Shown: positions 1-62,260 of the stretch, piece by piece
Position numbering within the stretch: the stretch's first letter is position 1
How the letters are laid out: every line of letters starts with the position of its first letter
Source of the DNA: an uncultured Candidatus Saccharibacteria bacterium
Lineage (GTDB): Bacteria > Patescibacteriota > Saccharimonadia > Saccharimonadales > CAZARM01
Assembly (NCBI GenBank): GCA_964463635.1
Contig: CAYXCB010000002.1
Span: forward strand, 1-62,260
Direction of reading: 5' to 3'
Length of the DNA stretch: 62,260 nt
The notes under the pieces: generated by a model
Told to the model about the DNA's origin: nothing
Seen by the model: the letters and a program-made list of their open reading frames with translations, nothing else
Databases searched by the model: none
Translations under genes and position numbers: made by a program

Positions 1-83
1 ACTGGTAAGCGGGCCATTATTTGTTTCCCTCTATGGTTGTTATGGTTAGATTATACCGTAATCCCACGGTAGTTCAAGCTGTA

Positions 84-389
84 CTAGCTATTGAAAAACG
101 GGAAGAAATTACCCCGTTTCCCAGCTGCAAGCTGGGTTGTAAATATCCAATCGGTGTTGCCGGACACGTCGGTCGAGTTGTACGCGACCCAACGTCCGCC
201 TCCGGTTGCGTCCGAGCTGCTGATGGACGCATAGTTGACGTGCTGGTCGGGCGACGAGGCGACATCACCGACCACCGACATCAGCTTGCCGGCGGTGCCT
301 TGCACGTTGAACCCGTCCGCTGTGGCGATCGTCGTGGTGGTGGTCGTTGTTGGCATCGAGAGGGTGCGGACGCTGCTGCGAAGGGACAT
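84..389 (-). CDS. hypothetical small Thr/Ser-rich protein, last ORF of the tail-fibre-like/glycosidase operon
   Basis: 101-aa ORF starting a few nt after the stop of 393..1697. Has a poly-Thr linker (PTTTTTTT). No recognisable catalytic motif. Confidence 0.35.
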   Translation of the reverse strand: MSLRSSVRTLSMPTTTTTTTIATADGFNVQGTAGKLMSVVGDVASSPDQHVNYASISSSDATGGGRWVAYNSTDVSGNTDWIFTTQLAAGKRGNFFPFFNS

Positions 390-392
390 TTA

Positions 393-1697
393 TCAGGGTG
401 TTTCGAAGGTAGTGACGCTACCCGCTGGAAGCGTGGGTGAGAAGGTATTTCCTGAGACTGAGATCGAGCCAACGGCTACCCAATTCTCGCTAGCACTGGT
501 TCGCTCACCGCTCACACTGGAAGCGCCCCCGAGAGTCGCCAATGTAAATGTCGGAGTTAAACTCCCGCCAGTTGTATTGAGTGCAACAACGACCCGTTTA
601 GCACCGGTTGAATATGCTGATACCTTAACACTTGAGTCTGACGTTGTTACCCCTACACGAACTGATCCCTGTGGTATGTGCCGTGAGTATTGGCCCATAT
701 AATACGCGACTTTACGAGGCACAGAGCCGGTATAGGTGTTGCCTGAGTGATTAAGCACTACTAGCTGCGCGCCGTCTTCAGAGCCGAACCATCCCCACAA
801 ATAGTCAATGGCGCTGACATTATAGGTCACGAGCAAGTCATGCATAAGCTCCGGCCAGGCTATGTCTGTGGTAGCAAGGCCCGCTGAACTCATGGCGGGA
901 CGGGAAAATTCTGTCATCCACAGGGGCAAGTCATACTGCGAAGCAAGAGCCCCAAGCGTAGTTAAGTTACTTATCGATTCATCATATAGGTGGGTCGCTA
1001 TAGCGCCAACGTACTGGGCAGCTGTAGAGTCGGCCATGATGATTTGCGACTTTGCCAGCGCGTCCGAGGCCCGAACATCATCCGGTATTATTATAGGAAC
1101 AAGCAAATCTTCAGCGGCCATTCGGGGACAAAGATTTTTAATAACATCCCGTATAAACGCTCCGCTCAGCGTATTGCCAGTGTAGCTCGGCTCATTAGCA
1201 ATTGACAGATGTGTCAACGGCTGGCCATTAGTACTGTAGCGGCGGACCATGGCCAGTAGCCATTCGGCGTATTCTGCAGCGTCGTTAGCGGTACTTGTAC
1301 CCATCCATGACTCACGATTTACGGGTGAAATCCAACGCATATTTACCCCTTGCGCAATAGATGTATTAAGGTTTGTAACGTGCGTATTTATGCGCTCGAA
1401 AGAAAAACCGGCCTCATTTGTCACCAAGGGATCTGAGTTGTCGTTAGTCTCTTCAACCGGATAGAAAACCCCGCGAACAAAGGGTCGATTCCGATTCAGT
1501 TTCATTTGAACGTTCAGAAACTCCAAAACGGCATTTTGCTCCGATGCAGTCATAGTAACGGTACTCGAGGAAAACATATCACTATTGTCAAATGGCTTCG
1601 ATGAGTAGCCCCAGCCATCGACTGTTTGAAAGAGTGTTTCAGCAACGTCAGTCGATGAGCTAACAAGCTTGGCCGCGCCGATCCGTGAGGTACTCAC
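393..1697 (-). CDS. glycoside hydrolase, clan GH-A (GH30-like)
   Basis: 434 aa. SIANEPSY (acid/base Glu context) and LWMTEFS (nucleophile Glu context). C-terminal beta-sandwich-like tail ends ...LPAGSVTTFETP. The N-terminus carries the TDVAETLFQ motif shared with the upstream ORF. Confidence 0.6.
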   Translation of the reverse strand: MSTSRIGAAKLVSSSTDVAETLFQTVDGWGYSSKPFDNSDMFSSSTVTMTASEQNAVLEFLNVQMKLNRNRPFVRGVFYPVEETNDNSDPLVTNEAGFSFERINTHVTNLNTSIAQGVNMRWISPVNRESWMGTSTANDAAEYAEWLLAMVRRYSTNGQPLTHLSIANEPSYTGNTLSGAFIRDVIKNLCPRMAAEDLLVPIIIPDDVRASDALAKSQIIMADSTAAQYVGAIATHLYDESISNLTTLGALASQYDLPLWMTEFSRPAMSSAGLATTDIAWPELMHDLLVTYNVSAIDYLWGWFGSEDGAQLVVLNHSGNTYTGSVPRKVAYYMGQYSRHIPQGSVRVGVTTSDSSVKVSAYSTGAKRVVVALNTTGGSLTPTFTLATLGGASSVSGERTSASENWVAVGSISVSGNTFSPTLPAGSVTTFETP

Positions 1698-2338
1698 AGT
1701 GTCGTCGCTATAATCGAATCTATATGTTCAGCAGTTGAGTTTGTGGCTGCACCTGCACGTATACCAGCTCGATTGGCACTTGCTATAACGTTCGTACTCG
1801 AACTAATGCGCAAAACGCCATCGATATATGCCAGCTTATCGGTGTTAGTGACTACAAGCTTGGCCGTCCGAACATCACCACTTACCAGCGTTTCCGCCCA
1901 GGTACCGAGTGTGGTGAAAACATTGTTTACCACTTGAAGTAATTCCCATTGAGTGGCAGAATAACGGAGTTGGTAAAAAGTTGATATGGTCGACGCCTCC
2001 AGCCGGGCCACCGGACCCGAGGACGAACTTGTTGAGAATATCTTGATAACTGCCTCTACCTCATATTCTGCTGAAGGCGGTATAGCAGATGAGTAGTATA
2101 TTCCCACGCCAGTGTCGCCCCGTACCCGGTTAGCATCGCTAATTTTTGCATCTGAGGTGGCTCCGGTGTGCTTTGTCCAGGTAGCGCCACTGTCAGAGGT
2201 GTGGGATTGTAGCAGCGTTTCAGCAATGTCGGTGAAAGTATCGGTGAGAAACGTAACCGGAGCCGTTGTGATCGGTCTGGACAAAATACCCCGGCGTATA
2301 ATAGCAAAACTCAAACAATATCCCCTTCCATATGCCAT
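1694..2338 (-). CDS. hypothetical beta-rich (lectin-like?) protein sharing an N-terminal motif with the glycosidase
   Basis: 214-aa ORF overlapping both neighbours (ATGA-type overlap at 1694-1697). Motif TDIAETLLQ matches TDVAETLFQ of 393..1697. The true start is uncertain because it overlaps the 3' end of 2311..3624. Confidence 0.45.
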   Translation of the reverse strand: MAYGRGYCLSFAIIRRGILSRPITTAPVTFLTDTFTDIAETLLQSHTSDSGATWTKHTGATSDAKISDANRVRGDTGVGIYYSSAIPPSAEYEVEAVIKIFSTSSSSGPVARLEASTISTFYQLRYSATQWELLQVVNNVFTTLGTWAETLVSGDVRTAKLVVTNTDKLAYIDGVLRISSSTNVIASANRAGIRAGAATNSTAEHIDSIIATTL

Positions 2339-3624
2339 TCATCCGTTGAGCGTTTACGCAGAGAAACAGACGAGTACTGATTGACGACTGTTCTGGAGCT
2401 AGTACCTGCGGGCTGGATACGGTTAGGAATAGTTACTCCCGATCCCGGTGTGATTGTCAAACTCCCCGAGCCAAGGCGTACCACCTCGATAACTGTGTTT
2501 GATGGGAAAGCCACACTACTATTCGGTGGAACGGTCAGGACGGTGGCACTGGACGAGTTCATTTCGACCGCTTTACCTGCGTCCCCTAAAACGAGCGTAT
2601 AGCTAGTAGTCTGAGTATTTTTGGGAATTGTTTTAATTGCTGCGAGGGCAGCCGCGTCACTCTCTAAGCCCAGTGATTCCGCTCTAAAAGTAGTATCGTC
2701 GATCCACCGGACCAGCACAATAAATGAGTCATTGGCTGCTAAGGGGATCTGAATGGCTATACCAGCAACAGTCAGTGTGTGCCCTCCAGTTGCATCCTGT
2801 ACACCAGAAACAAGCAGGCGCGATCCAGCGGTAGCTCCGTTAACAGTGATGGCTAGGTTTGCGTTCAATATTCCGTCGAGCCAGAGCTCTTCTGCCGCAG
2901 TGAATGTAACAGTCCTTGTTGATCCAAGGTTCCCTGGAGCACTTACCGTCGGCGTGGCAGTAGTGATCACAGCATCCAGTTCGGCTTGGGTAGCGACATC
3001 AAAGGAGAGTTTGGCAGCTGAGAAGGAGCTATCTGGTACTACTGGAATGGAAGAGAAAGTCTTGATCCCAGCAATGGTTTCAGTGCCCGTGTTATGCACC
3101 ACGGCGCTGTCGTTGGCTTTGGTAGCTAAGTCACTGGTCAGGTTGGCGATCTTAGACTGGGCAATGGCTGCGGCGGCATCGACGTCAGCATTAACAATGT
3201 TAAGAGCGGCTAGTTTGGATTTGGCGATAGCCGCCGAGGCATTGATGTCGGCGTTTACTATGACACCGGCAGCTATCTGCGGGCTGACAGCAGTACCACT
3301 GAGGTCACCGGTCAGCTGAAGCTTGCCTTTGGTAGTGGCGTCAGCATCGGGGGTACCACTTGAGCCAACCGAGTCTACGTAAGCTTTGTTAGCAGCGTCT
3401 GTATTGCTACCGGGGGCTGGGACTACCGGCGAGGAAGAGAAAGTTTTAATACCAGCGATGGTCTCATCGCCGGTGTCGTGGACTACAGTGGAGTCATCAG
3501 CTTTAGAAGCTAATGAGCCGGAACTTTTGAGCGTACCGTCAGTGTTATGTTCAACGCTTAGGTATTCGTTGAGGATGTCTCCCCAGGTCCCTGTGTCACC
3601 TCCTGGTATTGGTAGTCGGGCCAA
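2311..3624 (-). CDS. phage tail-fibre-like repeat protein (putative surface adhesin)
   Basis: 437 aa with a TTG start. N-terminus is ARLPIPGGDTGTWGDILNEYL. Contains two copies of D-S-x-VVH-x-TG-x-ETIAGIKTFSS-x-PVVP separated by an Ala-rich coiled segment (SAAIAKSKLAALNIVNADV...). Confidence 0.6.
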   Translation of the reverse strand: MARLPIPGGDTGTWGDILNEYLSVEHNTDGTLKSSGSLASKADDSTVVHDTGDETIAGIKTFSSSPVVPAPGSNTDAANKAYVDSVGSSGTPDADATTKGKLQLTGDLSGTAVSPQIAAGVIVNADINASAAIAKSKLAALNIVNADVDAAAAIAQSKIANLTSDLATKANDSAVVHNTGTETIAGIKTFSSIPVVPDSSFSAAKLSFDVATQAELDAVITTATPTVSAPGNLGSTRTVTFTAAEELWLDGILNANLAITVNGATAGSRLLVSGVQDATGGHTLTVAGIAIQIPLAANDSFIVLVRWIDDTTFRAESLGLESDAAALAAIKTIPKNTQTTSYTLVLGDAGKAVEMNSSSATVLTVPPNSSVAFPSNTVIEVVRLGSGSLTITPGSGVTIPNRIQPAGTSSRTVVNQYSSVSLRKRSTDEWHMEGDIV

Positions 3625-3716
3625 GTACTTATCTCCCTAGTGGTTATGTTTTGAATTATAGCATAGCCATAAAAAACGACCCTAGTTATGGCCGCCTTAA
3701 TGCACAATTTGTTTTA

Positions 3717-3869
3717 GGGGAGAGCAGCTCTTCGAGTCTGAGCCTGAGGGCTCATACCTCAGAGTCGAATGACCGGAGACGCGGATTCATTCCGCGCCCC
3801 GCGCGATGAGAAAAACCGGGGTCCCCGCAAAACCTGTTTTGTGGGGTGATAGTACCGTAGGTTTGTCTC
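3717..3869. repeat. intergenic repeat family copy A (conserved ends GGGGAGAGCAGC ... GAAAAACCG / TAGGTTTGTCTC) carrying an inserted terminator hairpin
   Basis: Aligns end-to-end with the reverse complements of 21195..21265 and 22762..22838. The central part is a different set of hairpins in each copy. Confidence 0.5.
3808..3846 (-). terminator. groEL terminator hairpin (CCCCACAAAA-CAGG-TTTTGCGGGG, then a T-run)
   Basis: 10-bp stem (3823-3832 / 3837-3846) with a 4-nt loop. On the minus strand TTTTTC follows a few nt later. A related hairpin occurs at 23131..23160. Confidence 0.6.
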
Positions 3870-3877
3870 TATTACTT

Positions 3878-5563
3878 TTACATCCCCATCATGCCGCCGC
3901 CGCCCATGCCGGACATATCCGGTGCCGGAGCAGCTTTTTCTGGTACATCAACCACTAAAGCACCCATGGTCATGCTGGTACCGGCAATCGACACTGCATT
4001 CTGAACTGCTTCTTTAACAACACGTACTGGGTCAATGACCCCCACGGTCTTCAAGTCCACTAACTTAGAAGGATTGTTGACGTCAACTCCATGCCCGAGT
4101 TTCGCAGATTGTACTTTGTCCAGTAGAGCCGAGGAGTTTAGGCCAGCATTCTCGGTCAAGATTAGGAACGGAGTCTGTAACGCACCCGCAAGTAGAGCGA
4201 TGCCTGGTATCATTTCCGGGTTCTTTGCAACATCTTCACGAAGTCTCTTGCCAAGCTCCCCTTCTGGAGAAAGTGCTAACCCCAAGCGCACCAGTGTCAC
4301 CCCGCCGCCCGGCACGATGCCTTCATCCAGCGCCGCTTTTACGGCGTGCACAGCGTCATCAACCCGGAATTTCTTTTCCTCGATTTCAGTTTCGGTAGCA
4401 CCGCCGACTTTGATAACAGCGACTTTGCCTTGCAGCGCGGCCCGGCGCTTCTCATGGTTTTCTTTGTCATATTCACTGCTGGCAGCATCCGCCTGGGAAG
4501 CGATTTGCTTGATCCGTGCGTCGACTTCCATAACATCGCCATTGCCTTCGATGATGGTAGTTTCGTCTTTGGTAACAAGTACCTTGCGCGCGCTTCCGAC
4601 CATATTGAGCTCAGCGTCTTCGAAACTATGGCCTAAATCTTCGGAGATAACCGTCGCGCCAGTTAGAATTGCGATGTCCGTCAGGATTTCCTTGCGCTGG
4701 TCGCCAAATGCTGGTGCCTTAACAGCTACGGCATTGAAAGTGCCCTTTAATTTGTTCAGCACTAGGTTCGCCAGGGCGTCGCCCTCGACATCTTCAGCCA
4801 CCAGTACTAAATCTTTTTTGCCTGATTGGACTAGTTTTTCCAGTAGTGGCAGCAGGTCTTGGATAGAACTAACTTTCTTGTCCGTAACGACGATAGCTGG
4901 CTTGTCATAAACAGCTTCCATACGAGCCGGATCGGTTACCATGTACGGACTGACAAAGCCGCGGTCAAAGGTAAAGCCCTCGACGACTTCGCTCTCTAGA
5001 GCTAAGCCCTGGCCTTCTTCAACAGTAATTACGCCGTCTTTGCCGACTTTTTCAATTACGTCTGCAATCAAATTGCCGATTTCACTGTCGCCGGCGGAGA
5101 TAGTAGCGACTTCAGCCACCCGGTTTTTCTTGCCCTGGATGTCTTCGGCCATAGTATTGAGCTTAGCAATGACATCATGGGCGGCCGCTTCCAGGCCTTT
5201 GCGCAGGGCTATTGGATCGTGTCCGGCGGCAATCAGTTTGTTGGCTTCGTTCAAGATGTGGTAAGTCAGCACCGTAACAGTGGTAGTACCGTCGCCAGCA
5301 ACATCGTTCATCTTGTTGGCAGCTTGCTTGATCAGCTCGGCGCCGACTTTGTAACCTAAGGTTTCATCGTCCACATCAGCGATTTCGACGCCTTTAGCTA
5401 CCGTTACGCCGTCATGGGTAACGGTCGGATTGCCATAGGACTTGCTGATAACAACATTGCGGCCTTTAGGGCCCATTGTGGTCTTCACGGCGTCGTATAA
5501 AATTTGAGCTCCGCCTAAAACCCGGCGGCGGGCATCATCATCATAAAAAACTTTTTTTGCCAT
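3878..5563 (-). CDS. groL: chaperonin GroEL
   Basis: 561 aa. MAKKVFYDDDARRR..., GDGTTT ATP-binding motif, C-terminal GGM-type tail (SGMGGGGMMGM). Confidence 0.97.
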   Translation of the reverse strand: MAKKVFYDDDARRRVLGGAQILYDAVKTTMGPKGRNVVISKSYGNPTVTHDGVTVAKGVEIADVDDETLGYKVGAELIKQAANKMNDVAGDGTTTVTVLTYHILNEANKLIAAGHDPIALRKGLEAAAHDVIAKLNTMAEDIQGKKNRVAEVATISAGDSEIGNLIADVIEKVGKDGVITVEEGQGLALESEVVEGFTFDRGFVSPYMVTDPARMEAVYDKPAIVVTDKKVSSIQDLLPLLEKLVQSGKKDLVLVAEDVEGDALANLVLNKLKGTFNAVAVKAPAFGDQRKEILTDIAILTGATVISEDLGHSFEDAELNMVGSARKVLVTKDETTIIEGNGDVMEVDARIKQIASQADAASSEYDKENHEKRRAALQGKVAVIKVGGATETEIEEKKFRVDDAVHAVKAALDEGIVPGGGVTLVRLGLALSPEGELGKRLREDVAKNPEMIPGIALLAGALQTPFLILTENAGLNSSALLDKVQSAKLGHGVDVNNPSKLVDLKTVGVIDPVRVVKEAVQNAVSIAGTSMTMGALVVDVPEKAAPAPDMSGMGGGGMMGM

Positions 5564-5572
5564 AAAATTCTC

Positions 5573-5839
5573 CTACTTAACGGTTGCTAAGATATCTTCT
5601 TCTTTAACTAGAATGTACTCTTCTTTGTCGACTTTTACATCGGTGGTGCTGTAGCTTTTGTAGATAATCTTGTCGCCAGTCTTGATTTCCTTGACTGCCT
5701 TGCCGACTGCTACGACTTTAGCGGTTTTGGGCTTTTCCTGGGCGGTTTGGGTCAAATACAAGCCGCTGGCCGTCTTGCTTTCGGCTTCCTCGCTCTGGGC
5801 GACAACATAATCAGCTAGTGGTTGAATATTAACTGCCAT
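5573..5839 (-). CDS. groS: co-chaperonin GroES
   Basis: 88 aa, immediately upstream of groEL. IQPLADYVVAQ...GDKIIYKSY...EEYILVKEEDILA pattern. Confidence 0.95.
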   Translation of the reverse strand: MAVNIQPLADYVVAQSEEAESKTASGLYLTQTAQEKPKTAKVVAVGKAVKEIKTGDKIIYKSYSTTDVKVDKEEYILVKEEDILATVK

Positions 5840-5863
5840 TTTTCCTCCTATTACTTCTGAGTT

Positions 5864-5890
5864 TTAGCACTTTAACCATGAGAGTGCTAA
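5864..5890. promoter_or_regulatory. CIRCE operator (HrcA-binding inverted repeat)
   Basis: TTAGCACTT-N9-GAGTGCTAA between the promoter and groES. One mismatch in the left arm compared with consensus TTAGCACTC-N9-GAGTGCTAA. Confidence 0.85.
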
Positions 5891-5902
5891 TTACCAACCC
5901 CC

Positions 5903-5932
5903 ATAATAAGCGACCTCTAATTCCGCTGTCAA
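5903..5932 (-). promoter_or_regulatory. sigma70-type promoter of groES-groEL
   Basis: On the minus strand: TTGACA, then an 18-nt spacer, then TATTAT, directly upstream of CIRCE. Confidence 0.6.
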
Positions 5933-5997
5933 GTGACTAGCTAATGTTATTACAAAATGTATTGTTAGTTTTACTACTTTATGCTATAATTACGCTT

Positions 5998-6294
5998 ATG
6001 AAACTGCTTGTCCAGAACGAAGTTCTAAGAATGTCGCCTACTTCTCAAGAATCAGTAGTCCGATTTGAAATAATGACAAAAAGTCCTACTGCTGCTCGGG
6101 TTGTTCATCAATTGATCGAAAATTCTCGAGAAAACGAAGAAAATCAACCGTTTTGGTTTGGGGGCCAGCATGCTGGCATGCCGCTGCAGCATGTGTGGGC
6201 CGGAACCACTTCGGGCGAGCCTATGGATGAAATTCAAGCTTCCCTGGCTCAACTTCAGGTTGAAAAATTTATATTAGATTTGCAGGGCAAATAG
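5998..6294 (+). CDS. hypothetical protein (probably leaderless)
   Basis: ATG at 5998 lies 7 nt after an extended -10 (TGcTATAAT, hexamer 5985-5990), with TTGTTA at -35. The longer track ORF (5944) would start inside the promoter. Confidence 0.4.
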   Translation: MKLLVQNEVLRMSPTSQESVVRFEIMTKSPTAARVVHQLIENSRENEENQPFWFGGQHAGMPLQHVWAGTTSGEPMDEIQASLAQLQVEKFILDLQGK

Positions 6295-6303
6295 GAGCAT
6301 ACG

Positions 6304-6684
6304 GTGGGCGCGCAATTACCTAATGAGCAGGAATGGCAAGCCATCAATGGCGGAGAGCCTACCCTGCTTGAATCGCCTGATTCTAAACTGTACGAAATTA
6401 TCCACCCGAATGGCGCTATCGTCCCTACTCCAGCCGAGCAATTACTAGGCTCGCTTTCAGCGTCAAATTTGTTAAGGTTAAACGTCCACGGCAAAGATAT
6501 TACCGTACCGGCTGTTTTACTATGGAAATACCATGGCCAACCCTGCGAAGAACGATCAGGCTCAGGCAGCGATGGCTACAAAAGAATTCCCGAAGAAAAA
6601 ATTAATGAACATATAGCAAATCAAGTCGCAGCCGGCTGGCGCCAAAAAAGCCTGCAAGTCTCTAGCAAATCAGACCAGCAATAG
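6304..6684 (+). CDS. hypothetical protein
   Basis: 126-aa ORF with a GTG start, 9 nt after the previous stop. No recognisable motif. Confidence 0.4.
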   Translation: MGAQLPNEQEWQAINGGEPTLLESPDSKLYEIIHPNGAIVPTPAEQLLGSLSASNLLRLNVHGKDITVPAVLLWKYHGQPCEERSGSGSDGYKRIPEEKINEHIANQVAAGWRQKSLQVSSKSDQQ

Positions 6685-6798
6685 CCAACCCTTAAATCAT
6701 TTAGTCCGATATTGATTAGTTATACGCATGGTGTAAAATGCAATTAAAGGTAATTGGCTATTGCTAAATAAATAGTTTTATTGTAAAATATAAATAAT

Positions 6799-7560
6799 AT
6801 GATCGATGTCAGGACGACGCTTCCGTTGAAAATGCGGACTTTTGAACAGTTTGACGGCTCAGAATGGCGCCAGTACGAATCTGATAGAGCCATTATTTTG
6901 CTGACTGGGACAGGGCGCAAGCTTGTAGCTGGTCAAAACATAGGCAGGTTACTAAGGCATTATGCCGACGACTACCACCACGGTCGAGAAGCCGATACTG
7001 ACACTCGACGTTTCATGGCTGAAGGTGGCAGCGCTCGCATATTTTCATTAGGAGATACTAGCTTGGCGGTCAAAGAAAAACGCCTACTTGGCGATGATTT
7101 ATTTGCATCTCTTTACCGTATGGATAGGCTTATTGATGCGGTGGATAATTATGATCCAGGCAAAAACGCTGCATACGATCCTAGCTGGATAGGAGTACCC
7201 CAACATTACGGAATCATCGCCATGAAAGAGGATACGAGAAAGCAATTTATGCTTATGCAAAAGATTGATAACGGCGTCACTGTTGGGGACGTATTGGGCT
7301 ATCACCATGAGCCTCGCGAGCAACATTTAAAGGAATCCATCGACAATTTGTATGGTGGGGTAACTGACGAATTCCAAGAAGAAATTGCTGGACGGTATGG
7401 TATGACTTTGGGCATACTTAGAAAAGCCTTAATGGCAAAGTACCTAAGCCCTGATGAGTATATCCCTGATATTGACCAGAACCCTTATAACATCGTCTTA
7501 GAACCTTTGGAAACGCCAGTTGGTGGCAGTAATATCAAGTTCTGGATAATCGACCAATAA
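6799..7560 (+). CDS. hypothetical protein with protein-kinase-like motifs
   Basis: 253 aa. SLAVKEKRL (VAIK-like Lys), IPDIDQNPYNIVL (catalytic-loop-like D..N) and FWIIDQ (DFG-position Asp). Assignment is weak. Confidence 0.4.
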   Translation: MIDVRTTLPLKMRTFEQFDGSEWRQYESDRAIILLTGTGRKLVAGQNIGRLLRHYADDYHHGREADTDTRRFMAEGGSARIFSLGDTSLAVKEKRLLGDDLFASLYRMDRLIDAVDNYDPGKNAAYDPSWIGVPQHYGIIAMKEDTRKQFMLMQKIDNGVTVGDVLGYHHEPREQHLKESIDNLYGGVTDEFQEEIAGRYGMTLGILRKALMAKYLSPDEYIPDIDQNPYNIVLEPLETPVGGSNIKFWIIDQ

Positions 7561-7591
7561 GCTATTAAGTCTAGCTGTTAAAATAGACTTT

Positions 7592-8476
7592 ATGCTTAAC
7601 TCCATAGTTTTGATGTCCGGGGCTGATTATTTCAGCGATGAGTTTGCCATCAATGCCCACATGGATTCGCATATACCTGTCGATGTCGAGCGGGCCAAAA
7701 AAGAACACGCCGCCATTCGCGAAGCCCTGCAATCAGCCGGAGTAACAGTTAAGCAAGTCGCGCCGCCCGAAAACTGCCAGGACGGCGTTTACACCGCTAA
7801 TTGGGGCTTATGCCGCGGCGACAAAGTAGTCCTGTCTTCCCTGCCCAATAAGCGCAAGGCCGAAGAGCCTTATGCCGAACAAGTCTTGCAAAGCTTGGGC
7901 AAAAAAACAGTTAAAGTGCCCGATAATTTGCGCTTCAGCGGCCAGGGTGATGCCCTGCCCTGCGGCAATTATTTATTCATTGGATCAGAATATCGGACCG
8001 ACCGTGCCGCCCACGACTTTATTGCTAAAACGCTGAATTACGAAGTTATTGGGCTGCAAACTATTCCTAAGCGCCGCTTTTTTGGCCTCGGTCCGCGGGT
8101 GATAAATAAAACCACCGACTGGCCGGACAGCTACTATTACGATTTGGATTTAGCCCTGGCTGTTTTGCGTGGTCCTTCAGACACTCAAAAAGGCTTAATT
8201 GCTTGGTGCCCAGAAGCGTTTACCCCTGATAGCCGGCAAAAACTGGCGGCTTTTGAGGGTGTCGACAAGCTAGAAGTGTCTCGCAGCGAGGCAACCAAAG
8301 GCCTAGCCCTGAACCTAGTTTCGACCGGTGAAATAGTTATCATGAGCGCCCATGCCCCAGATTTTCAATATGCCCTGGAGTCCGAAGGTTTTAAAACCAT
8401 CACGCCTAACGTCGAAGAGCTGCGCAAAGGCGGCGGTTTCATCCGCTGCTCGACTTTAACCCTTGATAATAGATAG
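7592..8476 (+). CDS. amidinotransferase / guanidino-group-modifying enzyme superfamily protein (DDAH/arginine-deiminase fold)
   Basis: 294 aa. C-terminal KGGGFIRCSTLTL (catalytic Cys context of this superfamily). The length fits the amidinotransferase/DDAH class rather than ArcA. Confidence 0.6.
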   Translation: MLNSIVLMSGADYFSDEFAINAHMDSHIPVDVERAKKEHAAIREALQSAGVTVKQVAPPENCQDGVYTANWGLCRGDKVVLSSLPNKRKAEEPYAEQVLQSLGKKTVKVPDNLRFSGQGDALPCGNYLFIGSEYRTDRAAHDFIAKTLNYEVIGLQTIPKRRFFGLGPRVINKTTDWPDSYYYDLDLALAVLRGPSDTQKGLIAWCPEAFTPDSRQKLAAFEGVDKLEVSRSEATKGLALNLVSTGEIVIMSAHAPDFQYALESEGFKTITPNVEELRKGGGFIRCSTLTLDNR

Positions 8477-8478
8477 CT

Positions 8479-8817
8479 TTAAGCAGCCGTATCGGCTACA
8501 GGCTGAAGGTAGGGATCGAAGACTTTGACATCAGGAGCCCTCAAAAGTTCTGTCAACGAGTCAAGTACAATCCGCTCTTCATTAAGCACAAAGATATGGG
8601 CAGTACCTTCTTCTTCTCGCCCGTCCAGCATATCTCCGCGTAGTGTATCGTAGCGTTCAACGGTCATGACACTCATGCTGTAGCATTTACCTTCGTCGTC
8701 ATATACAAACATATCAAGTTCTACCGGCTTCCCATCAGGAGCTGCTAGTGAACCCGTGATTTCCATTCGAGTAATATGGTTTGCCATTTCGTGTGTTCCT
8801 GAAGGTAGGATAGTCAT
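8479..8817 (-). CDS. hypothetical protein (downstream partner of 8814..9344)
   Basis: 112-aa acidic ORF. Its start overlaps the upstream stop by 4 nt (ATGA). Confidence 0.45.
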   Translation of the reverse strand: MTILPSGTHEMANHITRMEITGSLAAPDGKPVELDMFVYDDEGKCYSMSVMTVERYDTLRGDMLDGREEEGTAHIFVLNEERIVLDSLTELLRAPDVKVFDPYLQPVADTAA

Positions 8818-9344
8818 AAACTTACTCCTCCGTCAAGTCCTAACGCCCTATAAAGTCGACGTTCGTCTTCTTTAGTACGACAGGCTGCAATCTTTGCGTA
8901 GACTGGTAATTTATCGATTTGCCCAACCTTGGTCATGTAGACCCGTAGCAACCGTCCGTTACTCACCCCTACGTTGCCATCATAAAAAATAGTGTTTTTA
9001 GGGCCTACGACAGCTTTAACTCCCTGCCCTGGATTATCCACTACATTTTTAAGCATACGAAGGACATAAGCTTGAATTGATGCCGAGTGCTGGGGTTCTT
9101 TACTGTGCTTGTCTTCGATGTTACGTGCAATTTCTGTTAGTTTGGGATTATTGCCTATCAGGCTACAAAGTAAAGCCTGGTTGCCATGATCGGTTTCAAG
9201 CAGTTGTGTTGGCACAGGTTCTCTAACCAGCCCATTGAATACCGGCATTAAATCTTCCGGTTTGGGTAGGAAATCTGGCCCGGCTTCGTGCTTAACGAAG
9301 CCGAATTCCTGAGGTGTAATACTGGGTTGTTTTTCGTGTGACAT
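8814..9344 (-). CDS. hypothetical protein
   Basis: 176-aa ORF, translationally coupled to 8479..8817. No recognisable motif. Confidence 0.45.
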   Translation of the reverse strand: MSHEKQPSITPQEFGFVKHEAGPDFLPKPEDLMPVFNGLVREPVPTQLLETDHGNQALLCSLIGNNPKLTEIARNIEDKHSKEPQHSASIQAYVLRMLKNVVDNPGQGVKAVVGPKNTIFYDGNVGVSNGRLLRVYMTKVGQIDKLPVYAKIAACRTKEDERRLYRALGLDGGVSL

Positions 9345-9410
9345 TTTTTATTTTAGTAATTAACAGTGGCATTGTATCATGCTTTTGCTTATTTGTCAAT
9401 GAGTGGTATG

Positions 9411-10772
9411 TTACATATGTTTTCTGAGGGCAGCTCGGGCGACTGAGACTTCATCGTAGACACGTTTGGCGACCCGTTTGGGATCGTCGTCGTTCTGCTG
9501 CAAGTGGCGGAATTCCTCGGCTTGGGGACCGTTTGTCAGTATTGATTTCTCGTGGCCCTTGCCTAGCAGCAATATAGCATCGCCTTTTTGGGCATGGTCA
9601 ACAGCGTACTGGACGGCGTCTTCACGCTTATGAATTAGGAATAAATTCTTGTCTTTTTGCTTGCCGGCGGCAATCGCGCCGGCGGCAATTTGCTCCAGGA
9701 TTGCCTGGCCGTCCATGTCGCGGTCGTCTTCTTCGGTGACCACCACCATATCGCAGTATTTTCCGGCTATCTCACCCTGGGCGGCCCGCTTGGTTTCATC
9801 CCGCCGCCCGGCCGAACCGAAGACAACCCACATCCGGTTTTCGACTAGCGGCTTAACTTCGTTAAAGATCTTCTCGAAGCTCTCCGGCGTGTGGGCATAG
9901 TCGACAATCACTGTGAAAGCTTGGCCTTCGTCAACCCGCGTCATTCGGCCTTCAACTGATGTTAGGCTGGCAATCCCCTGCTCTATTTCTGGTGCGCTTA
10001 AGCCCAATGCTCGGCCCACACCTACAGCTGCCAGCGAGTTATAGACATTGAAGCTGCCTGGCAAATGGCACTCGATATGGTAATCGTCATTCTCAATCCG
10101 GGCGATGTAATGGCTGCCGGCCGGGGTTAGCTTGACGTCATTTGCCCGCAATTTGCCGTTTTTTACTCCGTATAAGACTGGGTTAGCAACTTCTCCGGCA
10201 AACAACTCGCCGCTCGGGTCGTCAGCGTTAGCAATGCCGACTTGCAAGCCTTTTTTGTTGCGATTTACAAGTTTAAATAGTTTCTTTTTGGCGTCGCGGT
10301 AACGCTCAAATGTGCCGTGATAATCCAGGTGCTCGTGGTTGACATTGGTCATGACGCCAATCGTATATGGCACGCCCCAAACCCGGTACTGGGCCAGCGC
10401 TTGGCTAGTCGTTTCCAGCACCAGCCACTCCGCCCCAGCCGTTTTGACCTGCTTCAGTTTGTGGACTAAGGAGCTAGCACCTTGAGTCGTCAGCCGCGAT
10501 GGATTAGGCTGCTCGCCTTTGCCATCGCCATAATCGATTGAAATGGTGGTCATCATGGCCACTTTATAGCCGTTATGGCGCAGCATTTGGGTAATCAGGC
10601 TGCAGGTACTGGTCTTGCCGTCAGTGCCAGTTACGCCGATAACTTTGAGGTCGCGGGCTGGAAAACCATACTTTATCTGCATAATTACAGACTCGACCCA
10701 GTGGCCATACGGCTCAATCTTTTTGAACAAACCAACCGGGATCAATTTCTTAACAACAGATCGAAAATTCAT
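9411..10772 (-). CDS. murE: Mur ligase family, UDP-MurNAc-tripeptide synthetase (MurE-like)
   Basis: 453 aa. VIGVTGTDGKTST P-loop, NHEHLDYHG and DYAHTP motifs typical of Mur ligases. Confidence 0.75.
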   Translation of the reverse strand: MNFRSVVKKLIPVGLFKKIEPYGHWVESVIMQIKYGFPARDLKVIGVTGTDGKTSTCSLITQMLRHNGYKVAMMTTISIDYGDGKGEQPNPSRLTTQGASSLVHKLKQVKTAGAEWLVLETTSQALAQYRVWGVPYTIGVMTNVNHEHLDYHGTFERYRDAKKKLFKLVNRNKKGLQVGIANADDPSGELFAGEVANPVLYGVKNGKLRANDVKLTPAGSHYIARIENDDYHIECHLPGSFNVYNSLAAVGVGRALGLSAPEIEQGIASLTSVEGRMTRVDEGQAFTVIVDYAHTPESFEKIFNEVKPLVENRMWVVFGSAGRRDETKRAAQGEIAGKYCDMVVVTEEDDRDMDGQAILEQIAAGAIAAGKQKDKNLFLIHKREDAVQYAVDHAQKGDAILLLGKGHEKSILTNGPQAEEFRHLQQNDDDPKRVAKRVYDEVSVARAALRKHM

Positions 10773-10796
10773 TACCTCTAGTATACTGTTTCTGTC

Positions 10797-12026
10797 GTGA
10801 AAATTTTAGGGATTGAGACTTCTTGTGATGAAACAGCGGCCGCCGTCGTAGAAGACGGCCGCAAACTGCTGTCTAACGTAGTGCTGAGCAGCATGGATCT
10901 GCACGCCGCTTACGGTGGTGTCGTGCCAGAAATTGCCGCCCGCTCCCACATCGAAGCCATTATGCCAGTAATAGAGCAGTCTTTGAAGCGAGCCAATTGT
11001 AGCTGGGATGACATCGATGCGATTGCTGTAACATATGGCGCTGGCTTAGGTGGTTCCCTGCTAGTCGGTGTTATGACCGCCCGGACACTAGCGATTATCA
11101 AAAATAAGCCGTTGTACGCCATCAACCACGTCGAGGGCCACATTTATGTAAATTTCTTGACTGACACTTCGCTGTCCGGCTATAAATTGCCGAGCAAGCA
11201 GCCCGAATTTCCTCTGTTAGGATTAATCGTCTCCGGCGGCCATTCGCAGCTAGTTCTCTGGCGAAATCACTTTGATTACACCTTATTGGGTCAAACTCAC
11301 GATGACGCCATCGGCGAAGCTTTTGACAAGGTCGCTAAAATCCTAGGCCTGCCCTACCCTGGCGGCCCAAGTGTCGGTGAAGCTGCCAAAAAAGGCGACC
11401 CGCATGCATTCAACTTCCCCAAAGCCAAGTTGTACAGTCCGACTCGGTCTCAATTTGGTGATGCAGTGCAAGGCAGCAACGAGGACAGCAAGCGAGCCGT
11501 ACCAGATAGTACGGTGAGTGCTGCCCGGAGTGATAACGCAGCAATGCGCGCCATAATTGAGTCGAGGAAATATGATTTTAGCTTCTCGGGGTTAAAAACT
11601 GCCGTTCTAAGGGCCGCCCAGGCTGAAATTGAAGAGAACCACACATTTCCCTCCTCTGGACTGCCAGAGAGGCTCTCAGAGTCTCAGAAAGCTAACATTG
11701 CTGCCAGCTTCCAGCGTATCGCCATTGAAACGGTGGTTGATAAGACAATTCAGGCTTATGAAGAGTTCCAGCCTAAAAGCGTAGTTATCGGGGGCGGCGT
11801 AGCCGCCAGTTTGGAATTACGCCGGCAACTAACAACCAGACTAGCTTCTGCTATAGGGTGCGACCCTATAGCACTCGAAACAGAGGGGATTTTGCAGTTT
11901 CAAGACTATAAGCTCATGACCGACAACGGCGCTATGATCGCAACTTTAGGTTGTTATAAAGCTATGTGTGATCAGACAATCGCCGACCCTTACTCTCTCA
12001 GTATTGAACCAAATCTATCAATGTAA
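10797..12026 (+). CDS. tsaD: tRNA N6-adenosine threonylcarbamoyltransferase TsaD
   Basis: MKILGIETSCDETAAAVV..., NHVEGH metal site, TDNGAMIA near the C-terminus. Carries an internal insertion (409 aa). Confidence 0.9.
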   Translation: MKILGIETSCDETAAAVVEDGRKLLSNVVLSSMDLHAAYGGVVPEIAARSHIEAIMPVIEQSLKRANCSWDDIDAIAVTYGAGLGGSLLVGVMTARTLAIIKNKPLYAINHVEGHIYVNFLTDTSLSGYKLPSKQPEFPLLGLIVSGGHSQLVLWRNHFDYTLLGQTHDDAIGEAFDKVAKILGLPYPGGPSVGEAAKKGDPHAFNFPKAKLYSPTRSQFGDAVQGSNEDSKRAVPDSTVSAARSDNAAMRAIIESRKYDFSFSGLKTAVLRAAQAEIEENHTFPSSGLPERLSESQKANIAASFQRIAIETVVDKTIQAYEEFQPKSVVIGGGVAASLELRRQLTTRLASAIGCDPIALETEGILQFQDYKLMTDNGAMIATLGCYKAMCDQTIADPYSLSIEPNLSM

Positions 12027-12046
12027 CTGTTGTGTTTATAACATTA

Positions 12047-12075
12047 TTGTATCACTGATTCTTCCCTGTTATACT
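12047..12075 (+). promoter_or_regulatory. candidate sigma70 promoter giving a ~335-nt valS leader
   Basis: TTGTAT (12047-12052), 17-nt spacer, TATACT (12070-12075). Confidence 0.4.
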
Positions 12076-12323
12076 TGTAGGTGAAAACAAAAATGTGGGT
12101 AATATCCGGCTAGCCAACCGGTTCGCACTTACAAATCAAAAGTCCTTCGACTAGGCTCAGGATCATTCAATAAATTTGAAGGTTCAGCTCACTTCCTGGT
12201 TCAAACTTGTATGTTTACCACGAGAGAGCAAAGCGAGTCGAATGGTGGGCACAACTTGGCGTTAGTTATGAGGGTTTCACGTGAAACTTTATTAAGTATT
12301 GCCAAAAATTTAAGAAAAGTTAA

Positions 12324-12351
12324 CAGGTTACTGTAGACAGTACACAGTTTC
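12324..12351. repeat. heptanucleotide array, left arm (CAGGTTA CTGTAGA CAGTACA CAGTTTC)
   Basis: Four 7-nt units. Reverse-complementary in consensus (AGTNNAC) to 12371..12405. Confidence 0.5.
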
Positions 12352-12370
12352 GAAAGCAGCTGGAATTGGC

Positions 12371-12405
12371 GTAAACTGTTAGCTGTAAACTGTTTACTGT
12401 ATACT
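12371..12405. repeat. heptanucleotide array, right arm (GTAAACT GTTAGCT GTAAACT GTTTACT GTATACT)
   Basis: Five 7-nt GTNNACT units ending 6 nt before the valS start. Only 19 nt separate the two arms and no ORF lies between them. Confidence 0.55.
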
Positions 12406-12411
12406 CTCCTT

Positions 12412-15000
12412 GTGAATTTGCCCAAAAGTTACGAACCAAAAGATTATGAAGATAATATTTATGCACTCTGGGAAAAGGGCGCGGCATTCACGCCGCAGAA
12501 CAGAGGCGGGGACGGCAGTTTTAGCATCGTGGTGCCGCCGCCAAATGCCAACGCCAGCGTTCATATAGGGACAGGGATGACTTTAGCACTAGAAGACATA
12601 GCTACTCGCTACAACCGGATGAAAGGTAAGGCTACATTGTTCGTACCAGGGGCCGACCACGCCGGTTTTGAAACCCAAGCAGTGTTTGAAAAACACCTAG
12701 CCAAAGAGGGGAAGAGCAGATTTGATTTCAGCAGGGAAGAGCTTTATCAACAGATCTGGGATTTTGTAGCCCAGAACCGTAAATTATTCGAAACCCAGTT
12801 CCGCCGCTTGGGCGCCAGTGTCGACTGGTCACGATATACTTACACCTTGGACGACAAAGTCGTAAAACTAGCTTATAAAACGTTCAAAAAGATGTGGGAT
12901 GAGAAGCTAATTTACAGAGGCGAACGCCTGGTAAATTACTGCACTCTGCACCAGACAGGATTTGCTGACATCGAGGTGGCATATGAAGATACGACCACGC
13001 CGCTGTACTACATGAGATATGGGCCGTTTGAGCTGGCTACTACCCGGCCAGAAACTAAGTTCGGCGATACGGCCGTAGCCATACACCCCGATGACAAGCG
13101 CTACCAAGAGTGGATAGGGAAGAACGTGACGGTGGAGGGAGTCAATGGGCCGTTTGAGGTTATGGTAATTAGTGATCCGATGGTAGATCCGAAGTTCGGA
13201 ACAGGGGTGGTGAAGATCACTCCGGCCCATTCGTTTGACGACTGGGAAGTGGCGCAGCGTCATAATCTACCAGCAGTGCGAGTTATTAATCATGACGGTA
13301 CCATGAACGAGAAAGCCGGCCGTTTCCGCGGCATGACAGTACTCGAAGCTCGCAAAGCCGTCGTTGAAGCACTGAAAGAGAAAGAGCTACTGGTCAAAGT
13401 TGATGAAAATTACAAGAACCGAGTAGGGAAGTGCTATAAGTGCGGCACGGTGATCGAGCCGATGCTGATGGAGCAGTGGTTCGTCGATATGCAACCTCTG
13501 GCTGAACCAGCTATAAAGGCTCTCAAGGACAAGAAAATTACGTTTTACCCTGACGCTAAGAGGGAGCAGCTAATTAAATACTTAGAGAGCTTGCGTGATT
13601 GGAACATCTCCCGGCAAATCGCCTGGGGCATCCCAATACCAGCTTTCCAAAACGTCGACGATGCTGACGATTGGATCTACGACGAGCGAGTCGACCAGGA
13701 ATTTATTGAACTCGGCGGCAAGACTTACAAACGAGACTCAGACGTTTTCGACACTTGGTTTTCTAGCGCCAGCTGGCCCTATGCCACACTTAATTATCCG
13801 GACGGGGAAGACTACAAACAGTTCTATCCGCTGAGCCTCATGGAAACCGGCGGTGAAATCCTCTACCCGTGGGTTTCTCGGATGATCGTGCTCGGGTTAT
13901 ACATGACCAAGCAGGTACCGTTCAAAGACGTCTACATCCACGGCTATGTCATGGCTGAAGATGGCGCCAAAATGAGCAAGAGCCTGGGCAATGTAGTTGA
14001 CCCGATGCCAGTTATTGATAAATATGGCTCGGACGCTCTCCGAATGGGTGTCATAAGCGGCCGAGCACCAGCCGTTAATCGCCCCTATGACCAAAGCAAA
14101 ATTATTGGTGCCCGTAACTTTACCAACAAACTTTGGAATGTCGCTAGGTTTATCGAAAGTAAAGTCGGTGATGATTTTAGCCTAAAAGGTGACCCCCAAC
14201 CGACCGCCAGTGCTGATTACTTTATATTGACTAAATTACAACAGTTGACAGAGGCGGTCTCTACCTTTTTAGACCAGTACCGCTTCTCTGAAGCCTATGA
14301 TGCCATCTATCATTTTGTTTGGGACGAGCTGGCCGATTGGTACATAGAAACTAGCAAGACTAACCCGAACAAGAGCGTCCTGGCTTACGTTCTGGAGTCG
14401 GTTTTGAAATTAACGCATCCGTTCGCGCCGTTCGTAACTGAAACAATTTGGCAGACATTGAAGTGGGAAGGCCTGTCCTCCGAAGCTTCAGCGAAGGAGG
14501 GGGACAGCCTGCTAGCCATCAGCAAATGGCCCGAGCCGATTAAAGTTGATGCTAAAAAGGGCCAAGCCTTTGAAGAAATTAAGTCCATCGTCAGTGAAAT
14601 CCGCTATATCAAAACAGTCCTGGGTCTGCGCGATTTAAGCCTTTATTACTCCAATGAGCCATTCCTGAGCGAGCATGCTGAACTAATTAAGACCCTGGCT
14701 AAGATCAACGACGTCAAAGAAGTCCGTGACGGCCACGGCCTGCGCCTGACTCAGACGGCTTACAACTGCTGGCTGGACCTGGACCATGATTCGATCAAGC
14801 ATTTCCTGCATGAGCTTCAGGAGCAGATCCGTCGTCACGAACAAGCCATTGTCCGGCTCGAAGCCCGCCTGGACAACAAAGACTACGTCAAAAGCGCTCC
14901 TAAGGCGCTGGTGGACGAAACTAAGCAGCAGCTAGACGCCACCAAAGCCCTGTTGACTAAAACCCAGGCCGAATACGACCGCTTCAGCGGCGCCAACTAG
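12412..15000 (+). CDS. valS: valine--tRNA ligase
   Basis: 862 aa with a GTG start. Class I motifs (PPPNANASVHIGT; KMSKSLGN) and a C-terminal coiled-coil arm. Confidence 0.95.
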   Translation: MNLPKSYEPKDYEDNIYALWEKGAAFTPQNRGGDGSFSIVVPPPNANASVHIGTGMTLALEDIATRYNRMKGKATLFVPGADHAGFETQAVFEKHLAKEGKSRFDFSREELYQQIWDFVAQNRKLFETQFRRLGASVDWSRYTYTLDDKVVKLAYKTFKKMWDEKLIYRGERLVNYCTLHQTGFADIEVAYEDTTTPLYYMRYGPFELATTRPETKFGDTAVAIHPDDKRYQEWIGKNVTVEGVNGPFEVMVISDPMVDPKFGTGVVKITPAHSFDDWEVAQRHNLPAVRVINHDGTMNEKAGRFRGMTVLEARKAVVEALKEKELLVKVDENYKNRVGKCYKCGTVIEPMLMEQWFVDMQPLAEPAIKALKDKKITFYPDAKREQLIKYLESLRDWNISRQIAWGIPIPAFQNVDDADDWIYDERVDQEFIELGGKTYKRDSDVFDTWFSSASWPYATLNYPDGEDYKQFYPLSLMETGGEILYPWVSRMIVLGLYMTKQVPFKDVYIHGYVMAEDGAKMSKSLGNVVDPMPVIDKYGSDALRMGVISGRAPAVNRPYDQSKIIGARNFTNKLWNVARFIESKVGDDFSLKGDPQPTASADYFILTKLQQLTEAVSTFLDQYRFSEAYDAIYHFVWDELADWYIETSKTNPNKSVLAYVLESVLKLTHPFAPFVTETIWQTLKWEGLSSEASAKEGDSLLAISKWPEPIKVDAKKGQAFEEIKSIVSEIRYIKTVLGLRDLSLYYSNEPFLSEHAELIKTLAKINDVKEVRDGHGLRLTQTAYNCWLDLDHDSIKHFLHELQEQIRRHEQAIVRLEARLDNKDYVKSAPKALVDETKQQLDATKALLTKTQAEYDRFSGAN

Positions 15001-15003
15001 AGC

Positions 15004-15165
15004 TCATTTCATAACCCACTTGTTTCCAAGGAGCCTCCTTGGAAACCTGCCGCTGTGGGTGGTCGACGTCCCGTAGCCCATGGGTGACCTCCCGATGCCT
15101 GTCCGCTCGTTGAGGATGCCTCCCCAAGTACCTTTGTCGGAGCCGGGAACGGGTAAGCGTGCCAT
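15004..15165 (-). pseudogene. 5' remnant of a tail-fibre-like gene (paralog of 2311..3624)
   Basis: My own translation gives MARLPVPGSDKGTWGGILNE..., matching (M)ARLPIPGGDTGTWGDILNE of 2311..3624 with many synonymous differences. It diverges after about 20 codons and stops after 53 aa. The region is GC-rich. Confidence 0.5.
15022..15046. terminator. hairpin GTTTCCAAGGA-GCC-TCCTTGGAAAC after valS
   Basis: 11-bp perfect stem 22 nt after the valS stop, with no clear U-tract. A related TTCCAAG...CTTGGAA hairpin lies at 44528..44548. Confidence 0.4.
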
Positions 15166-15238
15166 TTTGTTTTGTCCTTTATACCTTTTTCAACACTTAT
15201 TGTCTAATAATAAAGCAGACTTCTCAAAAGCGTAAACA

Positions 15239-16105
15239 CTAATCTGCTGGTTCTAGTGCTTGCCGGACGCGGTTAACACTTTCCTCAGGCCGATAGTCGT
15301 CAAACCACAGCACGTGCCAGCCAGCCCGCTCGGCGGCTATAACGTTGGATCTGGAGTCATCGACCAGCAGGATTTCATTTGGTTCGCAGCCGGCCTTTGC
15401 AGCGGCAATTTTATAGATCTCGGCCTCTGGTTTAATGGCTTTGGCCTCTGAGGAATCCACAATCGCCGAGTATGGGATGTTGGGGATCAGACCTTTGTCG
15501 ATCATGGCCTTTATCTGACCCGGCATTATATTGCTCAGCAGTCCGACATGGTACAGCGAGCTCGCCCACCCTAGGAGCTCGTGCATTTCCTCGATCGGCT
15601 CGATCGCAGTCAGGTAATACGTCCGCCAGTCAAACCCGGGCAGCTCAAACTGGTTGCCTAGAATCTGGTTGAATTCATCGATCGGCATCTCACCCCGACA
15701 AACTACGTCGTTATAATGCCAGAAAGTTGTTTCTATCATGTCGGCTGGCTTGCCGCTCTCGACAGCAATCTGGGTAAAGGCCCTGTGAAAGAACCGCACC
15801 AAACAGCCATTGACATCAAAGAATACAAAACGCACGCCGCTTTTAGAAGTTTTCTTGGTCTCTGGCGGCAGGTCGGGCAGGGCGTTGCCGACTAGCTCAT
15901 CCAGGGTCGTACCCAGTACTAACGCAATAGTGTGGATCGTAAATACTGACGGGGCTTTGATGGCGCCGCGCTCGATTTTGGCTAGTGTGGAATAGCTTAA
16001 GTTAGCTTTGTGGCAGAGCTCTTGCTGCGTTAACCCAGCAGCCTTACGCGCCGCCTGCAATGCCTCGCCTAAGGCCGTTTCCGCCCCCGCCTTATTACCA
16101 CTCAT
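15239..16105 (-). CDS. XRE-family HTH domain fused to a HAD-superfamily hydrolase domain
   Basis: N-terminus LTQQELCHKANLSYSTLAKIERG (HTH_3 type). C-terminal part has VFFDVNGCL (motif I, with Asn in place of the second Asp) and ILLVDDS (motif IV). Confidence 0.7.
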   Translation of the reverse strand: MSGNKAGAETALGEALQAARKAAGLTQQELCHKANLSYSTLAKIERGAIKAPSVFTIHTIALVLGTTLDELVGNALPDLPPETKKTSKSGVRFVFFDVNGCLVRFFHRAFTQIAVESGKPADMIETTFWHYNDVVCRGEMPIDEFNQILGNQFELPGFDWRTYYLTAIEPIEEMHELLGWASSLYHVGLLSNIMPGQIKAMIDKGLIPNIPYSAIVDSSEAKAIKPEAEIYKIAAAKAGCEPNEILLVDDSRSNVIAAERAGWHVLWFDDYRPEESVNRVRQALEPAD

Positions 16106-16160
16106 ATAAACCTTATAATACTAGCTCCAGGCGCAGAAAACTAGTATTAAATGGCTAGTT

Positions 16161-16334
16161 TTAGAAGAGCATGCTGAGAAGAACTAATATAACTAGAAAG
16201 ACCAGGCCGCCGACCGCAGCGGCTACGCTTAGAGAAGATTTGGTATTGTTGCCAGTCCGGCGCTGAGTCTTGGAATACACCCAGCCGGCCGCGCCGATGG
16301 CGCCAATGAAGGCAACTAATACATTTGAAAACAT
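16161..16334 (-). CDS. small two-TM membrane protein (57 aa)
   Basis: My own translation: MFSNVLVAFIGAIGAAGWVYSKTQRRTGNNTKSSLSVAAAVGGLVFLVILVLLSMLF. A cleaner reading of this stretch than the track ORF 16147..16356. Confidence 0.4.
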   Translation of the reverse strand: MFSNVLVAFIGAIGAAGWVYSKTQRRTGNNTKSSLSVAAAVGGLVFLVILVLLSMLF

Positions 16335-16355
16335 AACCGAATTCTACCACACCCA

Positions 16356-16397
16356 CTTACCCCAATTTACGTCCGATCGGACCAAAATGAGGGTAAG
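16356..16397. repeat. palindromic element P1 with core GTCCGATCGGAC
   Basis: Outer stem CTTACCC/GGGTAAG around ACGTCCGATCGGAC. Lies just downstream of the HIT gene stop. Confidence 0.5.
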
Positions 16398-16416
16398 GTA
16401 GAACTCCGGCAGAGAG

Positions 16417-16809
16417 TTAGAAGGCTAGCTTTTTGGCCATGACCGCTAATCGTTCGTCGGTTGGTTTAGAAACCTGGTTTTCAATTGTGGCTTCGAGGCC
16501 GGTTTCCATTGGAAAAACATGTATGTGCGCGTGGGGAACCGCAAAGCCTTCGACAATAACACCGACACGAGCGGGCCTTAAGACTTCGCGCTGCCGCTGC
16601 GCCACCCGTTTAACGACACCCATTAGGTGTTGGTACCGCTCATCTTGGATATCCCATAAATGGTCAATTTGTTCTTTGGGAACCACCAACGCGTGGCCTT
16701 CGGTATAGGGTGAAATGTCTAGAAAGGCGATGGTTTGATTGTCCTCGTAGATTTTGTAGCAAGGGATTTCACCCTTGATAATCTTCGTAAAAATACTGTC
16801 ATTTCCCAT
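16417..16809 (-). CDS. HIT-family (histidine triad) nucleotide hydrolase
   Basis: 130 aa. The histidine triad reads VPHAHIHVFP. Confidence 0.9.
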   Translation of the reverse strand: MGNDSIFTKIIKGEIPCYKIYEDNQTIAFLDISPYTEGHALVVPKEQIDHLWDIQDERYQHLMGVVKRVAQRQREVLRPARVGVIVEGFAVPHAHIHVFPMETGLEATIENQVSKPTDERLAVMAKKLAF

Positions 16810-16874
16810 ATACCCAACTATACAACATGGTGCTACACTGAATTAAATAACAATAACTATCTCTTGGGGGACAA

Positions 16875-17762
16875 ATGGCCACTCCATCAATGGAAATGCT
16901 TACTGGTAATGCAGGAAACTTACCTGCAATAGGTGCAAAAGTGGCAGTAGGGCTTGGGGGCTTAGCTGCTGCATTTAAGCTACACGAGTCAATCGATACA
17001 GACGAACAGGCGATCATTCTGAACCGAGGCAAGGTTAAGCTGGATCGAAAAAAAGTTGCGACAGTTTTTAATCCTCCTGACGCCGGAAGAATTCGAAGAA
17101 TATGGCCAAACATGAGGCGAGCCCGGAGAATAATGGATGCCAGGGCTGAGTTTCTGGGAGCGGCTAACCTTAATGCGGGGATTGATGTGCCTCATCGGGA
17201 TGCTGCTGAATATGCCAAGATTTACGGAAACGGTGGTAAGTTTACATTTTTCAGTATGCGTAGCCTTCGAAAGATAAAGACCAGCCAACACATCAGCGGT
17301 CTACCTAAGCAAAGAGTGATGCTAAATGGTGAATTAAGAGAAGTTGACTCTACTGTCACATGGGAAATTGGAAATTTCGGTCAAAATGCTGCTCGTGCGC
17401 TGTTACGCGTTACGTCTGAGACAGATCTTGAGCAGAAATTAGTTTCTACGACTGCAAAAGAATCAGAAGAAATAATTGAGGACTTTGACATTAATCAACC
17501 CGGGGTTCGTATAACTTCCAGGGATGTTTATAAAAACATTGGGGCGCGTTGCGCAACATCTCTTAATGCAGACTATGGCATTGTTCTGAAGAACTACGAA
17601 ATTGGTACCAAGGGACTTTCTGAAGCCGAAAGAAGCCGGCGAATAATATTTGAGGTACCAGGAGAGGGTAACCCAACATCAAGAGAAGTGGGAGAACGTG
17701 CCTTAAGTTTGGTTGTAGGCCACCAAGCTAGCCAGCCCGTTCTAGACGACTCCGGTACTTGA
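16875..17762 (+). CDS. hypothetical protein (possibly SPFH/band-7-like)
   Basis: 295 aa. N-terminal hydrophobic segment, then EQAIILNRGKV, reminiscent of the start of SPFH domains. Weak call. Confidence 0.35.
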   Translation: MATPSMEMLTGNAGNLPAIGAKVAVGLGGLAAAFKLHESIDTDEQAIILNRGKVKLDRKKVATVFNPPDAGRIRRIWPNMRRARRIMDARAEFLGAANLNAGIDVPHRDAAEYAKIYGNGGKFTFFSMRSLRKIKTSQHISGLPKQRVMLNGELREVDSTVTWEIGNFGQNAARALLRVTSETDLEQKLVSTTAKESEEIIEDFDINQPGVRITSRDVYKNIGARCATSLNADYGIVLKNYEIGTKGLSEAERSRRIIFEVPGEGNPTSREVGERALSLVVGHQASQPVLDDSGT

Positions 17763-17892
17763 GTAAAATCGCCTAAGTCCCTGTTACAATACTGCTTATG
17801 AATCCCGTAGGAACCCAAAAAACTTTCATAAACCATTTCACGATTGAACACCAGAAGAAAGATTCAAGCGTCAACCAGCATCAAACGGTAAA

Positions 17893-19005
17893 GTGGGTTC
17901 TGACGGGATGAAAAACTTTCTTAGAATTACAAGCTCTGGACTCCTGAAGCTGGCATTATTTTCAGCTGCTATAACCGCGTCTCTGGTGTCGGTGTTCGCA
18001 TCGCCTACATCACTCAAGGAATCACTAGCCGACAATAAGCTCTATGACGGCCTAGTCCAAAATGTTCTAGACGCCGCTAGGAAAAATAATGATATATCCG
18101 GTGAATCCGCCGCACCGGCCGACAAGCAGCTCAGCTTGAATGCTCTGGAAACGGCTGCCAAGCAGGCTTTCACCCCAGAAGTGTTGCAAAGCTCAACTGA
18201 GCAAGCATTGGATGGTATTTACCACTGGCTGAACGGGGAAGTCGAGTCACCGGATTTCCGGATTGACTTAACCCAAGCCAAGGCTAACTTCATCGCCGCG
18301 GCCGGCGCTGAAGTCGAAAAACACGCCGCCTCACTGCCAGTCTGCACAACGACTCAGGCCAGGACAATTGATCCAGATGCTGATCCGTTTTCACTGACGT
18401 GCCGACCGGCAACGCTTAGCCCAGCGGATGTCCGTAATAACGCCGTAGCTGAGCTAAACAAAGATAACAAATTTATACCTAACCCCGTATTGTCAGCTGA
18501 TAACTTGTCGAAAGACGCTAATGGCGAAACTTTCTTTGACAAAGCCGAGGGAGCCCGGTCGCTGTATCAAGTTGCCAAAGTCTTGCCGTGGATTTTGCTA
18601 ATTTTGAGTGGCCTTTTGGCTGCGGGCTTGCTGTTCTTAAATGAGACCAAGCGCAAGGGTATAAAAAATATTGGTGTCACTCTGCTTGGAACGGGGCTAT
18701 TCCTGCTAGTTACCGGTTGGTTGACCGGCTTTCTGTTTGACAAAGCAGCCCGTCCAGGAGGGATGTTAAGCAAATCCATAGAGAACGAATTCCAGGAATC
18801 CATCCTAGCGGCCGTGCGGTCACTAAATAGCTTGTTCAATCGAACGATTCTGATTTATTGCTTGGTTTACATAGCCCTGGGGGCGGCCGCGCTGATCGCG
18901 CTGCGTTTCACCCGTCCAAAAGTCGCTGAGGCAATACCAGAAGAAAATAAGGAATTGGGCACAAAGCCAGACACCAAAGCTACGGAAAAGAAAAAGAGCG
19001 CTTAG
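17893..19005 (+). CDS. hypothetical membrane protein
   Basis: 370 aa. N-terminal signal/TM, a large extracytoplasmic part, several C-terminal TM helices and a Lys-rich tail. The start may be the ATG for MKNFLRI 15 nt downstream. Confidence 0.5.
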   Translation: MGSDGMKNFLRITSSGLLKLALFSAAITASLVSVFASPTSLKESLADNKLYDGLVQNVLDAARKNNDISGESAAPADKQLSLNALETAAKQAFTPEVLQSSTEQALDGIYHWLNGEVESPDFRIDLTQAKANFIAAAGAEVEKHAASLPVCTTTQARTIDPDADPFSLTCRPATLSPADVRNNAVAELNKDNKFIPNPVLSADNLSKDANGETFFDKAEGARSLYQVAKVLPWILLILSGLLAAGLLFLNETKRKGIKNIGVTLLGTGLFLLVTGWLTGFLFDKAARPGGMLSKSIENEFQESILAAVRSLNSLFNRTILIYCLVYIALGAAALIALRFTRPKVAEAIPEENKELGTKPDTKATEKKKSA

Positions 19006-19377
19006 AGTCTGCGCTTGTGGTGGATTAAGAATATAAGCTGATCAGTTTTAGGCGAAAAGTTTGAAGAGCGAGGAAGCGTAACCTTAGTTACGTTGACGAG
19101 CGATGAGGACTTTGCAGGCAAAAGTGACGACTTATAAATTAAGCCTACCGCCAGGGTAGACTCTATATTAGGCGCTCTTTGCTTTGAGCTTCGTTTTGCC
19201 GGTGAAATACTTGGTGTCGAAACACCACAGTTCGTTGGTTTCGCTATCACGGATGTAATAGCGTGGTTGAGAAGTGTGTTGTCCCATAACGTGCCCCTTT
19301 CCAATCTCATCATAGCAAAGTTTATTGCTGTTACTGTGTGATTTCCGTCACTCCTGGTTTACCGTGAGTTTGTCGAA

Positions 19378-19467
19378 TGGCGGAGAGAGTGGGATTCGAA
19401 CCCACGGTACCCGTGAGAGCACAACGCTTTTCGAGAGCGTCCAGTTCAACCACTCCTGCATCTCTCC
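19378..19467 (-). tRNA. tRNA-Ser (anticodon CGA), CCA encoded
   Basis: Hand-folded: acceptor GGAGAGA/TCTCTCC, discriminator G, anticodon arm ACGCT-CTCGAAA-AGCGT, long variable arm, T-arm GTGGG-TTCGAAT-CCCAC. Confidence 0.9.
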
Positions 19468-19498
19468 GCAACCAGGTCATTTTACCACCCGCTACCGA

Positions 19499-20230
19499 TC
19501 ATTCGACATCGACAACCAGAGCGCGGTGGTCGCTGATCAGAGAGTACTCGGTACTCACGACGCGAATTGTCAGCCCACTAACTGCTATATGGTCGATGCT
19601 CTTCACTGGATTAGGCGCCGGAAACGTCGGCGGGCCGTCAACTAACTCCAGCGCGGTTCCTGAAAGGTGAGCTAGAACCTGGTCTCTCCTGAGGTTGAGG
19701 TCGCCCATCAATACCTGTGGTCCCGGCCGGCCGGCAAGAGCATTGATCACTTTGGGCAATTGTTCTCGTTTAAGACGCGGCTGGGTGGATAAGTGAGTAG
19801 CGGCTACCGAAATTGGGCGGCCGCCAATACGAACTGTGGCCAGTATGGCGTTGCGTGGTTCTTCGCGGCCAACTCTGTGTTCACTGTCGCCAAGCCGCAC
19901 TTGAAACCGTGGGCCGCCCTTTAGCGGCAGGATGTCCTCATCCTCGATTTCACCTCGTACCAGCAGAGCGTTGCCGTAGCTACCCCAATAAAACCTCATT
20001 GTACGGGCAAATCTAACTTCCATGCCTGACGCCTCAGCCGCCATCTTGGCTATATGTCTAAAATTTGACCGAGGGGTTCTTTTATCTACTTCCTGCAATG
20101 CGAGTATGTCGGCATCCAGAGCGGCACACGCTTCCGCCACTTGCTCGGGGTTGCCTCGATATTTATCAGAGAGGGCACCGTGTTGGATATTCCACGTCGC
20201 CAGCCGGATGCTGCCATTCTGCTCACTCAT
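19499..20230 (-). CDS. endonuclease/exonuclease/phosphatase (EEP) family protein
   Basis: IRLATWNIQHG, DILALQEV and the C-terminal SDHRALVVDVE motifs. Confidence 0.85.
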   Translation of the reverse strand: MSEQNGSIRLATWNIQHGALSDKYRGNPEQVAEACAALDADILALQEVDKRTPRSNFRHIAKMAAEASGMEVRFARTMRFYWGSYGNALLVRGEIEDEDILPLKGGPRFQVRLGDSEHRVGREEPRNAILATVRIGGRPISVAATHLSTQPRLKREQLPKVINALAGRPGPQVLMGDLNLRRDQVLAHLSGTALELVDGPPTFPAPNPVKSIDHIAVSGLTIRVVSTEYSLISDHRALVVDVE

Positions 20231-20406
20231 AGGCCCATAATCACTAAACTAGTACAAGATTGCAAGCCTAGTAGTAGACTTTCGAGCCTTTCATCGAAGA
20301 TGAGCTAGGCTTCCCGGCCACTTGGCCGAGAAGTTCTCGAAAGCTCACTACTGGGCAAGCATGAGCGAAATAGTCCAGCACCCTTATCAAAGTTAGAACT
20401 GGGCTC

Positions 20407-20436
20407 TTGACAGGAGTGATACACTTTTGATACAGT
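20407..20436 (+). promoter_or_regulatory. promoter of the RHH-RelE module (probably leaderless)
   Basis: TTGACA (20407-20412), 18-nt spacer, TACAGT. The ATG at 20443 lies 6 nt after the -10 and there is no SD. Confidence 0.5.
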
Positions 20437-20442
20437 ACCTGT

Positions 20443-20661
20443 ATGGCTACTACAAAAAGCAGGCTCAATATCACTCTTACTCGTGAAGCAAAACGGGCTA
20501 TTGCTAAACTTGCCCAGCGTGATGAAGTACCTGATGCTACGCTTGCTGCTCGCTTGATTGAGACTGCACTTGAGTTGGAGGAGGACACCGTGTGGGATAC
20601 GCTTGCAACTGAGCGTGATACAAAACATGCTTCCTACGTTCCACACGATAAAGCTTGGTAG
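20443..20661 (+). CDS. type II antitoxin, ribbon-helix-helix family
   Basis: 72 aa. SRLNITLTREAKRAIAKLAQRDEVPDATLAARLIE. Overlaps the toxin start. Confidence 0.8.
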   Translation: MATTKSRLNITLTREAKRAIAKLAQRDEVPDATLAARLIETALELEEDTVWDTLATERDTKHASYVPHDKAW

Positions 20662-20939
20662 TAATGATTTTTGAAATAGCTTATCACGAGCTGGTGATAA
20701 CCAATGACATGCCTAAATTGTCCTCTGTCTGGAAAGACAGAATACGTAAAACGATTGAAGAACGTCTCACAATAAGACCAGATTTTTATGGCAAACCTCT
20801 CCGGAAGTCATTGAAGGGCTACCGTAAATTACGAGTTGAAGATTATCGAGTAATTTTTAAGGTTGAAAATAAAACAGTCAAAATATTGATGATCGCTCAT
20901 CGTTCAGTGGTGTACACAAAGATTAGCAAGCGAACATAG
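20655..20939 (+). CDS. type II toxin, RelE/ParE superfamily
   Basis: 94 aa. LKGYRKLRVEDYRVIFKVENKTVKILMIAHRSVVY. Confidence 0.85.
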   Translation: MVVMIFEIAYHELVITNDMPKLSSVWKDRIRKTIEERLTIRPDFYGKPLRKSLKGYRKLRVEDYRVIFKVENKTVKILMIAHRSVVYTKISKRT

Positions 20940-20961
20940 CAATTTATATGCTACATGGAAA

Positions 20962-21037
20962 TGGTACACCCGGCGCGATGGTTACTTCTTGCGGCGTGCT
21001 CGGAGCCAGCTCCTGTGCGCGTCCTCGAAGATCGAAC
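20962..21037. repeat. exact 18-nt copy of the tRNA-Arg 3' end (20962-20979) plus a conserved 58-nt module (20980-21037)
   Basis: TGGTACACCCGGCGCGAT is identical to 21110-21127. The adjoining 58 nt match 22897-22954 at 53/58 positions. Confidence 0.65.
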
Positions 21038-21070
21038 GTCGCTCGAATCACGGCTCGACTATCGAGCAGA

Positions 21071-21097
21071 ATTTAAAACCGCCACGATGTGGCGGCC
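21071..21097 (-). terminator. intrinsic terminator after tRNA-Arg
   Basis: Minus strand: CCGCCAC-ATC-GTGGCGG followed by TTTTAAATT. Confidence 0.7.
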
Positions 21098-21109
21098 ATA
21101 AAATTCTCC

Positions 21110-21186
21110 TGGTACACCCGGCGCGATTCGAACGCACGACCTCCTGTACCGCAAACAGACGCTCTATCCAGCTGAGCTACGGGTGC
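21110..21186 (-). tRNA. tRNA-Arg (anticodon read as GCG), CCA encoded
   Basis: GCACCCGTAGCTCAGCTGGATAGAGC... with anticodon loop TTGCGGT, T-arm GTGCG-TTCGAAT-CGCGC, discriminator A. 77 nt. Confidence 0.88.
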
Positions 21187-21194
21187 TTGGTAAT

Positions 21195-21265
21195 GAGACA
21201 AACCTACGGTTTTTCTCATCGCGCCGGCAAAATGGAATACATTTTAGTCGGGCTGCTCTTTTCCC
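21195..21265. repeat. intergenic repeat family copy B
   Basis: GAGACAAACCTACGGTTTTTCTCATCGCGCC...GCTGCTCTTTTCCC. Abuts the 5' side of tRNA-Arg. Confidence 0.5.
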
Positions 21266-21343
21266 TTAGGGTTATCAAGAACAGGGTATATCCTAGCACG
21301 GAACAGGGGTGATTACTAGGTTTATATGTTCTCTAGTAAAGAA

Positions 21344-22126
21344 TTACTTGGCCCGAATGCTGTTAATAATTTCCTCAAACTTCGCTCCATTGTGTTCGAA
21401 ATCAACCTTGTCCGCCCCCACAACCATACCCGCCGTTATACCGTTTTTCCTGGGCACCACTAGGACGGCTGCCATTGTTTTTTCATGACCATCAAGCAGA
21501 CAAGTGCCTGTGGATTTTAGAGCCATAAACGTATCAGGGTAAGTTACGTCTTGAAAGCTTGTAAATTTGGGATTTTCGCAATCTTTGAATGGTGTAAACT
21601 CGATGAAATTCTCTGCCTTGGCGATCTGTCTCACTTTCTCTATAAGTGTCTGCTGAAGCGAAGCTGGCAAGCTGGGAAAGTTCTCGCCAATCGGCTCATA
21701 GCCTGCGGTTACACTTAAACTTGCAACTCCATGACCATTTTCTTCTGCTAACATGCTATATATTTGCGTACTTCTATCGTCACTCGTTTGTCTTTCCCAG
21801 TCAGCAGGGCTACTAAATGTAACGTCATTCAAGGAAGCTTGTGACAGGTTAGCAAATGTTTGAGGCTTAGGTTTTTTAGCAATTAGAAGGCCCGCTATTC
21901 CACCCCCCAGAAGTAATAACACTATTATGCTAATAACAAAAATACGGTGATGAGACCTCTTTTTTGTACTATCTGGTCTTATTGGCTGGCTAAAAGAGGC
22001 TGGTATGAAGGTCTGTAAGCGTTCGGGTGGCCATCCCGCATCTAGCAGTTGGGTTCGGATGGTTTCATCTGGGGTGCCAGCAAGCCTTTGGTCGGCTATA
22101 AATTGTTTGAGCTGGGAGTCATCCAT
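21344..22126 (-). CDS. hypothetical membrane-anchored protein
   Basis: 260 aa. N-terminal cytoplasmic segment, one TM (IFVISIIVLLLLGGGIAGLLIA), then an extracytoplasmic domain. Confidence 0.55.
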   Translation of the reverse strand: MDDSQLKQFIADQRLAGTPDETIRTQLLDAGWPPERLQTFIPASFSQPIRPDSTKKRSHHRIFVISIIVLLLLGGGIAGLLIAKKPKPQTFANLSQASLNDVTFSSPADWERQTSDDRSTQIYSMLAEENGHGVASLSVTAGYEPIGENFPSLPASLQQTLIEKVRQIAKAENFIEFTPFKDCENPKFTSFQDVTYPDTFMALKSTGTCLLDGHEKTMAAVLVVPRKNGITAGMVVGADKVDFEHNGAKFEEIINSIRAK

Positions 22127-22138
22127 GAAATATTTATC

Positions 22139-22741
22139 CTAAAATCTGACTTTGCGCATGAATCTGTCAATCGGATCGACGGCTAATTCCTCGTGGGGCA
22201 GGTAATCGGCCACGAAGTTGATAATGTCTTCTTCCTGATCGGGCGGATAATAAATTGTCAGACCAGGCATAAACCGCTTCATGCTGGTGAACAAAACCGA
22301 ACTGATACCGCCGTTCTCCTGGACTGAAAAAGACTTGAAATCGACGTATGGGTAAAACTTTTGTCCAGCCTGGACGCCTTGTTGGCTAAGCTGGTAGGAA
22401 AGTACCCGCGGTTGCCTGGCCGCGAAAACACCCAGCATAATAACTCCCAGTGATGTGACAACAGTTGAAACTAAGTCTTTGGTCACCACAAAAACAATGC
22501 CCGCCAGCAGCGCTGCGCCCAAGCCAAGCAAAACGTACCAAGACATGCCTTTTTGATGGGCTATATATTCTGACGCCGTCCAGCTAACTCCTGGACCAGT
22601 GTCGCGGGGCTCGTCATGGGTTTCGATGATTTGAGGCTGCGGGGCTGGGGCAGCTTCTTGATGTTCGACTGGCTCGGTAGTCGCTGGAGTAGGGTTAGGC
22701 TGAGGAGAATTCCCCGGTGTTATTGTTTCACCTGGTTGCAT
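22139..22741 (-). CDS. hypothetical membrane protein (probably leaderless)
   Basis: ATG at 22741 (MQPGETI...) lies 6 nt after an extended -10 (TGGTACAAT on the minus strand). Pro-rich N-terminus followed by two TM helices. The track start (TTG 22768) lies in the promoter/repeat. Confidence 0.55.
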   Translation of the reverse strand: MQPGETITPGNSPQPNPTPATTEPVEHQEAAPAPQPQIIETHDEPRDTGPGVSWTASEYIAHQKGMSWYVLLGLGAALLAGIVFVVTKDLVSTVVTSLGVIMLGVFAARQPRVLSYQLSQQGVQAGQKFYPYVDFKSFSVQENGGISSVLFTSMKRFMPGLTIYYPPDQEEDIINFVADYLPHEELAVDPIDRFMRKVRF

Positions 22742-22761
22742 AAGCGTATTGTACCAAACTT

Positions 22762-22838
22762 GAGACAAACCTGCGGTTTTTCGTTAGCACCGTCGGCTAA
22801 GCCGACCTGTAAACAGGCAGGCTCGCTGCTCTTTTCCC
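22762..22838. repeat. intergenic repeat family copy C
   Basis: GAGACAAACCTGCGGTTTTTCGTTAGC...GCTGCTCTTTTCCC with its own internal hairpins (GTCGGC-TAA-GCCGAC). Confidence 0.5.
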
Positions 22839-22869
22839 TAAAAATAAAAGAGCTCAGGCAAGCCTGAGC
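22838..22869 (-). terminator. intrinsic terminator downstream of the Ser-GCU module
   Basis: Minus strand: GCTCAGG-CTTG-CCTGAGC followed by TCTTTTATTTTT. Confidence 0.7.
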
Positions 22870-22878
22870 AAATTTATT

Positions 22879-22954
22879 TGGCGGAGGAGGAGAGATGTTT
22901 ACTTCTTGCGGCGTGCTCGGAACAAGTTCCTGTGCTCGTCCTCGAAGATCGAAC
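22879..22954. repeat. exact 18-nt copy of the tRNA-Ser(GCU) 3' end (22879-22896) plus a conserved 58-nt module (22897-22954)
   Basis: TGGCGGAGGAGGAGAGAT is identical to 23031-23048. The module is homologous to 20980-21037. Confidence 0.65.
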
Positions 22955-22995
22955 TCTCTGCTTTCGCAGTACGAGTTCTCAAATCTACATGCCAA

Positions 22996-23021
22996 TTCAA
23001 AAACCCTGACTAAAGTCAGGG
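22996..23021 (-). terminator. intrinsic terminator after tRNA-Ser(GCU)
   Basis: Minus strand: CCCTGAC-TTTA-GTCAGGG followed by TTTTTGAATT. Confidence 0.7.
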
Positions 23022-23030
23022 CTCTCGAAT

Positions 23031-23123
23031 TGGCGGAGGAGGAGAGATTCGAACTCTCGCTGGAGCTTGCGCCCCACTAATGATTTAGCAAACCATCCCC
23101 TTCAGCCACTTGGGTACTCCTCC
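23031..23123 (-). tRNA. tRNA-Ser (anticodon GCU), CCA encoded
   Basis: Acceptor GGAGGAG/CTCCTCC, discriminator G, anticodon loop TTGCTAA, long variable arm, T-arm GAGAG-TTCGAAT-CTCTC. Confidence 0.88.
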
Positions 23124-23166
23124 GCGAACCCCCATAAAACAGGTTTGATGGGGACCCCTGTGTTAT

Positions 23167-23258
23167 TGGCGGAAGGGGTGGGATTCGAACCCACGGTACC
23201 TCTTGCAAGGCACAATAGTTTTCAAGACTATCATCATCAACCACTCGATCACCCTTCC
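23167..23258 (-). tRNA. tRNA-Ser (anticodon UGA), CCA encoded
   Basis: Acceptor GGAAGGG/CCCTTCC, anticodon arm ATAGT-CTTGAAA-ACTAT, long variable arm, T-arm GTGGG-TTCGAAT-CCCAC. Confidence 0.9.
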
Positions 23259-23302
23259 TGGGGAATAACAGGGGAGATTATACCAGCTATATCTGTTTCC
23301 GG

Positions 23303-23983
23303 CTACTGCTTCTGAGCGAAGACGGCGCCATTGACGTGCTTGGCACCAGACGCTTTTAAAACTTTAGCGCAAGCACCTAGTGAAGCACCGGTGGTCACGA
23401 TGTCATCAATCAACAATATTGACAGGTCTTTTGTCGATTTATTGCTTTTCGGTCGAAAAGCTGACTCTAGCTGCTTCAGTCGCTGCTCGCGCTTAGCGCC
23501 GACCTGCCTGGTTTGGCCAATTCGGTGGAGCAGGGGCATAAATGATAAACCTCGCACCTTGGCAAAAGCCTTGGCGAGCTCAGCGGCCTGGTCGTAGCCG
23601 CGCTCGCGCACCCGGCTGGTAGCCGTTGGCACATAGCTGACAATCGTATCTGGTTTTAGATAGGGCAGCGTTTCGTCCATTTGCTCAGCTAAAAGCTTGG
23701 CTACGTCCTTAGCCCTTTCAAACTTATAAGCCCTGAGCAATTGCTTGGAGTATCCTTCGTATCCTGTGGCGACCCATACGTGGGACAGTGGGGTAAATCG
23801 TCGGCAGTTTTCACAGACCTTGCTGTCGATAGACATTTTATGACAGCGAAAACAGCGTTCAGGCAATGGCGCAAAAGCGTCAGGTTTGCACCAGGCGCAT
23901 AACAGAGACCCTTCGCGCCCACAACGCAGACAGCGGTATGGGGCTAGCAATTGAAACAGCTTCTCGAGTATCAACATGGCCAT
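23303..23983 (-). CDS. comFC: ComF family protein (ComFC-type phosphoribosyltransferase)
   Basis: N-terminal Cys clusters (CLRCG...CAWC, CFRCH...CENC) and PRTase motif ILLIDDIVTTGASL. Start placed at MAMLILEKL; the track ORF extends to 24037. Confidence 0.8.
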   Translation of the reverse strand: MAMLILEKLFQLLAPYRCLRCGREGSLLCAWCKPDAFAPLPERCFRCHKMSIDSKVCENCRRFTPLSHVWVATGYEGYSKQLLRAYKFERAKDVAKLLAEQMDETLPYLKPDTIVSYVPTATSRVRERGYDQAAELAKAFAKVRGLSFMPLLHRIGQTRQVGAKREQRLKQLESAFRPKSNKSTKDLSILLIDDIVTTGASLGACAKVLKASGAKHVNGAVFAQKQ

Positions 23984-24188
23984 ACTGTAGATAGTAACTT
24001 GGAAGTAGTAAATAGGCTTGCAAACTACAAATTTCAAGTGTCAAAATTCAGAAAAAGATCAAACTTCAATGCGCCAACAGTTTGGTATTTGATTCTCTGA
24101 AGTTTATCTGAAGTTTGATATTTGGTGTTTGAACTTTAGCGCTACTCAAGTGTTGTATTTATAGTGTTGTAAATAAGCTGTCTCGTAG

Positions 24189-24218
24189 TTGCGCCCCTTT
24201 TCATACATAAGCTATACT
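24189..24218 (+). promoter_or_regulatory. candidate hsp20 promoter
   Basis: TTGCGC, 18-nt spacer, TATACT. Would give a ~165-nt leader with four hairpins. Confidence 0.35.
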
Positions 24219-24388
24219 GAGTACTAACAAAAATTGCAAACATTCCTGCACTAACTATATAAACCAAAATCTCAAACCAAGCGCAGCTGTTTGAGATTTT
24301 GAGAGGAAAAAACGACCTGAGGTCGGAAGGAAAGTGATGTGTCACTTTCTAGAGACCGAACGTCGGTTTTGACGAGGAGGGTAACACG

Positions 24389-24859
24389 ATGGCGCGCAGA
24401 AACCGCGATGAAGACCTGTTGATGGAAGACGAACTAACGGCAGCATTTCTGGGAGACGATGATCTGGGCACCGATGATACTGCTGCACAGCCTGCAGCTA
24501 CAAATGACGACTGGGAAGAGGACGACGCCGTCCTGCCGGGTCAATTAGCAGTTGACGTATACGAGACCAAGGAAAGATTGGTGGTCAAGGCCCGTACGGC
24601 TGGCGTAAACAAGAACGACCTGGATGTCAGCATTGCTGACAATACGTTGAGTATTCGCGGTACGTTATCAGCTGGTAATGAAGAAGACGTTGAAAACTAC
24701 TTTGTACAGGAATGTTATTGGGGCGAATTTAGCCGCAGCATCGCATTGCCAGTTCCAGTTAAAGAAGACGAGATTGAAGCTGTTCTAAAAGACGGCGTGC
24801 TGACAATCAGCTTCACAAAATTGAAACAGGACACGGTCAAAAAGATCCAAGTCCTATAA
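24389..24859 (+). CDS. Hsp20/alpha-crystallin small heat-shock protein
   Basis: 156 aa. Acidic N-terminus, then the alpha-crystallin domain (AVDVYETKERLVVKARTAGVNKNDLDVSIADNTLSIRG...GVLTISF). Confidence 0.9.
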   Translation: MARRNRDEDLLMEDELTAAFLGDDDLGTDDTAAQPAATNDDWEEDDAVLPGQLAVDVYETKERLVVKARTAGVNKNDLDVSIADNTLSIRGTLSAGNEEDVENYFVQECYWGEFSRSIALPVPVKEDEIEAVLKDGVLTISFTKLKQDTVKKIQVL

Positions 24860-24874
24860 GCCGAAGGCTTAGAT

Positions 24875-24902
24875 GTCATCAGTCATCTGTTATCCGTATT
24901 CA
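24875..24902. repeat. heptanucleotide array flanking cassette 1 (GTCATCA GTCATCT GTTATCC GTATTCA)
   Basis: Four GTYNTCN units between the hsp20 stop and the cassette ORF stop. Confidence 0.55.
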
Positions 24903-24903
24903 G

Positions 24904-25248
24904 TTAGATTTTAAGTGACTTAATAAACCCAGTCAGCAATCTTGAAATGTCCTTAGCTAGGATCAGGCGATTATCGGAATCCTTTATGTAACCATGCCCT
25001 TGACCAATTAACAGCATTGACCTTACCTCCGCCGCTGATCCTCTGGCGATTATAAGAAACTGTCTTAGCTCCTTATCAGACCCCCTGTCGAAGCCTTCGG
25101 CGATATTATTGCTAATTGATAGTGTCGCCCTTAATAATTGATCCTTGTAGGCGTATGCTCTGCAAGTTTCCATATCATGAACAACCAGACCATATAACAG
25201 TTTGGCTTTTTGCCAGGAAACAACGTCTTCGAAAGTCTTAATTGTCAT
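24904..25248 (-). CDS. four-helix-bundle protein (23S rRNA intervening-sequence protein family), cassette 1
   Basis: 114 aa. FEDVVSWQKAKLL...ISNNIAEGFDRGSDKELRQFLIIARGSAAEVRSML. Paralogous to 34560, 36027 and 45656. Confidence 0.85.
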   Translation of the reverse strand: MTIKTFEDVVSWQKAKLLYGLVVHDMETCRAYAYKDQLLRATLSISNNIAEGFDRGSDKELRQFLIIARGSAAEVRSMLLIGQGHGYIKDSDNRLILAKDISRLLTGFIKSLKI

Positions 25249-25250
25249 AG

Positions 25251-25285
25251 TGACGACTGATGACAGAGGACAGACAACAGGTGAC
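25251..25285. repeat. heptanucleotide array flanking cassette 1, inverted arm (TGACGAC TGATGAC AGAGGAC AGACAAC AGGTGAC)
   Basis: The reverse complement gives GTCGTCA GTCATCA GTCCTCT GTTGTCT GTCACCT, the same GTYNTCN consensus as 24875..24902. Confidence 0.55.
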
Positions 25286-25299
25286 TACAACTTAGCAAG

Positions 25300-25716
25300 C
25301 TAAGTTGTAGTTGTAACTTTGGTGAGCACAAATCGTACGATGAACTGCGCCAGGGCAACTACGACCAGGCCAATGACAGCGTAGACGATGGTGCTTTTGG
25401 CACCGGCCACGTTACTATCATTACCGCCAGACGTAATGTATTTGAAGCCTCCGACGATAATCATAATCACTGAGACAATACCCACAAACAGAGAGAACAG
25501 ATTAATTATAGTCTTCAGGATACTGTTGATACGGTCATTGGCCTCAGTGTCATTGGTTGGATCACATTCTGTATCGTTAGCATTTAGCTGCGTACCGGCA
25601 CACAGACCTTTTTCAATTTCTGTCTGGGCATAAACTGCTGTAGGTACGGCTACAGGAACAGCTACCATGCCGAACACAGCCAGGCTGGTTAGAAGCGCTT
25701 TAATTTTTTTGATCAT
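25300..25716 (-). CDS. T4SS pilin-like protein, paralog 1
   Basis: 138 aa. Signal peptide, Cys pair (GLCAG...ECDP) and a conserved C-terminal two-TM hairpin ...VSVIMIIVGGFKYITSGGNDSNVAGAKSTIVYAVIGLVVVALAQFIV. Confidence 0.7.
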   Translation of the reverse strand: MIKKIKALLTSLAVFGMVAVPVAVPTAVYAQTEIEKGLCAGTQLNANDTECDPTNDTEANDRINSILKTIINLFSLFVGIVSVIMIIVGGFKYITSGGNDSNVAGAKSTIVYAVIGLVVVALAQFIVRFVLTKVTTTT

Positions 25717-25780
25717 CTTTTTAGTTACCCTTTCTTAAAATATAACTTTACTTATACCATACACTTCTTGGTGACATCAA

Positions 25781-26179
25781 CTACGGCGCAGTGACACGGT
25801 TGACTACAAAGCGGACAATTATTTGCGCCAAAGCCACAATAGCCAGGCCAACTAGAGCAAACAGAATAGTGTTTTTGGCACTGTTAATGGCATTGGAATC
25901 TCCGCTTGACATGATGTACTTTAGTCCGCCGACGATGATCATAATAACGGCTATAACTCCCACAACCAGGCTCAATAAGTTTATGACTGTTTTGATAGTG
26001 CTATCAACATCAGGGCTTCCGGTCGGATTAGCACAGGTATTGCCACCACCGCCTGTCAGACCTATGCCCTCACAGACATCGGCTTTGCTTTGGGCTGAAA
26101 CAAGTACTGCTGGGCTAAATGCTAGAAGGCAACATAAGGCAGTGAGGCTAAGGCTTAGTTTTTTGATAAATGATTTCAT
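25781..26179 (-). CDS. T4SS pilin-like protein, paralog 2
   Basis: 132 aa. Signal peptide, Cys pair, ...IAVIMIIVGGLKYIMSSGDSNAINSAKNTILFALVGLAIVALAQIIV. Confidence 0.7.
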   Translation of the reverse strand: MKSFIKKLSLSLTALCCLLAFSPAVLVSAQSKADVCEGIGLTGGGGNTCANPTGSPDVDSTIKTVINLLSLVVGVIAVIMIIVGGLKYIMSSGDSNAINSAKNTILFALVGLAIVALAQIIVRFVVNRVTAP

Positions 26180-26202
26180 ACGATAAATCTCCTTTATTAA
26201 AA

Positions 26203-26604
26203 TTATAACTTGTTTAGCACGAATGTAATTATTGCCCGCGACAGCAAAGTAATAACCATGCCGACTAAGGCATAAATAATGGTATCTTTAGCTTTATTAA
26301 GCCGTGCTGGGTCGCCGCCGGATATAACATACTGAACGGCACCAATTAATATCATTAATACCGAGGCGATTCCCACAACTATGGTGATTATGCCGGCCGC
26401 TTTAGTGACGACGCCGTTAGGGCCCAAAATCGAATTGTTGCCAGGAGTCTGTGGGGTAGCATTGTCTTTGCATAATGTAGCTTGCGGATTATTCAAGCAG
26501 ACTGGATCTAAAACTGCCTCTTGGGCCAATGAGACTCGGGGCACGGCCAGAAGTACTAGAACAAATAATGACACAAGGCTTAGGTAAGTGAATAAGTTTT
26601 TCAT
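26203..26604 (-). CDS. T4SS pilin-like protein, paralog 3
   Basis: 133 aa. Signal peptide, Cys pair (PVCLNNPQATLC), ...ASVLMILIGAVQYVISGGDPARLNKAKDTIIYALVGMVITLL. Confidence 0.7.
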   Translation of the reverse strand: MKNLFTYLSLVSLFVLVLLAVPRVSLAQEAVLDPVCLNNPQATLCKDNATPQTPGNNSILGPNGVVTKAAGIITIVVGIASVLMILIGAVQYVISGGDPARLNKAKDTIIYALVGMVITLLSRAIITFVLNKL

Positions 26605-26909
26605 ACTCGTCTTATCACAAAGTTTACAATACTAAAGCCAGCCAAACAGATAACTAACCCGAGCAGAGCGTATATAATTGTATTCTTGGCTTTGGCTATG
26701 CCTTGGGGGTCGCCATTGGACAAGGCGAACTTTAAGCCCGATATGGCAATAATAATCAGGGCTGCCCCGCCAGCCGCGGCAAAAACCAGCCTGAGTACTG
26801 AGCCCACAGTTCCTCCTGGACCATTAGTAATTTGGATTCTGGGCAGATTAACACTTGTATTTGGGTCTTTGATAATACTTTCGGCAAACATGTATAGATG
26901 CTTAATCAT
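26601..26909 (-). CDS. T4SS pilin-like protein, paralog 4 (short, no Cys pair)
   Basis: 102 aa. ...AALIIIAISGLKFALSNGDPQGIAKAKNTIIYALLGLVICLAGFSIV. Overlaps both neighbours by 4 nt. Confidence 0.65.
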   Translation of the reverse strand: MIKHLYMFAESIIKDPNTSVNLPRIQITNGPGGTVGSVLRLVFAAAGGAALIIIAISGLKFALSNGDPQGIAKAKNTIIYALLGLVICLAGFSIVNFVIRRV

Positions 26910-27412
26910 TTAATAGCTCCTGCGACTAAGTTAACTATAGCAGTCGCGAATATGGCAATAACCAGACCAATCAAGGCATTGATTATGGTGCTTCGGGACT
27001 CTTTGGTTCGCTCGGGTTCGCCTTGGCTGAGTATATATTGAATACCGCCAAATATGACAAAACCGATTGCCACAATTAAGCCTATCCTAAGGATGATTTC
27101 AAATACTGCCAGCAGGATAGACCCGATGGCGGCCCGCCAGTCAGTATTTTCTACTATTTCGCCTTTAGAATTTGTGGCCTTGTATGTTGGTAACTCAACG
27201 TTGCAGGATTTACCGTCATGTTTTACATCTAAATATTTGTACCAGGTCGGAAATTCCAGAAATGACCTGGATTTATCGCATTTGGGATCGACTGCCGCGT
27301 ATGCAGTATTTGGAGCCACTATTAAGCTACCGACGCTAAGACTGATAACTAAAAATATCAGTAACGTAATCTGCTTTGCTAGTTTCATAAAATACCTCCG
27401 GGCACCAGCCAT
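26906..27412 (-). CDS. T4SS pilin-like protein, paralog 5 (extended N-terminal domain)
   Basis: 168 aa. Signal peptide, Cys pair, ...FVIFGGIQYILSQGEPERTKESRSTIINALIGLVIAIFATAIV. Confidence 0.65.
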   Translation of the reverse strand: MAGARRYFMKLAKQITLLIFLVISLSVGSLIVAPNTAYAAVDPKCDKSRSFLEFPTWYKYLDVKHDGKSCNVELPTYKATNSKGEIVENTDWRAAIGSILLAVFEIILRIGLIVAIGFVIFGGIQYILSQGEPERTKESRSTIINALIGLVIAIFATAIVNLVAGAIK

Positions 27413-27933
27413 TGTAAGAGCGCAAACCCCATTAGGTAGAAAACCAAGGCCAACAGGGCATTGACTATGCGCCCCTTGGCAGCCGCTATGGCTTGTGGGT
27501 TATCTCTGGCCGTTGAGTATTGTATGCCCCCAACCGCCACCATAATCACAATCACTACGCCAACAACTGCCGACAGCACATTGATAAAAATTATCAAATA
27601 AGCGACTATGCCACAGGTTTCCTGGTTGATACCGACGTCGTTGCCGGCCGCGTCTTTACCAGTACAATCTGCGTCAGTAGTACCGCCGCCGCTTCCGCCT
27701 GCTGACTCAACACTGTCCAGGGTTGGGCTGCCAGTTTTGTGGTCAGCACATTTTTCATTATATTCTTGAGGGGTATAAGAGCCCCCTGGGAAGGTCGCCA
27801 ACGCGCCATCAGGACATGACTCCTCTATTAAAGCTGCAGCAGGCCTAGCAAAGCCGACGCCCGCAAGTAAAGATATGGCGAGAGCTGATATTAATACGTA
27901 ATAAAAGCGCAATTTGTATTTTGAGCTAAGCAT
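27385..27933 (-). CDS. T4SS pilin-like protein, paralog 6 (four Cys, longest variable domain)
   Basis: 182 aa. Signal peptide, ...VIVIMVAVGGIQYSTARDNPQAIAAAKGRIVNALLALVFYLMGFALL. First gene of the minus-strand pilin operon. Confidence 0.65.
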   Translation of the reverse strand: MLSSKYKLRFYYVLISALAISLLAGVGFARPAAALIEESCPDGALATFPGGSYTPQEYNEKCADHKTGSPTLDSVESAGGSGGGTTDADCTGKDAAGNDVGINQETCGIVAYLIIFINVLSAVVGVVIVIMVAVGGIQYSTARDNPQAIAAAKGRIVNALLALVFYLMGFALLQWLVPGGIL

Positions 27934-28038
27934 TTAGGATAACTATAATCTCTTTAGGCCACCCTGGCAAGTCATGTCAACAGTGTAAAGCTTGACAACG
28001 ATGATAATAATTTCACCATAGACCAATTTGACTGTTTG

Positions 28039-28047
28039 TGGTATAAT
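28039..28047 (+). promoter_or_regulatory. extended -10 promoter (TGgTATAAT) of the plus-strand T4SS operon
   Basis: TGGTATAAT lies 50 nt upstream of the ATG at 28098, in the divergent region shared with the pilin operon. Confidence 0.5.
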
Positions 28048-28097
28048 TGCATAATAAACCATTGGTGAGTGAGATTAAGTTTAGGAAAAGGAAAACC

Positions 28098-28916
28098 ATG
28101 GCACACGGAACGGATCACGACAAAATAACTAGCCCCGAAGCCCCGGATTTAACACCTGGCCAGGAAAAGGTTCCGCACGCTGGCCGTCTGCCGGCCGAGC
28201 TAGGTGGCGAACGTCCGGTCAGGATATTCCCTGAATCACTTGAGGAAGCCGACGCCAGAAAGCTAGTACACCCCGTCCCACCTGACGCTAGTCAACTCCT
28301 TGAAACAAAGCGAGGCTGGCTTAGACCTCTTGCTATAGGTGCATTCGGTGCCCTAGGTGTTGGCGTTGCGATTTTTGGACTTACCAGAGGGAGCGACAAG
28401 GACCAGACTGCTGTGGCTGTGGCTACTACCGAAAAAGATCCGTCTACCACCGAGACCACCTATCCGCCCCTTGAACTTTTCCCCTCTTATACTGAGAAGT
28501 TTGAGCCGGAGCCAGTAACAGGCCCCGGAGCAGAGACAATTACATCCCAGCTGCGAAAAGATTTTTATTATGCCATTGTTGCCCGGAAGGATCCTTTGAG
28601 GGAGCAGTACATAAATTACATGGTGAATGATGATCCGGAGTTGGCTACCATACTCCTGGATATATTGACCGACGCACGAGCAGCTTATGCTTTTTCCGGG
28701 CTGTCAGAGGAAGAATACTTTGACCAGCAAATGGACACATGGGAGCCAACTGCCGAAAGTGTCGTAGGTGATGAAACCCTGCGCCTTGCTATTCTTCATA
28801 CCGACCCTACCGTAGGCGAGTCGGCACTGGTCAACTGGGATGTCCGCATGATTGAAGACACTAAGTCACCGACGGGCAAGCGTTTCATAGTTACCGGTTA
28901 CCAACGAGTCGAATAA
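28098..28916 (+). CDS. hypothetical single-pass membrane protein, first gene of the T4SS operon
   Basis: ATG preceded by AGGAAAAGGAAAA. One TM (LRPLAIGAFGALGVGVAIFGL) and an acidic C-terminal domain. The track start (28047) lies in the promoter. Confidence 0.55.
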   Translation: MAHGTDHDKITSPEAPDLTPGQEKVPHAGRLPAELGGERPVRIFPESLEEADARKLVHPVPPDASQLLETKRGWLRPLAIGAFGALGVGVAIFGLTRGSDKDQTAVAVATTEKDPSTTETTYPPLELFPSYTEKFEPEPVTGPGAETITSQLRKDFYYAIVARKDPLREQYINYMVNDDPELATILLDILTDARAAYAFSGLSEEEYFDQQMDTWEPTAESVVGDETLRLAILHTDPTVGESALVNWDVRMIEDTKSPTGKRFIVTGYQRVE

Positions 28917-28988
28917 ATCCCGCTCAACTCCTTGGATCAGATGGTTGTATCTTGTTTATGGCTAGTTTTTTTGCTTATATATACCTAA

Positions 28989-31900
28989 ATGCGTCGTAAA
29001 TTAGCCACCCTTGCAGCCTGCGGACTGATCCTGCTTTCAGTCTCTATGTCTTTATTAGTTAGCCTTTATCCGGTGCCAGTGAGCGCTACGGAAACTGTAG
29101 CAAAGGATGAGGAAAGGCGCCTGCTGATTGCCTTTAAATATTGTCTAAGCAATCAAAAGATCGATGAAAGCGACAATGGGAACCCTGCCGAAGATTTCAA
29201 CGACATATGGGATGACGGCAATAACGGCTTCAGTCGAGAAGACGTTGTGGTGGGGTTTGAGCTGGAAGGTGATAATGGCGTCAAGTCTTGCCAAACTAGC
29301 GTTATGCCAGGGCTGCAGCTTTTAGAGTCAAACGTATCGTCTCCCGAACAAGCCAATGCCCGACTATACGATTTGCTGGCAGATTCGGATGGCGGTAAAT
29401 TTAGGTCAAACCGAGACACCCTAGTTCGCCGAATAGATGAAGCCATTACAAAACTCGGCCCTGACCCCAGGCGAGGCTTTACCGCCAGCCGGCTGGCACC
29501 CCTTATAACGCATTGTTATGACCTTAAGACAGATGACCCCCAGCTAGATGCTGGCAGCCAGAACTTTCGGGCCAAACTAAAAGGTACTACTTATTTCTTT
29601 GAGCACACTAAGCCGGATGACGATAGTTTTGAATGGATCGACCAAGGAGACGGCGGCCGCGATGCGGGCGTCGGACAACGCTACAACACCATCGGCGATG
29701 TTTCACTTTCTTTCACGGCGGGCGGTGCTAAAGATTTTGAATCGTTTGAAGATGACTTTTTCCCATTTGGTTCAGACTTACAAAACTTTACAAATTCTGG
29801 GCACACCGGAACTGGGAATAATGGCATTTTAGATTGTAGGTTTATAAAGGAAAAGGTGGAGTCAGGATTCTTTACTGATGACGTCGTAGAATCAGTCAAT
29901 GTCGACACAAATTCTATAGTAACTGGTATAGATATCGATGGTGACGGTAAGGTTGACGAAGTAATTGAACAAGTAAACACCGGCCCGACTGGCGGTGGGG
30001 CCGGAGACGAGCCCTCGTGTGAAAACGACGGCGGCGAGTCGAGCTGGATCTTGTGTCCGGCGCTCCGGGTGGCCAGCAGCTTTTTGCAAACTATCGACGA
30101 GAAGCTAAATGACTTACTGAGTTTGGATAGCGATTATTACAATAATAGTGACCTGCGTGAAACGTGGCAGAGAATACGCAACCTGGCTTATGTGATCCTG
30201 ATACCTATTATGCTAGTAATGGTTATCAGCACAGCTCTGGGCTTTGAACTTATTAGCGCTTATACAGTTAAAAAAGCTTTGCCTAGATTTTTTGTGGCAA
30301 TACTATTCATGACTCTATCGTTTGATATTACTAAGTTTTTAATTATTCTAACTAATGACGTTGGCCAGGGGATGCAGGGCCTGGTAATTTCCTCTTTCAC
30401 AGGCCAAGGCGAGCTGACGCTGGCCAGTTTGTTTGACCCGGGTGGCTACTCTGGGGCGTTATTTACTGGAGCAGCCGTAGCGGGTGTCGTTCTTGGCCCA
30501 GGACTTATTCTTGTCCTTGCCAGCTATCTATTTGTCGGAGGCCTCGCACTGCTTATAGCGCTGTTGGCTTTTTCTCTCCGTCAAATGCTGCTAATAATGT
30601 CTATGGTCTTGGCGCCTTTAGCAATTTTGGCTTGGATATTCCCTGGCAATGATAAGCTTTGGAAATTATGGTGGGGAGCATTCTCAAAACTTCTCCTGCT
30701 TTACCCGCTTATTATGGTTCTGATTGGTGGTGGCAAGGCATTTGCAGCAATTGTTCAGCAAGTAGGCGTTAGCGACTTTTTGGCAACAGTTCTCAAGTTA
30801 GCGGCATATATAGGTCCTTACTTCTTTATACCAGCCATGTTCAAGTTTGCCGGCGGTATCTTTGCTACCGTTACCGGTATGGCCAACGACCGGAGCAAGG
30901 GCCTCTTTGACCGCCAAAAGAAATACCGTGAGCGTAAGCTTGGCGAAAAATTCACTGACGCCAAGCGCGGTGAGTACTACAAACGAGACAATGCCATTAG
31001 CCGGGCGGTTAATCGCGGCGGTATAGGAATTGGCGCAGGCTACAAAGGCGGGTTTGGTTTTGGCCGACGTGGCGAAGAAGCGCGAGCCAGAATCGGTCAG
31101 GAAGCAGCCACAGACGCTACGCAAAACAACAAAAAACTCCGTGAACTTATTCTCAATGACGACCATGGCGGCGCCGTGATGGCACTAAGTGGAGGAACAT
31201 TACGAGGCGCCGAGCAAGCCTCACATGATTTAGCCGCTGGTTGGATGCGATCAGATCCGACTTTGTCTGCCGCTGACGCTGAAACCCGCCGTGTTCGAGC
31301 TTTGGCCGCAGCACGGGCAACTGGTATTACGCGTACTAATGCCCAGGCCGCGATGACAATGATGATGCAAAACAAAGCTCGCTCAGTTGGTGATGGTGAC
31401 TGGGCTACTGTTCAGGCAGGTATCGATAGGCTCCATCCAAATAACACAACCGCGGCCGAGCAAATGAGAGACAGCGCCCAGTTCTTTGCGCGCGGTAATG
31501 GCCGAGCCGATCTTGGCGGTGCTACGCCTGGTGCCGGATATGGGCGCATCCAGCCAGGGCAATTGGTTACTGGCCATCCTTCTGGAGTACGTGCAGTAAC
31601 ACAAGAGCTACAGACTAGGTATAACATGGCGCTGGCGACTGGTAATTACGATGATGCTACCGATGCAGCCAGCGAAATCACAGCCTTGCGTAGTGTGGCC
31701 GGATCTGCCACGCCAGAAAACCGTGTTATACTTGGCGAATTCTTTGATGGAGTTGCCGGAATCGACACAGGTGATCAAAGAAGCCTGGACGAGCAGTTTG
31801 GTGATTTTCTTTCGTTTACATCCGGAGGTACGGCTGGAACCACAAATGAAGTCACCAATAGAATAAGAGCCCAAGCAGGCCTCTACGATCAAGGAACCAG

Positions 31901-32261
31901 AGGATTGCCCGTGGGCGCCCCGGGTGGACCGGGCGCTCCGGGTGGACCTCCTATCCCTCCCGCACCTCCTGCTGGTGGTGCCGGTGGGGCTGCAGGTGGG
32001 CCTCCCCCTCCTTCTGACCGCCGACTTAAAAGAAACATAGAGCCCCTAGTGGAGCTAGAAAATGGTATAAAACTTTATAAGTTCCAGTATTTGTGGAGCA
32101 ACCAAAGCTACGTTGGTGTTATGGCGCAGGATTTACTTGATACACACCCATCAGCAATTTCTATAGGTGCAAATGGTTTTTATCGCGTAAATTACACTCT
32201 CTTAGGACTAGAGATGCTCACCTGGGAAGAATACCTGAAGCGCACCAAAGCACCAGTATAA
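28989..32261 (+). CDS. VirB6/TrbL-like polytopic T4SS channel protein with a C-terminal tail-spike intramolecular-chaperone (peptidase S74-like) domain
   Basis: 1090 aa. Signal peptide, ~360-aa extracytoplasmic domain, a block of TM helices (about nt 30170-30910), a soluble region, a Gly/Pro linker (GAPGGPGAPGGPPIPPAPPAGGAGG...PPPP), then SDRRLKRNIEPL...VGVMAQDLLDTHPSAI...YRVNYTLLG. Confidence 0.65.
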   Translation: MRRKLATLAACGLILLSVSMSLLVSLYPVPVSATETVAKDEERRLLIAFKYCLSNQKIDESDNGNPAEDFNDIWDDGNNGFSREDVVVGFELEGDNGVKSCQTSVMPGLQLLESNVSSPEQANARLYDLLADSDGGKFRSNRDTLVRRIDEAITKLGPDPRRGFTASRLAPLITHCYDLKTDDPQLDAGSQNFRAKLKGTTYFFEHTKPDDDSFEWIDQGDGGRDAGVGQRYNTIGDVSLSFTAGGAKDFESFEDDFFPFGSDLQNFTNSGHTGTGNNGILDCRFIKEKVESGFFTDDVVESVNVDTNSIVTGIDIDGDGKVDEVIEQVNTGPTGGGAGDEPSCENDGGESSWILCPALRVASSFLQTIDEKLNDLLSLDSDYYNNSDLRETWQRIRNLAYVILIPIMLVMVISTALGFELISAYTVKKALPRFFVAILFMTLSFDITKFLIILTNDVGQGMQGLVISSFTGQGELTLASLFDPGGYSGALFTGAAVAGVVLGPGLILVLASYLFVGGLALLIALLAFSLRQMLLIMSMVLAPLAILAWIFPGNDKLWKLWWGAFSKLLLLYPLIMVLIGGGKAFAAIVQQVGVSDFLATVLKLAAYIGPYFFIPAMFKFAGGIFATVTGMANDRSKGLFDRQKKYRERKLGEKFTDAKRGEYYKRDNAISRAVNRGGIGIGAGYKGGFGFGRRGEEARARIGQEAATDATQNNKKLRELILNDDHGGAVMALSGGTLRGAEQASHDLAAGWMRSDPTLSAADAETRRVRALAAARATGITRTNAQAAMTMMMQNKARSVGDGDWATVQAGIDRLHPNNTTAAEQMRDSAQFFARGNGRADLGGATPGAGYGRIQPGQLVTGHPSGVRAVTQELQTRYNMALATGNYDDATDAASEITALRSVAGSATPENRVILGEFFDGVAGIDTGDQRSLDEQFGDFLSFTSGGTAGTTNEVTNRIRAQAGLYDQGTRGLPVGAPGGPGAPGGPPIPPAPPAGGAGGAAGGPPPPSDRRLKRNIEPLVELENGIKLYKFQYLWSNQSYVGVMAQDLLDTHPSAISIGANGFYRVNYTLLGLEMLTWEEYLKRTKAPV

Positions 32262-32310
32262 GTAATATAATATTGACTATTATGCATTTTTATGCTACCA
32301 TAAAGTAGTA

Positions 32311-33342
32311 ATGGAAACGCCTACAACACAAACAGATCTACAACCCGCTCCTGATGCCCACTTACCGGAAGAGCAGCACAAACATGAACTGCTTGCAAGA
32401 GTAGGCGAGGAACTTAGGCTTGCTTATCATGGCGTGCTAAGAAACATTTCGGAACGGCGCATGTCCATGGGTGGTGACCGCATGGAAACCATGGACCACA
32501 AGGACGCTCTATACGCCGACATAGGCAACATAGCGGCCGGACAGGAAGCTGTGCTTACTGATACCGTTTCAGGTCAGACGGCAAGGCCTAGATCCTTCGT
32601 AGAGCGCTATATGGACAAGCGTCTGGATAAAAAGAACTGGCGAGCTGAACTCCAAGCCTCTGAGCGTAAGCGAACTGTCGCCGCTTACGGCGGTGAACGG
32701 TCGCAGACTATGCGCTCTGATAGCTTGATAGACACTTTTGCGCGTAAACGGGTCGCGGGTTCAGTGTACCGCGCTGGTGATATGTCAGCCGCAGAGTTAA
32801 GGCTCGCCCGCGCAGATATTCAAGCGACCCCCAGGGCGTTTGAGAATTCAGAACAGCGCAAGACCAGGCGTCGAGCTGATGGTGCCGTCAATGATCTAGA
32901 AAAAACAGCTGAGCAACCAGTACTTTCCAGATGGCGCGGGTGGCGGCGCGGGGAAGCCATCAAAGATATAAAGCGCCACCACTCGCGTGCCGAAAAGCAC
33001 CGTGTTCAGGAAGATAAGTTTGCTGCCAGGCGTGCCGAATGGCAAGCTGGAGCGCCTCAAAGAGTTCAAGCCGCGCAAGCGGAAAAGCAAAGGAAGCAGG
33101 AAAGACGTCGTGAACGAATGCAGAGAGTCGGTAATTTCGCACTGTCTGTTGGTCGTGGGATTTCGGATCGATTAAGTCAGCATAAAGACGAAACGGTCAA
33201 TGCTTACCACGAGGGTCTCTCGAATGAAGATGTTGCTGGCGGCCGGGTACAACAGCGTATCGATAAACTAGCTCGCTTAAGCGGCCGAAGATACTCCCGG
33301 ACCAAAACCAAATTAGCGGCTCGTCGCAACCCCGAAGCATAA
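32311..33342 (+). CDS. hypothetical highly basic Arg/Glu-rich soluble protein
   Basis: 343 aa with no TM. Long charged helical runs (RRAEWQAGAPQRVQAAQAEKQRKQERRRERMQR). Visibly GC-richer than its neighbours. Confidence 0.5.
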   Translation: METPTTQTDLQPAPDAHLPEEQHKHELLARVGEELRLAYHGVLRNISERRMSMGGDRMETMDHKDALYADIGNIAAGQEAVLTDTVSGQTARPRSFVERYMDKRLDKKNWRAELQASERKRTVAAYGGERSQTMRSDSLIDTFARKRVAGSVYRAGDMSAAELRLARADIQATPRAFENSEQRKTRRRADGAVNDLEKTAEQPVLSRWRGWRRGEAIKDIKRHHSRAEKHRVQEDKFAARRAEWQAGAPQRVQAAQAEKQRKQERRRERMQRVGNFALSVGRGISDRLSQHKDETVNAYHEGLSNEDVAGGRVQQRIDKLARLSGRRYSRTKTKLAARRNPEA

Positions 33343-33392
33343 CAACAGCATAACCTTTATACTTTAGGGTTTGTCCCTTATAATTAACCCTA

Positions 33393-34520
33393 ATGGCGAC
33401 GTATAAGGTACTTCAAGATATCGAGGCTGAAGATAAGCTGATCGGGCCGCTGAGCTTACGGCAGTTTATTTATGCCATTATGGTGATTGTTATTTTGTTT
33501 GTAGCTTGGCAGATGGCCAGAATCCAAATATTTCTAGGCCTGCCTCTGTTAATTCCAGCGTTATTTTTTGGGTTGCTGGCCGCGCCATTAGGAGCTTATC
33601 AGTCTAGTGAAATCTGGTTGCTGGGCAAAATACGCTTCTTTATAAAGCCGCGCCGGCGGATTTGGGATCAAAGCGGTATCAAACAGCTCGTCACTATTAC
33701 CGTACCGAAGAAAATCGAGCATCAGCTTACAAATAATCTGTCGCAGGTGGAAGTGAAGAGCCGGCTTAAGGCCCTGGCAAACACCATCGACAGCCGCGGC
33801 TGGGCTATCAAAAACGTTAATGAAAACCTATTCGCCCAACCCAGCTATATTAACAACCAAACCACTGATCGCTTGATTGATATTAGTAGCCTGCCACAAG
33901 AAGTAGCTAGTTACGACGTGTCGGCAACGGAGGATATACTGGATGAACAAAATAATCCGACCGCACAGCATTTAGATCAAATGATTAGTACATCTACTAA
34001 GACCCGGCGGCAGGATCTATTAGCAAATATGCGCAACAAGAGCCAGCCGACAACAACTCAAACACAGCCAGATTACTGGTTCATGAATCAAAACCCACCC
34101 GCTAAAACAGCGCCGGGTAGCGCTACGTTTAATAACTCCACCCTTGTAGCTCCTGGCACAACTTCTGACACAAACCCTACTACGAAAGCTGATGAGCAGG
34201 CTATTTTAAACCAGCTGCACGCCGACCACCAAAGAGGGAGTGCGGCTTATGGACACATGCGAACAATTCGTCCTGCGGACGAAAGTACACAGTACACAGT
34301 ACACAGTACACAGCAAAAAACTAAGACCAACGACAGTCAACAGTCAAACCAAGGACAGGCGACCGATAACGGAGGACGGACGACTGGCCGTACGGCCTCT
34401 GATCCTGCTATACTTGGACTTGCTAACAACGATGACCTAGATGTGGCTACTATCGCCCGGCAGGCCAATAAAAAACGAGGGCAAGAACCACCAGATGAAG
34501 TAGTGGTCAGCCTGCGCTAG
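33393..34520 (+). CDS. PrgI/VirB3-like T4SS membrane protein with a long Q/T/N-rich tail
   Basis: N-terminus YKVLQDIEAEDKLIGPLSLRQFIYAIMVIVILF plus a second TM, typical of PrgI-family proteins. The C-terminal ~180 aa are low-complexity and include a heptad-array-encoded STQYTVHSTQ. Confidence 0.65.
   Translation: MATYKVLQDIEAEDKLIGPLSLRQFIYAIMVIVILFVAWQMARIQIFLGLPLLIPALFFGLLAAPLGAYQSSEIWLLGKIRFFIKPRRRIWDQSGIKQLVTITVPKKIEHQLTNNLSQVEVKSRLKALANTIDSRGWAIKNVNENLFAQPSYINNQTTDRLIDISSLPQEVASYDVSATEDILDEQNNPTAQHLDQMISTSTKTRRQDLLANMRNKSQPTTTQTQPDYWFMNQNPPAKTAPGSATFNNSTLVAPGTTSDTNPTTKADEQAILNQLHADHQRGSAAYGHMRTIRPADESTQYTVHSTQQKTKTNDSQQSNQGQATDNGGRTTGRTASDPAILGLANNDDLDVATIARQANKKRGQEPPDEVVVSLR
34282..34309. 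repeat. heptanucleotide array inside the PrgI-like coding region (AAAGTAC ACAGTAC ACAGTAC ACAGTAC)
   Basis: Four 7-nt units read directly from the sequence, translated as ...ESTQYTVHSTQ.... Confidence 0.6.
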
Positions 34521-34525
34521 CAGGC

Positions 34526-34553
34526 GGAGTACTGAGTACTTAGTACAGAGTAC
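34526..34553. repeat. heptanucleotide array flanking cassette 2 (GGAGTAC TGAGTAC TTAGTAC AGAGTAC)
   Basis: Lies between the PrgI-like stop (34520) and the cassette ORF stop (34560). Complementary to 35074..35108. Confidence 0.6.
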
Positions 34554-34559
34554 GGGCTG

Positions 34560-34910
34560 CTAAGACGGTAACTTTCGAATAAAACCAGCCAGTATCATCG
34601 ATACCTCGTTAACCTTTATTAGTAACTCCTTCTGTTCACCTTCTTTGATATAGCCTAGGTCCAACGCAATAATTAGCATGGACTCAACCTCAGCCGCCGA
34701 TCCTTTGGCAATAAAAAGATAGTTTTTAAACGATTTATTGCTCTGTTTGGCATAGCCTTCAGCCACGTTATTCATGATTGATATAACAGCGCGTTGAATT
34801 TGGTCTCTGAAACTATAATCTCGACAGTCATTAAACGCACTATAAATATTAACTGTCAGATCCCGCCCTTTTTGCCAAGCAAGTATTTCTTTAAATGATC
34901 TTATGGGCAT
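34560..34910 (-). CDS. four-helix-bundle protein (IVS-protein family), cassette 2, antisense to the T4SS operon
   Basis: MPIRSFKEILAWQKGRDL...IMNNVAEGYAKQSNKSFKNYLFIAKGSAAEVESML. Start set at the ATG that aligns with the paralogs; the track start (34934, GTG) lies in the repeat array. Confidence 0.85.
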   Translation of the reverse strand: MPIRSFKEILAWQKGRDLTVNIYSAFNDCRDYSFRDQIQRAVISIMNNVAEGYAKQSNKSFKNYLFIAKGSAAEVESMLIIALDLGYIKEGEQKELLIKVNEVSMILAGFIRKLPS

Positions 34911-34930
34911 TGCGTCTATTTTAGCACCTG

Positions 34931-34958
34931 GCACTCTGTACTACACACTTGGTACTAT
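34931..34958. repeat. heptanucleotide array, inner right arm of cassette 2 (GCACTCT GTACTAC ACACTTG GTACTAT)
   Basis: Four 7-nt units just upstream of the cassette ORF start. Confidence 0.5.
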
Positions 34959-35073
34959 AAGCGGTTTCCCCTATACTTGTATTATGTAGTCTTGTTCTTG
35001 TATGGTGGGAATTACTAATGAAAATTATAATCTTGAATACTAAAATTATATACAAATTTGCGACGTTAGATCT

Positions 35074-35108
35074 GTACTCCGTACTCTGTACTCCGTACTC
35101 TGTACTCC
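35074..35108. repeat. heptanucleotide array, outer right arm of cassette 2 ((GTACTCY)x5)
   Basis: GTACTCC GTACTCT GTACTCC GTACTCT GTACTCC. Reverse complement of the RGAGTAC units at 34526..34553. Ends 20 nt before the next T4SS gene. Confidence 0.65.
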
Positions 35109-35127
35109 AAAGTCGGAGACTCTGCTA

Positions 35128-36027
35128 ATGGACCCAAATACACAGAATCAAAACCCCAATAACATACCCGGACCAGCGGCTCCTGGCGTACCACCACCTC
35201 CGCAATATGCGCCCATGCCAGGTATGCCCCCTCAGTACGCTGCCGGACAGCCATCTGCCCAGCCCGGGCCGGCCACGCCGCCACCACCGCACGTAAAAAG
35301 CAACCCTAACAGTACCCAAAACACTTTGCAGATCGCTGAAATTCGCGACGGCGTTGTGATTATGAACGATGGGTCATTCCGTTCGGTTGTTATGGTCAAA
35401 TCGATTAACTTTGACCTGATGAGTCCCCAGGAGCAGGAAGCTGTCGAATTCAGTTTCCAGGGCTTCCTAAATTCATTATATTTCCCGGTTCAGATTTTTG
35501 TACGGTCGCAAAAGGTTGATCTGCGGCCATATATAGAGAAGCTAGATAAAATCCGCACCGAGCACGATAATATGCTACTCGCATTATTAATGGAAGATTA
35601 CATAGATTACATTGCTAATTTGTCTATGCAAACCAACATTATGGATAAACGTTTTTACGTTATAATCCCGTACTACCCGACTACTGATATTCAGAAAGCC
35701 ATCACTCAAAGTAAAGACTTTTTCTCCGGGCTTAAGGGCTTGTTTAGCAATAAGGAATCCCATGTCACTATCAATGAACAAGACCTGGTCAAAGCCAAAG
35801 ACGAGCTGCGCAACCGTGTCCAGTCGGTTTTGAATGGGCTGCAGCAGAGCGGGATCCAGGGTTTGCCGCTTGATACCCAGGAGTTAATCGAGCTCTACTA
35901 CGACACTTATAATCCTGATACAGCTACCCGGCAGCAACTCAAAAACTTTGATGATTTATCAGCCCCGGTTGTAGGCAAGGGCCAGGGCAGTGCGCCTCAG
36001 CCGCAGCTAGACAGGGAGCTCAAGTGA
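35128..36027 (+). CDS. T4SS-associated protein with a proline-rich N-terminus
   Basis: 299 aa. PGPAAPGVPPPPQYAPMPGMPPQY..., then a globular part (LQIAEIRDGVVIMNDGSFRSVVMVKSINFDLMSPQEQEAV). Sits between the PrgI-like gene and VirB4. Function unknown. Confidence 0.55.
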   Translation: MDPNTQNQNPNNIPGPAAPGVPPPPQYAPMPGMPPQYAAGQPSAQPGPATPPPPHVKSNPNSTQNTLQIAEIRDGVVIMNDGSFRSVVMVKSINFDLMSPQEQEAVEFSFQGFLNSLYFPVQIFVRSQKVDLRPYIEKLDKIRTEHDNMLLALLMEDYIDYIANLSMQTNIMDKRFYVIIPYYPTTDIQKAITQSKDFFSGLKGLFSNKESHVTINEQDLVKAKDELRNRVQSVLNGLQQSGIQGLPLDTQELIELYYDTYNPDTATRQQLKNFDDLSAPVVGKGQGSAPQPQLDRELK

Positions 36028-36428
36028 TGAAAACTGAAGCACGAAGCCCGAAAGCAGAAACAAGCACGAAGCCCGAAAGCAGAAACGTAAAACGTTTCGA
36101 TCTAGAGGATCGAACTCTATTATTCGCAAGGGACGTGCGAAGTTTTATTTCTCAGCTTCCTAAAACAACTGCTTATTTTGAGGATGGTAAACAAGTAGTA
36201 CGATCATCGGGATCAGTCGGTGCTAACTATTTAGAGGCGAACGAATCGCTTAGCAAGAAAGACTTTGCGATGCGGATCAAAATTGCTAAAAAAGAAGCCC
36301 GAGAGACTATATACTGGCTTGAGGTAATAACTGCTCCGCCAGAATTATTGGTAGCACAACAGTCTTTGCTAAAAGAAGCGACGGAATTGATGAACATATT
36401 AGGTGCAATTTTAAGGAAGAGTCAGTAA
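36027..36428 (+). CDS. four-helix-bundle protein (IVS-protein family), cassette 3, sense within the T4SS operon
   Basis: ATG overlaps the upstream stop (TGATG). The core RFDLEDRTLLFARDV...SVGANYLEANESLSKKDFAMRIKIAKKEARETIYWL is a diverged member of the family. The first ~20 codons are encoded by the repeat array. Confidence 0.75.
   Translation: MKTEARSPKAETSTKPESRNVKRFDLEDRTLLFARDVRSFISQLPKTTAYFEDGKQVVRSSGSVGANYLEANESLSKKDFAMRIKIAKKEARETIYWLEVITAPPELLVAQQSLLKEATELMNILGAILRKSQ
36036..36086. repeat. repeat array, left arm of cassette 3 (GAANNNN heptads; 23-nt GCACGAAGCCCGAAAGCAGAAAC present twice, period 25)
   Basis: Exact copies at 36039-36061 and 36064-36086. Contains CCCGAAA, which is complementary to the right arm. 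Confidence 0.65.
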
Positions 36429-36455
36429 TGTTTCATAATTCTGATTTCAAATTTG

Positions 36456-36483
36456 TTTCGGGTTTCGGGTTTCGGGTTTCGGG
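36456..36483. repeat. (TTTCGGG)x4 array, right arm of cassette 3; also a canonical G-quadruplex motif
   Basis: Four perfect heptads. G3 tracts at 36460-62, 36467-69, 36474-76 and 36481-83 are separated by TTTC. Ends ~10 nt before the virB4 SD (GGAGG). Confidence 0.7.
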
Positions 36484-36507
36484 TTTGAAAAACCGGAGGT
36501 TCTTCTA

Positions 36508-38424
36508 ATGGCTTTCGGCAAAAACAAACGTCCCCAATTTGATCCTGTTACCCTAGCCCAGAGCCAACGCCATGCTGAACAGCAAGAAGTCCAGGCTGCT
36601 TTCCAGAAAGGCATTACGGCTTTGCGTGATTTTATCGCACCGTCTTCATTGGAATTTGGCAGCACACACTTCCAACTTGGTACCCGCTATGCTCGAACCT
36701 ACTACGTCTATGGGTACCCTCGTCAGGTTTATACGGGCTGGCTATCGCCCATGATCAACATGGACGAAGTAATGGATATGTCGCTGTACATTTATCCTGT
36801 CGAGAGCCAAGTTGTCTTGGAAAACTTGCGCAAAAAAGTTGGCCAACTGGAAGCCGGCCTACAAATCGATGCTGAAAAGGGTCGAGTCCGTGATCCTGGC
36901 AAGCAGGCGGCGATTCAAGACGCCGAAGAAATGCGCGACAAGCTACAGGTTGGTGAAGAGCGCTTCTTCCGCTTTGGTTTTTACTTCACGATTTATGCCG
37001 GTAGCTTGGACGAACTCGAGTTTGTAGCCCACAAGGTTGAATCAATTCTGGGTCAGCAGTTGGTTTACTCCAAGCCGGCAACTTCGCAGCAAGAGCAAGG
37101 GCTCAATAGCACGATTCCGGCCTTTACGGACCAGCTGCAAATCCGCCGCAACTTTTCAACTGGTGCGCTATCAACCAGTTTCCCATTTACCTCAGCTGAC
37201 CTAAGCCAAGAAAATGGTATTTTATACGGTGTAAATATGCATAACTCCGGCCTGGTTATCTTTGATCGTTTTAGTCTAGAAAACAGCAACTCAGTAGTCT
37301 TCGCTAAATCCGGCGCTGGTAAATCGTTTACGGTTAAACTCGAGGCCCTGCGCAGCATGATGTTTGGTACCGAAGTGTTTATCATTGACCCGGAAAACGA
37401 ATACCAGCGAATGGCCGAAGCTGTCGGCGGAGCTTACGTTCGACTAAGTTTAAATTCAGCGACTCGTATCAACCCATTTGACTTACCAAAAGTTGTCGAT
37501 ACTGAAGAAGCCGACAATGCTCTTCGTAGCAACCTGATTACCCTGCACGGCTTGCTCCGACTCATGATGGGCGGAGCCCAGGCCCAAATGCTAGGTGGGG
37601 GCGCTACTATGATGCCGGCTCTAAGCCCGGTTGAAGAGTCAGACTTAGATGCCGCCCTAATTGAAACTTACGCCAAGGCCGGTATTACTAATGACCCCTT
37701 AACTCACACCGGTCAGCCTCCCACGATTGCTGACCTCTATGACACTCTGCTGCATATGGGCGGGAGCGGACCCCAGCTAGCTCAGCGCCTGCGCAAATAC
37801 ACCACAGGTACATTTGCCGGTATTTTCTCTCAGCAAAGCAATACCGATATCAACAACCCGTTAGTAGTCTTTAATATCCGCGACCTAGAAGATGAATTAC
37901 GCCCGGTAGCCATGTACATTGTGCTCAATTACATCTGGAATAAGACTAAATCTGATCAAAAACGCCGTATCTTGATTGTTGACGAAGCATGGCAATTAAT
38001 GAAGTATGAGGATTCAGCCAACTTCTTGTTTAGCCTAGCTAAACGAGCCAGAAAATATAACCTAGGTATTACTACTATCACTCAAGATGTGGAAGACTTT
38101 ATGGGTTCTAGGATGGGTAGAGCTATTGTGGCTAACGCTAGTATGCAGATATTGCTCAAGCAATCACCCTCAGCAGTTGATGTCTTGACTGATGTGTTCA
38201 AATTAACCAGCGAAGAGAAGAAACGTTTAAGCCAATTCCCGGTCGGGCAGGGACTGTTCTTTGCCGGCCAGAACCACGTTCATATCCAAGTTACTGCTAG
38301 TCCAACAGAGACTGGGCTGATTACCACCAACCCTGAGCAAGTCCAGCAAATGGCCTTAGCCGGCGAGTTAAATCAACCCCAAGGCACCATTGACCTTAAT
38401 AACCCGGCACCGCCGGCGGTATAA
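36508..38424 (+). CDS. virB4: VirB4/PrgJ/TraE-type T4SS ATPase
   Basis: 638 aa. Walker A VFAKSGAGKSF, Walker B RRILIVDEAWQL, ITTITQDVEDF, and an N-terminal domain with ...YPRQVYTGWLSPMI.... Confidence 0.9.
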   Translation: MAFGKNKRPQFDPVTLAQSQRHAEQQEVQAAFQKGITALRDFIAPSSLEFGSTHFQLGTRYARTYYVYGYPRQVYTGWLSPMINMDEVMDMSLYIYPVESQVVLENLRKKVGQLEAGLQIDAEKGRVRDPGKQAAIQDAEEMRDKLQVGEERFFRFGFYFTIYAGSLDELEFVAHKVESILGQQLVYSKPATSQQEQGLNSTIPAFTDQLQIRRNFSTGALSTSFPFTSADLSQENGILYGVNMHNSGLVIFDRFSLENSNSVVFAKSGAGKSFTVKLEALRSMMFGTEVFIIDPENEYQRMAEAVGGAYVRLSLNSATRINPFDLPKVVDTEEADNALRSNLITLHGLLRLMMGGAQAQMLGGGATMMPALSPVEESDLDAALIETYAKAGITNDPLTHTGQPPTIADLYDTLLHMGGSGPQLAQRLRKYTTGTFAGIFSQQSNTDINNPLVVFNIRDLEDELRPVAMYIVLNYIWNKTKSDQKRRILIVDEAWQLMKYEDSANFLFSLAKRARKYNLGITTITQDVEDFMGSRMGRAIVANASMQILLKQSPSAVDVLTDVFKLTSEEKKRLSQFPVGQGLFFAGQNHVHIQVTASPTETGLITTNPEQVQQMALAGELNQPQGTIDLNNPAPPAV

Positions 38425-38453
38425 TAAACGAAGCATTACTAAGATAGAGATTT

Positions 38454-41249
38454 ATGGGCGAACCAGCACCAATATACGATGACGAACAGTCCCCAGATCC
38501 ATACACGCCGAAACCGCGTTTTGGCGTTGTTGATGGTGAAGGCCAGTCAACGCCTAGGAGCAAAGGACATTTAAAAAGTGTTAGCAGTAATGACTTAAAT
38601 GCTGCCGAGCAAGCCGGTGCAACACCAGAACTGGATCTACCAAGCACCGCTGAGAAAAACTTAACCGGTGATAGCGACCAGATTGGAGGCGGCTTCAAAA
38701 AAGAAGGTGACAGGCGCAAGGGCCGCTTTTCAAGAAAACAGAAGATTGCTGGCGGAGGCATAATAGGCTTATTGCTTGGCGGGGGTGTTGGGATAATAAC
38801 GCTCATTAGCGGCCCTTTGCAGCTATTGCATTTATCTAAAACTCTTTTACCCAACTTTGCCAATCAAGATCATGCTAGCAATGTCAGGATTCGTGGCTTA
38901 TACAGGTGGGCTAAAACTGGCAACCCTGGCGAAACGCGAATAGGTGCATTGAGCAGCAAATTTGTGTATCCAGAGATCCAAAAAAGTCTAGCCAAAAATG
39001 GTATCGCCATCGGCACGGACAGGTTTACTGGTCAAATAACAACGTTAACGATTGAGCCGGCCAAAAACCCCCAGTATCAGGGATTGTCACCCGATGAGGC
39101 GAGAGCCCGCATTGCGGCCGATAACGGTATTGACCCAGCCAAGGTATCTCAGACAAGCGGACTAAATGGTGGAAAGTTTTCATTTAACCTTAGGGACTCG
39201 AATATTGCCGCTAAAAGGGCGGCCATAAGAACCCATGTTGAAAGCCAAAATCTTGGCAAGATCAAGACGGCCTTACAAATCAGAACGCTTGGCAAGGTCC
39301 ACAATGCGCCTTCCTGGCTGCACCCCTTGAAACGGGCGGGGGCTTCGATCGACCTTAAGATATCTACTCGCATCCAAAGATCTAACCTATTTAAGGAATA
39401 TGAAGCAAGACGTACCGCTAAAGCGGCGGCCAGAACCGCCGCTGCCGAAGCGCGGGTAGCTGCGGTCAAATCAAAGTTAAGGATTGGTGCCGGCGCCGCC
39501 GGAGCTGTACTGCTTGGATCTACTGCTGTTTGCGTAGCAAAGGATGTGGCCAGCGAAGTTCCAGCCCTCAATCGCGAGAACATCGTGATACCGGCTATGA
39601 AGTCGTCCGTGGACGCCATGGCGCTAGGTGCGCAAATCCAGTCCGGCCACGTGCCATCCGACGGCTTTGAACAAATGGGCACAATTGTTCAAAACCTTAA
39701 GGACGAGGAAGGCAGGAGTATTTGGGAAGGCAGGGCCCTACAGTCCGAACTGGGCCATGAAACTGGCGAGGATATTGACCCGGATCTTAAGCAAGCATTT
39801 TCACCCGAGAGCTCAGCGTCGAATATCGAACAAGCCCTTGATTCACTTGGAGCTGATGCCCTATGCAGTAAGGCCGGACAGTTGTTTTCGACAGTTGCGG
39901 GTACAGCGCTATTATTTGTTCCGGGGGTTGGCGTGGCAACCAAAATCGTCTCGACAGCCGCTGGTGCAGCCGTTATTACTGCTATCACCACACTTCTGCC
40001 AAGAATATTGGATAATGATACTGCTATTGGGGTCTTGCACCAAGGTCCCAACGGGGGTAATGTCGACGCCTACGGCGCCCGTGAGGCCGCTAATTCTTCA
40101 TTCCGCTCAACCGGCGGCTCAGAGCTCAGCTCAGCTCAAAGCGCGGCACTAAAAAAACAACACGATCAACTGGACAAGGAAGAATTTCAGGCCAAGAGCT
40201 TTGCCAGCCGGATATTTGACGTATACGACCATCGATCAATCGCAGGTAAGCTTATCGACAAAACAAGCAGCAGCCCCGTCCAGAATGTGGCAAGTGCTGC
40301 GCGCGGGCTAACGAGCGGAGCCTGGTTGACAGGTTTGTCATCTCTATTCACACCTAAAACATACGCCGCTACTGAAGTCCCTTATGATTATGGCTTCCCG
40401 GAGTACGGATTTAGCCTTAGTGACCTTGAAGACCCTTTAGTAGAAGATCCTTATGCCAATGCCGATGAAGTGGCAAAAATCCTTAATGGACTTGAAGGTC
40501 AGAAATATATCGATAAAGCTAAGGTTTGTTTTGGTGTTGACATAGTAAAAGGCGCCGATGGCTGGGATGCCATTACCAGTACTGATGTTAACCCCAGCAC
40601 CGCCGACTATGCCGAGGCAAACTGTCTAGAGGCCGGCAATAATGATTGGTTGCGAGTCCGCTTCTTTGTTTTCGACTCCCAAGCAATGAATAGCTACGCA
40701 TGTTACGAGGGGGACGAGTCTTCCTGCACCCAGCTTGGTTTTGGTGCCAATACAAGCAGCTCCACCGGAGCGGCCACAGGATCTGGTGTAGATACTTCAG
40801 CAATGGCTTGTCCGAGCGATCCTGATATCACCGACGGCGGGGTTGTGGAAAAGTATGGGCCAGGTAAAATTCTGCAGTATAGGATCAGGCTGTGCCTCGT
40901 GTTTGGCATCGATGTCAATGTTTCAATAGCGCAAAATACCGCCAATATGATCCGGGCTGCAGCGGCCCAAGGAGTAACACTGCAAGGGGGAGGCTATCGA
41001 ACTTATGAGGAGCAAGTAGCTTTAAGAGTAGACCATGGATGCGCCAGTGATTCCTTACCAGCGAGTGCTTGTTCGCCCCCCACGGCCTCGCCAGGAACCT
41101 CCAATCACGAAGATGGCGAAGCAATCGACTTTACTAATTGTGGATCGCGTGGCACAGCCTGTTATCAGTGGCTAGCAACTAACGCGGCGACATATGGGCT
41201 AATTAATCTACCTAGTGAGCCGTGGCATTGGTCAAGGACGGGCAACTAG
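38454..41249 (+). CDS. large membrane-anchored T4SS protein with a C-terminal LAS-type (VanY/peptidase M15-like) peptidoglycan peptidase domain
   Basis: 931 aa. TM GGGIIGLLLGGGVGIITLISG. The C-terminus has GGGYRTYEEQ, SNHEDGEAIDF (SxHxxGxAxD) and EPWHW. Confidence 0.7.
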   Translation: MGEPAPIYDDEQSPDPYTPKPRFGVVDGEGQSTPRSKGHLKSVSSNDLNAAEQAGATPELDLPSTAEKNLTGDSDQIGGGFKKEGDRRKGRFSRKQKIAGGGIIGLLLGGGVGIITLISGPLQLLHLSKTLLPNFANQDHASNVRIRGLYRWAKTGNPGETRIGALSSKFVYPEIQKSLAKNGIAIGTDRFTGQITTLTIEPAKNPQYQGLSPDEARARIAADNGIDPAKVSQTSGLNGGKFSFNLRDSNIAAKRAAIRTHVESQNLGKIKTALQIRTLGKVHNAPSWLHPLKRAGASIDLKISTRIQRSNLFKEYEARRTAKAAARTAAAEARVAAVKSKLRIGAGAAGAVLLGSTAVCVAKDVASEVPALNRENIVIPAMKSSVDAMALGAQIQSGHVPSDGFEQMGTIVQNLKDEEGRSIWEGRALQSELGHETGEDIDPDLKQAFSPESSASNIEQALDSLGADALCSKAGQLFSTVAGTALLFVPGVGVATKIVSTAAGAAVITAITTLLPRILDNDTAIGVLHQGPNGGNVDAYGAREAANSSFRSTGGSELSSAQSAALKKQHDQLDKEEFQAKSFASRIFDVYDHRSIAGKLIDKTSSSPVQNVASAARGLTSGAWLTGLSSLFTPKTYAATEVPYDYGFPEYGFSLSDLEDPLVEDPYANADEVAKILNGLEGQKYIDKAKVCFGVDIVKGADGWDAITSTDVNPSTADYAEANCLEAGNNDWLRVRFFVFDSQAMNSYACYEGDESSCTQLGFGANTSSSTGAATGSGVDTSAMACPSDPDITDGGVVEKYGPGKILQYRIRLCLVFGIDVNVSIAQNTANMIRAAAAQGVTLQGGGYRTYEEQVALRVDHGCASDSLPASACSPPTASPGTSNHEDGEAIDFTNCGSRGTACYQWLATNAATYGLINLPSEPWHWSRTGN

Positions 41250-42370
41250 TGATCCGACGCATTTACATACTAGTAACACTCTTTGTTATGTTGGGTAGTT
41301 TTGTGCCAAGAGCCAGCGCCCTTACTGCAGATCAGAGAAGAGTTATTGATTCAGGAGTCCATTACTTCGATGTAGAGACCGGCTGCGCCACAGCACCCGT
41401 TGTCAGCCTGTCGGGCAGTACGTACGGTACTAACATTACGGGCGGTGATACAACTATACAAAAAATTACACCATCTCCTTTTAGCGGCACTCCAATCACT
41501 CCAACTGGCGTAACCCTACACTGGACAGGAGGTAACCCCAATCAATCTGTAGAAAGTTTTATATCTAATATCAGCAGCAGAGGCTTTTCGGTACAGCTGT
41601 ACATTGATGGCAATGGAAATGTCTACCAGCTGGTTGATCAGTTAAATACTCTAACCGCTCACGCAGACGGGGCGAACAGCAAGACCATCGGTATAGAAAT
41701 TGCCGCCGGCAGCGATGGTACCGTAGAAACAGCGGCTAGAGAAATTAACGCTAATACTATTCAAAAACAAGCCGTCGCGCGTACTGTAAAATATCTTGTT
41801 GACACTTACGCTATGAGCATCGCCCCAGATGTCCCGAACCTCAAAGGTATCTTGTCCCACCACCAAATTTCTCCCGATCGTAAAAGTGATGTGGGAGATC
41901 AGTACCATGCAGAGATTGTAAGCGCTGTTAAAAATAATGGCCAGTTGACCATATCAAACAGTGGGAGTTGCTCGCCAGTAGCGACCGAGGGGGGTGGAGG
42001 TGACTCAGAAGCGAACAAGCTCCTTGGCCAGCAGTTGGCAGCCGATAAAGGCTTTGCCGGATCCGAGTGGGCCTGTCTGCTTGAATTGTGGACCAGAGAA
42101 TCCGGTTGGAACCAGGCGGCGGATAACCCCAAATCATCAGCTTATGGCATCCCCCAAGCGCTTATGGGTGTACATAAAGCCAATATTGACGCTAGCTACC
42201 CAGGATACTATGATGCCGAAGTGCAAGTCACACCCGGAGAAAAAGCCACCTACAATTATACTGGCGGAGACCCCGTTGTCCAGATTAAGTGGGGCTTAGA
42301 TTATATAAATGGGCGATACCGCACACCATGCGCTGCACTGGCGTTTCATGACGCGGAGGGTAATTACTAG
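41222..42370 (+). CDS. bifunctional cell-wall hydrolase: N-acetylmuramoyl-L-alanine amidase (amidase_2/PGRP type) plus lytic-transglycosylase-like domain
   Basis: 382 aa. GVTLHWTGG...TAHADGANSKTIGIEIA...SHHQISPDRKSDVG, then a C-terminal LELWTRESGWNQAADNPKSSAYGIPQAL. The start is uncertain because it overlaps the previous gene by 28 nt. Confidence 0.7.
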   Translation: MALVKDGQLVIRRIYILVTLFVMLGSFVPRASALTADQRRVIDSGVHYFDVETGCATAPVVSLSGSTYGTNITGGDTTIQKITPSPFSGTPITPTGVTLHWTGGNPNQSVESFISNISSRGFSVQLYIDGNGNVYQLVDQLNTLTAHADGANSKTIGIEIAAGSDGTVETAAREINANTIQKQAVARTVKYLVDTYAMSIAPDVPNLKGILSHHQISPDRKSDVGDQYHAEIVSAVKNNGQLTISNSGSCSPVATEGGGGDSEANKLLGQQLAADKGFAGSEWACLLELWTRESGWNQAADNPKSSAYGIPQALMGVHKANIDASYPGYYDAEVQVTPGEKATYNYTGGDPVVQIKWGLDYINGRYRTPCAALAFHDAEGNY

Positions 42371-42379
42371 GAGATTATT

Positions 42380-43696
42380 GTGAACAAGAGAAAACTGGTA
42401 ATAATTACATTGGTAGTCCTGTTAGCGGCCTTAGTTGTGTGGCTACTCATCAGGAAAGACCCTAAACCACCCGAGACACTTGTCGCCAGTGAAATTGTTG
42501 CGACGAACATTAAGCATACCGACCAGTTGCCGCAGTCCAGCGATAGTTTAACCTTCTTCACCGGTACGGCTATCGCAGATATTACTTTCCCTAAGGGAGG
42601 TGGGGCGGCTATTAGTCTGACCGGGTTGGATGATGTGCCCTTTGAAGATGTAGACAAAATAAGTAGTAGTGATGATCTTACCCTCGTTCGAAGCTATTTT
42701 GATCCGGGATCGAGTCTATTGAATTTTGCCCCTGGTGCCAGACTTACGGGCAGAAGCGGGGCAGGCAAAAGCTGGTTTGTGATTAATAAAAGCGGGCAAG
42801 TTAGTCCGCTAACCTTGCAAAACCAAGATACGATCGCCGACGGCCTAGTCGATGGGGAGCAAATTTATCTGCTCGTGAACCAGTCGGGGGGCAAGCAGCA
42901 GCTAGTTTCCATTAAGGGAACCGCGGAGCCAAAAGTTGTTGCTGATGGATTAGCGGCAACCTCTTTTGTAGGAGCGTTAGAGGGCAGAATAGTAATGCGA
43001 GACTTCCGAGGGAAGGTATATATTCACTACGGAGGCGCGACGGACGAAGTCGCATCAAACGTTGGCGAAGTCTGGCTGGACAGAACGAGCGGTCGCTTGG
43101 TTTTGTCGCCAATAAATGAAAGTGAAGTTGGCGAAGAGGGGGGAATAGCCGCGAGCCAAACGACAGAAAAACCGCCGACAAAGGTAGATATTATCCGCGT
43201 GGATAGCCGAGAGAAACAAACTTTGACCCTGCCATATCCTATCTTTTTTGTAAGCAAAGGTTTTGTTTTAAGCGTACCAGAGCTAAGTAGGCCTTCACGG
43301 ATCGAGTTAAGCAACCTCGTAACGGAAGAACAGTTTGGTATTGCTATTGACCAGTCGGGCAACAAAGTAACAGGTCCGGTTAGCTCCTTGCATATATTAA
43401 AGGGCGATTTTAGTTTGATTGGCGCAATCACCACGAACAATCAGCTTGTCTTATACGGCGAGGGCGATTTTATCAAAAAACAAGCACCCGCCAAGCTGCC
43501 GATTGTTAAGTCCACTATTGGTCTATATGGCTACGAATATAATATTCGGGCTAATCAGTTAACGATCTTTTATGACTCTGCTGCCGATACGGATATTATC
43601 TCCGCTTCTTTGGTCTTGTTTGAAGACCAGTGTGACTGCGATATCAACCAGTTAAGCAAGCAGTGGCGAGAGACAGCGTCGGAACCCGGGCTTTAA
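42380..43696 (+). CDS. hypothetical N-terminally anchored extracytoplasmic protein, last gene of the T4SS operon
   Basis: 438 aa. One N-terminal TM (LVIITLVVLLAALVVWLLI) and a beta-rich remainder. Its position corresponds to PrgL/VirB8-like genes in Gram-positive systems, but this is a position-only argument. Confidence 0.5.
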   Translation: MNKRKLVIITLVVLLAALVVWLLIRKDPKPPETLVASEIVATNIKHTDQLPQSSDSLTFFTGTAIADITFPKGGGAAISLTGLDDVPFEDVDKISSSDDLTLVRSYFDPGSSLLNFAPGARLTGRSGAGKSWFVINKSGQVSPLTLQNQDTIADGLVDGEQIYLLVNQSGGKQQLVSIKGTAEPKVVADGLAATSFVGALEGRIVMRDFRGKVYIHYGGATDEVASNVGEVWLDRTSGRLVLSPINESEVGEEGGIAASQTTEKPPTKVDIIRVDSREKQTLTLPYPIFFVSKGFVLSVPELSRPSRIELSNLVTEEQFGIAIDQSGNKVTGPVSSLHILKGDFSLIGAITTNNQLVLYGEGDFIKKQAPAKLPIVKSTIGLYGYEYNIRANQLTIFYDSAADTDIISASLVLFEDQCDCDINQLSKQWRETASEPGL

Positions 43697-43709
43697 TAAT
43701 CAGCCAAGA

Positions 43710-43788
43710 GGGATGATGTGGCAGCGGTCCATGAAGTGCTGAACCACGACATCGGCGTCAGTAGTGGTTATAAACGTTTGATGGCCGC
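43710..43788. repeat. orphan copy of the last ~26 codons of recF (direct repeat of 44567..44645)
   Basis: 77/79 identical. Both mismatches are synonymous in the RecF frame. Stop codons lie immediately upstream in that frame. Confidence 0.8.
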
Positions 43789-43801
43789 ATCAACTTCAGT
43801 G

Positions 43802-43830
43802 TTGACTTTGTATACAATACTATGTATACT
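43802..43830 (+). promoter_or_regulatory. vapBC promoter with a palindromic operator (probably leaderless)
   Basis: TTGACT, 17-nt spacer containing TTGTATACAA, TATACT. The ATG at 43837 lies 6 nt after the -10. Confidence 0.6.
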
Positions 43831-43836
43831 GTAGGC

Positions 43837-44091
43837 ATGAAAAGTATACAATATACGATACGCAACATCCCTTCAACGGTGGATAAAGCCCTGCGCAACC
43901 GCGCACGCAAGCAAGGCAAGAGTTTCAACACAACGCTAGTGGATGCTCTCAAGGACGCCGCCGGCGTAGACAAAGACGCCAAAGAGTATCATGATCTCGA
44001 TTGGTTCTTCGGCAGTGGCATGATCGACAAGCAGGCATTCGATGAAGCACTGCGCGAGCAAAGAAAAATTGACCCAGAGATGTGGACGTGA
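43837..44091 (+). CDS. vapB: type II antitoxin (VapB/RHH-like)
   Basis: MKSIQYTIRNIPSTVDKALRNRARKQGKSFNTTLVDALK.... The start is moved to the second ATG because the first lies inside the -10. Confidence 0.75.
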   Translation: MKSIQYTIRNIPSTVDKALRNRARKQGKSFNTTLVDALKDAAGVDKDAKEYHDLDWFFGSGMIDKQAFDEALREQRKIDPEMWT

Positions 44092-44477
44092 TAGCCGTAG
44101 ATACGAACGCGTATAGTGACTTGGATGCCGGTAATGCATCATTGGAACAATTAGTGCGTGTTGAGGATATTATTGCTCTACCTGTTATCGTTATTGGAGA
44201 AATCCGTTTTGGCTTCGAACTCGGTAATAGAAAAGCGGTTAATGAAGGTCGGTTGACTGAATTCCTGAGAAACCAGCGCGTGAAAGTCCTGAATATCGAC
44301 GAGAAAACAACTACCGTATACGCCCAACTACACGCCGAACTCAGGAGCAAGGGGACGCCCATACCCGCTAACGATCTCTGGATCGCGGCACTTTGCTTGC
44401 AGTACGGCTGTCCGCTAGCAACTGCTGACAAACATTTCGATAATGTCCCGCTCTTGCAAACCATCACCGTAAAGTAG
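44082..44477 (+). CDS. vapC: PIN-domain toxin VapC
   Basis: 131 aa. ...IAVDTNAYSDL..., conserved acidic residues, ANDLWIAALCLQYGCPLATADKHF. GTG start overlapping the vapB stop. Confidence 0.85.
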   Translation: MDVIAVDTNAYSDLDAGNASLEQLVRVEDIIALPVIVIGEIRFGFELGNRKAVNEGRLTEFLRNQRVKVLNIDEKTTTVYAQLHAELRSKGTPIPANDLWIAALCLQYGCPLATADKHFDNVPLLQTITVK

Positions 44478-44527
44478 CCTTGGGAGACCTATCTTAAGCG
44501 CAAGTGTCGGGACACCTAATTTCTAGT

Positions 44528-44548
44528 TTCCAAGAACCGTCCTTGGAA
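44528..44548. terminator. hairpin TTCCAAG-AACCGTC-CTTGGAA between the convergent vapC and recF
   Basis: 7-bp stem. Same stem sequence family as 15022..15046. Confidence 0.4.
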
Positions 44549-44556
44549 TTGGCGGT

Positions 44557-45618
44557 TTACCTTAGGGGGATGATGTGGCAGCGGTCCATGAAGTGCTGGA
44601 CCACGACGTCGGCGTCAGTAGTGGTTATAAACGTTTGATGGCCGCTTAAAAAGTCGGTTAGGGCCCGTCGCCTGGAGCCATCAAGCTCGCTAAAAACATC
44701 ATCCAGTAGCAAGATGGGCCGCTGGTCGCGGGCTGCTTCAATTAGCTGCATTTCGACAATCTTTAGGCTCAAAACCATCGTCCGTACTTCGCCCCTGGAA
44801 GCTGCGTCGTCAGCAAGGTAGCCATTTAAGGAAACCTGCAAATCGTCCCGGTGCGGGCCGTAGGCCGTGAAGCCACGCTGATAGTCTAGCTCACTGCCTT
44901 GGTCTAGTTTGTGTAGTAGTTTCGAGCTGTAGTTCTCCGTGCCGCAAGAACTTTGATAGCTAATCTCGAGCTTGGCTTTGGTCTTGGACAGTTGGCGGTA
45001 AAGTTTTTGCACCGAACCGTTCAGTTTGGCCACCAGTTCTATGCGCCTAGCAGCTATTTGGCCGCCCAGTTCGCTCAGGCGAATATTCCAAGCGAACAGC
45101 TGTTGGTTAGCCTGATTAGGGTTTTGCTTGAGCAGGGCATTGCGCTGAGCCAGTGCCCGTTTGTATTGGCGGCGAACAATTCCAAAGCCGCCAATAGTTT
45201 GTTCTAGTAGATTATCCAGGAACTCCCGGCGGTGCTCCGGCGAGCCGTGCAGTAGTTGCAAATGGTTGGGCTCAAACAACACGACTGGCTGGGTTTTATG
45301 CAGCGGCAGCCGTATGTATGGATGATTGTCGACAATGAATGATTTCTTGATTCGAGCCGTGCCCTCAACCGCTTCCAGCTTAACCGTCCTGGAGCCATTC
45401 TCGCCGTGGCTGTCCAGCCTAGACCAGCTTTGGCCGTGTCTTATCAACTCGGGGTCGCGAACCCGGTAAGAGCCGCCCGCTGAAGCCACCAGCAGAGCTT
45501 CTAGTAGGTTGGTCTTGCCGCTGGCGTTCGGGCCAACAATTATATTAACGCCGGGATCGAGTTCAAAGGTTTCGTCCTGGTAGGAGCGAAAGTGCTGCAA
45601 GCGAATGTCGCTGATCAT
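44557..45618 (-). CDS. recF: DNA replication/repair protein RecF
   Basis: 353 aa. Walker A GPNASGKTNLLEAL, signature/Walker B region ILLLDDVFSELD. Confidence 0.93.
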   Translation of the reverse strand: MISDIRLQHFRSYQDETFELDPGVNIIVGPNASGKTNLLEALLVASAGGSYRVRDPELIRHGQSWSRLDSHGENGSRTVKLEAVEGTARIKKSFIVDNHPYIRLPLHKTQPVVLFEPNHLQLLHGSPEHRREFLDNLLEQTIGGFGIVRRQYKRALAQRNALLKQNPNQANQQLFAWNIRLSELGGQIAARRIELVAKLNGSVQKLYRQLSKTKAKLEISYQSSCGTENYSSKLLHKLDQGSELDYQRGFTAYGPHRDDLQVSLNGYLADDAASRGEVRTMVLSLKIVEMQLIEAARDQRPILLLDDVFSELDGSRRRALTDFLSGHQTFITTTDADVVVQHFMDRCHIIPLR

Positions 45619-45620
45619 AT

Positions 45621-45658
45621 GAGTATAAAGTCCATAAAGTTCTTAAAGTCTAAAGTCA
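45621..45658. repeat. short tandem repeat array (7-9-nt GTNNNTAAA units), left arm of cassette 4
   Basis: GAGTATAAA GTCCATAAA GTTCTTAAA GTCTAAA GTCATAG, between the recF start and the cassette ORF stop. Confidence 0.5.
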
Positions 45659-46000
45659 TAGGCTCTTTATAAATCCAGAAAGAAGTTTGGATGTTTCAAT
45701 AGCCAGATCTATAAGCTGCTTGGCACTTTTTTGTTCGATATAGCCCAGTTCTTCGCCCAGACGAACCATAGAGCGCACTTCGCCGCAAGAACCTTTTGCG
45801 ATGAACAGAAATTGTTTGAGTTCTTTGTTGCTTCTTCTCTCAAAACCCTCGGCAATATTATTCATAATCGAAACGCTTGCCCGTTGAAGTTGAGAGTTAT
45901 AACCAGCATCTCTAATTACCTTACATTCGAAATAGATCAGTTTTGTTAACTCTTTTGCTTTTTGCCAGGCTATTACTTCTTCAAAAGAGTTTATCGTCAT
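45656..46000 (-). CDS. four-helix-bundle protein (IVS-protein family), cassette 4, inside the dnaN-recF interval
   Basis: 114 aa. MTINSFEEVIAWQKAKELT...IMNNIAEGFERRSNKELKQFLFIAKGSCGEVRSMV. Confidence 0.85.
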   Translation of the reverse strand: MTINSFEEVIAWQKAKELTKLIYFECKVIRDAGYNSQLQRASVSIMNNIAEGFERRSNKELKQFLFIAKGSCGEVRSMVRLGEELGYIEQKSAKQLIDLAIETSKLLSGFIKSL

Positions 46001-46040
46001 GTCTTAACTTTACACTTTTTACTTGTTACTTTCGACTTGC
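46001..46040. repeat. short tandem repeat array (ACTT every 6-8 nt), right arm of cassette 4
   Basis: GTCTTAACTTTACACTTTTTACTTGTTACTTTCGACTTGC. Its reverse complement carries AAAGT/CAAGT units like the left arm. Confidence 0.5.
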
Positions 46041-46046
46041 TCAAAT

Positions 46047-47132
46047 CTAAGATTTGAGCGGCATAATGATGTGCAAATAATCAGGCTCTTTAGGGTCTTG
46101 TAGCAAGCTAGCTTCCAGCTTACCGTTAAAACCAAAAGTAACCGTGTCGCCACTGAGTACGTTTAAACTGTCGAGCAAGTAACGAGAGTTAATAGTAATT
46201 GAACCCTCGCCAACTACTTCGGCCGTGGCGCTTGAGGTGTTTTCACCTAGTTGAGACGCAATTGAGTGGATGTTAACCTGGTCTTTTTCGACATTAATAG
46301 TGATGCTGCCGGCGCTTTCGCGGGCAAACAGGCTCGAGACTTTGGTTATATTGACTAGTTCGGCTCGTTTCAGCGTAGCCGAAGTCGCGAAGTTTTCGGG
46401 TATCAGCTTTCTATAGTCAGGGTAGTTGCCTTCAATTAGCCGGGCGACTAATTCAACGTCACCGACTTTGAACAAAACCTGTTGGTCGTCGTGGGTAACT
46501 TCTACCTCTTCATCGTGGTCGCCTAGGATTCTTAGCAAGTCTTGCATGGCGCTAGCGGGTATTAACAGCTTTACATCGCCAGGTGCTTTCATCAGCTGTT
46601 TTTCGGCTAAACGGTAGCTGTCAGTTGCGACGGCATAAAGCTTGTTTTCAAAAGTATGGAAATAAACCCCAGTTAGGACGGGCCGGGCTTCGTCCGACGA
46701 GGCAGCTACAATAACTTGCTGCAAGCCGTGTTTGAGGACCTTGCCTGGTATAGTCCAGTTTTGGCCGCCGGCAATGGCCGGCATAACAGGGAAGTCTTCC
46801 GCCGAAATACCGTTGATCGTCGACTCATATTTATCAGTGGTGATATTGAGTTTGTTGTCTTCGAGTTTCAGTTCAATAATGCCGGACGGTAAACTACTGA
46901 CAAAATCTTGCATCAAGCGGGCAGGGACAGTAATAGCGCCTTCTTTGGTTTGTTTGGAGCCAATGAAATGAGTAATTGCGATGTCGAGGTTGGTCGCGGC
47001 AATGCTGAGGCGGTTATCAACTGTTTTAAGTAGGACGTTTGATAGTATCGGCAGGGTACCGCGGCTATTAGCCACCCGAGCCACGGTATTTAGGGCTTTG
47101 CTTAGGTTTTCCTGGGTGACTTGCAGCTTCAT
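46047..47132 (-). CDS. dnaN: DNA polymerase III beta sliding clamp
   Basis: 361 aa, located between dnaA and recF. MKLQVTQENLSKALNTVARV...LPILSNVLL.... Confidence 0.93.
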   Translation of the reverse strand: MKLQVTQENLSKALNTVARVANSRGTLPILSNVLLKTVDNRLSIAATNLDIAITHFIGSKQTKEGAITVPARLMQDFVSSLPSGIIELKLEDNKLNITTDKYESTINGISAEDFPVMPAIAGGQNWTIPGKVLKHGLQQVIVAASSDEARPVLTGVYFHTFENKLYAVATDSYRLAEKQLMKAPGDVKLLIPASAMQDLLRILGDHDEEVEVTHDDQQVLFKVGDVELVARLIEGNYPDYRKLIPENFATSATLKRAELVNITKVSSLFARESAGSITINVEKDQVNIHSIASQLGENTSSATAEVVGEGSITINSRYLLDSLNVLSGDTVTFGFNGKLEASLLQDPKEPDYLHIIMPLKS

Positions 47133-47390
47133 TTATATGTCTCCTTACTATATATGTATTAATTAGTAGTAGTTACTATAGGGCCTGTGGAAGATGGGTA
47201 AAACCAACCTACTAACAGGGGTAAATATAGACGAAATGATAGTGGTACAAACTGCTGCTTGGCTGGGTACAAATAGTGTACAAACTGCTGACTTATACCA
47301 CTATAGGGCTGAGCAAGTTTAGGACTGTGGGTAAACAGCCCAAAACGTCCACAACCATCGCGCAACTTATACGCAGTCTCTGCACAGGTT
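47133..47390. promoter_or_regulatory. dnaA-dnaN intergenic region with DnaA-box-like motifs and direct repeats (possible second oriC half)
   Basis: TGTGGGTAA (47326-47334) is one mismatch from the reverse complement of TTATCCACA. TGGGTAAAA lies at 47195-47203. GTACAAACTGCTG occurs twice (47245, 47278). Confidence 0.4.
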
Positions 47391-48761
47391 TTACGCATAG
47401 AGACGGTCCTTGATTTCTGATATTGCCGCCTTGATGTCGGCATCGTAGCTTACTTCTTTTTCAATCTTATCAACCGAGTGTATAGCGGTAGTGTGGTCTT
47501 TGCGGCCTAGTTCGCGGGCAATTTTAGGGAAACTCAGGTGTAGCTCGCTCCTGAGCATGTACATAGCAATTTGGCGCGGCACCACGATGTCTTTGTCGCG
47601 CTTCGGGCCTAAGATATCCTCCATTTGTATCTGGAAATGCTTGGCAGTACGTTCAATGATCTGTTTGGCACTAATGTGTTTCGGCCGGGCTTTGCCGGCG
47701 CCCAGCAAGCTAGTAGCTATACCTAAGTCGGGTTCAAGCCCGCGCATTTCACAAAAGGCTAACAATTGGTTGAGGGCACCCTCCAGCTCGCGGATGTTGG
47801 TCTGTACCAGGTTAGCCAGAAACTCCACCACTGGCGGTGGCAAGGTGACGTCGTGGCCGCCAGCTTTGGTTTGGACGATGGCGCAGCGGGTTTCAAAGTC
47901 AGGATTCTGCATATCAATTGCCATACCCATCACAAAGCGGCTACGCAAACGCTCTTCCAGGGTCGGGATATCACGTGGCGGCTTATCGCTGCTTAGGATA
48001 ATCTGTTTGTTAGCTTGGTGCAGGGCATTAAAGGTATGGAAAAATTCTTCCTGGGTCTTTTCTTTGCCGGCTATAAACTGGACATCATCAATAATCAGCA
48101 CATCAGCACTGCGGTAATAGCCGGCAAAATCAGTATTTTTCTTGTAACGGATAGCATCTAAGAACTCCTGGACAAACTGCTCAGTCGAAACATACACCAC
48201 ATGGGCGCTGGGGTTGTTGGCGACCACGGCGTTGCCCACAGCTTGGATCAAATGGGTTTTACCAATCCCGACACCGCCGTAAATAAATAACGGGTTGTAC
48301 TTAGTGCCGGTGTTTTGGGCTACGGCCTGGCAGGCGGCGTACGCTAGTTCGTTGCCTGAGCCTACGATAAAAGACTCAAAAGTATAGCGCTCATTCAGGC
48401 CTTGGCGGTAAGTGTGGGTCAGGGTAGTCGTGGCCGGCGGTGCCTGGCCCTTTTCATGCCCACTGCTAGCGTTATTAAGCACCAGCGGCTCTTCCTCAGT
48501 TTTTTTCGGCAAAGTAATCGCCGAGTGGATCTTGTATTCGATTTTCTCAGGGGTTAAGCCGTTTTTAGCTAGTGTGTCGGCGATCAGTTGGTTAAACTTG
48601 CGCTCCAGTTGCTGTTTTATGAAGACATTCGGTACGCCGATTACTAATATATTGTCTTTGTGACGGAGCAGGCGGGTGTTTTTGAACCACGTCACAAAAC
48701 TGCCACGCGAAACTGTTAACTCAATTTCGCCTAACACTGCCTGCCACAGCTTATCGTGCAT
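47391..48761 (-). CDS. dnaA: chromosomal replication initiator DnaA
   Basis: 456 aa. AAA+ Walker A GGVGIGKTHL, Walker B LIIDDVQF, and the C-terminal DNA-binding domain (...DHTTAIHSV...). Confidence 0.96.
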   Translation of the reverse strand: MHDKLWQAVLGEIELTVSRGSFVTWFKNTRLLRHKDNILVIGVPNVFIKQQLERKFNQLIADTLAKNGLTPEKIEYKIHSAITLPKKTEEEPLVLNNASSGHEKGQAPPATTTLTHTYRQGLNERYTFESFIVGSGNELAYAACQAVAQNTGTKYNPLFIYGGVGIGKTHLIQAVGNAVVANNPSAHVVYVSTEQFVQEFLDAIRYKKNTDFAGYYRSADVLIIDDVQFIAGKEKTQEEFFHTFNALHQANKQIILSSDKPPRDIPTLEERLRSRFVMGMAIDMQNPDFETRCAIVQTKAGGHDVTLPPPVVEFLANLVQTNIRELEGALNQLLAFCEMRGLEPDLGIATSLLGAGKARPKHISAKQIIERTAKHFQIQMEDILGPKRDKDIVVPRQIAMYMLRSELHLSFPKIARELGRKDHTTAIHSVDKIEKEVSYDADIKAAISEIKDRLYA

Positions 48762-49096
48762 AAAACCCTCTCCATCTCGAACCTTAGTGGATCTACTATA
48801 ACAAAAATCCCGGACTTTTCCACAAGCAATCAGGCATTAAAGAGATGAGTGATCAAAATCACACGAAACAGATAGGCTTTTATACACACAAATTTGTGGC
48901 CTCTGTTAAATCTGTGGAAAATATTTGGTGTAAGGTGGATAACTTGTTAAGATAAGTGGGTAAACATTGTCAAAATCACGCCAGCCTGGACCCTTTAGGG
49001 TCAAACACCGTTTCATCGTATAATGTAAGGCGAAGCAATAGGCGCCCGAGCTATCAGGCGTGTCCAGATCCGGAAGATATTAAGGAGTAATAGAAG
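48762..49096. promoter_or_regulatory. oriC candidate: DnaA-box cluster between dnaA and rpmH
   Basis: TTTTCCACA at 48816-48824, TTATACACA at 48880-48888, TGTGGAAAA at 48913-48921, GGTGGATAA at 48934-48942, GTGGGTAAA at 48956-48964. Confidence 0.65.
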
Positions 49097-49234
49097 ATGC
49101 CTAAACGAACATTTCAACCCAAGAAGCGCAAACGGGCTCGCGAGCACGGTTTTTTTGCGCGCATGGCCACTAAGGCAGGGCAGAACGTGCTGCGCCGCCG
49201 GCGGCTCAAGGGCCGCCACAAGCTCAGCGCCTAA
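49097..49234 (+). CDS. rpmH: 50S ribosomal protein L34
   Basis: My own translation (45 aa, below the track cutoff): [49 protein letters not shown] lies upstream. Confidence 0.93.
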
Positions 49235-49291
49235 TTAAATATTGTTTTGTAATTTTAACAGCAGTTTGTCAAATGAGTAAGGGCAGGGCAG

Positions 49292-49639
49292 ATGATTTCC
49301 AAGTTCCATCGGTTTCACGGCTACGGATCGCTCCGGTTTGTTTACCGGAACGGCAAAACTGTCCGCGGGCCGCTGACAGCTATTAAGTTTACGCCCAATC
49401 CTAAGCGCAATTCCTACCGCCTGGCGGTGGTCGTCAGCAAAAAAGTCCACAAATCAGCCGTGGTCCGCAACCGGATCCGCCGCCGTCTATATGAGGCAGT
49501 CAGACAGCTTGAACCCCAGTTTAAAGCCCCATACGACATTGTTTATACGGTGTTTCACGAGCAAGTCGCCGAATTGCCGGCTGATGATCTAAAGCGTCTA
49601 GTCCAGGCTCAGCTTCGCGAAGCGGACATTATTAACTAA
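49292..49639 (+). CDS. rnpA: ribonuclease P protein component
   Basis: 115 aa, follows rpmH. ...RLAVVVSKKVHKSAVVRNRIRRRLYEAVR.... Confidence 0.88.
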   Translation: MISKFHRFHGYGSLRFVYRNGKTVRGPLTAIKFTPNPKRNSYRLAVVVSKKVHKSAVVRNRIRRRLYEAVRQLEPQFKAPYDIVYTVFHEQVAELPADDLKRLVQAQLREADIIN

Positions 49640-49695
49640 CGGATAGGTAGGCTTTAGCTTTAACAGCGGTCGCGCATGTTATCATAGAGTGAATC

Positions 49696-50607
49696 ATGTT
49701 TGAGTTATTGATTGTAAAACCGATTTTCAACCTCTTGGTGCTGATCTATGCCCTGCTGCCGAGCCATAATTTTGGCTTGGCTATTATTCTATTTACGATC
49801 GTGATCCGCTTCTTGATGTGGCCGGTAGTTAAAAAACAGCTGCACCAGACCAAAGCTATGCGGGCGCTGCAACCCGAACTCAAGCGCATCAAGGCCGCCG
49901 CCAAAGGCGATAAACAAAAACTGAACCTGATGACCATGGAGCTCTACAAAGAGCGCGGCATCAATCCTTTCGCGCCCATCGGCACCCTGATCGTCCAGCT
50001 AATCATCTTAATTGGTCTTTATTCCGGTTTGAACCGGGTTATTAAGGATCCGCAAGCTATCATCGACTTCTCTTATTCGTGGCTCAGGGGTCTGAGCTGG
50101 CTGCAAACACTCTCGTTTGACATCAATCAGTTTGACGACACATTATTTGGAGTTATTGATCTGTCTCGCAGCGCTGTTAGCAACGGTCAAATTTACTGGC
50201 CGGCCATGTTCCTAGTAGCTGGCAGCGCAGCCTCCCAGTTTTTCCAAAGCAAGCAGCTAATGCCGAAAGACCAAGACGCTCGGGGGCTCAAACAGATTCT
50301 AAAGGACGCTTCCGAAGGCAAACAAGCCGATTCTAGCGAAACCAATGCTGCTGTCGGCCGCAGCATGCAATATTTCATCCCGATCATGATCTTTGTTTTT
50401 ACAATCGGCCTGCCCTCTGCCCTGAGCTTGTACTGGTTTGTCGGCGGGGTCGTAGCCTATTGGCAGCAATCGCGGGTATTAGGCCAGGACCAAACTGAAC
50501 TTGCTACTCTAGCAAACAAAAACGGCAAAACCGTCATCGAGGGCGAAGTCATTCCGCCTAAGAAAACCAAAAAGAAAACCTCTAAATCTAAGAGGAAGAA
50601 ACGATGA
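49696..50607 (+). CDS. yidC: membrane protein insertase YidC
   Basis: 303 aa, polytopic. ...VIRFLMWPVVKKQLHQTKAMRALQPELKRIK...NPFAPIG..., Lys-rich C-terminal tail. Confidence 0.88.
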   Translation: MFELLIVKPIFNLLVLIYALLPSHNFGLAIILFTIVIRFLMWPVVKKQLHQTKAMRALQPELKRIKAAAKGDKQKLNLMTMELYKERGINPFAPIGTLIVQLIILIGLYSGLNRVIKDPQAIIDFSYSWLRGLSWLQTLSFDINQFDDTLFGVIDLSRSAVSNGQIYWPAMFLVAGSAASQFFQSKQLMPKDQDARGLKQILKDASEGKQADSSETNAAVGRSMQYFIPIMIFVFTIGLPSALSLYWFVGGVVAYWQQSRVLGQDQTELATLANKNGKTVIEGEVIPPKKTKKKTSKSKRKKR

Positions 50608-51152
50608 GTGACGAAGTCGAAGTAACCAGCATCTCAGTGGACGAGGCAATTTTGTATGCCAAAAAGTACCTAGAGGACCTGCTGTCCTTTTTTGGCCTGA
50701 ACACCGATATTTACGCCACGACCGAGGATAACGAAGTTATTGAGCTGCATGTACCCAGCACCCACCTGAACGGCTTTCTGATCGGCCAGCGTGGCGACAC
50801 TATGCGAGCCCTGCAATTTATGGTCAGTAATGCCCTGCGCAACAATGGCTTTGCGGTCACTCGGGTAAACATCGACATTGCTGACTACAAGAAGCAACGG
50901 GCCGACCGTCTCGTCAAAGTAGCCGAGGAATGGGTAGCTAAAGTCAAAGAAACCGGTGAGCCCCTACACCTCCAGCCCATGAATGCCGCCGACCGCCGGA
51001 CGGTCCACAAAATGGCCAGCGACGAAGGACTAATCACTGAGTCCGAAGGCGAAGGCCCAGACCGCCACGTCGTCCTAAAACCCGAAGCCGACAAACCAAC
51101 CAAACCAACTCCCGAAGACTCCCCTCAAGCATCTTCCGACGAATCCGAATAG
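50604..51152 (+). CDS. jag: Jag/KhpB-like RNA-binding protein (KH + R3H domains)
   Basis: 182 aa, follows yidC with a 4-nt overlap. R3H region PMNAADRRTVHKMAS. Confidence 0.8.
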   Translation: MSDEVEVTSISVDEAILYAKKYLEDLLSFFGLNTDIYATTEDNEVIELHVPSTHLNGFLIGQRGDTMRALQFMVSNALRNNGFAVTRVNIDIADYKKQRADRLVKVAEEWVAKVKETGEPLHLQPMNAADRRTVHKMASDEGLITESEGEGPDRHVVLKPEADKPTKPTPEDSPQASSDESE

Positions 51153-51168
51153 ACCAAAAATCATTCAA

Positions 51169-51204
51169 CCATCATTAGACGTCCGATCGGACTCTTAATG
51201 ATGG
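51169..51204. repeat. palindromic element P2 (CCATCATTA-GAC-GTCCGATCGGAC-TCT-TAATGATGG)
   Basis: 9-bp outer stem plus the 12-nt palindromic core, between the convergent jag and 51207..51695. Confidence 0.6.
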
Positions 51205-51206
51205 AA

Positions 51207-51695
51207 CTATTTGGGATACAGTCTAGCGCATTCAAAAACCTGGACACATTTTTTTAACCCTAGTTCCTCAATTGCTCTTACGAGCTCTTTCTTGTAATCG
51301 AAATCGCTTATCCAAACGCTCTTTTGCGCTTGGGAAAAATGCCATTCACGCAGGAGTAGTCGAAACCTGCGGCGCATCCGGGCGTTTTCTTCTGGTATAT
51401 CAAAGATGACCATAAGCCTAGCAGTACCAATAAGTTTCTTTGGCTCAAAGGGCTGCAGTTCTCTCAAACCGCTCGCCGTTATTTCTAACAGGCTATCCTC
51501 GGTTTTTATTAAGCCGTCTTTTTTAGCTTTCCGAAATGTATTTTTTAATGATTCTTGCTTGAAACCTGATTGGCGCTCCAGGTCATTAAAAAACTTATGC
51601 GGGTGGAAGCTTAGTTGAATGTTCTCGCGAGTGTAGGGGATCAGCGCTTTGAGCAATATATGCAAGGAAGACTTTGGCTTAGTGGCATTACTCAT
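51207..51695 (-). CDS. putative regulator: winged-helix-like N-terminus plus a Cas2-fold/PaaX-C-like domain
   Basis: ...LMVIFDIPEENARMRRRFRLLLREWHFSQAQKSVWISD... resembles the beta-alpha-beta-beta-alpha-beta ferredoxin motif of Cas2/PaaX C-domains. Start set at MSNATKPK; the track start (51710) lies inside P3. Confidence 0.45.
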   Translation of the reverse strand: MSNATKPKSSLHILLKALIPYTRENIQLSFHPHKFFNDLERQSGFKQESLKNTFRKAKKDGLIKTEDSLLEITASGLRELQPFEPKKLIGTARLMVIFDIPEENARMRRRFRLLLREWHFSQAQKSVWISDFDYKKELVRAIEELGLKKCVQVFECARLYPK

Positions 51696-51733
51696 CCCAT
51701 CATTATACATCCGATCGGACGTCTAGTGATGGG
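51696..51733. repeat. palindromic element P3 (CCCATCATTA...TCCGATCGGACGTC...TAGTGATGGG), an inverted copy of P2
   Basis: Same outer-stem sequence as P2. The core flank ACGTC is on the opposite side. Abuts the start of 51207..51695. Confidence 0.6.
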
Positions 51734-51758
51734 ATTAAGGACAACGTCCAGAAAGGTA

Positions 51759-51787
51759 TTGACAAACGTACACTTGTAACGTACAAT
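51759..51787 (+). promoter_or_regulatory. promoter of the Phd-RelE module
   Basis: TTGACA, 17-nt spacer containing ACGTAC twice, TACAAT. A 25-nt leader carries AGGAAA before the ATG at 51813. Confidence 0.6.
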
Positions 51788-51812
51788 CCAAATGTAAAGT
51801 TAGGAAAATATT

Positions 51813-52067
51813 ATGACAATTAAAACAATTGACGCGACAGTACTTAGAAACAACCTAAGCGATGCCATGGATGCTGTAACTAGCGGACAGGCACTGATAG
51901 TAAAAAAACGTGGCAAAGACCGCGTAGTTATGATTGATGTTGATGCTTATGAAGATTATCTAGCTGCCCAAGACCCAGAATATCTAAAAAGTATTGCTGA
52001 AGCACGAGCTGAGAAAGAGGTTTACTCGCCAGAAGAAGTTTTTGGGGAGCTTTGGAACCAGGAATAA
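51813..52067 (+). CDS. type II antitoxin, Phd/YefM family
   Basis: 84 aa. IDATVLRNNLSDAMDAVTSGQALIVKKRGKDRVVMIDVDAYEDY. Confidence 0.85.
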   Translation: MTIKTIDATVLRNNLSDAMDAVTSGQALIVKKRGKDRVVMIDVDAYEDYLAAQDPEYLKSIAEARAEKEVYSPEEVFGELWNQE

Positions 52068-52330
52068 TGGGTCAATTTAAGCTCGTCTTTAAGCCTAAAG
52101 CTAATAAAGATATACAGAAAATTGATATCGTAAGTCAGAAGCGAATAATTAAAAAGCTAAAGTTCTTTATGTCACAGAGTAACCCGCTTGATTACGCAAT
52201 CAAGCTTGCAGGCGAGGATGAGGCTAACTACAGGTGGCGCATCGGCACGTATAGGGTGGTCTTTGATGTAAATAAAGACAGCATTACCATTCTACGAGTA
52301 CAACACAGGCGAGAAGTTTACAAGAAATAG
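52067..52330 (+). CDS. type II toxin, RelE/ParE superfamily
   Basis: ATG overlaps the antitoxin stop (TAATG). ...YRWRIGTYRVVFDVNKDSITILRVQHRREVYK. Confidence 0.85.
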   Translation: MGQFKLVFKPKANKDIQKIDIVSQKRIIKKLKFFMSQSNPLDYAIKLAGEDEANYRWRIGTYRVVFDVNKDSITILRVQHRREVYKK

Positions 52331-52348
52331 CCAACTCCCATCTACTAA

Positions 52349-53500
52349 CTACTGTTTGCGAGCTGCTGCAGTGTCTAGCACTGCTTCGTAGACTTCTAGG
52401 GTTTCGTCGGCCATGCGCTTCCAAGAGAACTTTTTAGTCTGAGCGTAGCCTTTGGCCACCAGCTTCTGTCTTAGTTTATCGTCATCAATAACTTCAGCAA
52501 TCTTAGCAGCCATTTCTTCTACGTTTTCTGGATCAAAATAGTGAGCCGCATCCTCATACACCTCCGGCAAACATGTTGCATTGCTGCTTACAACTGGGCA
52601 GCCGTGAGCCATGGCTTCTAACCCTGGCAAGCCAAACCCCTCGCTGAGGCTCGGGAATACATAGGCCTTAGCATTTTGATAAAGCCACTTGAGCTCACTA
52701 TCAGGCACAAAACCCGTGAACACCACACCATTAATGTTCAGTTTATTAACCCAGCGCTCCAATTTCTTAGCATGCTGCTCCTTTTTCCCTACCAGGAATA
52801 GTTTAAGCGTCGGATGTGTTTCTTTGAGCAGTTCAAAGGCCTTAACTAAACGCCGCAGGTTTTTATGAGGAAAAGAACTGCCGACATAAAGTATGAAGTC
52901 GCTAGTTGTGTAATAGCTAGGCTGTTCGGCTTGGCCAGGGATTGGCGGTTCGCTGGCCTCCGGTGTAATGACGATTTTGCGGTTAGTAAACAAATGAAAC
53001 TTGGCCACGGCGTCGCGGACGTATTGGGTCGGTACCAGGATAACTTTGGCTTTACGGTGAGCTTGCCACATCAGCAGCTTATAACCCTTCATGCGCAGCC
53101 AGTGGGCCCACCACGGCAAACGACCTTTTCTAGCAAACTTAAACATAATCAGATCGTGGGTCATGGTGACCTGCCTACCAAAGTAAAACAACGGTTGCTG
53201 GCCAGTCATTGTGAAGTGCACCAAATCTGGCTTCAGACGGTAAAGCTGCCAGCTAAAGGCGATTTGGTTAAGCGGGTTAAAAGAAAACTGACTAAACCGA
53301 CAAGACACGGTCTTAAAGTTCTTTGCTTTTGGCTGCCAGGGGTCATCAGGCTCTAATAAGACAGTGTAATGATTCTTGGTATCCAGGGCTTGTAAGTATT
53401 CAAGCAATCGATCGATAGGCCTACCGGTACTCGCACGCCTAATTCTTGCATCAATAACAATGTGTTTTGGCTTCATCTTTCGTACAATTATAAAGTGCAA
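52349..53500 (-). CDS. glycosyltransferase, GT4 (GT-B, group 1) family
   Basis: 383 aa. C-terminal EX7E-type region FPSLSEGFGLPGLEAMAHGCPVVSS. The start may be MKPKHIV 24 nt downstream. Confidence 0.85.
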   Translation of the reverse strand: MHFIIVRKMKPKHIVIDARIRRASTGRPIDRLLEYLQALDTKNHYTVLLEPDDPWQPKAKNFKTVSCRFSQFSFNPLNQIAFSWQLYRLKPDLVHFTMTGQQPLFYFGRQVTMTHDLIMFKFARKGRLPWWAHWLRMKGYKLLMWQAHRKAKVILVPTQYVRDAVAKFHLFTNRKIVITPEASEPPIPGQAEQPSYYTTSDFILYVGSSFPHKNLRRLVKAFELLKETHPTLKLFLVGKKEQHAKKLERWVNKLNINGVVFTGFVPDSELKWLYQNAKAYVFPSLSEGFGLPGLEAMAHGCPVVSSNATCLPEVYEDAAHYFDPENVEEMAAKIAEVIDDDKLRQKLVAKGYAQTKKFSWKRMADETLEVYEAVLDTAAARKQ

Positions 53501-53595
53501 ACTATTAAACGCCTATCTCGTCCAGTTGTTCTGCTTGAGCGACGGAGTGGTTTTATTGGCGAGGAACGGAATAAGCCGTACAAAAGGTACCGCGC

Positions 53596-54945
53596 ATGAG
53601 TACCGGAGGTAAAAAACTTCTACGACGCCAAGAAGCCGGCAAACAAGTGGCTTTGCCGGTTGTTGGTTGGGCTGGCAGGGTAGCTGGCTGGATTTTCGTC
53701 GGCCTGTTGGCTTACATGCCGCTGCACATTTTCCTATCAACCTGGCTAGGTACAAGTTTCAATGTGCTGCCAGCTGCCAAGGTGGCCAAAGACGCAGTTC
53801 TAGTTATAGGTTTCCTCGGAGCTTTGACAGCTAGCCTGCGGCAGCCGTGGTTCAAACAGCTGCTGAAAGATAAGTTAATGTGGCTGATTCTAGCTTACGC
53901 GGCCTGGACCTTAATTTTGGCTGCAATAAAGTCCACTGACCTAGATGCCGAAGTGCTGGGAGTGGTTTATAACCTGCGTTTTTTGCTATTTTTCCTCTAC
54001 GGCCTACTATTAACCAAGTTGTTTGATAGAAATGCCGTAATACGCAAATCTCTAACTGCTGTTTTATCCGTGGCGGCAATCGTACTGTTCTTTGGCATAG
54101 TTCAATATACAGCTTTGCCCGACGACGCCCTAGCCCGGGTTGGTTATTCCAGGGCCAATGGTGTTCTGCCAGCCTTTTTTATCGATGATAAACCAGATCT
54201 TGAACGGGTAATGTCTACCTTGCGCGATCCTAACTCGCTGGGCTCATACATAATTATTATCGGATCAATTGCTTTAGCCTTTTTTCTAAACAAAAAAGCT
54301 TCTAAGCAAACTACAGCTGGTTTTCTGATACTTTGCGGCCTATGTCTATTATTCACGTTCTCACGCAGTGCCTGGCTAGGATTTATCCTGAGTATGGTTG
54401 CTCTTGGTATCTTGGCTTATAAAAAAGCTTCAACGACACTGCGTACCAAACAACTAGCTTTAATTGGAGTTGCAGTGTTATTGATTGGATTGCCAGCCCT
54501 GTACGTCGCCCGAGACTCTTACTTGGTTCAAAACGTAGTTTTACATGCCGACGAGACTACGACTTTAGAAAATCCGAATGAGCTGCGTGCTCGTTTTTGG
54601 CAGGAATCTGTCAACGAAGTGGTGGATGAACCACTAGGCCATGGGCCAGGCACAGCCGGGCTGGCCTCAATACGGAATAATGTCCAAGGCACGAACCTTA
54701 ATGAAAATTACTATCTGCAAATTGCCCACGAGGTAGGGTTAGTGGGGCTCGCCCTATTCCTAGCGATCATCGGATGGACTGCCTGGAAACTATTGGCTCT
54801 GCGCAAAAAACCTTTAGCCAGGGCTTTGCTAGCTAGTTTTATAGGCCTAGCATTTACCAATTTCCTAGTTCATATATGGTCCAATGAAGCCGTTGCTTAC
54901 ACCTGGTGGGGGCTGGCGGGTTTAATTATGTGGAAGCAGAAATAG
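53596..54945 (+). CDS. O-antigen ligase/polymerase-like (Wzy_C domain) polytopic membrane protein
   Basis: 449 aa, more than 10 TM helices. FTFSRSAWLGFILSMV motif region and a large periplasmic-type loop. Confidence 0.7.
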   Translation: MSTGGKKLLRRQEAGKQVALPVVGWAGRVAGWIFVGLLAYMPLHIFLSTWLGTSFNVLPAAKVAKDAVLVIGFLGALTASLRQPWFKQLLKDKLMWLILAYAAWTLILAAIKSTDLDAEVLGVVYNLRFLLFFLYGLLLTKLFDRNAVIRKSLTAVLSVAAIVLFFGIVQYTALPDDALARVGYSRANGVLPAFFIDDKPDLERVMSTLRDPNSLGSYIIIIGSIALAFFLNKKASKQTTAGFLILCGLCLLFTFSRSAWLGFILSMVALGILAYKKASTTLRTKQLALIGVAVLLIGLPALYVARDSYLVQNVVLHADETTTLENPNELRARFWQESVNEVVDEPLGHGPGTAGLASIRNNVQGTNLNENYYLQIAHEVGLVGLALFLAIIGWTAWKLLALRKKPLARALLASFIGLAFTNFLVHIWSNEAVAYTWWGLAGLIMWKQK

Positions 54946-55924
54946 TCGGAACACGCGGCGGCCGGTTTTTGTAGAGCAAACTATCAATTTGTTTAATACT
55001 GGCCCTACGGCTGCGTTGAATTTTGTGGCGGTCTTTCAATAATGAAGGCAAACTGAGTAGGACCCGCCCGAAACCACGGGCGTAAGCTAAGCCGCCGCCC
55101 TTTAGGGCGCTGGTAACTGCCAGTCTAATCATCCAAAGGCTGAATAACGGCAAGTATTTCCAAAACAGCCATCCAGGCATGTTCTTTAGATAAGTCATCA
55201 TGATGTTTTTGGTAGCGTGATAGCGGGTAAATGAGCCTAACTTCGAACTTGTGGCTGAAACATGATGAAGGGCAGTTGCCGCAGGCACATATTCTATTTC
55301 CCAGCCAACTAGGCGAGCCCGGAAGCTAATGTCATCATCCTCGTAATAAGCAAAGAACCGTTCGTCAAAAATGCCAATCTCTTGCAACATCGTTGCACGA
55401 TAAAGCGTAGCTCCTCCAGTGGCGCCAAACACACGGGTTTGGCTATCGAACTGGCCTTCGTCCTTTTGGTTGCGGCCTCTAGGAAAAGGCGCGCCCCAAA
55501 CGGAATACAGCTGTCCGGTACTATCTAGATACTGGCCGCTCATCCTTAATAATTTTCCAGTGGCTATGCCAACAACAGGATCATCTTCCAGTGCTTCTGA
55601 TAGATGTTTTAGCCAGTCTTTATCGGCTACGGCGTCATTATTGAATAAAGCTACAGTATCAGCACCACGTTCAAGAGCGTAGCGTATACCCGTATTCACG
55701 CCGCCCGAAAAACCTAAATTAACAGGATTTTTAATTAGGACAACATCAGGAAAGTCTGTCTCGATAATCTTAATAGATTGATCTGCTGAACCGTTATCAA
55801 CTACAACTATAGTCGAGGGATGCGACTGGGCCTGAAGGGAGTTTAGGCATTCGGCAATTATGTCCTCGCCGTTCCAATTGGGGACAACCACCCACGCATC
55901 GCTGCCATTTGTCATAGACTCCAT
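54926..55924 (-). CDS. glycosyltransferase, GT2 family (rhamnosyltransferase-like)
   Basis: 332 aa. VVVPNWNGEDII...VVVDNGSADQS...FNNDAV.... The 3' end overlaps the convergent 53596..54945 by 20 nt. Confidence 0.85.
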   Translation of the reverse strand: MESMTNGSDAWVVVPNWNGEDIIAECLNSLQAQSHPSTIVVVDNGSADQSIKIIETDFPDVVLIKNPVNLGFSGGVNTGIRYALERGADTVALFNNDAVADKDWLKHLSEALEDDPVVGIATGKLLRMSGQYLDSTGQLYSVWGAPFPRGRNQKDEGQFDSQTRVFGATGGATLYRATMLQEIGIFDERFFAYYEDDDISFRARLVGWEIEYVPAATALHHVSATSSKLGSFTRYHATKNIMMTYLKNMPGWLFWKYLPLFSLWMIRLAVTSALKGGGLAYARGFGRVLLSLPSLLKDRHKIQRSRRASIKQIDSLLYKNRPPRVPTISAST

Positions 55925-55998
55925 TGTATCTTAATACCAAGCCAACACTTGTTCATATCTTTAAATTCTGTTTACATAAACGATAGGTAAAAGATCTT

Positions 55999-57321
55999 TT
56001 GAAAATCTTAATTCTATCTCATAGTTCAGATATAGCCGGCGGAGAACAATCAATGCTCGGCTTATTTGATTATTGGCGAAAAACCACCGATATGGAATCA
56101 GAGTTTATCATCCGAAAGCCGCTCGGTAAATTAGCCAACGAGTTGAAAAGACGCGGGCTTAGATACCACGCTTTGTATTACACTAACTGGGCCCAGCGTA
56201 ACTCGGCTGAGGATCCCATGGATATCTACTGGTATGCTAAGCAGAATACTAAAGCTGTAGCCAAGATCGAAAAAATTATCCAAGAGATGAAGCCGGACGT
56301 GGTTATGACCAATACTCTGGTGGCTCCGTGGGCTGCAATTGCAGCCCACAATCAAAAAGTTCCTCACATCTGGTTTATCAGGGAGTTTGGCGATCTGGAC
56401 CATGGTTTTGAATTTAGAGTTGGCCGCCAGCAAACATATAAAATTATGGGTCAACTTTCTGAGTTAGTTGTGACTAACTCAAAGGCTCTTAACGAATTTG
56501 CCGCTAAATACATAGGCAAAAATAAAACAACAACTCTCTATCCTTTTTTGGATTTTAACGAAGTAGACAAACTTGCCCGGGTGAAAATCAAGCAGCCATT
56601 CAAAGAACCAGACAGCTTAAAAGTTGTTATAACTGGAAGAATTGCACCCTCCAAAGGACAGGCCGTCGTGGCGACTGCGGTGGGTGAATTGAACAAGGAA
56701 GGTATTAACTGCGAGTTATGTATAATTGGCGGCTACTCCGATAAACGCGACGACGATTCCTTGCAGACAGCTATCAATAAGTACCATATTGCCGATAAAG
56801 TGCACCTAGTTGGGTATCAATACAATCCCTTGCCGTATGTTGCCCCAGCCGATATCGGCATTATGGCTTCAGGCAAAGAGGCGTTCGGTCGAGTAACTCT
56901 GGAATACATGGCTTTAGGTAAGGCTGTAGTTGGTGCCAACTCTGGCGGTACCCCAGAACTCATCGAAACAAACGTTGACGGGTTTTTATATGATCCAAAT
57001 AATCCTAGTGAATTAATTGAAGCATTGCGCGTATACGCAAACGATAGACGGTTAATCGATAAACACGGACAAGCTGCAAAACGAAAAGCAATCTTATTAA
57101 TGGAGGGAGAATATACGCCCGATAAACTGTACGAAAAAATCGTGGGTATTCTCAGTTCGTCAAAAAATTTTAAGCCCACCACCTCCGGAACAGGCGCCTG
57201 GAACCAGTACCCCATCATGATTAATCCAGCTTCTAAAAAACCCCGCGTAAAATATTCTAAGCGGTGGCTGCGAGGAGCCACCAAGCGCTTCTTAAAAAGC
57301 CTATACGTACATTTAAAATAA
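55999..57321 (+). CDS. glycosyltransferase, GT4 family
   Basis: 440 aa with a TTG start. ...ASGKEAFGRVTLEYMALGKAVVGANSGGTPELI.... Confidence 0.8.
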   Translation: MKILILSHSSDIAGGEQSMLGLFDYWRKTTDMESEFIIRKPLGKLANELKRRGLRYHALYYTNWAQRNSAEDPMDIYWYAKQNTKAVAKIEKIIQEMKPDVVMTNTLVAPWAAIAAHNQKVPHIWFIREFGDLDHGFEFRVGRQQTYKIMGQLSELVVTNSKALNEFAAKYIGKNKTTTLYPFLDFNEVDKLARVKIKQPFKEPDSLKVVITGRIAPSKGQAVVATAVGELNKEGINCELCIIGGYSDKRDDDSLQTAINKYHIADKVHLVGYQYNPLPYVAPADIGIMASGKEAFGRVTLEYMALGKAVVGANSGGTPELIETNVDGFLYDPNNPSELIEALRVYANDRRLIDKHGQAAKRKAILLMEGEYTPDKLYEKIVGILSSSKNFKPTTSGTGAWNQYPIMINPASKKPRVKYSKRWLRGATKRFLKSLYVHLK

Positions 57322-57340
57322 ATGCGTGACGAGCCCTTGC

Positions 57341-59716
57341 CTAGAAATTATTTTTAAACAAAGCAAATGTGTTATCGCGGAACTTCTGCAAAGTCGGATT
57401 TGCTAGCACGCTTTTAATTGCTCTTTCAATTCGTTCCTTACCCCTAAGGGCCCGAAGCTTTTCATTGCCTTGCTTCATAAGTTTAATTCGTCTGTCGTCT
57501 TGATAACTTTTCGACTTGGCATGAAAAATATATGTATTTGTCGCAACAATCAAACCGAAACCGGCGTCTGTTGCCCTGAAGCAATAGTCATTCTCCTCGC
57601 CGTAACCACTAGGAAAACTCTTTTCGTCGAAATAGCCAACTTTATTAATAGTCTCGCGAGTTATGCCAAAGCAAAAGCCATGCACTAGCGGAACAAGAGG
57701 ATAAAATCCTGAAACCGACCATTCCTCGCAGTGTTTATTGATATCATCTGCATCGAGTCCATCTGGCAATTCGTTTGTAGCCGTTTGCGTAGCAGTGCCT
57801 ATATGGTTAGGTATCGACTGGTGGCTGGCTGCTGAAGAGAGAGGACCAACAATACCAGCACCTGGGGTTGAAAAAACTGCGTCCGCCATTTTTTCACTCC
57901 AGCTATCTGTAACAATCGTATCGCTATTTAGCAAGATTACCATTTCTCCGGTTGATGCTTTGAGGCCTTGATTGGCTGCCTTTGTATAGCCAGACGCAGA
58001 TTCGTTACGAAGTAATTTTACCCATTCACTATGCTTTTTTTGGAATTTCTGCAAAAAATTAGCTGTTGGGGCGTCTGAGCCATCATCGACAATTATTAAC
58101 TTCAAGTTCGGACTCTGGCGGTGTTTAACCACGCTCGAAAGGCAAATTTTAACATCTTCAAACGCATTGTGAACACAATAAACTACATCAATTTTGCAAT
58201 TCAGCTGAGCCTTGACCATCTTATTTTTCATGGAGGCAAAAGATGGTCCATTGTACGGATCAACCATCTTATTACTCAGTGCTTGATTCAAAATCGCGAC
58301 ACTTTTTTGCTTAATGGAATGGGGGACAAGCGTAAAAAGCGGGTGATTACGAGCGTTTTGGGGGCGTTTCATTATTTTGTGCCAGCTTATTTTATTCTGA
58401 TCAAGCGAGTAATTAAGGCTAAGCTGGTCTCTGCGCGTATGTTTATCAATTTCCGACCACCAGGTTGCAAAAAACCCTGGTAAACTGTTGTTCTTTAAGT
58501 CAAACATCATTATGTTGCTTTCAATGAGCTCGTTGGTGTCATACCTTAGGGTTCTGTAATGCTCGACCTGCTCTTTGAGTAGTCGTTCATCTTCTTTACT
58601 ATAAAAAACACACGCGTCAGCCTCTTGGTATATGGTATTCCTGATGGGGTGCTGTATGGCCCCGACTGGTTTTTTTGATTTCACAAAATCTGTAATCATC
58701 GGCGAAATGTCATCTGTGATTAAAATATTGGCATCTATCCAGATCGCTATGTCGTACCCTGCCAGCAATTGGTGGGGGTGGGTTTTCACATAGCGAGTCA
58801 TTCTTGGAGTATCAATATGATAGTAAGGCAAGGGCTTAATTTTAAATATTCCCGATTCGGGCGCTGCGTTATCGGTAAACAAAAAATAATCTACATTCGG
58901 CAAGAGGTTTTCAGGCAACTTAATAGTGTCATAACCTCCAGCGATAGCGGTATAGATAGCAATACCGGGGTTCTTACTGGCCTCGTTGTACTTATTTATG
59001 TATTTTTTATACTGGTCAATATTAATTAAGCGATTAATTACTGAAATATTGAATCTAGCTTCGTTGATGTACTCGAGTTTCGGACTACTTCTTTTAGAAT
59101 CGCTCGGAACAGACAGAAACAATTTGGCTCTTTTTTTCCGGGCCCTGGCTCTTAAAGTACGTATAGTTCTGCCGGGAAGCGAGTGCCTAAGAGGCAAATA
59201 GATTCTTTGGTAGATAAAAATTAGGAATTTGGTGATCAATATAAACAAAGGGCGGATAACAATTAACAACAGATTCGTCCGCCATTTCTTGGAATTTTTA
59301 ACCTTTTTGTAAACCTGGTGAACACGATGCTTTAAGGGTATTGGTTTGATAATGCTAACGGCCACCGTCTCTTTGACCCGAACTTCTTTTGCCTGCTCCC
59401 TTGCCAGGCCAAGCCCAAATGCACGTTCGGCAATTCTCCACATTTTGACGCGTGCCGAAAGCCTTGCTATATCGTAAAAGATTGTAGTTAAGTCAAAAGC
59501 TGTGATTCTATTTCTGACTCGGGATCTTAGAGTACGTATAGTTTTGCCCGGACGTGAACGTTTAATCGGTAAATAAACTTGTTGATAGCCAAAAATCAGA
59601 AACGCGATGGCTAATTTGAAAATAGGATGAACTATGACTAACAACGAATTTGTCTGCCATTTCTGGGAATTTTTAACTTTTTTGTAGTTTTTGTGCAACA
59701 GGTGCTTTGAGGTCAT
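57341..59716 (-). CDS. multidomain glycosyltransferase: duplicated N-terminal TM module + central DUF616/TOD1-like region + C-terminal GT2 domain
   Basis: 791 aa from MTSKHLL. The GT2 part reads KIDVVYCVHNAFEDVKICLSSVV...LIIVDDGSD...LLNSDT. Two ~65-aa N-terminal repeats (KVKNS[QK]KW[QR]TN...LP[IL][KR][RH]S[RL]PG[KR]TIRTLR[SA]R). Confidence 0.75.
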   Translation of the reverse strand: MTSKHLLHKNYKKVKNSQKWQTNSLLVIVHPIFKLAIAFLIFGYQQVYLPIKRSRPGKTIRTLRSRVRNRITAFDLTTIFYDIARLSARVKMWRIAERAFGLGLAREQAKEVRVKETVAVSIIKPIPLKHRVHQVYKKVKNSKKWRTNLLLIVIRPLFILITKFLIFIYQRIYLPLRHSLPGRTIRTLRARARKKRAKLFLSVPSDSKRSSPKLEYINEARFNISVINRLINIDQYKKYINKYNEASKNPGIAIYTAIAGGYDTIKLPENLLPNVDYFLFTDNAAPESGIFKIKPLPYYHIDTPRMTRYVKTHPHQLLAGYDIAIWIDANILITDDISPMITDFVKSKKPVGAIQHPIRNTIYQEADACVFYSKEDERLLKEQVEHYRTLRYDTNELIESNIMMFDLKNNSLPGFFATWWSEIDKHTRRDQLSLNYSLDQNKISWHKIMKRPQNARNHPLFTLVPHSIKQKSVAILNQALSNKMVDPYNGPSFASMKNKMVKAQLNCKIDVVYCVHNAFEDVKICLSSVVKHRQSPNLKLIIVDDGSDAPTANFLQKFQKKHSEWVKLLRNESASGYTKAANQGLKASTGEMVILLNSDTIVTDSWSEKMADAVFSTPGAGIVGPLSSAASHQSIPNHIGTATQTATNELPDGLDADDINKHCEEWSVSGFYPLVPLVHGFCFGITRETINKVGYFDEKSFPSGYGEENDYCFRATDAGFGLIVATNTYIFHAKSKSYQDDRRIKLMKQGNEKLRALRGKERIERAIKSVLANPTLQKFRDNTFALFKNNF

Positions 59717-59720
59717 TAGG

Positions 59721-60686
59721 TTACTCCGTACGTGACTCAAACCAGGCAATGGTTCGCTTTAGTCCCTCTTCGAATTTTACTCGGGGATCATAGCCTAGGA
59801 GTTCTTTGGCCTTAGAAATATCGGCGTGGGTATGTTTGACATCGCCCTTCCGCGGCGGGCGTTTCTCAAGCTCGAGTTTTTTGCCGGTGTATTTTTCAAT
59901 TAACTCCAGCACTTCATTAACCGTAGTTTTTTCTCCATGAGCTACATTTACAGCCTGGCCTTTGAAATTGCTTTCAGACTCCATGGCTGACATATTGGCC
60001 ATCACGACATTGTCGATATAGCAGAAATCCCTGGATTGAGTGCCATCGCCCTCGATAAAAGCTTGCTTCTTGTCGGGAAAATATAAAGCCTCTAGCCAAG
60101 CCGAAACCACTGTGGAATAGGGAGAGTCGCCATATTGACCAGGACCAAAAACGTTAAAGTAGCGCAAGCAAACGGTATCCATTCCGAACAGATCGCTAAA
60201 CACTCGGCAGAACGGTTCACCTACATATTTTTGGACAGCGTAAGGGGATTTGGGATCAGGAAAGTTTTCGGACTCTTTGGTAGGTAATTTCTTGGCGCCC
60301 CCGTAAACTGAGGAGGAAGAGGAGTAGATGAACCGTTTCACGCCGTGACTTCTGGCGGCTTCAAGCAAGGCAACCGTACCAATGATATTGACTTCACTGG
60401 TGAGCCGAGGCTGCTCAATTGAATAAGAAACTCGCGGCAACGCGGCGAAGTGGAAAACGTATTCTGGCTTATGGCTGGCAAAAAGCTTTTCAAGCAGCGC
60501 CCCATCTAGAATCGAACCTTCATAAAGTGTAACTGATAAGTCAACCTCGGCCTTTCGGCCAGTTGAAAAATCATCGATACCAATTATTTTTACCTGAGGG
60601 TATTTCTCTTTGACTTGACGAACGAAGTTGCTACCAATAAAACCCGCGCAGCCAGTTACTAAAATCGCCTTGGTGTCTGTCATCAA
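59721..60686 (-). CDS. NAD-dependent sugar-nucleotide epimerase/dehydratase (extended SDR)
   Basis: 321 aa. VTGCAGFIGSN Rossmann motif, SSSSSVYG, catalytic YAVQK (YxxxK). Confidence 0.88.
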   Translation of the reverse strand: MMTDTKAILVTGCAGFIGSNFVRQVKEKYPQVKIIGIDDFSTGRKAEVDLSVTLYEGSILDGALLEKLFASHKPEYVFHFAALPRVSYSIEQPRLTSEVNIIGTVALLEAARSHGVKRFIYSSSSSVYGGAKKLPTKESENFPDPKSPYAVQKYVGEPFCRVFSDLFGMDTVCLRYFNVFGPGQYGDSPYSTVVSAWLEALYFPDKKQAFIEGDGTQSRDFCYIDNVVMANMSAMESESNFKGQAVNVAHGEKTTVNEVLELIEKYTGKKLELEKRPPRKGDVKHTHADISKAKELLGYDPRVKFEEGLKRTIAWFESRTE

Positions 60687-60801
60687 ACTCCTAATCGCTT
60701 ACTAGCTCATAGTATAACCTAATCCACGGCCGCGCGTCCGACAGGCTACTTCCATTTTTATAACAGATAGAAGTAGCCTATAATACTGGCTTAGGCCAAC
60801 A

Positions 60802-61611
60802 ATGATATATAGAGTCTTATCAAAGAAAAATCGCGCCTTGCTCAGTGAAATGATCAGGACTGACTTCAAGCTACGCTACCAGAGTTCAGTTCTTGGCTAC
60901 CTATGGTCATTGCTGAAACCGCTGATGCTGTTTGCAATTCTGTATATTGTGTTCACAAAGTTTTTGAGGATTGGCCGTGATGTCCCAAACTACGCAATTT
61001 CGCTGCTGCTTGGAATAGTATTATGGAACTTCTTCGTGGAGGCTGCCTCAAATGCTCTCAAATCAATTGTCGGCCGGGGTAGTCTGATTCGCAAAATCAA
61101 TATTCCTCGATACCTCATCCCAGTTTCTGTTATCGCTTCGTCGTTTATTAATATGTTACTTAACCTGATAGTAGTGTTTATATTCGTGCTGTTTGCAAAA
61201 AATACGCCATTATCCTGGGAAACTCTTATTATTTTCCCATTACTTGTCATAGAATTAGTAATCGTAGCGGTTGCTGTCGGGTTTTTCTTATCCGCTCTCT
61301 TTGTTAAGTATCGAGATATAGAGCACATATGGGACATATTTAAACAAGCGCTCTTTTATACCATACCGATAATTTATCCGCTCACTATGATTCCATCCGT
61401 ACAAATACAAAAAATCCTCATACTTAATCCCATAGCTCAAATTATCCAGGATGCCCGAGCGGTTGTGACGTATGGGGGTACACCTCAAATTAGTGATCTC
61501 TATGTTAATCGGTTTGCCGTACTTTTGCCTTTTGGCCTCATTGCCGCGGCATTGATTATCAGTGCAGCCTACTTCAGGAAGCACTCCAAAAACTTTGCTG
61601 AGGATATATAA
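60802..61611 (+). CDS. ABC-2 type polysaccharide/teichoic-acid export permease (TagG/Wzm-like)
   Basis: 269 aa, six TM. N-terminus ...DFKLRYQSSVLGYLWSLLKPL... is typical of ABC-2 permeases. Confidence 0.85.
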   Translation: MIYRVLSKKNRALLSEMIRTDFKLRYQSSVLGYLWSLLKPLMLFAILYIVFTKFLRIGRDVPNYAISLLLGIVLWNFFVEAASNALKSIVGRGSLIRKINIPRYLIPVSVIASSFINMLLNLIVVFIFVLFAKNTPLSWETLIIFPLLVIELVIVAVAVGFFLSALFVKYRDIEHIWDIFKQALFYTIPIIYPLTMIPSVQIQKILILNPIAQIIQDARAVVTYGGTPQISDLYVNRFAVLLPFGLIAAALIISAAYFRKHSKNFAEDI

Positions 61612-61612
61612 G

Positions 61613-62260
61613 ATGACAATAAATAACAACGACATTGCAATCCGCATCCAGAATCTCAGCAAAAATTTCAAGTTGCCACACGAAAAACACCAATCTCTAA
61701 AAAGCTTGTTTCTAAATAGCTTTCGACACAAGAGCTATGAAGTCCAGCATGCCTTGCAAGACATTAGTTTTGAAATTAAGAAAGGCGAGTTTTTTGGTAT
61801 CGTCGGCCGCAACGGCAGCGGCAAAAGCACGTTATTGAAATGCATCGCAGGCGTTTATAACCCGACTAGCGGGAAGATAAATATCAACGGCAGCCTAGTG
61901 CCTTTTATTGAACTTGGTGTTGGTTTTAACCCCGAACTGACTGGCCGCGACAATGTTTTCCTGAACGGGGCTTTACTTGGCTTTAGCCGAAAACAGATAG
62001 AGGCCATGTACGATGACATAGTGGAATTTGCCGAACTAGAACAATTCATGGATCAAAAGCTCAAAAACTACTCTTCCGGCATGCAGGTCCGCCTAGCCTT
62101 TTCTATCGCAATCCGGGCTAATGGCGATATATTACTGCTTGATGAAGTTTTGGCTGTCGGTGATTCAGCTTTTCAGAGAAAATGTCTGGATTATTTCAAG
62201 GAGATAAAAAAATCAAACAAAACAGTTATCCTGGTTACGCACAGCATGGCCACCATAGAA
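61613..62260 (+). CDS. ABC exporter ATP-binding protein (TagH/Wzt-like), 3' end truncated by the window edge
   Basis: My own translation: MTINNNDIAIRIQNLSKNF...Walker A GRNGSGKSTLL, signature YSSGMQVRLAF, Walker B ILLLDEVLAVGD. The frame is open to position 62260. Confidence 0.88.
   Translation, partial: MTINNNDIAIRIQNLSKNFKLPHEKHQSLKSLFLNSFRHKSYEVQHALQDISFEIKKGEFFGIVGRNGSGKSTLLKCIAGVYNPTSGKININGSLVPFIELGVGFNPELTGRDNVFLNGALLGFSRKQIEAMYDDIVEFAELEQFMDQKLKNYSSGMQVRLAFSIAIRANGDILLLDEVLAVGDSAFQRKCLDYFKEIKKSNKTVILVTHSMATIE

What the first reader, a model, noticed from the sequence alone, without database searches (positions are those of the whole stretch)
20962..21186. tRNA-Arg followed by a terminator, a conserved 58-nt module and an exact 18-nt copy of its own 3' end (positions 59-76); same architecture at tRNA-Ser(GCU)
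Seen in sequence:
- Layout read on the minus strand: tRNA-Arg (21186->21110), intrinsic terminator, ~35 nt unique, 58-nt module (21037->20980), then ATCGCGCCGGGTGTACCA, identical to the last 18 nt of the tRNA.
- At 23123->22879 tRNA-Ser(GCU) has the same layout with its own 18-nt copy (ATCTCTCCTCCTCCGCCA) and a 53/58 identical module.
- In both cases the repeat starts right after T-loop position 58 and ends exactly at CCA.
- Three of the five module differences fall in one small hairpin and keep it paired (GGAGC-CA-GCTCC versus GGAAC-AA-GTTCC).
- The Ser copy is additionally closed by a second strong terminator (22838..22869).

Established knowledge: tyrosine-integrase elements that target tRNA genes leave such 3'-end direct repeats, and the T-loop is a known crossover sublocation. 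Separately, 18 nt up to m1A58 is the length that reverse transcriptases copy from a tRNA primer (retroviral PBS).

Inference: the most likely reading is two ~130-bp integrase-less miniature integrative elements, or deletion scars, of one element family that has retargeted between tRNAs. A tRNA-primed reverse-transcription relic, or a small RNA ending in a tRNA-like 3' tail, cannot be excluded. Neither short ORF across the module (plus strand M[VF]TSCGVLG..., minus strand ..FDLRGRAQEL[AV]PSTPQEV..) can be preferred from five substitutions.
Basis: partly seen in the sequence, partly recalled or inferred. Interest (0 to 1): 0.7.

Follow-up and report, generated by a model that had tools for sequence, protein, structure and literature searches.

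The report
Mini tRNA-site insertion elements in Saccharibacteria
Two tRNA genes in this Saccharibacteria window are each followed by a ~130-bp gene-less insert (terminator, conserved hairpin, copy of the tRNA's 3' end) from an apparently undescribed family that sits behind at least 12 tRNA species and smpB with no integrase nearby, so what moves it is unknown.

Summary
The layout is tRNA, terminator, 58-nt module, then an exact 18-nt copy of tRNA positions 59-76. It occurs at tRNA-Arg(GCG) and tRNA-Ser(GCU), and the two modules are 53/58 identical.

The module defines a family with about 35 copies in Saccharibacteria MAGs and metagenomes. Copies follow 12 tRNA species and, once, the 3' end of smpB. 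Nothing matched in Rfam, viral contigs, phages or plasmids.

The tRNA copy is split. T-stem 5' strand plus TTCGA lies left of the module and positions 59-76 lie right of it. The module is a 46-nt hairpin with strong covariation (99% of cells paired, 6 of 15 pairs with double changes).

Relatives show empty tRNA-Ser(GCU) sites. They also show tandem build-up of units and arrays with single cargo genes. No recombinase or other recurrent partner gene lies nearby.

Best reading (confidence about 0.5): non-autonomous site-specific integrative mini-elements. Each supplies a new tRNA 3' end plus terminator and pushes the old 3' end distally. The hairpin would be the structured part of the recombination site, used by an unlinked enzyme.

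A structured or guide-like RNA cannot be excluded. A reverse-transcription relic and inert deletion scars are disfavoured. I rate it a new variant of a known kind, interest about 0.6.

The parts
21110..21186 (-). tRNA-Arg(GCG), intact, CCA encoded. On the integration model its last 18 nt or fewer are element-derived.
   Evidence: ARAGORN; Rfam tRNA 58.7 bits.
21075..21097 (-). Intrinsic terminator directly after tRNA-Arg (GGCCGCCA-catcg-TGGCGG-TTTT). It is the 5' part of the inserted unit.
   Evidence: It is 77% identical to the terminator region of the homologous Arg unit in L008.
21053..21067 (-). Stem 0, a small variable hairpin (GCTCGA-tag-TCGAGC).
   Evidence: Equivalent hairpins with other sequences occur in the Glu units.
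21032..21050 (-). Stem I region. An upstream strand (..GATTCGAGCGAC) is followed by a' = GTTCGA, a copy of the tRNA T-loop up to A58.
   Evidence: CGTGATTCGAGCG-ACG aligns with the antisense of the T-arm. Only 4-6 bp here, but up to 14 bp in relatives.
20985..21030 (-). Conserved 46-nt hairpin, the core of the module. It has a CTTC/GAAG closing stem, an invariant GG.CG.GC / GC.CG.CC middle helix and a variable apical hairpin GGAGC-TG-GCTCC.
   Evidence: Alignment A1; covariation count; covariance model R1 84.9 bits.
20980..20984 (-). 5-nt linker TAACC between the hairpin and the tRNA 3' copy.
   Evidence: TAAAC, TAACC, TAATC or TAAGC in type A units.
20962..20979 (-). Tail: exact 18-nt copy of tRNA-Arg positions 59-76 (ATCGCGCCGGGTGTACCA). 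On the integration model this is the displaced original 3' end (attR-type repeat).
   Evidence: 18/18 match.
23031..23123 (-). tRNA-Ser(GCU), intact.
22992..23030 (-). Terminator after tRNA-Ser (CCCTGAC-ttta-GTCAGGG-TTTTT) inside an extended palindrome that pairs GCCAATTC (overlapping the tRNA 3' end, from 23034) with GAATTGGC.
   Evidence: Read directly from the sequence. The scan did not list it.
22951..22978 (-). Stem I: GAACTC, inner hairpin CTGC-GAAA-GCAG, then GAGTTC. The 3' strand is a copy of tRNA-Ser T-stem 5' strand plus T-loop (a').
   Evidence: It covaries with the T-stem in L003 (GAACCC/GGGTTC).
22902..22947 (-). Conserved 46-nt hairpin (apical hairpin GGAAC-TT-GTTCC).
   Evidence: R1 85.1 bits.
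22897..22901 (-). Linker TAAAC.
22879..22896 (-). Tail: exact 18-nt copy of tRNA-Ser(GCU) positions 59-76 (ATCTCTCCTCCTCCGCCA).
   Evidence: 0 mismatches at +134.
22842..22869 (-). Second terminator after the Ser tail. On the integration model this is the original tRNA-Ser terminator.
   Evidence: 7-bp stem, 5 G-C pairs, T-rich tail; it also scores on the + strand.

Best explanation
Each site is a miniature, non-autonomous integrative element of one Saccharibacteria-specific family.

Structure of the element (shown): a copy of the target gene's 3' end, its own intrinsic terminator, optional cargo, stem I, the conserved 46-nt hairpin, and a linker.

Proposed integration (inferred): site-specific or short-homology recombination occurs between the element's copy of the tRNA 3' end and the chromosomal tRNA, from T-loop position 59 onward. 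This rebuilds a functional tRNA that ends in element DNA and is terminated by the element's terminator. The original 3' end is pushed to the far side, where it is now seen as the 18-nt copy next to the hairpin. Later arrivals insert next to the tRNA and push older units outward, which builds arrays.

Role of the hairpin (inferred): together with the split target copy (left piece a' held in stem I, right piece the tail), it is the structured recognition part of the recombination site. An enzyme encoded elsewhere in the genome or on a helper element would use it.

Shown: the family, its anatomy, the base-pairing, presence/absence polymorphism, tandem build-up, cargo arrays and the lack of a linked recombinase.
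Inferred: the recombination chemistry, whether the hairpin acts as DNA or RNA, and the identity of the enzyme.
For: 1. Family and targets. The same module with the same layout follows tRNA-Asp, Glu(CTC/TTC), Tyr, Pro, Trp, Asn, Arg(GCG/TCG) and Ser(GCU/CGA/TGA), and also the 3' end of smpB. In each case the flanks match the local target.
2. Presence/absence. Among about 50 Saccharibacteria tRNA-Ser(GCU) loci, many are empty (tRNA, one terminator, then the same downstream gene as in the window). Others carry this unit or unrelated units that also end in a tRNA-Ser 3' copy.
3. Tandem build-up. L089 has tRNA-Tyr, a different unit with a tail, then the standard unit with the same 5' terminator as in L005, then a tail. 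So the terminator travels with the unit and the newer insert is tRNA-proximal.
4. Cargo. L077 has three units separated by single genes. L004 has units and 8-nt tRNA-end fragments around a nucleotidyltransferase-like gene and a 106-aa gene. L009 has a cupin gene. L006 has a 4.2-kb AbiJ-containing island between tRNA-Asn and its unit.
5. Structure. On 27 distinct copies, 99% of cells are paired and 6 of 15 pairs show double changes (37 cells). No shuffle out of 500 reaches this, and slid controls give 29-55% paired. Diverged variants swap CTTC/GAAG for CATC/GATG and the middle helix for AGCCA/TGGCT.
6. Constraint. The module is 85-90% identical between species at the same target, against 52-62% for the terminator and 47-64% for downstream DNA. 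The T-stem change between the window and L003 is mirrored in stem I and the tail.
7. Displaced tails decay at their 3' ends, as a non-functional remnant would (L001, L003, L020, L012, L133).
Against: - No integrase or other recombinase was found. There was no Pfam hit among 20 window ORFs. A crude tyrosine-recombinase motif scan of about 600 kb of related loci was negative. No recurrent non-housekeeping neighbour family appeared.
- No autonomous relative and no viral, phage or plasmid copy was found.
- The near-identical hairpin sits beside very different target copies. A classical integrase does not explain that easily.
- In double-stranded form the T-arm core is interrupted by about 52 bp (hairpin plus short linkers), which is not a workable tyrosine-recombinase core.
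- The idea that an antisense strand pairs with the tail to rebuild a duplex core failed its test in this family (own 4.16 against control 4.20).
- Folding energy is not unusual (z +0.09 to -0.76).
- No excised form or recent transposition was observed.
Confidence: 0.5

Rival explanations
1. The unit is (also) a structured non-coding RNA. It would be made by read-through from the tRNA promoter or from an unrecognised promoter, and would consist of stem 0, stem I and the conserved hairpin as a scaffold, with an unpaired ~18-nt 3' tail identical to the tRNA 3' end. It could guide a trans-encoded protein to the tRNA gene, much as a scaffold plus 3' guide does with TTCGA as an adjacent motif. Alternatively it could act as a mimic or decoy of the tRNA 3' end.
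For: - Covariation supports a single-strand fold.
- The tail is not paired with upstream sequence above control, so it would be free.
- Length (about 110-130 nt plus an 18-nt tail) and order (scaffold then 3' guide) resemble TnpB/Cas12-type guide RNAs (my own knowledge).
- Wobble pairs favour the tRNA-sense strand: G.T 10 against A.C 4 in stem I, and the single G.U in the module is on that strand.
- Where the tail is complete, a terminator follows it.
- A guide would explain easy retargeting with a constant scaffold.
Against: - A strong terminator lies immediately upstream, and no promoter-like site lies between it and the module.
- No TnpB, Cas or other candidate partner is in the window or near any copy.
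- There is only one G.U in 405 paired cells, which is unusual for an RNA family.
- The tail's 3' half is lost in several copies while the hairpin stays intact.
- Presence/absence, tandem build-up and cargo arrays require DNA mobility in any case.
- No Rfam family matches.
Confidence: 0.2
2. The hairpin is a separate tiny mobile insertion (MITE-like, for example a remnant of a single-strand HUH-type element). It would target the T-loop sequence TTCGA|AT inside pre-existing partial tRNA copies (attR remnants of ordinary islands), and so inactivate those sites.
For: - The left boundary is constant at 58|59, after TTCGA, or after TATGA in smpB.
- Only the hairpin is shared between units at different targets.
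- The hairpin is an imperfect palindrome with a variable tip, like the subterminal hairpins of such elements.
Against: - No module-free partial copy with a contiguous a' plus tail was found next to any of 175 tRNAs examined.
- At least three unrelated inserts (L124, L101-type, L115/L106 variants) occupy the same position in the same split architecture.
- No transposase was found.
- Stem I accompanies the module everywhere.
Confidence: 0.12
3. The unit is a relic of tRNA-primed reverse transcription. The 18 nt up to A58 would be a copied primer or primer-binding site.
For: In this family the copy starts exactly at position 59 and, in the window, ends exactly at CCA.
Against: - The copy has the same sense as the tRNA.
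- Other unit families start at position 55 or 56.
- The smpB copy is 63 nt and is not a tRNA.
- Tails of 6-13 nt occur.
- A second tRNA-derived piece (a', positions 44/49-58) lies on the other side of the hairpin.
- No reverse transcriptase was seen among the ORFs tested.
Confidence: 0.03
4. The units are inert scars left by deletion of larger integrase-bearing islands, with no present function.
For: Partial tRNA repeats and degenerated remnants are common at tRNA islands (tycheposon preprint, 10.1101/2020.12.28.424599). Some tails are decayed.
Against: - About 30 independent copies have the same ~110-200-bp architecture.
- The module is more conserved than its flanks and shows compensatory substitutions.
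- Stem I tracks the target.
- No full-length parent element was found.
Confidence: 0.05

Closest known systems
tRNA-integrated genomic islands with tandem build-up and partial-tRNA repeats (for example tycheposons of Prochlorococcus, 10.1101/2020.12.28.424599; T-loop crossover class of Williams 2002, my own knowledge)
   Same: - The target is the 3' part of tRNA genes (and smpB).
- A direct repeat of the tRNA 3' end flanks the insert.
- The element restores the gene.
- Newer inserts push older ones outward.
- Cargo is defence-, resistance- or toxin-antitoxin-type genes.
- Empty sites exist in relatives.
   Different: - No integrase or replication genes.
- Units are as small as about 110-130 bp.
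- The repeat is split by a conserved hairpin at T-loop position 58|59.
- One near-identical hairpin serves many different targets.
CIMEs (cis-mobilisable elements of Streptococcus ICESt1/St3-type islands) and other non-autonomous att-flanked elements (my own knowledge)
   Same: Flanked by att-type repeats. Lack recombination genes. Presumed to depend on an enzyme supplied in trans. Arise in tandem arrays.
   Different: CIMEs are kilobases long and have known autonomous partners with the same att sites. Here no partner is known, and the site carries a covarying hairpin.
Integron gene cassettes and attC sites; CTXphi attP(+) and other elements that use folded single-stranded recombination sites (my own knowledge)
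   Same: Arrays of single-gene cassettes separated by structured, imperfectly palindromic sites with a variable tip. Structure is conserved through compensatory change. For CALIN-type arrays, the recombinase is not inside the cassette.
   Different: - No IntI and no GTTRRRY/RYYYAAC core.
- The array is anchored on a tRNA 3' end.
- The middle of the hairpin is conserved in sequence.
- The test for a rebuilt duplex target site failed for this family.
TnpB/Cas12-type guide RNAs (scaffold plus 3' guide) and IS200/IS605 end architecture (my own knowledge); TIGR-Tas (PMC12045711)
   Same: Order and size match a structured scaffold followed by an ~18-nt target-matching 3' segment. A constant short motif (TTCGA) lies 5' of the matched DNA. 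TIGR-Tas shows that CPR bacteria host unusual guide systems.
   Different: - No TnpB, TnpA, Cas or Tas gene nearby.
- The 'guide' is also a direct repeat of the adjacent gene.
- tigRNAs are 36 nt with 9-nt spacers arranged in arrays.

Membership tests
tRNA-targeting integrase-driven genomic island / prophage-type att system | The insert is flanked by direct repeats derived from the 3' part of the target gene, and the target gene stays intact. | tested here: met
   18/18 repeats at both window sites. The same holds at 12 tRNA species and smpB.
tRNA-targeting integrase-driven genomic island / prophage-type att system | A tyrosine or serine recombinase gene lies inside or next to the element. | tested here: not met
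   No recombinase Pfam hit in 20 window ORFs or in the L006/L009 cargo. The motif scan was negative. There is no recurrent mobile-type neighbour. The whole genome could not be searched.
tRNA-targeting integrase-driven genomic island / prophage-type att system | Unoccupied sites occur in related genomes, and repeated integrations build tandem arrays. | tested here: met
   Empty tRNA-Ser(GCU) sites. Tandem or arrayed units in L089, L077, L004, L009 and L037.
Non-autonomous att-flanked element (CIME/MITE-like) | A related autonomous element shares the same end or att structure. | tested here: not met
   None found in genome, metagenome or viral contigs, or in the phage and plasmid collections, with the patterns used. 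The exact-pattern searches would miss diverged copies.
Integron attC / gene cassette | R''/R' core sequences (RYYYAAC ... GTTRRRY) and an IntI integrase. | tested here: not met
   The unit ends are GTTCGAT.. and ..TAAAC|ATC, with no core match by inspection. No integrase was found.
Integron attC / gene cassette | A folded imperfect hairpin whose structure is conserved through compensatory change and whose tip varies. | tested here: met
   Covariation. Tip length varies in L001, L078, L115 and L077-1.
Folded single-strand att site that rebuilds a duplex copy of the target (CTXphi-type) | An antisense copy pairs with both halves of the target copy. | tested here: inconclusive
   The left half (stem I) pairs, at 6-14 bp; the target-specific part scores 5.0 against 4.2, p=0.06. 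The right half does not pair above control in this family. It does appear to pair in the L124 and L101-type units by inspection.
TnpB/IscB/Cas12-type guide RNA | An effector gene (RuvC nuclease) lies adjacent, and the RNA is expressed. | tested here: not met
   No such gene near any copy. Expression cannot be tested here, and no promoter-like site was found.
tRNA-primed retroelement (primer-binding site) | An 18-nt segment complementary to the tRNA 3' end, bounded by A58, with an associated reverse transcriptase. | tested here: not met
   The copy has the same sense as the tRNA. Length is not fixed across families or targets. No reverse transcriptase was found among the tested ORFs.
Any curated RNA family (Rfam 15) | A covariance-model match. 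| tested here: not met
   Only tRNAs match, even at E<=10 in the window region and at gathering score in 17 related loci.

The most novel reading that the evidence does not exclude
The conserved hairpin plus the split ~30-nt target copy may be a programmable recombination site. It would act either as a folded single-stranded att site or as a guide RNA, and would be read by an unlinked and so far unidentified Saccharibacteria enzyme. Swapping only the short flanking target copy would redirect integration to the 3' end of any conserved gene. That would produce tRNA-anchored, integron-like cassette arrays in these reduced genomes.
Probability: 0.2. Interest if true: 0.85.

Novelty: new variant of a known kind. 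Interest (0 to 1): 0.62.

Why it matters
Saccharibacteria and other CPR bacteria have tiny genomes, and few mobile elements have been described in them. This family shows that their tRNA 3' ends and smpB are active gene-gain sites. The sites are marked by a small structured module that is not in Rfam and did not turn up in the literature searched here.

About a quarter of the tRNA-Ser(GCU) loci examined carry some unit of this general kind. The arrays hold defence-, resistance- and toxin-antitoxin-type cargo.

The main puzzle is how one near-invariant hairpin comes to sit beside many different, precisely matching target copies with no recombinase in sight. If the answer is a target copy that can be swapped at will, read as folded DNA or as RNA, it would be a new integration logic with obvious tool potential. 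If the answer is an ordinary integrase acting in trans, it is still a useful marker for island boundaries in CPR genomes.

Tried and rejected
- Known RNA family: rejected (Rfam).
- Phage or plasmid attP carrying the module: two viral-contig scans and distant BLAST against phages and plasmids gave nothing.
- Protein coding across the module: rejected, because hairpin indels of 3, 7 and about 13 nt and compensatory changes break any frame.
- Linked protein partner: clustering of 178 neighbouring ORFs gave only syntenic housekeeping families. The EEP-family genes near units in the window and in L077 are only 27% identical over 97 aa.
- Integrase in the window or related loci: none by Pfam on 26 ORFs or by motif scan.
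- Full antisense copy of the tRNA 3' third after the terminator, forming a three-way junction that rebuilds the duplex T-arm: suggested by local alignments, but own-tail pairing is no better than control. Dropped for this family.
- Fold-back or rolling-hairpin origin: rejected, because the two terminators of a unit are unrelated.
- Long target-site duplication by staggered cuts: rejected, because repeat length varies from 6 to 63 nt and a' lies inside the insert.
- TIGR-Tas: does not fit.
- Unusual thermodynamic stability: absent.
- About 60 of the 79 metagenome pattern hits, and L010, were GC-rich coding false positives.
Full report
**Observation**

On the minus strand the window has tRNA-Arg(GCG) at 21186->21110 and tRNA-Ser(GCU) at 23123->23031 (ARAGORN; Rfam).
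- Each tRNA is followed by a G+C-rich hairpin with a T run (Arg 21097->21075; Ser about 23021->22999).
- Next comes 35-45 nt of unrelated sequence.
- Next comes the 58-nt module (21037->20980; 22954->22897; 53/58 identical; none expected by chance).
- Last comes an exact 18-nt copy of the tRNA's own positions 59-76 (20979->20962; 22896->22879).
- A second terminator closes the Ser unit (22869->22852).

**Extended anatomy**

Related copies show that the tRNA-derived sequence is larger than 18 nt and is split.
- Directly left of the conserved part lies the T-stem 5' strand plus TTCGA. I call this piece a'. It is up to 15 nt identical to the local tRNA, for example CCTTCGTAGGTTCGA at tRNA-Tyr and GGTCGCTGGTTCGA at tRNA-Asn.
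- Directly right of the conserved part lie positions 59-76 (the tail).
- So the conserved insert interrupts a copy of roughly positions 44/49-76 exactly between A58 and position 59.
- An upstream strand pairs with a' to form stem I. It is 6-14 bp, often has a small inner hairpin, and changes with the target.
- The conserved core is a 46-nt hairpin (window 21030->20985 and 22947->22902) followed by a 5-nt linker.
- A second subtype has ATTC/GAAT instead of CTTC/GAAG and an extra hairpin before the tail.

**Is the hairpin real?**

I aligned 27 distinct copies (A1) and counted pairs for the proposed structure.
- 99% of 405 cells form standard pairs.
- 6 of 15 pairs show changes on both sides (37 cells).
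- No shuffle out of 500 reaches the observed pairing or covariation score.
- Sliding the partners gives 29-55% pairing.
- The closing stem shows C-G, A-U and G-C at one pair and C-G/U-A at another. Four of the five apical pairs covary.
- The middle helix is invariant in this set. In diverged variants it is replaced by AGCCA/TGGCT, with CATC/GATG as the closing stem (L133).
- Tip length varies (L001 +7 nt, L078 +3 nt, L115 and L077-1 about +13 nt). Together with the compensatory changes, this excludes a coding reading.
- Only one G.U occurs in 405 cells.
- Predicted folding energy is not unusual (z +0.09 to -0.76), so the support for the structure is evolutionary, not thermodynamic.

**Distribution**

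- Exact-pattern scans found the module only in Saccharibacteria MAGs and matching metagenome contigs. Two further MAGs are labelled Limnocylindria/Limnocylindrales (L005, L106), and a tRNA-Ser locus (L127) is labelled Acidoferrum; these are possibly mis-binned.
- Covariance model R1 found 29 strong and about 10 weaker copies in 609 kb of fetched loci.
- Wherever a target can be identified, the copy lies downstream of it and in the same orientation.
- Targets seen: tRNA-Arg(GCG, TCG), Ser(GCU, CGA, TGA), Asp, Glu(CTC, TTC), Tyr, Pro, Trp and Asn, and once the 3' end of smpB, where the copy after the module is 63 nt.
- Nothing matched in Rfam, viral contigs, phage genomes or plasmids.
- Six literature searches gave no description of it.

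**Evidence for DNA mobility**

A scan with the tRNA-Ser(GCU) anticodon arm retrieved 53 Saccharibacteria loci.
- Many are empty: tRNA, one terminator, a promoter, then the same downstream gene as window ORF 22768->22139.
- Others carry this unit (window, L003, L108; variants L106, L115).
- Others carry unrelated units that also end in a copy of the tRNA-Ser 3' end (L124, L101, the L092/L109/L136/L117/L123 group, L105/L122).
- Across 175 tRNAs in the fetched loci, about 33 have such a downstream non-tRNA copy.

Tandem and cargo-bearing arrangements:
- L089 has tRNA-Tyr, terminator, a different unit, a perfect 19-nt tail, then a terminator homologous to the one that directly follows tRNA-Tyr in L005, then the standard unit and a slightly decayed tail. 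So the terminator belongs to the unit, and newer inserts land next to the tRNA.
- L077 has three units separated by single genes.
- L004 and L009 have units and short tRNA-end fragments around a nucleotidyltransferase-like gene, a 106-aa gene and a cupin gene.
- L006 has a 4.2-kb island with an AbiJ-domain protein between tRNA-Asn and the unit that matches that tRNA.
- L037 has two successive units after smpB.

This is the pattern of repeated integration at a gene's 3' end. It is already known from tRNA islands such as tycheposons.

**Constraint**

- At same-target loci in different species the module is 85-90% identical. The unit's terminator region is 52-62% identical and downstream DNA 47-64%.
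- Where the tRNA T-stem differs between species (GAGTTC..CTCTC in the window, GGGTTC..CCCTC in L003), stem I and the tail differ in step.
- Several tails keep only their first 6-13 nt while the hairpin is intact (L001, L003, L020, L012, L133).

**What is missing**

- No recombinase. Pfam on 20 window ORFs gives a ParE toxin, an EEP-family protein, ComF-like, Hsp20, DnaN, RecF-like, YidC, a PrgI-family protein and so on, but no integrase, transposase, TnpB or reverse transcriptase.
- The cargo ORFs tested have no recombinase hit.
- A crude tyrosine-recombinase motif scan of about 600 kb was negative.
- Clustering of 178 neighbouring ORFs shows only syntenic housekeeping families.
- No promoter-like site lies between the first terminator and the module.

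**Mechanism**

The best-supported account is a non-autonomous integrative mini-element.
- The element carries a copy of the target's 3' end followed by its own terminator.
- Recombination within that copy (from position 59 onward) rebuilds the tRNA and leaves the old 3' end next to the hairpin.

This explains the direct repeats, the two terminators, the empty sites, the tandem build-up and the decaying tails.

The role of the hairpin and stem I is inferred: a structured recognition element for an enzyme acting in trans.

I tested one specific version. In it, an antisense strand pairs with both a' and the tail, so that a single strand rebuilds a duplex T-arm as in CTXphi or integron attC sites. 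Stem I exists, but pairing of upstream sequence with the unit's own tail is no better than with other units' tails (4.16 against 4.20). That version is therefore not supported for this family, although the L124 and L101-type units look as if they do it.

The weak strand signal favours the tRNA-sense strand as the folded one: G.T 10 against A.C 4 in stem I, and the single G.U in the module.

**Rivals**

- A structured RNA (scaffold plus free 18-nt 3' tail, with TTCGA next to the matched DNA) would neatly explain retargeting with a constant hairpin. It has no promoter, no partner gene and almost no G.U pairs, and it would still need DNA mobility.
- A separate tiny insertion that targets TTCGA in old attR remnants is contradicted in two ways. 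No module-free split-site precursors were found. Unrelated inserts occupy the same position.
- A tRNA-primed reverse-transcription relic is contradicted by the sense of the copy, the variable lengths, the smpB target and the second tRNA-derived piece.
- Inert deletion scars are contradicted by the conservation and covariation.

**Verdict**

This is a real, reproducible and apparently undescribed family. Its genomic behaviour is that of a known kind (tRNA-site integrative elements that build up in tandem). Its architecture is unusual: a miniature size, no recombinase, and a covarying hairpin that splits the target copy at T-loop position 58|59, with one hairpin serving many targets. The mobilising activity, and whether the structure works as DNA or as RNA, remain open. 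The decisive experiments are listed under next steps.

Noticed in passing
window 20449-20939 (+): A ParD/RHH-like antitoxin ORF (about 20449-20676, read by eye) overlaps a ParE-family toxin (20655-20939, Pfam PF05016). It lies immediately beyond the tail of the Arg unit, which is a typical cargo position.
   Followed up: partly
window 19499-20230 (-); L077 332-1066: Endonuclease/exonuclease/phosphatase-family genes lie next to units in both the window and the L077 array. They are only 27% identical over 97 aa, so no specific link is shown.
   Followed up: yes
window 22992-23034; related loci L002, L003, L023, L041, L061, L080, L005: The terminators after these tRNAs are extended palindromes: an A-tract, a G+C hairpin and a T-tract, which then continue so that TGG(TGA) pairs with the tRNA's own (TCA)CCA end. 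The same design follows the displaced tails. It may be bidirectional termination or may have a role in 3' processing.
   Followed up: partly
L124, L101, L092/L109/L136/L117/L123, L105/L122, L089 (first unit), L090, L113, L127, L100: At least four other, mutually unrelated small unit types lie downstream of Saccharibacteria tRNA-Ser, Arg and Tyr genes. Each ends in a copy of the tRNA 3' end, starting at T-loop position 55, 56 or 59. None is in Rfam.
   Followed up: partly
L077 1-2200; L004 5300-6800: Cassette-like arrays. Single genes (EEP-like, a 197-aa unknown, a nucleotidyltransferase-like 181-aa protein, a 106-aa unknown) are separated by units or by 6-8-nt fragments of the tRNA's extreme 3' end (GCTGCCA, GGTCACCA). 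This suggests a second integration sublocation at the CCA end.
   Followed up: partly
L037 1248-1900: The same module family targets the 3' end of smpB. It leaves a 63-nt copy of the gene end and a second, decayed module further downstream.
   Followed up: yes
L006 1395-5800: A 4.2-kb island lies between tRNA-Asn and its matching unit. It carries an AbiJ_NTD3 plus DUF559-like protein and three ORFs without Pfam hits.
   Followed up: partly
window 28000-47200: A PrgI-family protein (33393-34520), an amidase (41222-42370) and large neighbouring ORFs suggest a type IV secretion-like cluster. RecF-like (44557-45618) and DnaN (46047-47132) suggest the replication-origin region is nearby.
   Followed up: no
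L005 and L106 (labelled Limnocylindria/Limnocylindrales), L127 (labelled Acidoferrum): These contigs carry Saccharibacteria-type tRNA loci and units but sit in MAGs labelled as other phyla. They are probably binning errors.
   Followed up: no

Follow-up and report, generated by a model that had tools for sequence, protein, structure and literature searches.

The 62,260-nt stretch of DNA analysed here (the window), from an uncultured Candidatus Saccharibacteria bacterium, carries at positions 25300-43696 what is likely the form that the chromosomal type IV secretion system (T4SS) of Patescibacteria takes in Saccharimonadia, a reading put forward jointly with that of a T4CP-independent pilus for host contact. 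The origin-adjacent T4SS/pilus cluster of Saccharibacteria is real and conserved, but it has already been published and is therefore not new (McLean 2020, PMC7427843; Wang 2023, PMC10633639; Quinonero-Coronel 2025, PMC12102498; 2025 FEMS review, PMC12857230). Nine machinery genes read rightward, and six VirB2-like pilin genes diverge from them along the minus strand (Table 1). A preliminary description of this DNA had proposed a chromosomal, origin-proximal T4SS of Gram-positive type, which gene identities, coordinates and the proximity of dnaA bear out; the six pilins and all the rightward genes that it listed are present at the positions tabulated, although two interposed PF05635 genes (34560-34934 and 36024-36428) had been left out.

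Table 1. Features of the cluster and its surroundings, with the matches or properties on which they were named
Feature	Positions	Strand	Basis or remark
tRNA-Ser genes	23031-23258		2 kb left of cluster
comF (ComFC-type)	23303-24037		two genes left of pilins
four-helix-bundle gene (23S_rRNA_IVP, PF05635)	24904-25248		just left of pilins; missed by the preliminary description
VirB2-like pilin 1, 138 aa	25300-25716	-	PF18895 E 6e-13; TrbC PF04956 E 2e-6; NF045849 E 2e-7
VirB2-like pilin 2, 132 aa	25781-26179	-	PF18895 E 4e-10; NF045849 E 1.6e-6
VirB2-like pilin 3, 133 aa	26203-26604	-	PF18895 E 4e-8; NF045849 E 4e-5
VirB2-like pilin 4, 102 aa	26601-26909	-	PF18895 E 3e-9; NF045849 E 7e-10, 38.5 bits
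VirB2-like pilin 5, 168 aa	26906-27412	-	PF18895 E 1.3e-10; NF045849 E 7e-8
VirB2-like pilin 6, 182 aa	27385-27933	-	PF18895 E 1.4e-5; NF045849 E 5e-6
bitopic membrane protein, 272 aa	28098-28916	+	topology: disordered N-terminus, one TM
VirB6-like polytopic protein (weak assignment), 1090 aa	28989-32261	+	topology, position
basic soluble protein, 343 aa	32311-33342	+	net charge +20, no TM
PrgI/VirB3-like protein, 375 aa	33393-34520	+	PF12666 31.5 bits vs cutoff 27
inserted cassette 1, not a T4SS part	34526-35108	-	gene 34560-34934: PF05635 E 9e-31, TIGR02436
TrsD-like protein, 299 aa	35128-36027	+	NCBIfam matches, all below curated cutoffs
inserted cassette 2	36061-36487	+	four-helix-bundle ORF within 36024-36428: PF05635 E 3e-13
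VirB4 ATPase, 638 aa	36508-38424	+	conju_CD1110, P-loop_TraG, AAA_10, DUF87
anchored VanY/M15B protein, 931 aa	38454-41249	+	PF02557 E 3e-10, aa 821-927
Amidase_2 + lysozyme-like protein, secreted or anchored	41222-42370	+	PF01510 E 7e-14
last gene, anchored all-beta protein, 438 aa	42380-43696	+	N-terminal TM
recF	44557-45618		right of cluster
dnaN	46047-47132		right of cluster
dnaA	47391-48761		right of cluster; 3.7 kb from cluster end
four clustered DnaA-box-like sites	48816-48942

All six leftward products match the Pfam family T4SS_pilin (PF18895), five above the gathering threshold and the sixth just under it (25.5 versus 26.6 bits), in agreement with their earlier description as pilins. 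They are paralogues sharing 29-42% identity and, in alignment, a conserved two-helix core, and they score below the family cutoff of NF045849, the Mbov_0395 pilin-like model. Pilin 1, with a signal peptide and two transmembrane (TM) helices, has orthologues at 47 loci in our conservation sample of 80 Saccharimonadales species representatives; pilin 4 is a short form without N-terminal signal peptide, kept at 94-110 aa in other loci, while pilin 6 has a long, Cys-containing N-terminal region and aligns with the other five.

The control region shared by the two operons had been set at 113 nt (27934-28046), the first rightward gene starting at a TTG at 28047. An ATG at 28098 appears the more likely start, given the database gene call of 272 aa, the AGGA-rich ribosome-binding site preceding this ATG and the overlap of the TTG with a TGgTATAAT -10 element, and therefore the divergent intergenic region spans about 164 nt (27934-28097). 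Promoter-like sites, by consensus match only, lie on the plus strand (28019-28047, TAGACC-17-TATAAT with an upstream TG) and on the minus strand (27970-27942, TTGCCA-17-TATAGT), the latter ending 8 nt ahead of the pilin-6 ATG. The first rightward product, a single-pass membrane protein as previously proposed, has a C-terminal domain modelled by AF2 as four helices followed by four strands (pLDDT ~90, residues 130-272). Its sequence is hypervariable, with only 6 remote homologues among 1.8 billion representatives. Foldseek gave no match at E<=1e-3, the top of its list (all E>1e-3) being occupied by VirB8, TrwG, IcmL-like, TcpC and NTF2 folds; on the model, this protein may be a weak VirB8-like candidate, better than the product of the last gene.

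The 1090-aa giant comprises a signal peptide, a variable 370-aa ectodomain, 6-7 TM helices, a long variable tail and a Pro/Gly linker, and conservation among orthologues at 57 loci is limited to the TM core (aa ~325-700), which includes a conserved Cys pair. Its VirB6-like identity, as first described, is weakly suggested by topology, position and weak TrbL/VirB6 (PF04610) matches in orthologues only (4 of 16, best E 8.5e-4). In this genome the protein terminates in an intramolecular-chaperone domain of Peptidase_S74 type (28.4 bits, cutoff 22; aa 1009-1051), also found at the equivalent C-terminal position in three other loci (L019, L032 and L050). The basic protein, soluble as described, is a variable accessory gene product with homologues at only 3 of the 80 loci, and many relatives lack it at this position. 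The PrgI/VirB3-like assignment was upheld above cutoff; this protein, with two TM helices at aa 20-64 and a long hydrophilic tail, has orthologues at 74 of the 80 loci.

The protein described only as Pro-rich does contain 10.4% Pro, with its Pro-rich stretch in the first 55 aa, but its fuller identity had gone unrecognised. It matches, below curated cutoffs, VirB4_plasma positions 98-253 (E 2e-7), TrsD (E 3e-6) and CD1110 positions 2-118 (E 2e-5), while the VirB4 encoded downstream covers positions 177-734 of the same CD1110 model; judged from these profiles, it is TrsD-like, a detached VirB4 N-terminal domain. Among the components it ranks second in conservation (79 of 80 loci, median identity 71.7%). 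The VirB4 ATPase shows the two motifs reported for it, Walker A GAGKS at aa 269 (37312-37326) and Walker B IVDEAW at aa 490 (37975-37992), and exceeds the cutoff of NCBIfam conju_CD1110 (360.6 versus 325 bits). Its closest solved relative is Thermoanaerobacter VirB4 (PDB 4ag5, E 2e-47), with TrwK at E 6e-6, and its homologues number more than 8000, the top ones being 87-92% identical and the named ones labelled Saccharimonadales or Saccharibacteria.

Both wall hydrolases were correctly anticipated. The 931-aa M15-type peptidase has a TM helix near aa 100 and a C-terminal D-Ala-D-Ala carboxypeptidase-type domain, and its gene lies directly 3' of virB4; the family is present at 78 of 80 loci (iterated HMM). 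The gene described as amidase plus transglycosylase combines an Amidase_2 (N-acetylmuramoyl-L-alanine amidase) domain, of a family present at 52 loci, with a C-terminal lysozyme-like domain of AggPromo/APF C-terminal-like type (NF052397, cutoff 40 bits, score 75.3 bits). The last gene encodes, as proposed, an anchored beta-rich protein, which is hypervariable: one homologue was found in 5.8 billion proteins and none in the 80 Saccharimonadales loci. Its AF2 model has a mean pLDDT of 52.6 (~83 for aa 140-240), and with this low-confidence model Foldseek retrieved beta-propellers (E ~1e-5, low TM-scores), so that the protein is probably propeller-like. A PrgL equivalent at this position was considered and is unsupported, the model being propeller-like and not NTF2-like.

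Assembly of the Agrobacterium T-pilus requires the VirB proteins, VirD4 being dispensable. In the window, the pilus-biogenesis set is present and the substrate receptor VirD4 is missing from the cluster, and therefore a putative pilus is taken as the primary product. We consider it probable that the cluster specifies a T4CP-independent machine building a pilus for host contact or exchange, and, as part of the same judgement, that it is not self-transferring by conjugation. By sequence, the pilins are made with Sec signal peptides, pilin 4 excepted, and are seated in the membrane by their two helices, and the ATPase is divided between the TrsD-like protein, as N-domain, and VirB4, as motor. A VirB4 hexamer docked on PrgI and VirB6 would pull pilins from the membrane and polymerise them into a pilus. 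The M15 peptidase and the amidase/lysozyme-like hydrolase would breach the wall of the epibiont itself and perhaps also that of the host, the bitopic first-gene protein may act as a VirB8-like scaffold, and with the putative pilus the cell would contact or penetrate the host bacterium, the pilus probably being an exchange conduit as well. Roles are assignable to all but three of the nine rightward genes. Tn-seq has shown that the orthologous cluster of Southlakia epibionticum (SEML1_0006-0019, six pilins included), without recognisable relaxase or T4CP, is essential for epibiotic growth (PMC10633639), and tubules seen where a Patescibacterium meets its host 'may be T4SS pili' (bioRxiv 10.64898/2026.06.21.733656). 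A role in host interaction rather than self-transfer, advanced in the preliminary description, matches the published reading (PMC10633639, PMC12102498, PMC12857230). Export of cytoplasmic substrates might also occur, because surveys have found VirD4-like genes at other places in the genomes of many Patescibacteria; that of S. epibionticum is non-essential (PMC12102498).

Helicobacter ComB, Bordetella Ptl, Brucella VirB and archaeal Ced also function without VirD4 or relaxase, ComB and Ced in import and not export; unlike the window system, the first three are diderm systems with VirB7-10 cores and Ced is archaeal. They offer analogies for a VirB4-only machine, with no membership implied (see also PMC12857230). 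An importer of the ComB/Ced kind, through which the epibiont would take up DNA, RNA or other polymers of its host and so obtain nucleotides that it cannot make, is an unlikely alternative. Pilins, VirB3, VirB4 and VirB6 without T4CP resemble the minimal import systems, VirB4 gives partial matches, far under cutoffs, to the DNA-import ATPase models CedB (E 5e-14) and CedD (E 8e-7), and comF occupies the same position left of the pilins in at least 20 related loci. Saccharibacteria cannot synthesise nucleotides (PMC10633639), interface tubules have been reported for a Patescibacterium that feeds on RNA (bioRxiv 10.64898/2026.06.21.733656), and a conduit or uptake role is put forward as speculation in the FEMS review (PMC12857230). 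However, according to that review (PMC12857230, citing PMC10633639), comEC deletion in S. epibionticum abolished transformation and left viability unaffected while the T4SS is essential, and therefore essentiality does not act via ComEC-dependent DNA uptake. In addition, neither a nuclease nor a subunit that binds nucleic acid was identified in the cluster, the basic protein is not conserved, and transport direction is not readable from sequence.

Protein export independent of a T4CP, as in Bordetella Ptl or Brucella VirB, appears quite improbable; the cargo brought to the surface or interior of the host bacterium would be effectors or toxins, among them possibly the small Sec-dependent 'pilins' of the array. 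McLean 2020 (PMC7427843) likened the cluster, in which six small proteins with Sec signals adjoin the apparatus, to ptx/ptl, protein export was one of the alternatives offered by Wang 2023 (PMC10633639), and the hypervariable anchored proteins at both operon ends evolve like host-interaction factors. Nevertheless, the six small proteins all possess a VirB2/TrbC two-helix pilin core and not toxin-like domains, and no effector-like enzyme domain other than the wall hydrolases was identified in or beside the cluster.

The block comF-hsp20-pilins / VirB6-PrgI-TrsD-VirB4-hydrolases / recF-dnaN-dnaA recurs across the 80 species genomes, and the order of the rightward genes, kept in the synteny comparison that had been proposed, is (bitopic)-VirB6-like-(basic)-PrgI-TrsD-VirB4-~1000-aa hydrolase-~400-aa hydrolase-anchored protein. 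In these genomes the median identity of VirB4 is 86.5% (80/80 loci), compared with 75% for DnaA, 70% for DnaN and 56% for RecF. The recurrence of the block together with a VirB4 more conserved than DnaA argues for a core, vertically inherited machine and not an ICE. Housekeeping genes extend over 25 kb leftward and 18 kb rightward, with recF-dnaN-dnaA and the DnaA-box cluster 1-5 kb to the right (the distance to dnaA had been put at ~4 kb). When essentially every ORF of at least 100 aa was scanned with Pfam and NCBIfam, no relaxase, VirD4/TraG, VirB11 or integrase was detected in the 62 kb, as noted before, the T4CP absence applying to this window and not to the whole genome. No flanking att-like or direct repeats or mobile-element scars were found at the cluster except for a small vapBC insertion, which sits before recF. 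An ordinary ICE or decaying remnant, with relaxase, T4CP and att sites beyond the window, is thus highly improbable: VirB4 does belong to the conjugation family CD1110, tRNA-Ser genes lie nearby and a few Patescibacteria do have relaxases (PMC12102498), but the shared neighbours in 80 species already contradict it, as do VirB4 conservation, the intact ORFs and a GC content continuous with the flanks. The earlier proposal of a domesticated, not self-transferring apparatus is supported by the same features, by published Tn-seq and by the closest plasmid VirB4 proteins, which come from monoderms and share 29-40% identity.

In the same joint judgement as the host-contact pilus, the cluster probably descends from monoderm MPF_FATA conjugation machinery of CD1110 type, fixed beside oriC with a vertical core function; the VirB4 phylogeny, MPF_FATA ancestry, TrsD, pilin arrays and dnaA proximity have been described (PMC12102498). 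The T4SSs of S. epibionticum ML1 (SEML1_0006-0019) and Nanosynbacter lyticus TM7x are likewise chromosomal and adjoin dnaA, with six VirB2-like pilins, VirB6-like, PrgI, TrsD and VirB4 proteins, neighbouring comF/gntX, peptidase and lysozyme-type genes directly 3' of virB4 and neither relaxase nor T4CP among the clustered genes, orthology being inferred from the matching published description and the 80 loci. The copy in the window belongs to a Saccharimonadales genome from a permafrost metagenome, and its local additions are the two IVS-protein cassettes, the Peptidase_S74 domain on the VirB6-like tail and the vapBC pair. As in pCF10 PrgH-I-J-K-L and the CD1110 family (CTn2/Tn916-type), VirB6-like, VirB3-like and VirB4 proteins are followed, in this order, by a large multi-domain wall hydrolase; the proposed mirroring of the Prg order is unsupported at PrgL, whose position is taken by a protein that is not NTF2-like. 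Monoderm MPF_FATA systems share the absence of the outer-membrane core proteins VirB7, VirB9 and VirB10; they are mobile elements, whereas the window holds a fixed chromosomal core set without relaxase, T4CP, oriT or adhesin, with an added pilin array, a VirB4 split into TrsD-like protein and motor, and VanY and Amidase_2 in place of LytM, SLT and CHAP domains. The Pontibacillus sp. ALD_SL1 megaplasmid (NZ_CP062975.1, 351.8-361.4 kb) repeats the gene order of the window: a pair of pilin-like genes, a polytopic protein of 779 aa, VirB3/TraL-like and TrsD-like proteins, a CD1110 VirB4 (36% identical to ours) and a 1050-aa peptidoglycan hydrolase. Homology is detectable only in VirB4, TrsD and the pilins, the Pontibacillus polytopic protein and hydrolase having no significant similarity to those of the window. 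The window pilins match, below cutoff, the same Mbov_0395 model as Mycoplasma ICE Mbov_0395/0397-type genes; monoderm T4SSs of this subclass therefore do have pilin-like genes.

The rightward operon is broken up by two cassettes, each consisting of a four-helix-bundle gene flanked by inverted repeats. The first, a four-helix-bundle/23S-rRNA-IVS-protein gene between 30-nt inverted repeats (34526-34555 and 35079-35108, 90% complementary), fills the PrgI-TrsD intergenic space, a site otherwise occupied at one locus (L033). The second, bounded by imperfect inverted repeats with GTTTCGG-type units (36061-36093 and 36455-36487), parts TrsD from VirB4, which are adjacent elsewhere: the median distance between the two is 3 nt across 79 loci, compared with 480 nt here and 469 nt in one relative (L011). 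Extra depth and loose ends were observed at 36455-36486, in its right inverted repeat.

The T4SS cluster lies among housekeeping and envelope genes. To its left lie genes for GroEL, a Mur ligase, TsaD, a class I tRNA synthetase and tRNAs, together with comF-like and Hsp20 genes, and to its right a vapBC pair, recF, dnaN, dnaA, rnpA, yidC, jag and glycosyltransferase genes; essentially all other ORFs of at least 100 aa were scanned with Pfam or NCBIfam models, and only housekeeping or envelope genes came up. The ORF listing and these scans agree with the gene inventory of the preliminary description, which had read the locus as a domesticated, origin-proximal system. The recF, dnaN and dnaA genes follow 0.9-5 kb to the right, with dnaA beginning 3.7 kb from the locus end (about 4 kb in that description) and four DnaA-box-like sites clustered just upstream of dnaA. 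As had also been claimed, Pfam and NCBIfam models picked out no relaxase, no coupling protein of the VirD4/TcpA type, no VirB11 and no integrase among ORFs of at least 100 aa in the 62 kb, the sole trace of a coupling protein in the window being a sub-threshold CD1115 match (E 0.12) inside VirB4 itself.

Searching a single genome for each GTDB species returned 581 relatives, from which the best 80 loci were taken with 10-kb flanks, nearly all from MAGs labelled Saccharibacteria, Saccharimonadales or Patescibacteria. The T4SS locus is present in all 80 of these species, and its context is unchanged. According to tblastn and ORF maps of the 80 loci, the left half reads, where contigs reach, comF-hsp20 and then six minus-strand pilins, and the plus strand runs through the VirB6-like protein, PrgI, the TrsD-like protein, VirB4, a 900-1100-aa protein with one transmembrane (TM) segment, one of about 400 aa with one TM and another single-TM protein to recF-dnaN-dnaA; these last three genes stand to the right of the T4SS in 55-64 of the 80. 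The block comF-hsp20-pilins/T4SS/recF-dnaN-dnaA recurs wherever contigs reach, which bears out the synteny that the preliminary description had proposed to look for. Median identity across species is 86.5% for VirB4, somewhat inflated because the loci were picked by VirB4 similarity; the TrsD-like protein stands at 71.7%, DnaA at 75%, DnaN at 70% and RecF at 56%. Close homologues of VirB4 number more than 8000. Identity is 87-92% in the top ones, and where a homologue carries a name, it is labelled Saccharimonadales or Saccharibacteria; the nearest plasmid VirB4 proteins, from monoderms, are 29-40% identical.

The locus is not a mobile element. An integrative and conjugative element (ICE) was considered for the nearby tRNA-Ser genes and ruled out by synteny, composition and lack of repeats: GC content is unbroken across the locus, no direct repeats bracket the T4SS, and the only long direct repeat encloses the vapBC cassette. 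In view of the synteny, the VirB4 homologues, the conservation, the location of this repeat and the distant plasmid VirB4 proteins, we find neither an adjacent relaxase, coupling protein or att site in the 62 kb, nor absence from relatives, nor mobile-element scars, the signs by which the preliminary description would have recognized an ordinary ICE. The conserved context, the conservation of VirB4 and the absence of mobility genes nearby support its interpretation of a domesticated T4SS.

Positions of the T4SS genes and of associated features (window coordinates, except the last three rows, which are in the loci of the relatives named)
Feature	Position	Strand	Remarks
Weak GH30-like protein	393-1697	minus	otherwise housekeeping region
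437-aa protein	2311-3624	minus	otherwise housekeeping region
Four-helix-bundle gene	24874-25265		
Six adjacent pilin genes	25300-27933	minus	all PF18895 (T4SS_pilin)
Promoter-like -10, TATAGT	27947-27942	minus	
First rightward gene	28098-28916	plus	bitopic
VirB6-like protein	28989-32261	plus	1090 aa
S74 domain of VirB6-like protein	31974-32258	plus	
Third rightward gene	32311-33342	plus	basic
PrgI	33393-34520	plus	
Four-helix-bundle gene	34526-35108		
TrsD-like protein	35128-36027	plus	299 aa
Four-helix-bundle gene	36024-36487		
VirB4	36508-38424	plus	
Anchored 931-aa protein		plus	VanY/M15B domain at its end
Amidase gene		plus	Amidase_2 and lysozyme-like (APF C-terminal-like)
Last gene	42380-43696	plus	N-terminal anchor, all-beta
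87-nt direct repeat	43707-43793 and 44564-44650		
vapBC cassette	43822-44477		FitA-like RHH antitoxin and PIN/VapC toxin
Four-helix-bundle gene	45656-46000		
DnaA-box-like sites	48816-48942		four sites
167-aa protein	51207-51710	minus	PaaX-middle/Cas2-like domain
S74 domain, relative L019	6617-6853		
S74 domain, relative L032	6874-7098		
S74 domain, relative L050	4819-5043		

The motor of this system is divided between two genes. VirB4 scores 360.6 bits against NCBIfam conju_CD1110 (cutoff 325), matches P-loop_TraG, AAA_10 and DUF87 in Pfam, and retains intact Walker A (GAGKS, aa 269) and Walker B (IVDEAW, aa 490) motifs; among solved structures, the Thermoanaerobacter VirB4 (PDB 4ag5, E 2e-47) is its best match. 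The product of the gene before it, labelled simply a Pro-rich protein in the preliminary description, is Pro-rich at its N-terminus and is better described by NCBIfam model matches as a TrsD-like protein or VirB4 N-domain, since it matches the TrsD model NF041427 (E 3e-6) and N-terminal positions in three VirB4 models, all under the full-length curated cutoffs. It covers CD1110 positions 2-118 and VirB4_plasma positions 98-253, and VirB4 itself covers CD1110 positions 177-734, a complementarity that points to an ATPase split into TrsD-like and VirB4 polypeptides. In 79 of the 80 loci the two genes adjoin, the median distance between them being 3 nt. Near VirB4, the VirB3/PrgI-like protein matches PF12666 at 31.5 bits (cutoff 27) and has two TM segments.

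Upstream of VirB3 and VirB4, the VirB6-like protein combines 6-7 TM segments with large hydrophilic domains: its signal peptide leads into an ectodomain, and a long tail follows the TM part. Its conserved part is the TM core (aa ~325-700). The TrbL/VirB6 family PF04610 gave weak matches in 4 of 16 orthologues (best E 8.5e-4) and none in the protein of the window itself; a profile of the 16 orthologues yielded only chance matches among PDB sequences, to influenza HA2, and hhalign of the VirB6-like profile with the 779-aa positional counterpart from Pontibacillus gave a probability of 2.9%. The VirB6-like assignment, drawn from topology, position, the conserved TM core and the weak TrbL matches in a quarter of the orthologues, is tentative. 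Its C-terminus (aa 996-1090) carries a Peptidase_S74 intramolecular chaperone/autoproteolysis domain (SDRRLKRNIEPL...) on the tail, which is predicted to be cytoplasmic; a Pro/Gly-rich linker precedes it. Such domains usually terminate phage tail spikes and fibres. Among about 58 VirB6-like orthologues four bear it, namely this protein and 3 of the 57 others, and its sporadic presence is a small addition to published descriptions.

The six pilin paralogues are mutually 29-42% identical, and several also match TrbC/VirB2. Each keeps a two-helix C-terminal core behind a variable, Cys-containing N-terminal part; five have a signal peptide, and the fourth (102 aa) is a short form without one that is kept among relatives. 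The array is preserved in about 47-50 loci, essentially every one whose left flank is long enough. All six match, under its cutoff, the NCBIfam model 'Mbov_0395 family pilin-like conjugal transfer protein'. The divergence of this predicted operon from the rightward genes stands as in the preliminary description, and the control region between them, put there at 113 nt, measures 164 nt if the first rightward gene starts, as is probable, at ATG 28098. One promoter-like site per strand is predicted in it; RNA-seq runs were looked through for the locus, and none contained it. In the interval 27934-27950, 8 nt without a Shine-Dalgarno sequence separate the end of the minus-strand -10 from the ATG of the first pilin gene, and the pilin mRNA may be leaderless.

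Three rightward genes, the first, the third and the last, are hypervariable: even billion-sequence libraries contain almost no detectable homologues, and iterated HMMs over the ORFs of the 80 loci recovered no family for any of them, with one, three and no matches, respectively. Relatives do have positional analogues with one TM. The first protein has the topology of a VirB8-type subunit, and its C-terminal domain of 4 helices and 4 strands is modelled with confidence (AlphaFold). Foldseek returned no significant match to this model; VirB8 (5jbs, E 0.056), TrwG, IcmL-like and TcpC proteins stood in its top list with TM-scores of 0.3-0.56, and we regard the VirB8 candidate as a lead, not a result. 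The third protein is basic, with a net charge of +20. The last one had been likened to PrgL; its model, a TM helix with beta-hairpin repeats, matches beta-propellers and not the NTF2 fold of PrgL/VirB8, and gives no support to a PrgL-like identity, the propeller matches themselves being tentative because the model is of low confidence (mean pLDDT 52.6). Directly 3' of virB4 are the cell-wall hydrolases, which would fill the VirB1 role, with VanY/M15B, Amidase_2 and APF-C-terminal lysozyme-like domains, whose two families are present in 78 and 52 of the 80 loci (iterated HMMs).

A comparable organization occurs outside the CPR. The megaplasmid of Pontibacillus sp. ALD_SL1 (NZ_CP062975.1, 351.8-361.4 kb), whose VirB4 is among the closest outside the CPR, has two pilin-like genes followed by polytopic, VirB3-like, TrsD-like, VirB4 and giant hydrolase genes, the same order as in the window; BLASTP found no match between the 931-aa hydrolase and its 1050-aa hydrolase. 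This locus adjoins a flagellar gene cluster, its replicon is classed as non-mobilizable and no relaxase is annotated within 14 kb; it may represent another non-conjugative, pilin-bearing monoderm T4SS. Because of this gene order and the Mbov_0395 model matches, pilin-like genes are not foreign to monoderm T4SSs of this subclass; that they are common to Bacillota and Mollicutes systems adds to published accounts.

As the locus has the set with which T4SSs build a pilus (pilins, VirB3, VirB4, the VirB6-like protein, wall hydrolases and possibly a VirB8-like protein) and no receptor for cytoplasmic cargo, we favour a pilus-assembly machine independent of a coupling protein. The analysis shows which genes these are, how they are conserved and that mobility genes are absent nearby; pilus formation, the hydrolase targets and any transport, whichever its direction, are inferred. 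The split VirB4 would pull out Sec-inserted pilins and polymerise them on a PrgI/VirB6 platform, and a wall opened by the hydrolases would let out a pilus that contacts or penetrates the host bacterium. One rival is an import machine of the ComB/Ced type, to which partial, sub-cutoff VirB4 matches to CedB and CedD and the neighbouring comF lend some weight; a recent review speaks against a ComEC-linked essential role of the T4SS (PMC12857230). We consider it unlikely that a VirB2-type monoderm pilus penetrates the host envelope and runs reversed as a feeding tube, with VirB4 powering uptake without any coupling protein; if it did, it would draw from the host macromolecules for which the epibiont has no synthesis of its own, be they RNA, nucleotides, lipids or peptides, and host specificity would lie with the hypervariable anchored proteins and the six divergent pilins. 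Export in the manner of Ptl is a further rival; import and export would, like the favoured model, both be compatible with the sequence. Residual conjugation is opposed by the lack of relaxase, coupling protein and integrase in the 62 kb.

The locus belongs to a system already known. VirB4, VirB6, PrgI, gntX/comF and six small Sec-signal proteins were described in TM7x and other Saccharibacteria (McLean et al. 2020, PMC7427843). In S. epibionticum, Tn-seq found the cluster SEML1_0006-0019, pilins included, to be essential and similar to Gram-positive conjugative T4SSs without coupling and relaxase proteins (Wang et al. 2023, PMC10633639). Quinonero-Coronel et al. (2025, PMC12102498) reported a monophyletic Patescibacteria VirB4 clade related to MPF_FATA, with TrsD, PrgI, VirB6, pilin arrays, rare relaxases and T4CP genes at other sites, and a T4SS near dnaA/dnaN/rnpA; the 2025 FEMS review summarises the system and speculates on a conduit for uptake (PMC12857230). 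The preliminary reading matches these accounts almost point for point, and is correct and not new. Among T4SSs it was the first with reported essentiality for its own bacterium; it is reportedly the sole monoderm T4SS with a pilin array, and probably central to the life of ultrasmall Patescibacteria on their hosts. Essentiality for epibiotic growth is demonstrated in S. epibionticum only; strong conservation suggests that epibiotic growth of the present organism would likewise require it. The window adds one more orthologue, from a permafrost Saccharimonadales genome, and refinements of annotation: the split VirB4, the weak VirB8 candidate, cassettes of IVS-protein genes in the operon and the sporadic S74 domain. 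What the machine may move, and which way, is no more testable at this locus than it already is in the cultivable strains.

Four paralogous four-helix-bundle genes (23S_rRNA_IVP, PF05635/TIGR02436, distantly Avd-like) occur within 21 kb, three of them inside inverted repeats of 14-33 nt in the style of rRNA intervening sequences. They occupy intergenic sites of the operon and of its neighbours: one lies antisense between prgI and trsD, and another (ivp3) separates trsD from virB4. Occupancy is sporadic among the 80 loci: the ivp3 site is filled only in relative L011, the prgI/trsD site in L033, and a recF/dnaN site in L010, L012, L020 and L046. In metagenome contigs, depth is raised and loose ends occur at the GTTTCGG-repeat arm. 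These units resemble a small mobile cassette with stems that could bring about processing or termination of the T4SS transcript; a literature search found nothing relevant tying IVS-protein or four-helix-bundle genes to Patescibacteria.

Between the last T4SS gene and recF, an 87-nt direct repeat (94% identical), which duplicates the recF 3' end, encloses the vapBC pair; in relatives the last T4SS gene directly abuts recF, and vapBC is for this reason a recent insertion. The 167-aa protein with a Cas2-like domain is solitary: neither a CRISPR array nor further cas genes were noticed near it. Beside the weak GH30-like protein, the 437-aa protein resembles a tail fibre or receptor-binding protein because of its phage-baseplate BppL_N domain and DUF5907 repeats, and could be either an adhesin at the surface or the remnant of a prophage.

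Follow-up and report, generated by a model that had tools for sequence, protein, structure and literature searches.

The folding of trimeric fibres is the classical task of peptidase S74 domains (PMC4690869, PMC8326128). In phages, these intramolecular chaperones (ICAs; PF13884, MEROPS S74) occupy the extreme C-terminus of fibre proteins, such as endoNF of K1F, T5 pb1, phi29 gp12, and S16 gp37, where they follow a triple β-helix containing a sensor Arg. Structurally characterised ICAs comprise approximately 130–150 aa, for example, 133 aa in T5 pb1 (PMC4690869) and 129 aa in the 3gud chain, and the phage domains possess tentacle insertions and a long coiled-coil helix. This long C-terminal α-helix is the main driver of trimerisation in both MyRF and endoNF (PMC8326128). 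All characterised S74 domains with a Ser/Lys dyad cleave themselves (PMC8326128, PMC4690869), with cut sites at P586|S587 in MyRF (PMC8326128) and at T1263|S1264 in T5 pb1 (PMC4690869). The eukaryotic membrane-tethered transcription factors MyRF and MrfA likewise carry an S74/ICA domain, although they are non-fibre membrane proteins. Cleavage of MyRF requires trimerisation of the ICA but does not depend on the stalk that precedes it (PMC8326128, PMC3742443). The MyRF ICA is placed between the cargo and the membrane anchor and, consequently, cleavage frees the cargo, whereas a terminal S74 domain, such as the one described below, would free only itself.

The other closely related system is the monoderm-type type IV secretion system (T4SS) of Patescibacteria and Saccharibacteria (Quiñonero-Coronel et al. 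2025, PMC12102498). It includes VirB2-like pilins, PrgI/VirB3, VirB4, VirB6, and a wall hydrolase, and is encoded near oriC/dnaA. This T4SS has been reported as essential in Southlakia epibionticum and to the epibiotic growth of Saccharibacteria (PMC12102498). Extended VirB6 proteins, including F-plasmid TraG, pCW3 TcpH, Rickettsiales RvhB6, and the MPF-FA VirB6 proteins of 700–900 aa, combine a hydrophobic core with big hydrophilic or unstructured extensions, the role of which is acknowledged to be unknown (PMC12857230). None of these proteins has been reported with a self-cleaving S74 module.

The stretch analysed here (the window) comprises 62,260 nucleotides of an uncultured Candidatus Saccharibacteria bacterium and carries the same T4SS gene set in the same position, near dnaA/oriC. 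Its virB6-like gene (28989–32261, forward strand), delimited from the ORF, homologues, and synteny, encodes a T4SS subunit of the TrbL_3 family, 1090 aa in length, with a C-terminal S74 domain, and is closed by a TAA stop codon at 32259–32261. The protein begins with an N-terminal signal/anchor helix ending in VPVSA (residues 1–33, 28989–29087; hydropathy peak at 4–33, model helix at 2–26), followed by a variable Cys-containing domain (residues 34–396, 29088–30176), which is modelled with low pLDDT and is probably extracytoplasmic, as judged from its Cys pattern. The conserved polytopic core (residues ~397–633, 30177–30887; pLDDT 80–97) is the VirB6-like part and includes the motif WIFPGNDKLW. 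Hydropathy, conservation, and the model point to at least five hydrophobic helices at residues 387–633, as expected of the VirB6/TrbL family, and the nearly invariant columns of the family alignment fall within this core. In joining such a core to large hydrophilic extensions, the protein resembles the extended VirB6 proteins. Residues 634–969 (30888–31895) consist of a basic juxtamembrane segment and then an all-α C-terminal domain, both probably cytoplasmic in view of charge, Cys content, and the model. A disordered Gly/Pro/Ala linker (residues 970–1008, 31896–32012; pLDDT < 50 at 970–1012) leads to the compact Peptidase_S74/intramolecular-chaperone auto-processing domain (residues 1009–1090, 32013–32258), which is recognised by its PF13884 match.

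The initial annotation assigned the host protein to the VirB6/TrbL-like T4SS proteins, and this label is confirmed indirectly by precomputed PF19590 (TrbL_3) matches of the homologues, together with the T4SS locus, synteny, and the literature. Such matches are present in 51 of 54 homologues of the window protein (E down to 7e-190), and that of P0001 is unmarked, which corresponds to E ≤ 1e-5. No TrbL/VirB6 match was obtained when the window protein and four homologues were scanned locally against Pfam-A and NCBIfam, and among PDB sequences the family profile reached TrwI only at E 6.1. In a Foldseek search of 350,542 PDB chains, the two top matches were to TrwI/VirB6 of R388 (7o3v_G and 7o3v_F), at values that are not significant (E 0.26–0.39, probability 0.63–0.80, TM 0.29–0.34).

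The surrounding locus is that of a T4SS. Five tandem pilin (VirB2-like) genes are located at 25300–27933 on the reverse strand (PF18895 T4SS_pilin in all five, E 6e-13 to 1e-5). On the forward strand, the virB6-like gene is followed by a PrgI/VirB3-like gene (33393–34520; PF12666, 31.5 bits), a split VirB4 (35128–38424), and genes for two cell-wall hydrolases, a 931-aa VanY-domain protein and an Amidase_2 protein (38454–42370; PF02557, PF01510). The N part of VirB4 (35128–36027) is TraC-like and was named from syntenic loci, while the P-loop part (36508–38424) matches P-loop_TraG, AAA_10, and DUF87; a 23S_rRNA_IVP-family gene (36024–36428, forward strand; PF05635) lies between the halves. The gene order is the same in loci L001 and L002, with the hydrolases in the equivalent position, and all related loci belong to Saccharibacteria. 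The gene upstream of the virB6-like gene has no homologues in any locus, no phage genes flank the virB6–S74 gene, and no partner gene specific to S74-bearing loci was found.

The proposal that 32013–32258 encodes a peptidase S74-type chaperone domain is borne out by the profile search. PF13884 matches residues 1009–1051 of the full protein at 28.4 bits (E 2e-6; gathering cut-off 22) and scores 33.1 bits when the 82 aa are scanned alone, and the Ser/Lys dyad is kept. The C-terminal residues quoted in the initial annotation, SDRRLKRNIEPLVELENGIKLYKFQYLWSNQSYVGVMAQDLLDTHPSAISIGANGFYRVNYTLLGLEMLTWEEYLKRTKAPV, are the exact translation of this interval and form the C-terminus of the 1090-aa ORF. 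The codons TCT GAC CGC CGA CTT AAA (32013–32030) specify S-D-R-R-L-K, in which Ser1009 (TCT, 32013–32015) is the predicted nucleophile and Lys1014 (AAA, 32028–32030) the predicted general base; across all six reading frames of the window, no other S/T-D-x-R-x-K site has S74-like sequence after it. The Ser–Lys spacing equals that of S587/K592 in MyRF and S911/K916 in endoNF (PMC8326128). In addition to its C-terminal position, the domain shares with phage ICAs the S-D-x-R-x-K site with Ser and Lys five apart, the Y-x-F-x-Y strand, the G-V-M-A-Q-D helix, and V-x-Y. A PF13884 match is present in 47 of 48 fused C-termini, across which S1009, D1010, K1014, Y1030, Y1034, G1043, A1046, Q1047, V1067, and Y1069 are invariant. 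The Ser, Asp, and Lys of S-D-x-x-x-K are also unchanged in 50 stand-alone relatives, and the two invariant Tyr may be counterparts of the "cutting-hole" aromatics of MyRF (PMC8326128). The initial annotation placed cleavage at the Ser of SD. The Ser site itself stands, but the cut is predicted N-terminal of it, at P1008|S1009, because characterised domains are cut N-terminal of Ser; a 9.6-kDa fragment would thereby be released from a Pro|Ser junction like that of MyRF.

With 82 aa, the domain is considerably shorter than the structurally characterised ICAs. Only approximately 20 residues follow V-N-Y, with an 8-residue helix modelled at 1079–1086; the long C-terminal α-helix of the central trimeric coiled coil is absent from the sequence and the model, and there are no tentacles. 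It also lacks both the trimerising helix and the short β-helical stalk that MyRF has kept. The domain is a compact ~80-aa sub-type, which is also found in phage structural proteins: virion structural proteins of Rhizobium/Brucella podophages end in an equally compact S74 (about 66–70 aa). The AlphaFold monomer model (pLDDT 85) matches phage ICA predictions, with 13 BFVD matches at E ≤ 1e-3 (TMq 0.56–0.68), of which nine are named as phage ICA-domain proteins, one as DUF4214, and one as LysM (Megaviridae), while two are unnamed. Foldseek of this monomer against the PDB returned no solved ICA, but kinases and serpins instead (best E 2.4); solved ICAs are intertwined trimers, beyond the reach of a monomer model. 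From PDB sequences, solved ICAs were reached only by profile and then only weakly, the matches all being expected ICAs (S16 gp37 6f45, phi29 gp12 3gud, and MyRF 7dc3). A PDB sequence search with the C-terminal 123 aa yielded nothing but synaptobrevin matches, which were spurious and caused by the Pro-rich linker.

The Gly/Pro linker noted initially adjoins the domain directly upstream, and a low-complexity Gly/Pro/Ala/Gln linker precedes S74 in every fusion. Over 38 fusions, the 40 residues that immediately precede the Ser contain 19% G, 17% A, 15% P, and 10% Q. A collagen-like triple helix was considered and rejected, as GAPGGPGAPGGP amounts to no more than four G-X-Y triplets and other fusions have linkers of irregular sequence. 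Further upstream, residues 690–960 form helices with pLDDT > 90, all α. The model contains no β-helix, coiled-coil stalk, or collagen repeat upstream of S74, nor any triple β-helix, β-prism, or coiled coil directly before it. Thus, where phage ICAs follow a triple β-helix on a trimeric fibre, this domain follows a disordered linker on a polytopic secretion-system subunit.

The C-terminal tail is probably located on the cytoplasmic side, as suggested by the conserved basic stretch after the final hydrophobic helix and by the Cys pattern. Residues 631–700 contain approximately 16 K+R against approximately 5 D+E family-wide. The N-terminal domain has six Cys, two of which (C344 and C356) do not vary within the family, and each of the 86 family members has two or more Cys there. 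Residues 634–969 have none, and only nine Cys occur in 35,814 residues of this region family-wide. The Cys-free tail resembles cytoplasmic VirB4, while Cys occur in even numbers in those proteins of the locus that are exported. Counter to this topology, the tail could be extracytoplasmic, since cryo-EM of R388 places just two N-proximal VirB6 helices in the membrane (PMC12857230). S74 domains are, moreover, carried by some exported proteins.

The fusion is recurrent and extends to dozens of related lineages. An exhaustive phmmer search of 1.84e9 representatives was performed, and the best 150 matches were examined. The VirB6-like core is present in 45 of them, including every match of at least 600 aa. 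At least 47 distinct VirB6-like proteins (50%-identity clusters) end in S74 with the fusion uninterrupted. S74 is strictly C-terminal in all fusions, the Ser-to-end distance is 76–98 aa, and the junction mostly reads P|SD; the same fusion occurs in the syntenic locus L001 and in the GTDB loci L005, L027, and L030. S74 is the best-conserved part of these proteins: its mean pairwise identity is 56%, while the core and the tail reach 33% and 19%, respectively. The extent of the fusion is revealed by the exhaustive search alone; word-indexed homology searches badly undercount it because they favour short proteins. Among 75 plasmid matches to the window S74, none is annotated as a TrbL/VirB6 gene. 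A separate S74 gene joined to virB6 by mis-calling was also considered and rejected: in 79 related loci, scanned on the strand carrying the VirB6 gene, the VirB6 C-terminus is the sole place where S74 occurs. Being genuine and found repeatedly, the fusion is no frameshift or assembly artefact, a possibility that the initial annotation had raised against its own claim.

In the S74 tree, 46 of 48 fused domains fall in one clade of 54 leaves, and the fused S74s, by their sequences, have one origin. The best reading is that one sub-lineage of the VirB6-like family gained a phage-type S74 at the tail end. The fusion is nevertheless a minority state with a patchy distribution, found in approximately 4 of 78 species representatives (~5%). 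One of these carriers has a TGA inside SD*RLK, and a scaffold gap is present there in another genome. In locus L024, a stop codon splits off the S74 module, which is annotated as its own gene and lacks the catalytic Ser; this remnant may be decaying. Close relatives without S74 end in a linker-like tail, and ~95% of homologues have this equivalent low-complexity tail as their C-terminus. No description of a fusion of S74 with VirB6 was found in the literature, in agreement with the initial annotation, which knew of no such T4SS subunit. The processing of F TraG is not known to be autoproteolysis by an ICA domain. An S74 or chaperone domain on VirB6 has zero occurrences in PMC12102498, and the window protein belongs to the ~5% minority.

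The reading preferred here, to which a probability of roughly 55% is assigned, is that S74 acts as an optional, self-removing tag for VirB6 oligomerisation or maturation, in a MyRF-like manner and with no fibre involved. By analogy, the most likely mechanism would be to trimerise and then shed. The S74 modules of three neighbouring subunits would meet on their flexible tethers of approximately 40 residues, and this association would complete the Ser1009/Lys1014 active sites. Each chain would then be cut between Pro1008 and Ser1009, shedding the 9.6-kDa module and leaving a mature subunit of approximately 104 kDa with the Pro-rich end that homologues lacking S74 possess without any cleavage. 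The tag may gather VirB6 tails, or report their proximity, during assembly of the machine, most probably on the cytoplasmic side. Cleavage would be gated by S74's own oligomerisation, with no templating of an adjacent triple β-helix as in tail spikes. Several points weigh against this mechanism. A protease that served solely to remove the tag itself would be an unusual arrangement, and ~95% of homologues do without S74. The 3-fold module misfits VirB6 homologues modelled as pentamers (PMC12857230), and both the long trimerising helix and the upstream "sensor" Arg in the β-helix, as in endoNF and T5 (PMC4690869), are absent.

A bolder extension, which is unlikely, is that oligomerisation-gated self-cleavage by a phage-derived S74 serves epibiotic CPR bacteria as a built-in checkpoint of maturation or assembly, or else that the tail is extracytoplasmic and S74 arranges a 3-fold surface structure at the epibiont–host interface. 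If true, this would be the first use of an ICA domain in a secretion machine; in either version, a phage tail-fibre assembly device would have been recruited to a machine that parasites need for life on their hosts.

Uncleaved S74 could instead be a permanent oligomerisation or docking knob, for example, clustering T4SSs or binding VirB4, the coupling protein, or substrates. The elements by which phage ICAs gate their cleavage (PMC4690869) are missing from the compact form, conservation over the whole 80 aa would suit a binding surface too, and a trimeric knob on a pentamer might bridge adjacent machines. However, the invariance of the Ser, Asp, and Lys is hard to account for without catalysis, and the self-cleavage of every characterised domain with the dyad also argues against a knob, which is therefore regarded as rather improbable.

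The initial annotation favoured a trimeric fibre or needle on the channel. In this reading, the C-terminal region would be extracytoplasmic, S74 would fold it into an extension that touches the host bacterium, and S74 would afterwards be shed in the manner of tail spikes. The C-domains of extended VirB6 proteins such as F TraG are extracytoplasmic. Such a structure would suit the classical job of S74 and epibionts with an essential T4SS, as Saccharibacteria are (PMC12102498); furthermore, most of VirB6 is periplasmic in the R388 structure (PMC12857230), and compact S74 is known on signal-peptide proteins and a type IV pilin-like protein. Nevertheless, the 40 residues upstream of S74 are predicted to be disordered and are preceded by an α-helical repeat-like domain, with no stalk. 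Most homologues end in the tail without S74, the basic post-membrane segment and the absence of Cys favour the cytoplasm, pentamers are expected of VirB6 homologues (PMC12857230), and the compact S74 is without the long helix. A fibre or needle is consequently doubtful.

Equally doubtful is a role of the cleavage product, in which the assembly-dependent cut would free an 82-aa S74 trimer or expose the Pro-rich end of the subunit, and the result might act as a signal, as a regulator, or as a T4SS substrate. As precedents, an ICA drives the release of an active fragment from membrane-bound MyRF (PMC3742443, PMC8326128), and cleavage unmasks a site in T5 pb1 (PMC4690869); related S74 modules exist as stand-alone proteins of ~100 aa, and that of L024 is a separate annotated gene behind a stop codon. 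On the other hand, the fusion has no co-occurring partner gene, the gene downstream (32311–33342) also has homologues in S74-less loci, the L024 remnant without its Ser may just be decaying, and a free S74 module has no known function. Finally, a pseudogene or artefact, whether a frameshift, a mis-assembly, or a decaying phage remnant read through from virB6, is very improbable: the in-frame TGA between VirB6 tail and S74 in one related genome, the gap at the junction in another, and the absence of the exact window protein from public assemblies are outweighed by the at least 47 independent clusters with an unbroken fusion in which S74 is the most conserved segment, in the loci examined S74 is never a separate neighbouring gene, and the fused gene of the window has no flanking phage genes.

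The value of the proposed self-removing tag would lie in providing an experimental handle on the large extensions of extended VirB6 proteins (PMC12857230). The putative catalytic residues Ser1009/Lys1014, a predicted 9.6-kDa product, and a defined new C-terminus could be used to follow VirB6 assembly and the side on which the tail lies. The known range of S74/ICA domains is also widened, as the compact ~80-aa sub-type occurs on many non-fibre bacterial proteins. Many closely related modules are the stand-alone proteins of ~100 aa mentioned above. Their N-termini fit YxxPxLxxxGxxxxxTx, as in lasso-peptide precursors; this identity was considered and set aside, as no lasso biosynthesis genes lie near P0089. 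Public pipelines call compact S74 proteins "tail fiber domain-containing protein", which can mislead prophage calling in CPR genomes. In one genome, this label sits on an S74 remnant that a stop codon has split from a virB6-like gene.

The VirB6-like open reading frame (28989..32261, plus strand, 1090 aa) ends in a Peptidase_S74 (S74) domain encoded by its last 82 codons (32013-32258, plus strand), with a Gly/Pro stretch immediately 5' of it. Translation of this interval is identical to the C-terminus quoted in the initial annotation, and the profile search proposed there supports the S74-type assignment: PF13884 ('chaperone of endosialidase') matches residues 1009-1051 with 28.4 bits and an E-value of 2e-6, and the isolated 82 residues reach 33.1 bits, the curated cut-off being 22 bits. 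The dyad is conserved as well, since Ser1009 (codon TCT, 32013-32015, plus strand) and Lys1014 (AAA, 32028-32030, plus strand) have the spacing of the catalytic pairs S587/K592 in MyRF and S911/K916 in endoNF (PMC8326128). Across the six reading frames of the window, this is the sole such site with S74-like sequence after it. Cleavage had been placed at the Ser of the SD motif; more exactly, in characterised domains the bond cut lies N-terminal of this Ser, namely P586|S587 in MyRF (PMC8326128) and T1263|S1264 in T5 pb1 (PMC4690869). The cut is therefore predicted at P1008|S1009 and would release a fragment of 9.6 kDa, leaving a mature chain of ~104 kDa.

The domain is a compact sub-type of the intramolecular chaperone (ICA) domain. 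Structurally characterised ICAs comprise ~130-150 aa, such as 133 aa in T5 pb1 (PMC4690869) and 129 aa in phi29 gp12 (chain 3gud), compared with 82 aa here. Their terminal helix is long, and trimerisation is driven chiefly by the three-fold coiled coil that it forms (PMC8326128). In the window protein the V-N-Y strand has just ~20 residues after it, and the modelled terminal helix is short (residues 1079-1086). The monomer model (pLDDT 85) has 13 BFVD matches at E <= 1e-3, with TMq up to 0.68, to predicted phage 'intramolecular chaperone auto-processing' proteins. A PDB search found no solved structure resembling it, as expected if solved ICAs are intertwined trimers, and the sequence profile reaches S16 gp37, phi29 gp12 and MyRF weakly (E 0.04-0.4). 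Virion structural proteins of Rhizobium and Brucella podophages also terminate in this compact form, their Ser being ~66-70 aa from the C-terminus. So do small bacterial proteins of great variety, among which signal peptides are frequent and a type IV pilin N-terminus occurs once.

The gene of the host protein belongs to a type IV secretion (T4SS) locus, where it is preceded by five T4SS_pilin genes in tandem (25300-27933, minus strand). After it, on the plus strand, come a PrgI/VirB3-like gene (33393-34520), the two parts of VirB4 (TraC-like N part, 35128-36027; P-loop part, 36508-38424), and genes for a 931-aa VanY-domain protein and an Amidase_2 protein (38454-42370); recF, dnaN and dnaA lie a few kb beyond these hydrolase genes. 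This matches the published picture of Patescibacteria, in which a monoderm-type T4SS is found near the replication origin (PMC12102498). Homologues of the protein number 54, with E-values as low as 7e-190, and the few for which a source is named come from Saccharibacteria or Patescibacteria; 51 of the 54 carry a precomputed PF19590 (TrbL_3) match, and the gene order recurs in the related loci L001 and L002. No TrbL/VirB6 match was obtained for the window protein in the Pfam and NCBIfam scans run here, and a Pfam-A hmmscan relaxed to E <= 10 matched PF19590 in none of the family members tested, apparently because the scanned copy lacks this model or has a changed version of it. The best two PDB matches of the AlphaFold model are TrwI/VirB6 of plasmid R388, at non-significant E-values (0.26-0.39). 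The VirB6-like identity assumed from the start is thus upheld as a call based on family-level matches, synteny and literature rather than on a direct profile match.

Word-indexed searches found the fusion in 2 of the 54 homologues, making it apparently rare. An exhaustive phmmer search of 1.84 billion cluster representatives with the 82-aa domain returned 3,883 matches at E <= 1e-3. Among the best 150 of these, 45 contain a VirB6-like core according to an HMM of window residues 340-650, and all matches of at least 600 aa belong to these 45. With two further fused proteins, P0002 and P0004, the fusion occurs in at least 47 distinct 50%-identity clusters. S74 is strictly terminal in all fusions, with a Ser-to-end distance of 76-98 aa, and follows a low-complexity, G/A/P/Q-rich linker; Pro directly precedes the Ser in 19 of 38. 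PF13884 is matched by 47 of 48 fused C-termini, and S, D, K, two Tyr, G-x-x-A-Q and V-x-Y are invariant in all 48.

The proposed survey for the same fusion covered 79 loci of species-representative Saccharibacteria genomes, with a complete C-terminus in 78 VirB6-like ORFs, and places S74 on ~5% of them (loci L005, L024, L027 and L030). The fusion is uninterrupted in L027 and L030. In L005, from a public MAG, a 10-N scaffold gap (6773-6782) splits it (P0007 / P0116); the gene was called there as a truncated protein, 'O-antigen polymerase, partial', and the S74 part as a separate fragment. In L024 (Saccharibacteria MAG HKST-UBA72, 7275-7556), a TGA stands in place of the first Arg of SDRRLK (tca gac TGA cgc ttg aaa, S-D-*-R-L-K), so that the VirB6 ORF stops at …TTSD; beyond this codon the frame runs on through an S74 that is otherwise intact. 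The remnant is an 89-aa protein, P0300, labelled 'tail fiber domain-containing protein' by NCBI. This TGA could reflect recent loss, sequencing error or read-through. A stop codon before the linker in other strains had been named as a possible sign that two genes were joined artefactually; the L024 stop lies inside SDRRLK. Recurrence elsewhere excludes an assembly or frameshift artefact, and on the strand of the VirB6 gene in the surveyed loci S74 was never found as a separate adjacent gene. The VirB6-S74 fusion is robustly real and testable, and confined to a minority of the family.

The fusion also appears to be undescribed, as had been supposed. The Patescibacteria T4SS paper makes no mention of S74 or a chaperone domain (PMC12102498), and full-text literature on Peptidase_S74/PF13884 mainly concerns phages, eCIS and giant viruses; a few papers are unrelated, and no VirB6 fusion was found. 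None of the 75 S74 matches on 72,556 plasmids is a TrbL/VirB6 gene; they are labelled 'tail fiber domain-containing protein' or unannotated. In public records, proteins of the VirB6-like family go by names such as 'O-antigen polymerase, partial' and 'hypothetical protein'. What appears new is the pairing: the self-cleaving domain is of a known type but its host is undescribed, and so is this module on an extended VirB6.

Of the 48 S74 domains borne by VirB6-like proteins, 46 share one 54-leaf clade in a neighbour-joining tree built from 204 S74 segments. The remaining leaves of this clade are short entries, of which P0055 and P0116 are recognisable as VirB6 C-terminal fragments and the others probably are too. 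This clade indicates one acquisition. In the core tree, carriers are intermixed with non-carriers: the window protein groups with S74-less P0011 and with P0007 (S74 behind the gap), and P0002 and P0004 group with P0008, which lacks S74. In L024 the nonsense codon has the look of a loss in progress. Among 38 full-length fusions, S74 is the best-conserved part, with a mean pairwise identity of 56%, compared with 33% in the core and 19% in the tail. The domain is consequently optional in the family and under strong constraint where retained.

The AlphaFold model of the window protein (mean pLDDT 72) is confident in the hydrophobic core (~370-630) and in an all-α C-terminal domain (690-960, pLDDT > 90), and unconfident in the N-terminal domain and residues 970-1012. 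The latter are predicted to be disordered (pLDDT < 50) and follow an α-helical stretch; the model contains no β-helix or coiled-coil stalk before S74. Unfused homologues terminate in an equivalent low-complexity tail, so a cleaved window protein would resemble them. The trimeric fibre or needle proposed in the initial annotation is not borne out by this architecture. A collagen-like linker was likewise rejected: GAPGGPGAPGGP comprises four G-X-Y triplets only, and the linkers of other fusions are irregular.

The most economical role for S74 is that of a self-removing tag that would join the tails, or report them joined, during assembly. Three modules on ~40-residue tethers would come together, their association would complete the Ser/Lys sites, every chain would be cut at P1008|S1009, and the modules would be shed. 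This course resembles that of MyRF, whose cleavage needs ICA trimerisation rather than an upstream stalk and occurs at a Pro|Ser bond (PMC8326128); tail spikes differ in that their reaction is under the control of a sensor Arg located in the triple β-helix (PMC4690869). The anchor of the window protein is N-terminal, and therefore the S74 module alone would be released, unlike in MyRF. S74 as a permanent docking knob without cleavage is unlikely. It is also improbable that function resides in the released fragment or the unmasked tail.

The N-terminal domain of the family has a signal-like helix and conserved Cys (at least 2 in 86 of 86 members; 2.2% of residues; 6 in the window protein), compared with 9 Cys in 35,814 residues of the C-terminal region. 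The segment after the last hydrophobic helix is conservedly basic (K+R ~16 versus D+E ~5, residues 631-700). Together with the Cys counts of exported and cytoplasmic proteins given below, these patterns favour a cytoplasmic tail, at about two in three, and classical VirB6 topology agrees. A caveat is that in the R388 cryo-EM structure the membrane-embedded part of VirB6 consists of two N-proximal helices only (PMC12857230). An extracytoplasmic three-fold appendage is improbable. VirB6 homologues are modelled as pentamers (PMC12857230), which does not fit a three-fold S74 module.

Within the locus, exported proteins carry an even number of Cys (pilins 2/4/2/2/4, VanY 12, amidase 4), whereas cytoplasmic proteins in the window have 0-3 (VirB4 0 in 937 aa). 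This dichotomy is sharp across the window and the VirB6 family, and suggests that surface proteins of this organism are disulfide-bonded.

Beyond VirB6, the compact domain is the C-terminus of one protein resembling type IV pilins (N-terminus GFTLIELMIVVAIIGILAAIA) and of others bearing Sec- or Tat-like signals, and occurs in tandem copies in some proteins (within the set P0173, P0056, P0094, P0103, P0140, P0105, P0108 and P0113), pointing to a general bacterial C-terminal module beyond fibres. In a large family of ~100-aa proteins, 'MKKTYEKPxLVKxGxLSKxTA…SDRRLKTNI…' (P0067-P0102; loci L003 5392-5823 and L004 4307-4738), the N-terminus conforms to YxxPxLxxxGxxxxxTx, the leader motif of lasso peptides, and 8-12 residues separate it from the compact S74. 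No lasso biosynthesis genes were found nearby; a 37-aa ORF with the same leader-like motif lies directly 3', and an integrase fragment adjoins.

In three loci, namely those of the window, L001 (9652-12471) and L002 (13548-16569), two separate ORFs encode VirB4, one of them the TraC-like N part (~270-315 aa) and the other the P-loop part (~635 aa). Two genes of the four-helix-bundle 23S_rRNA_IVP family (PF05635), to which DGR Avd proteins belong, are inserted in the window's T4SS locus, one between prgI and virB4-N (34560-34934, minus strand) and one exactly separating the two VirB4 halves (36024-36428, plus strand); both are absent from L001 and L002, which do have the split. Four tRNA genes (19378-23258, minus strand) lie 5' of the locus, three for tRNA-Ser (cga, gct, tga) and one for tRNA-Arg (gcg).
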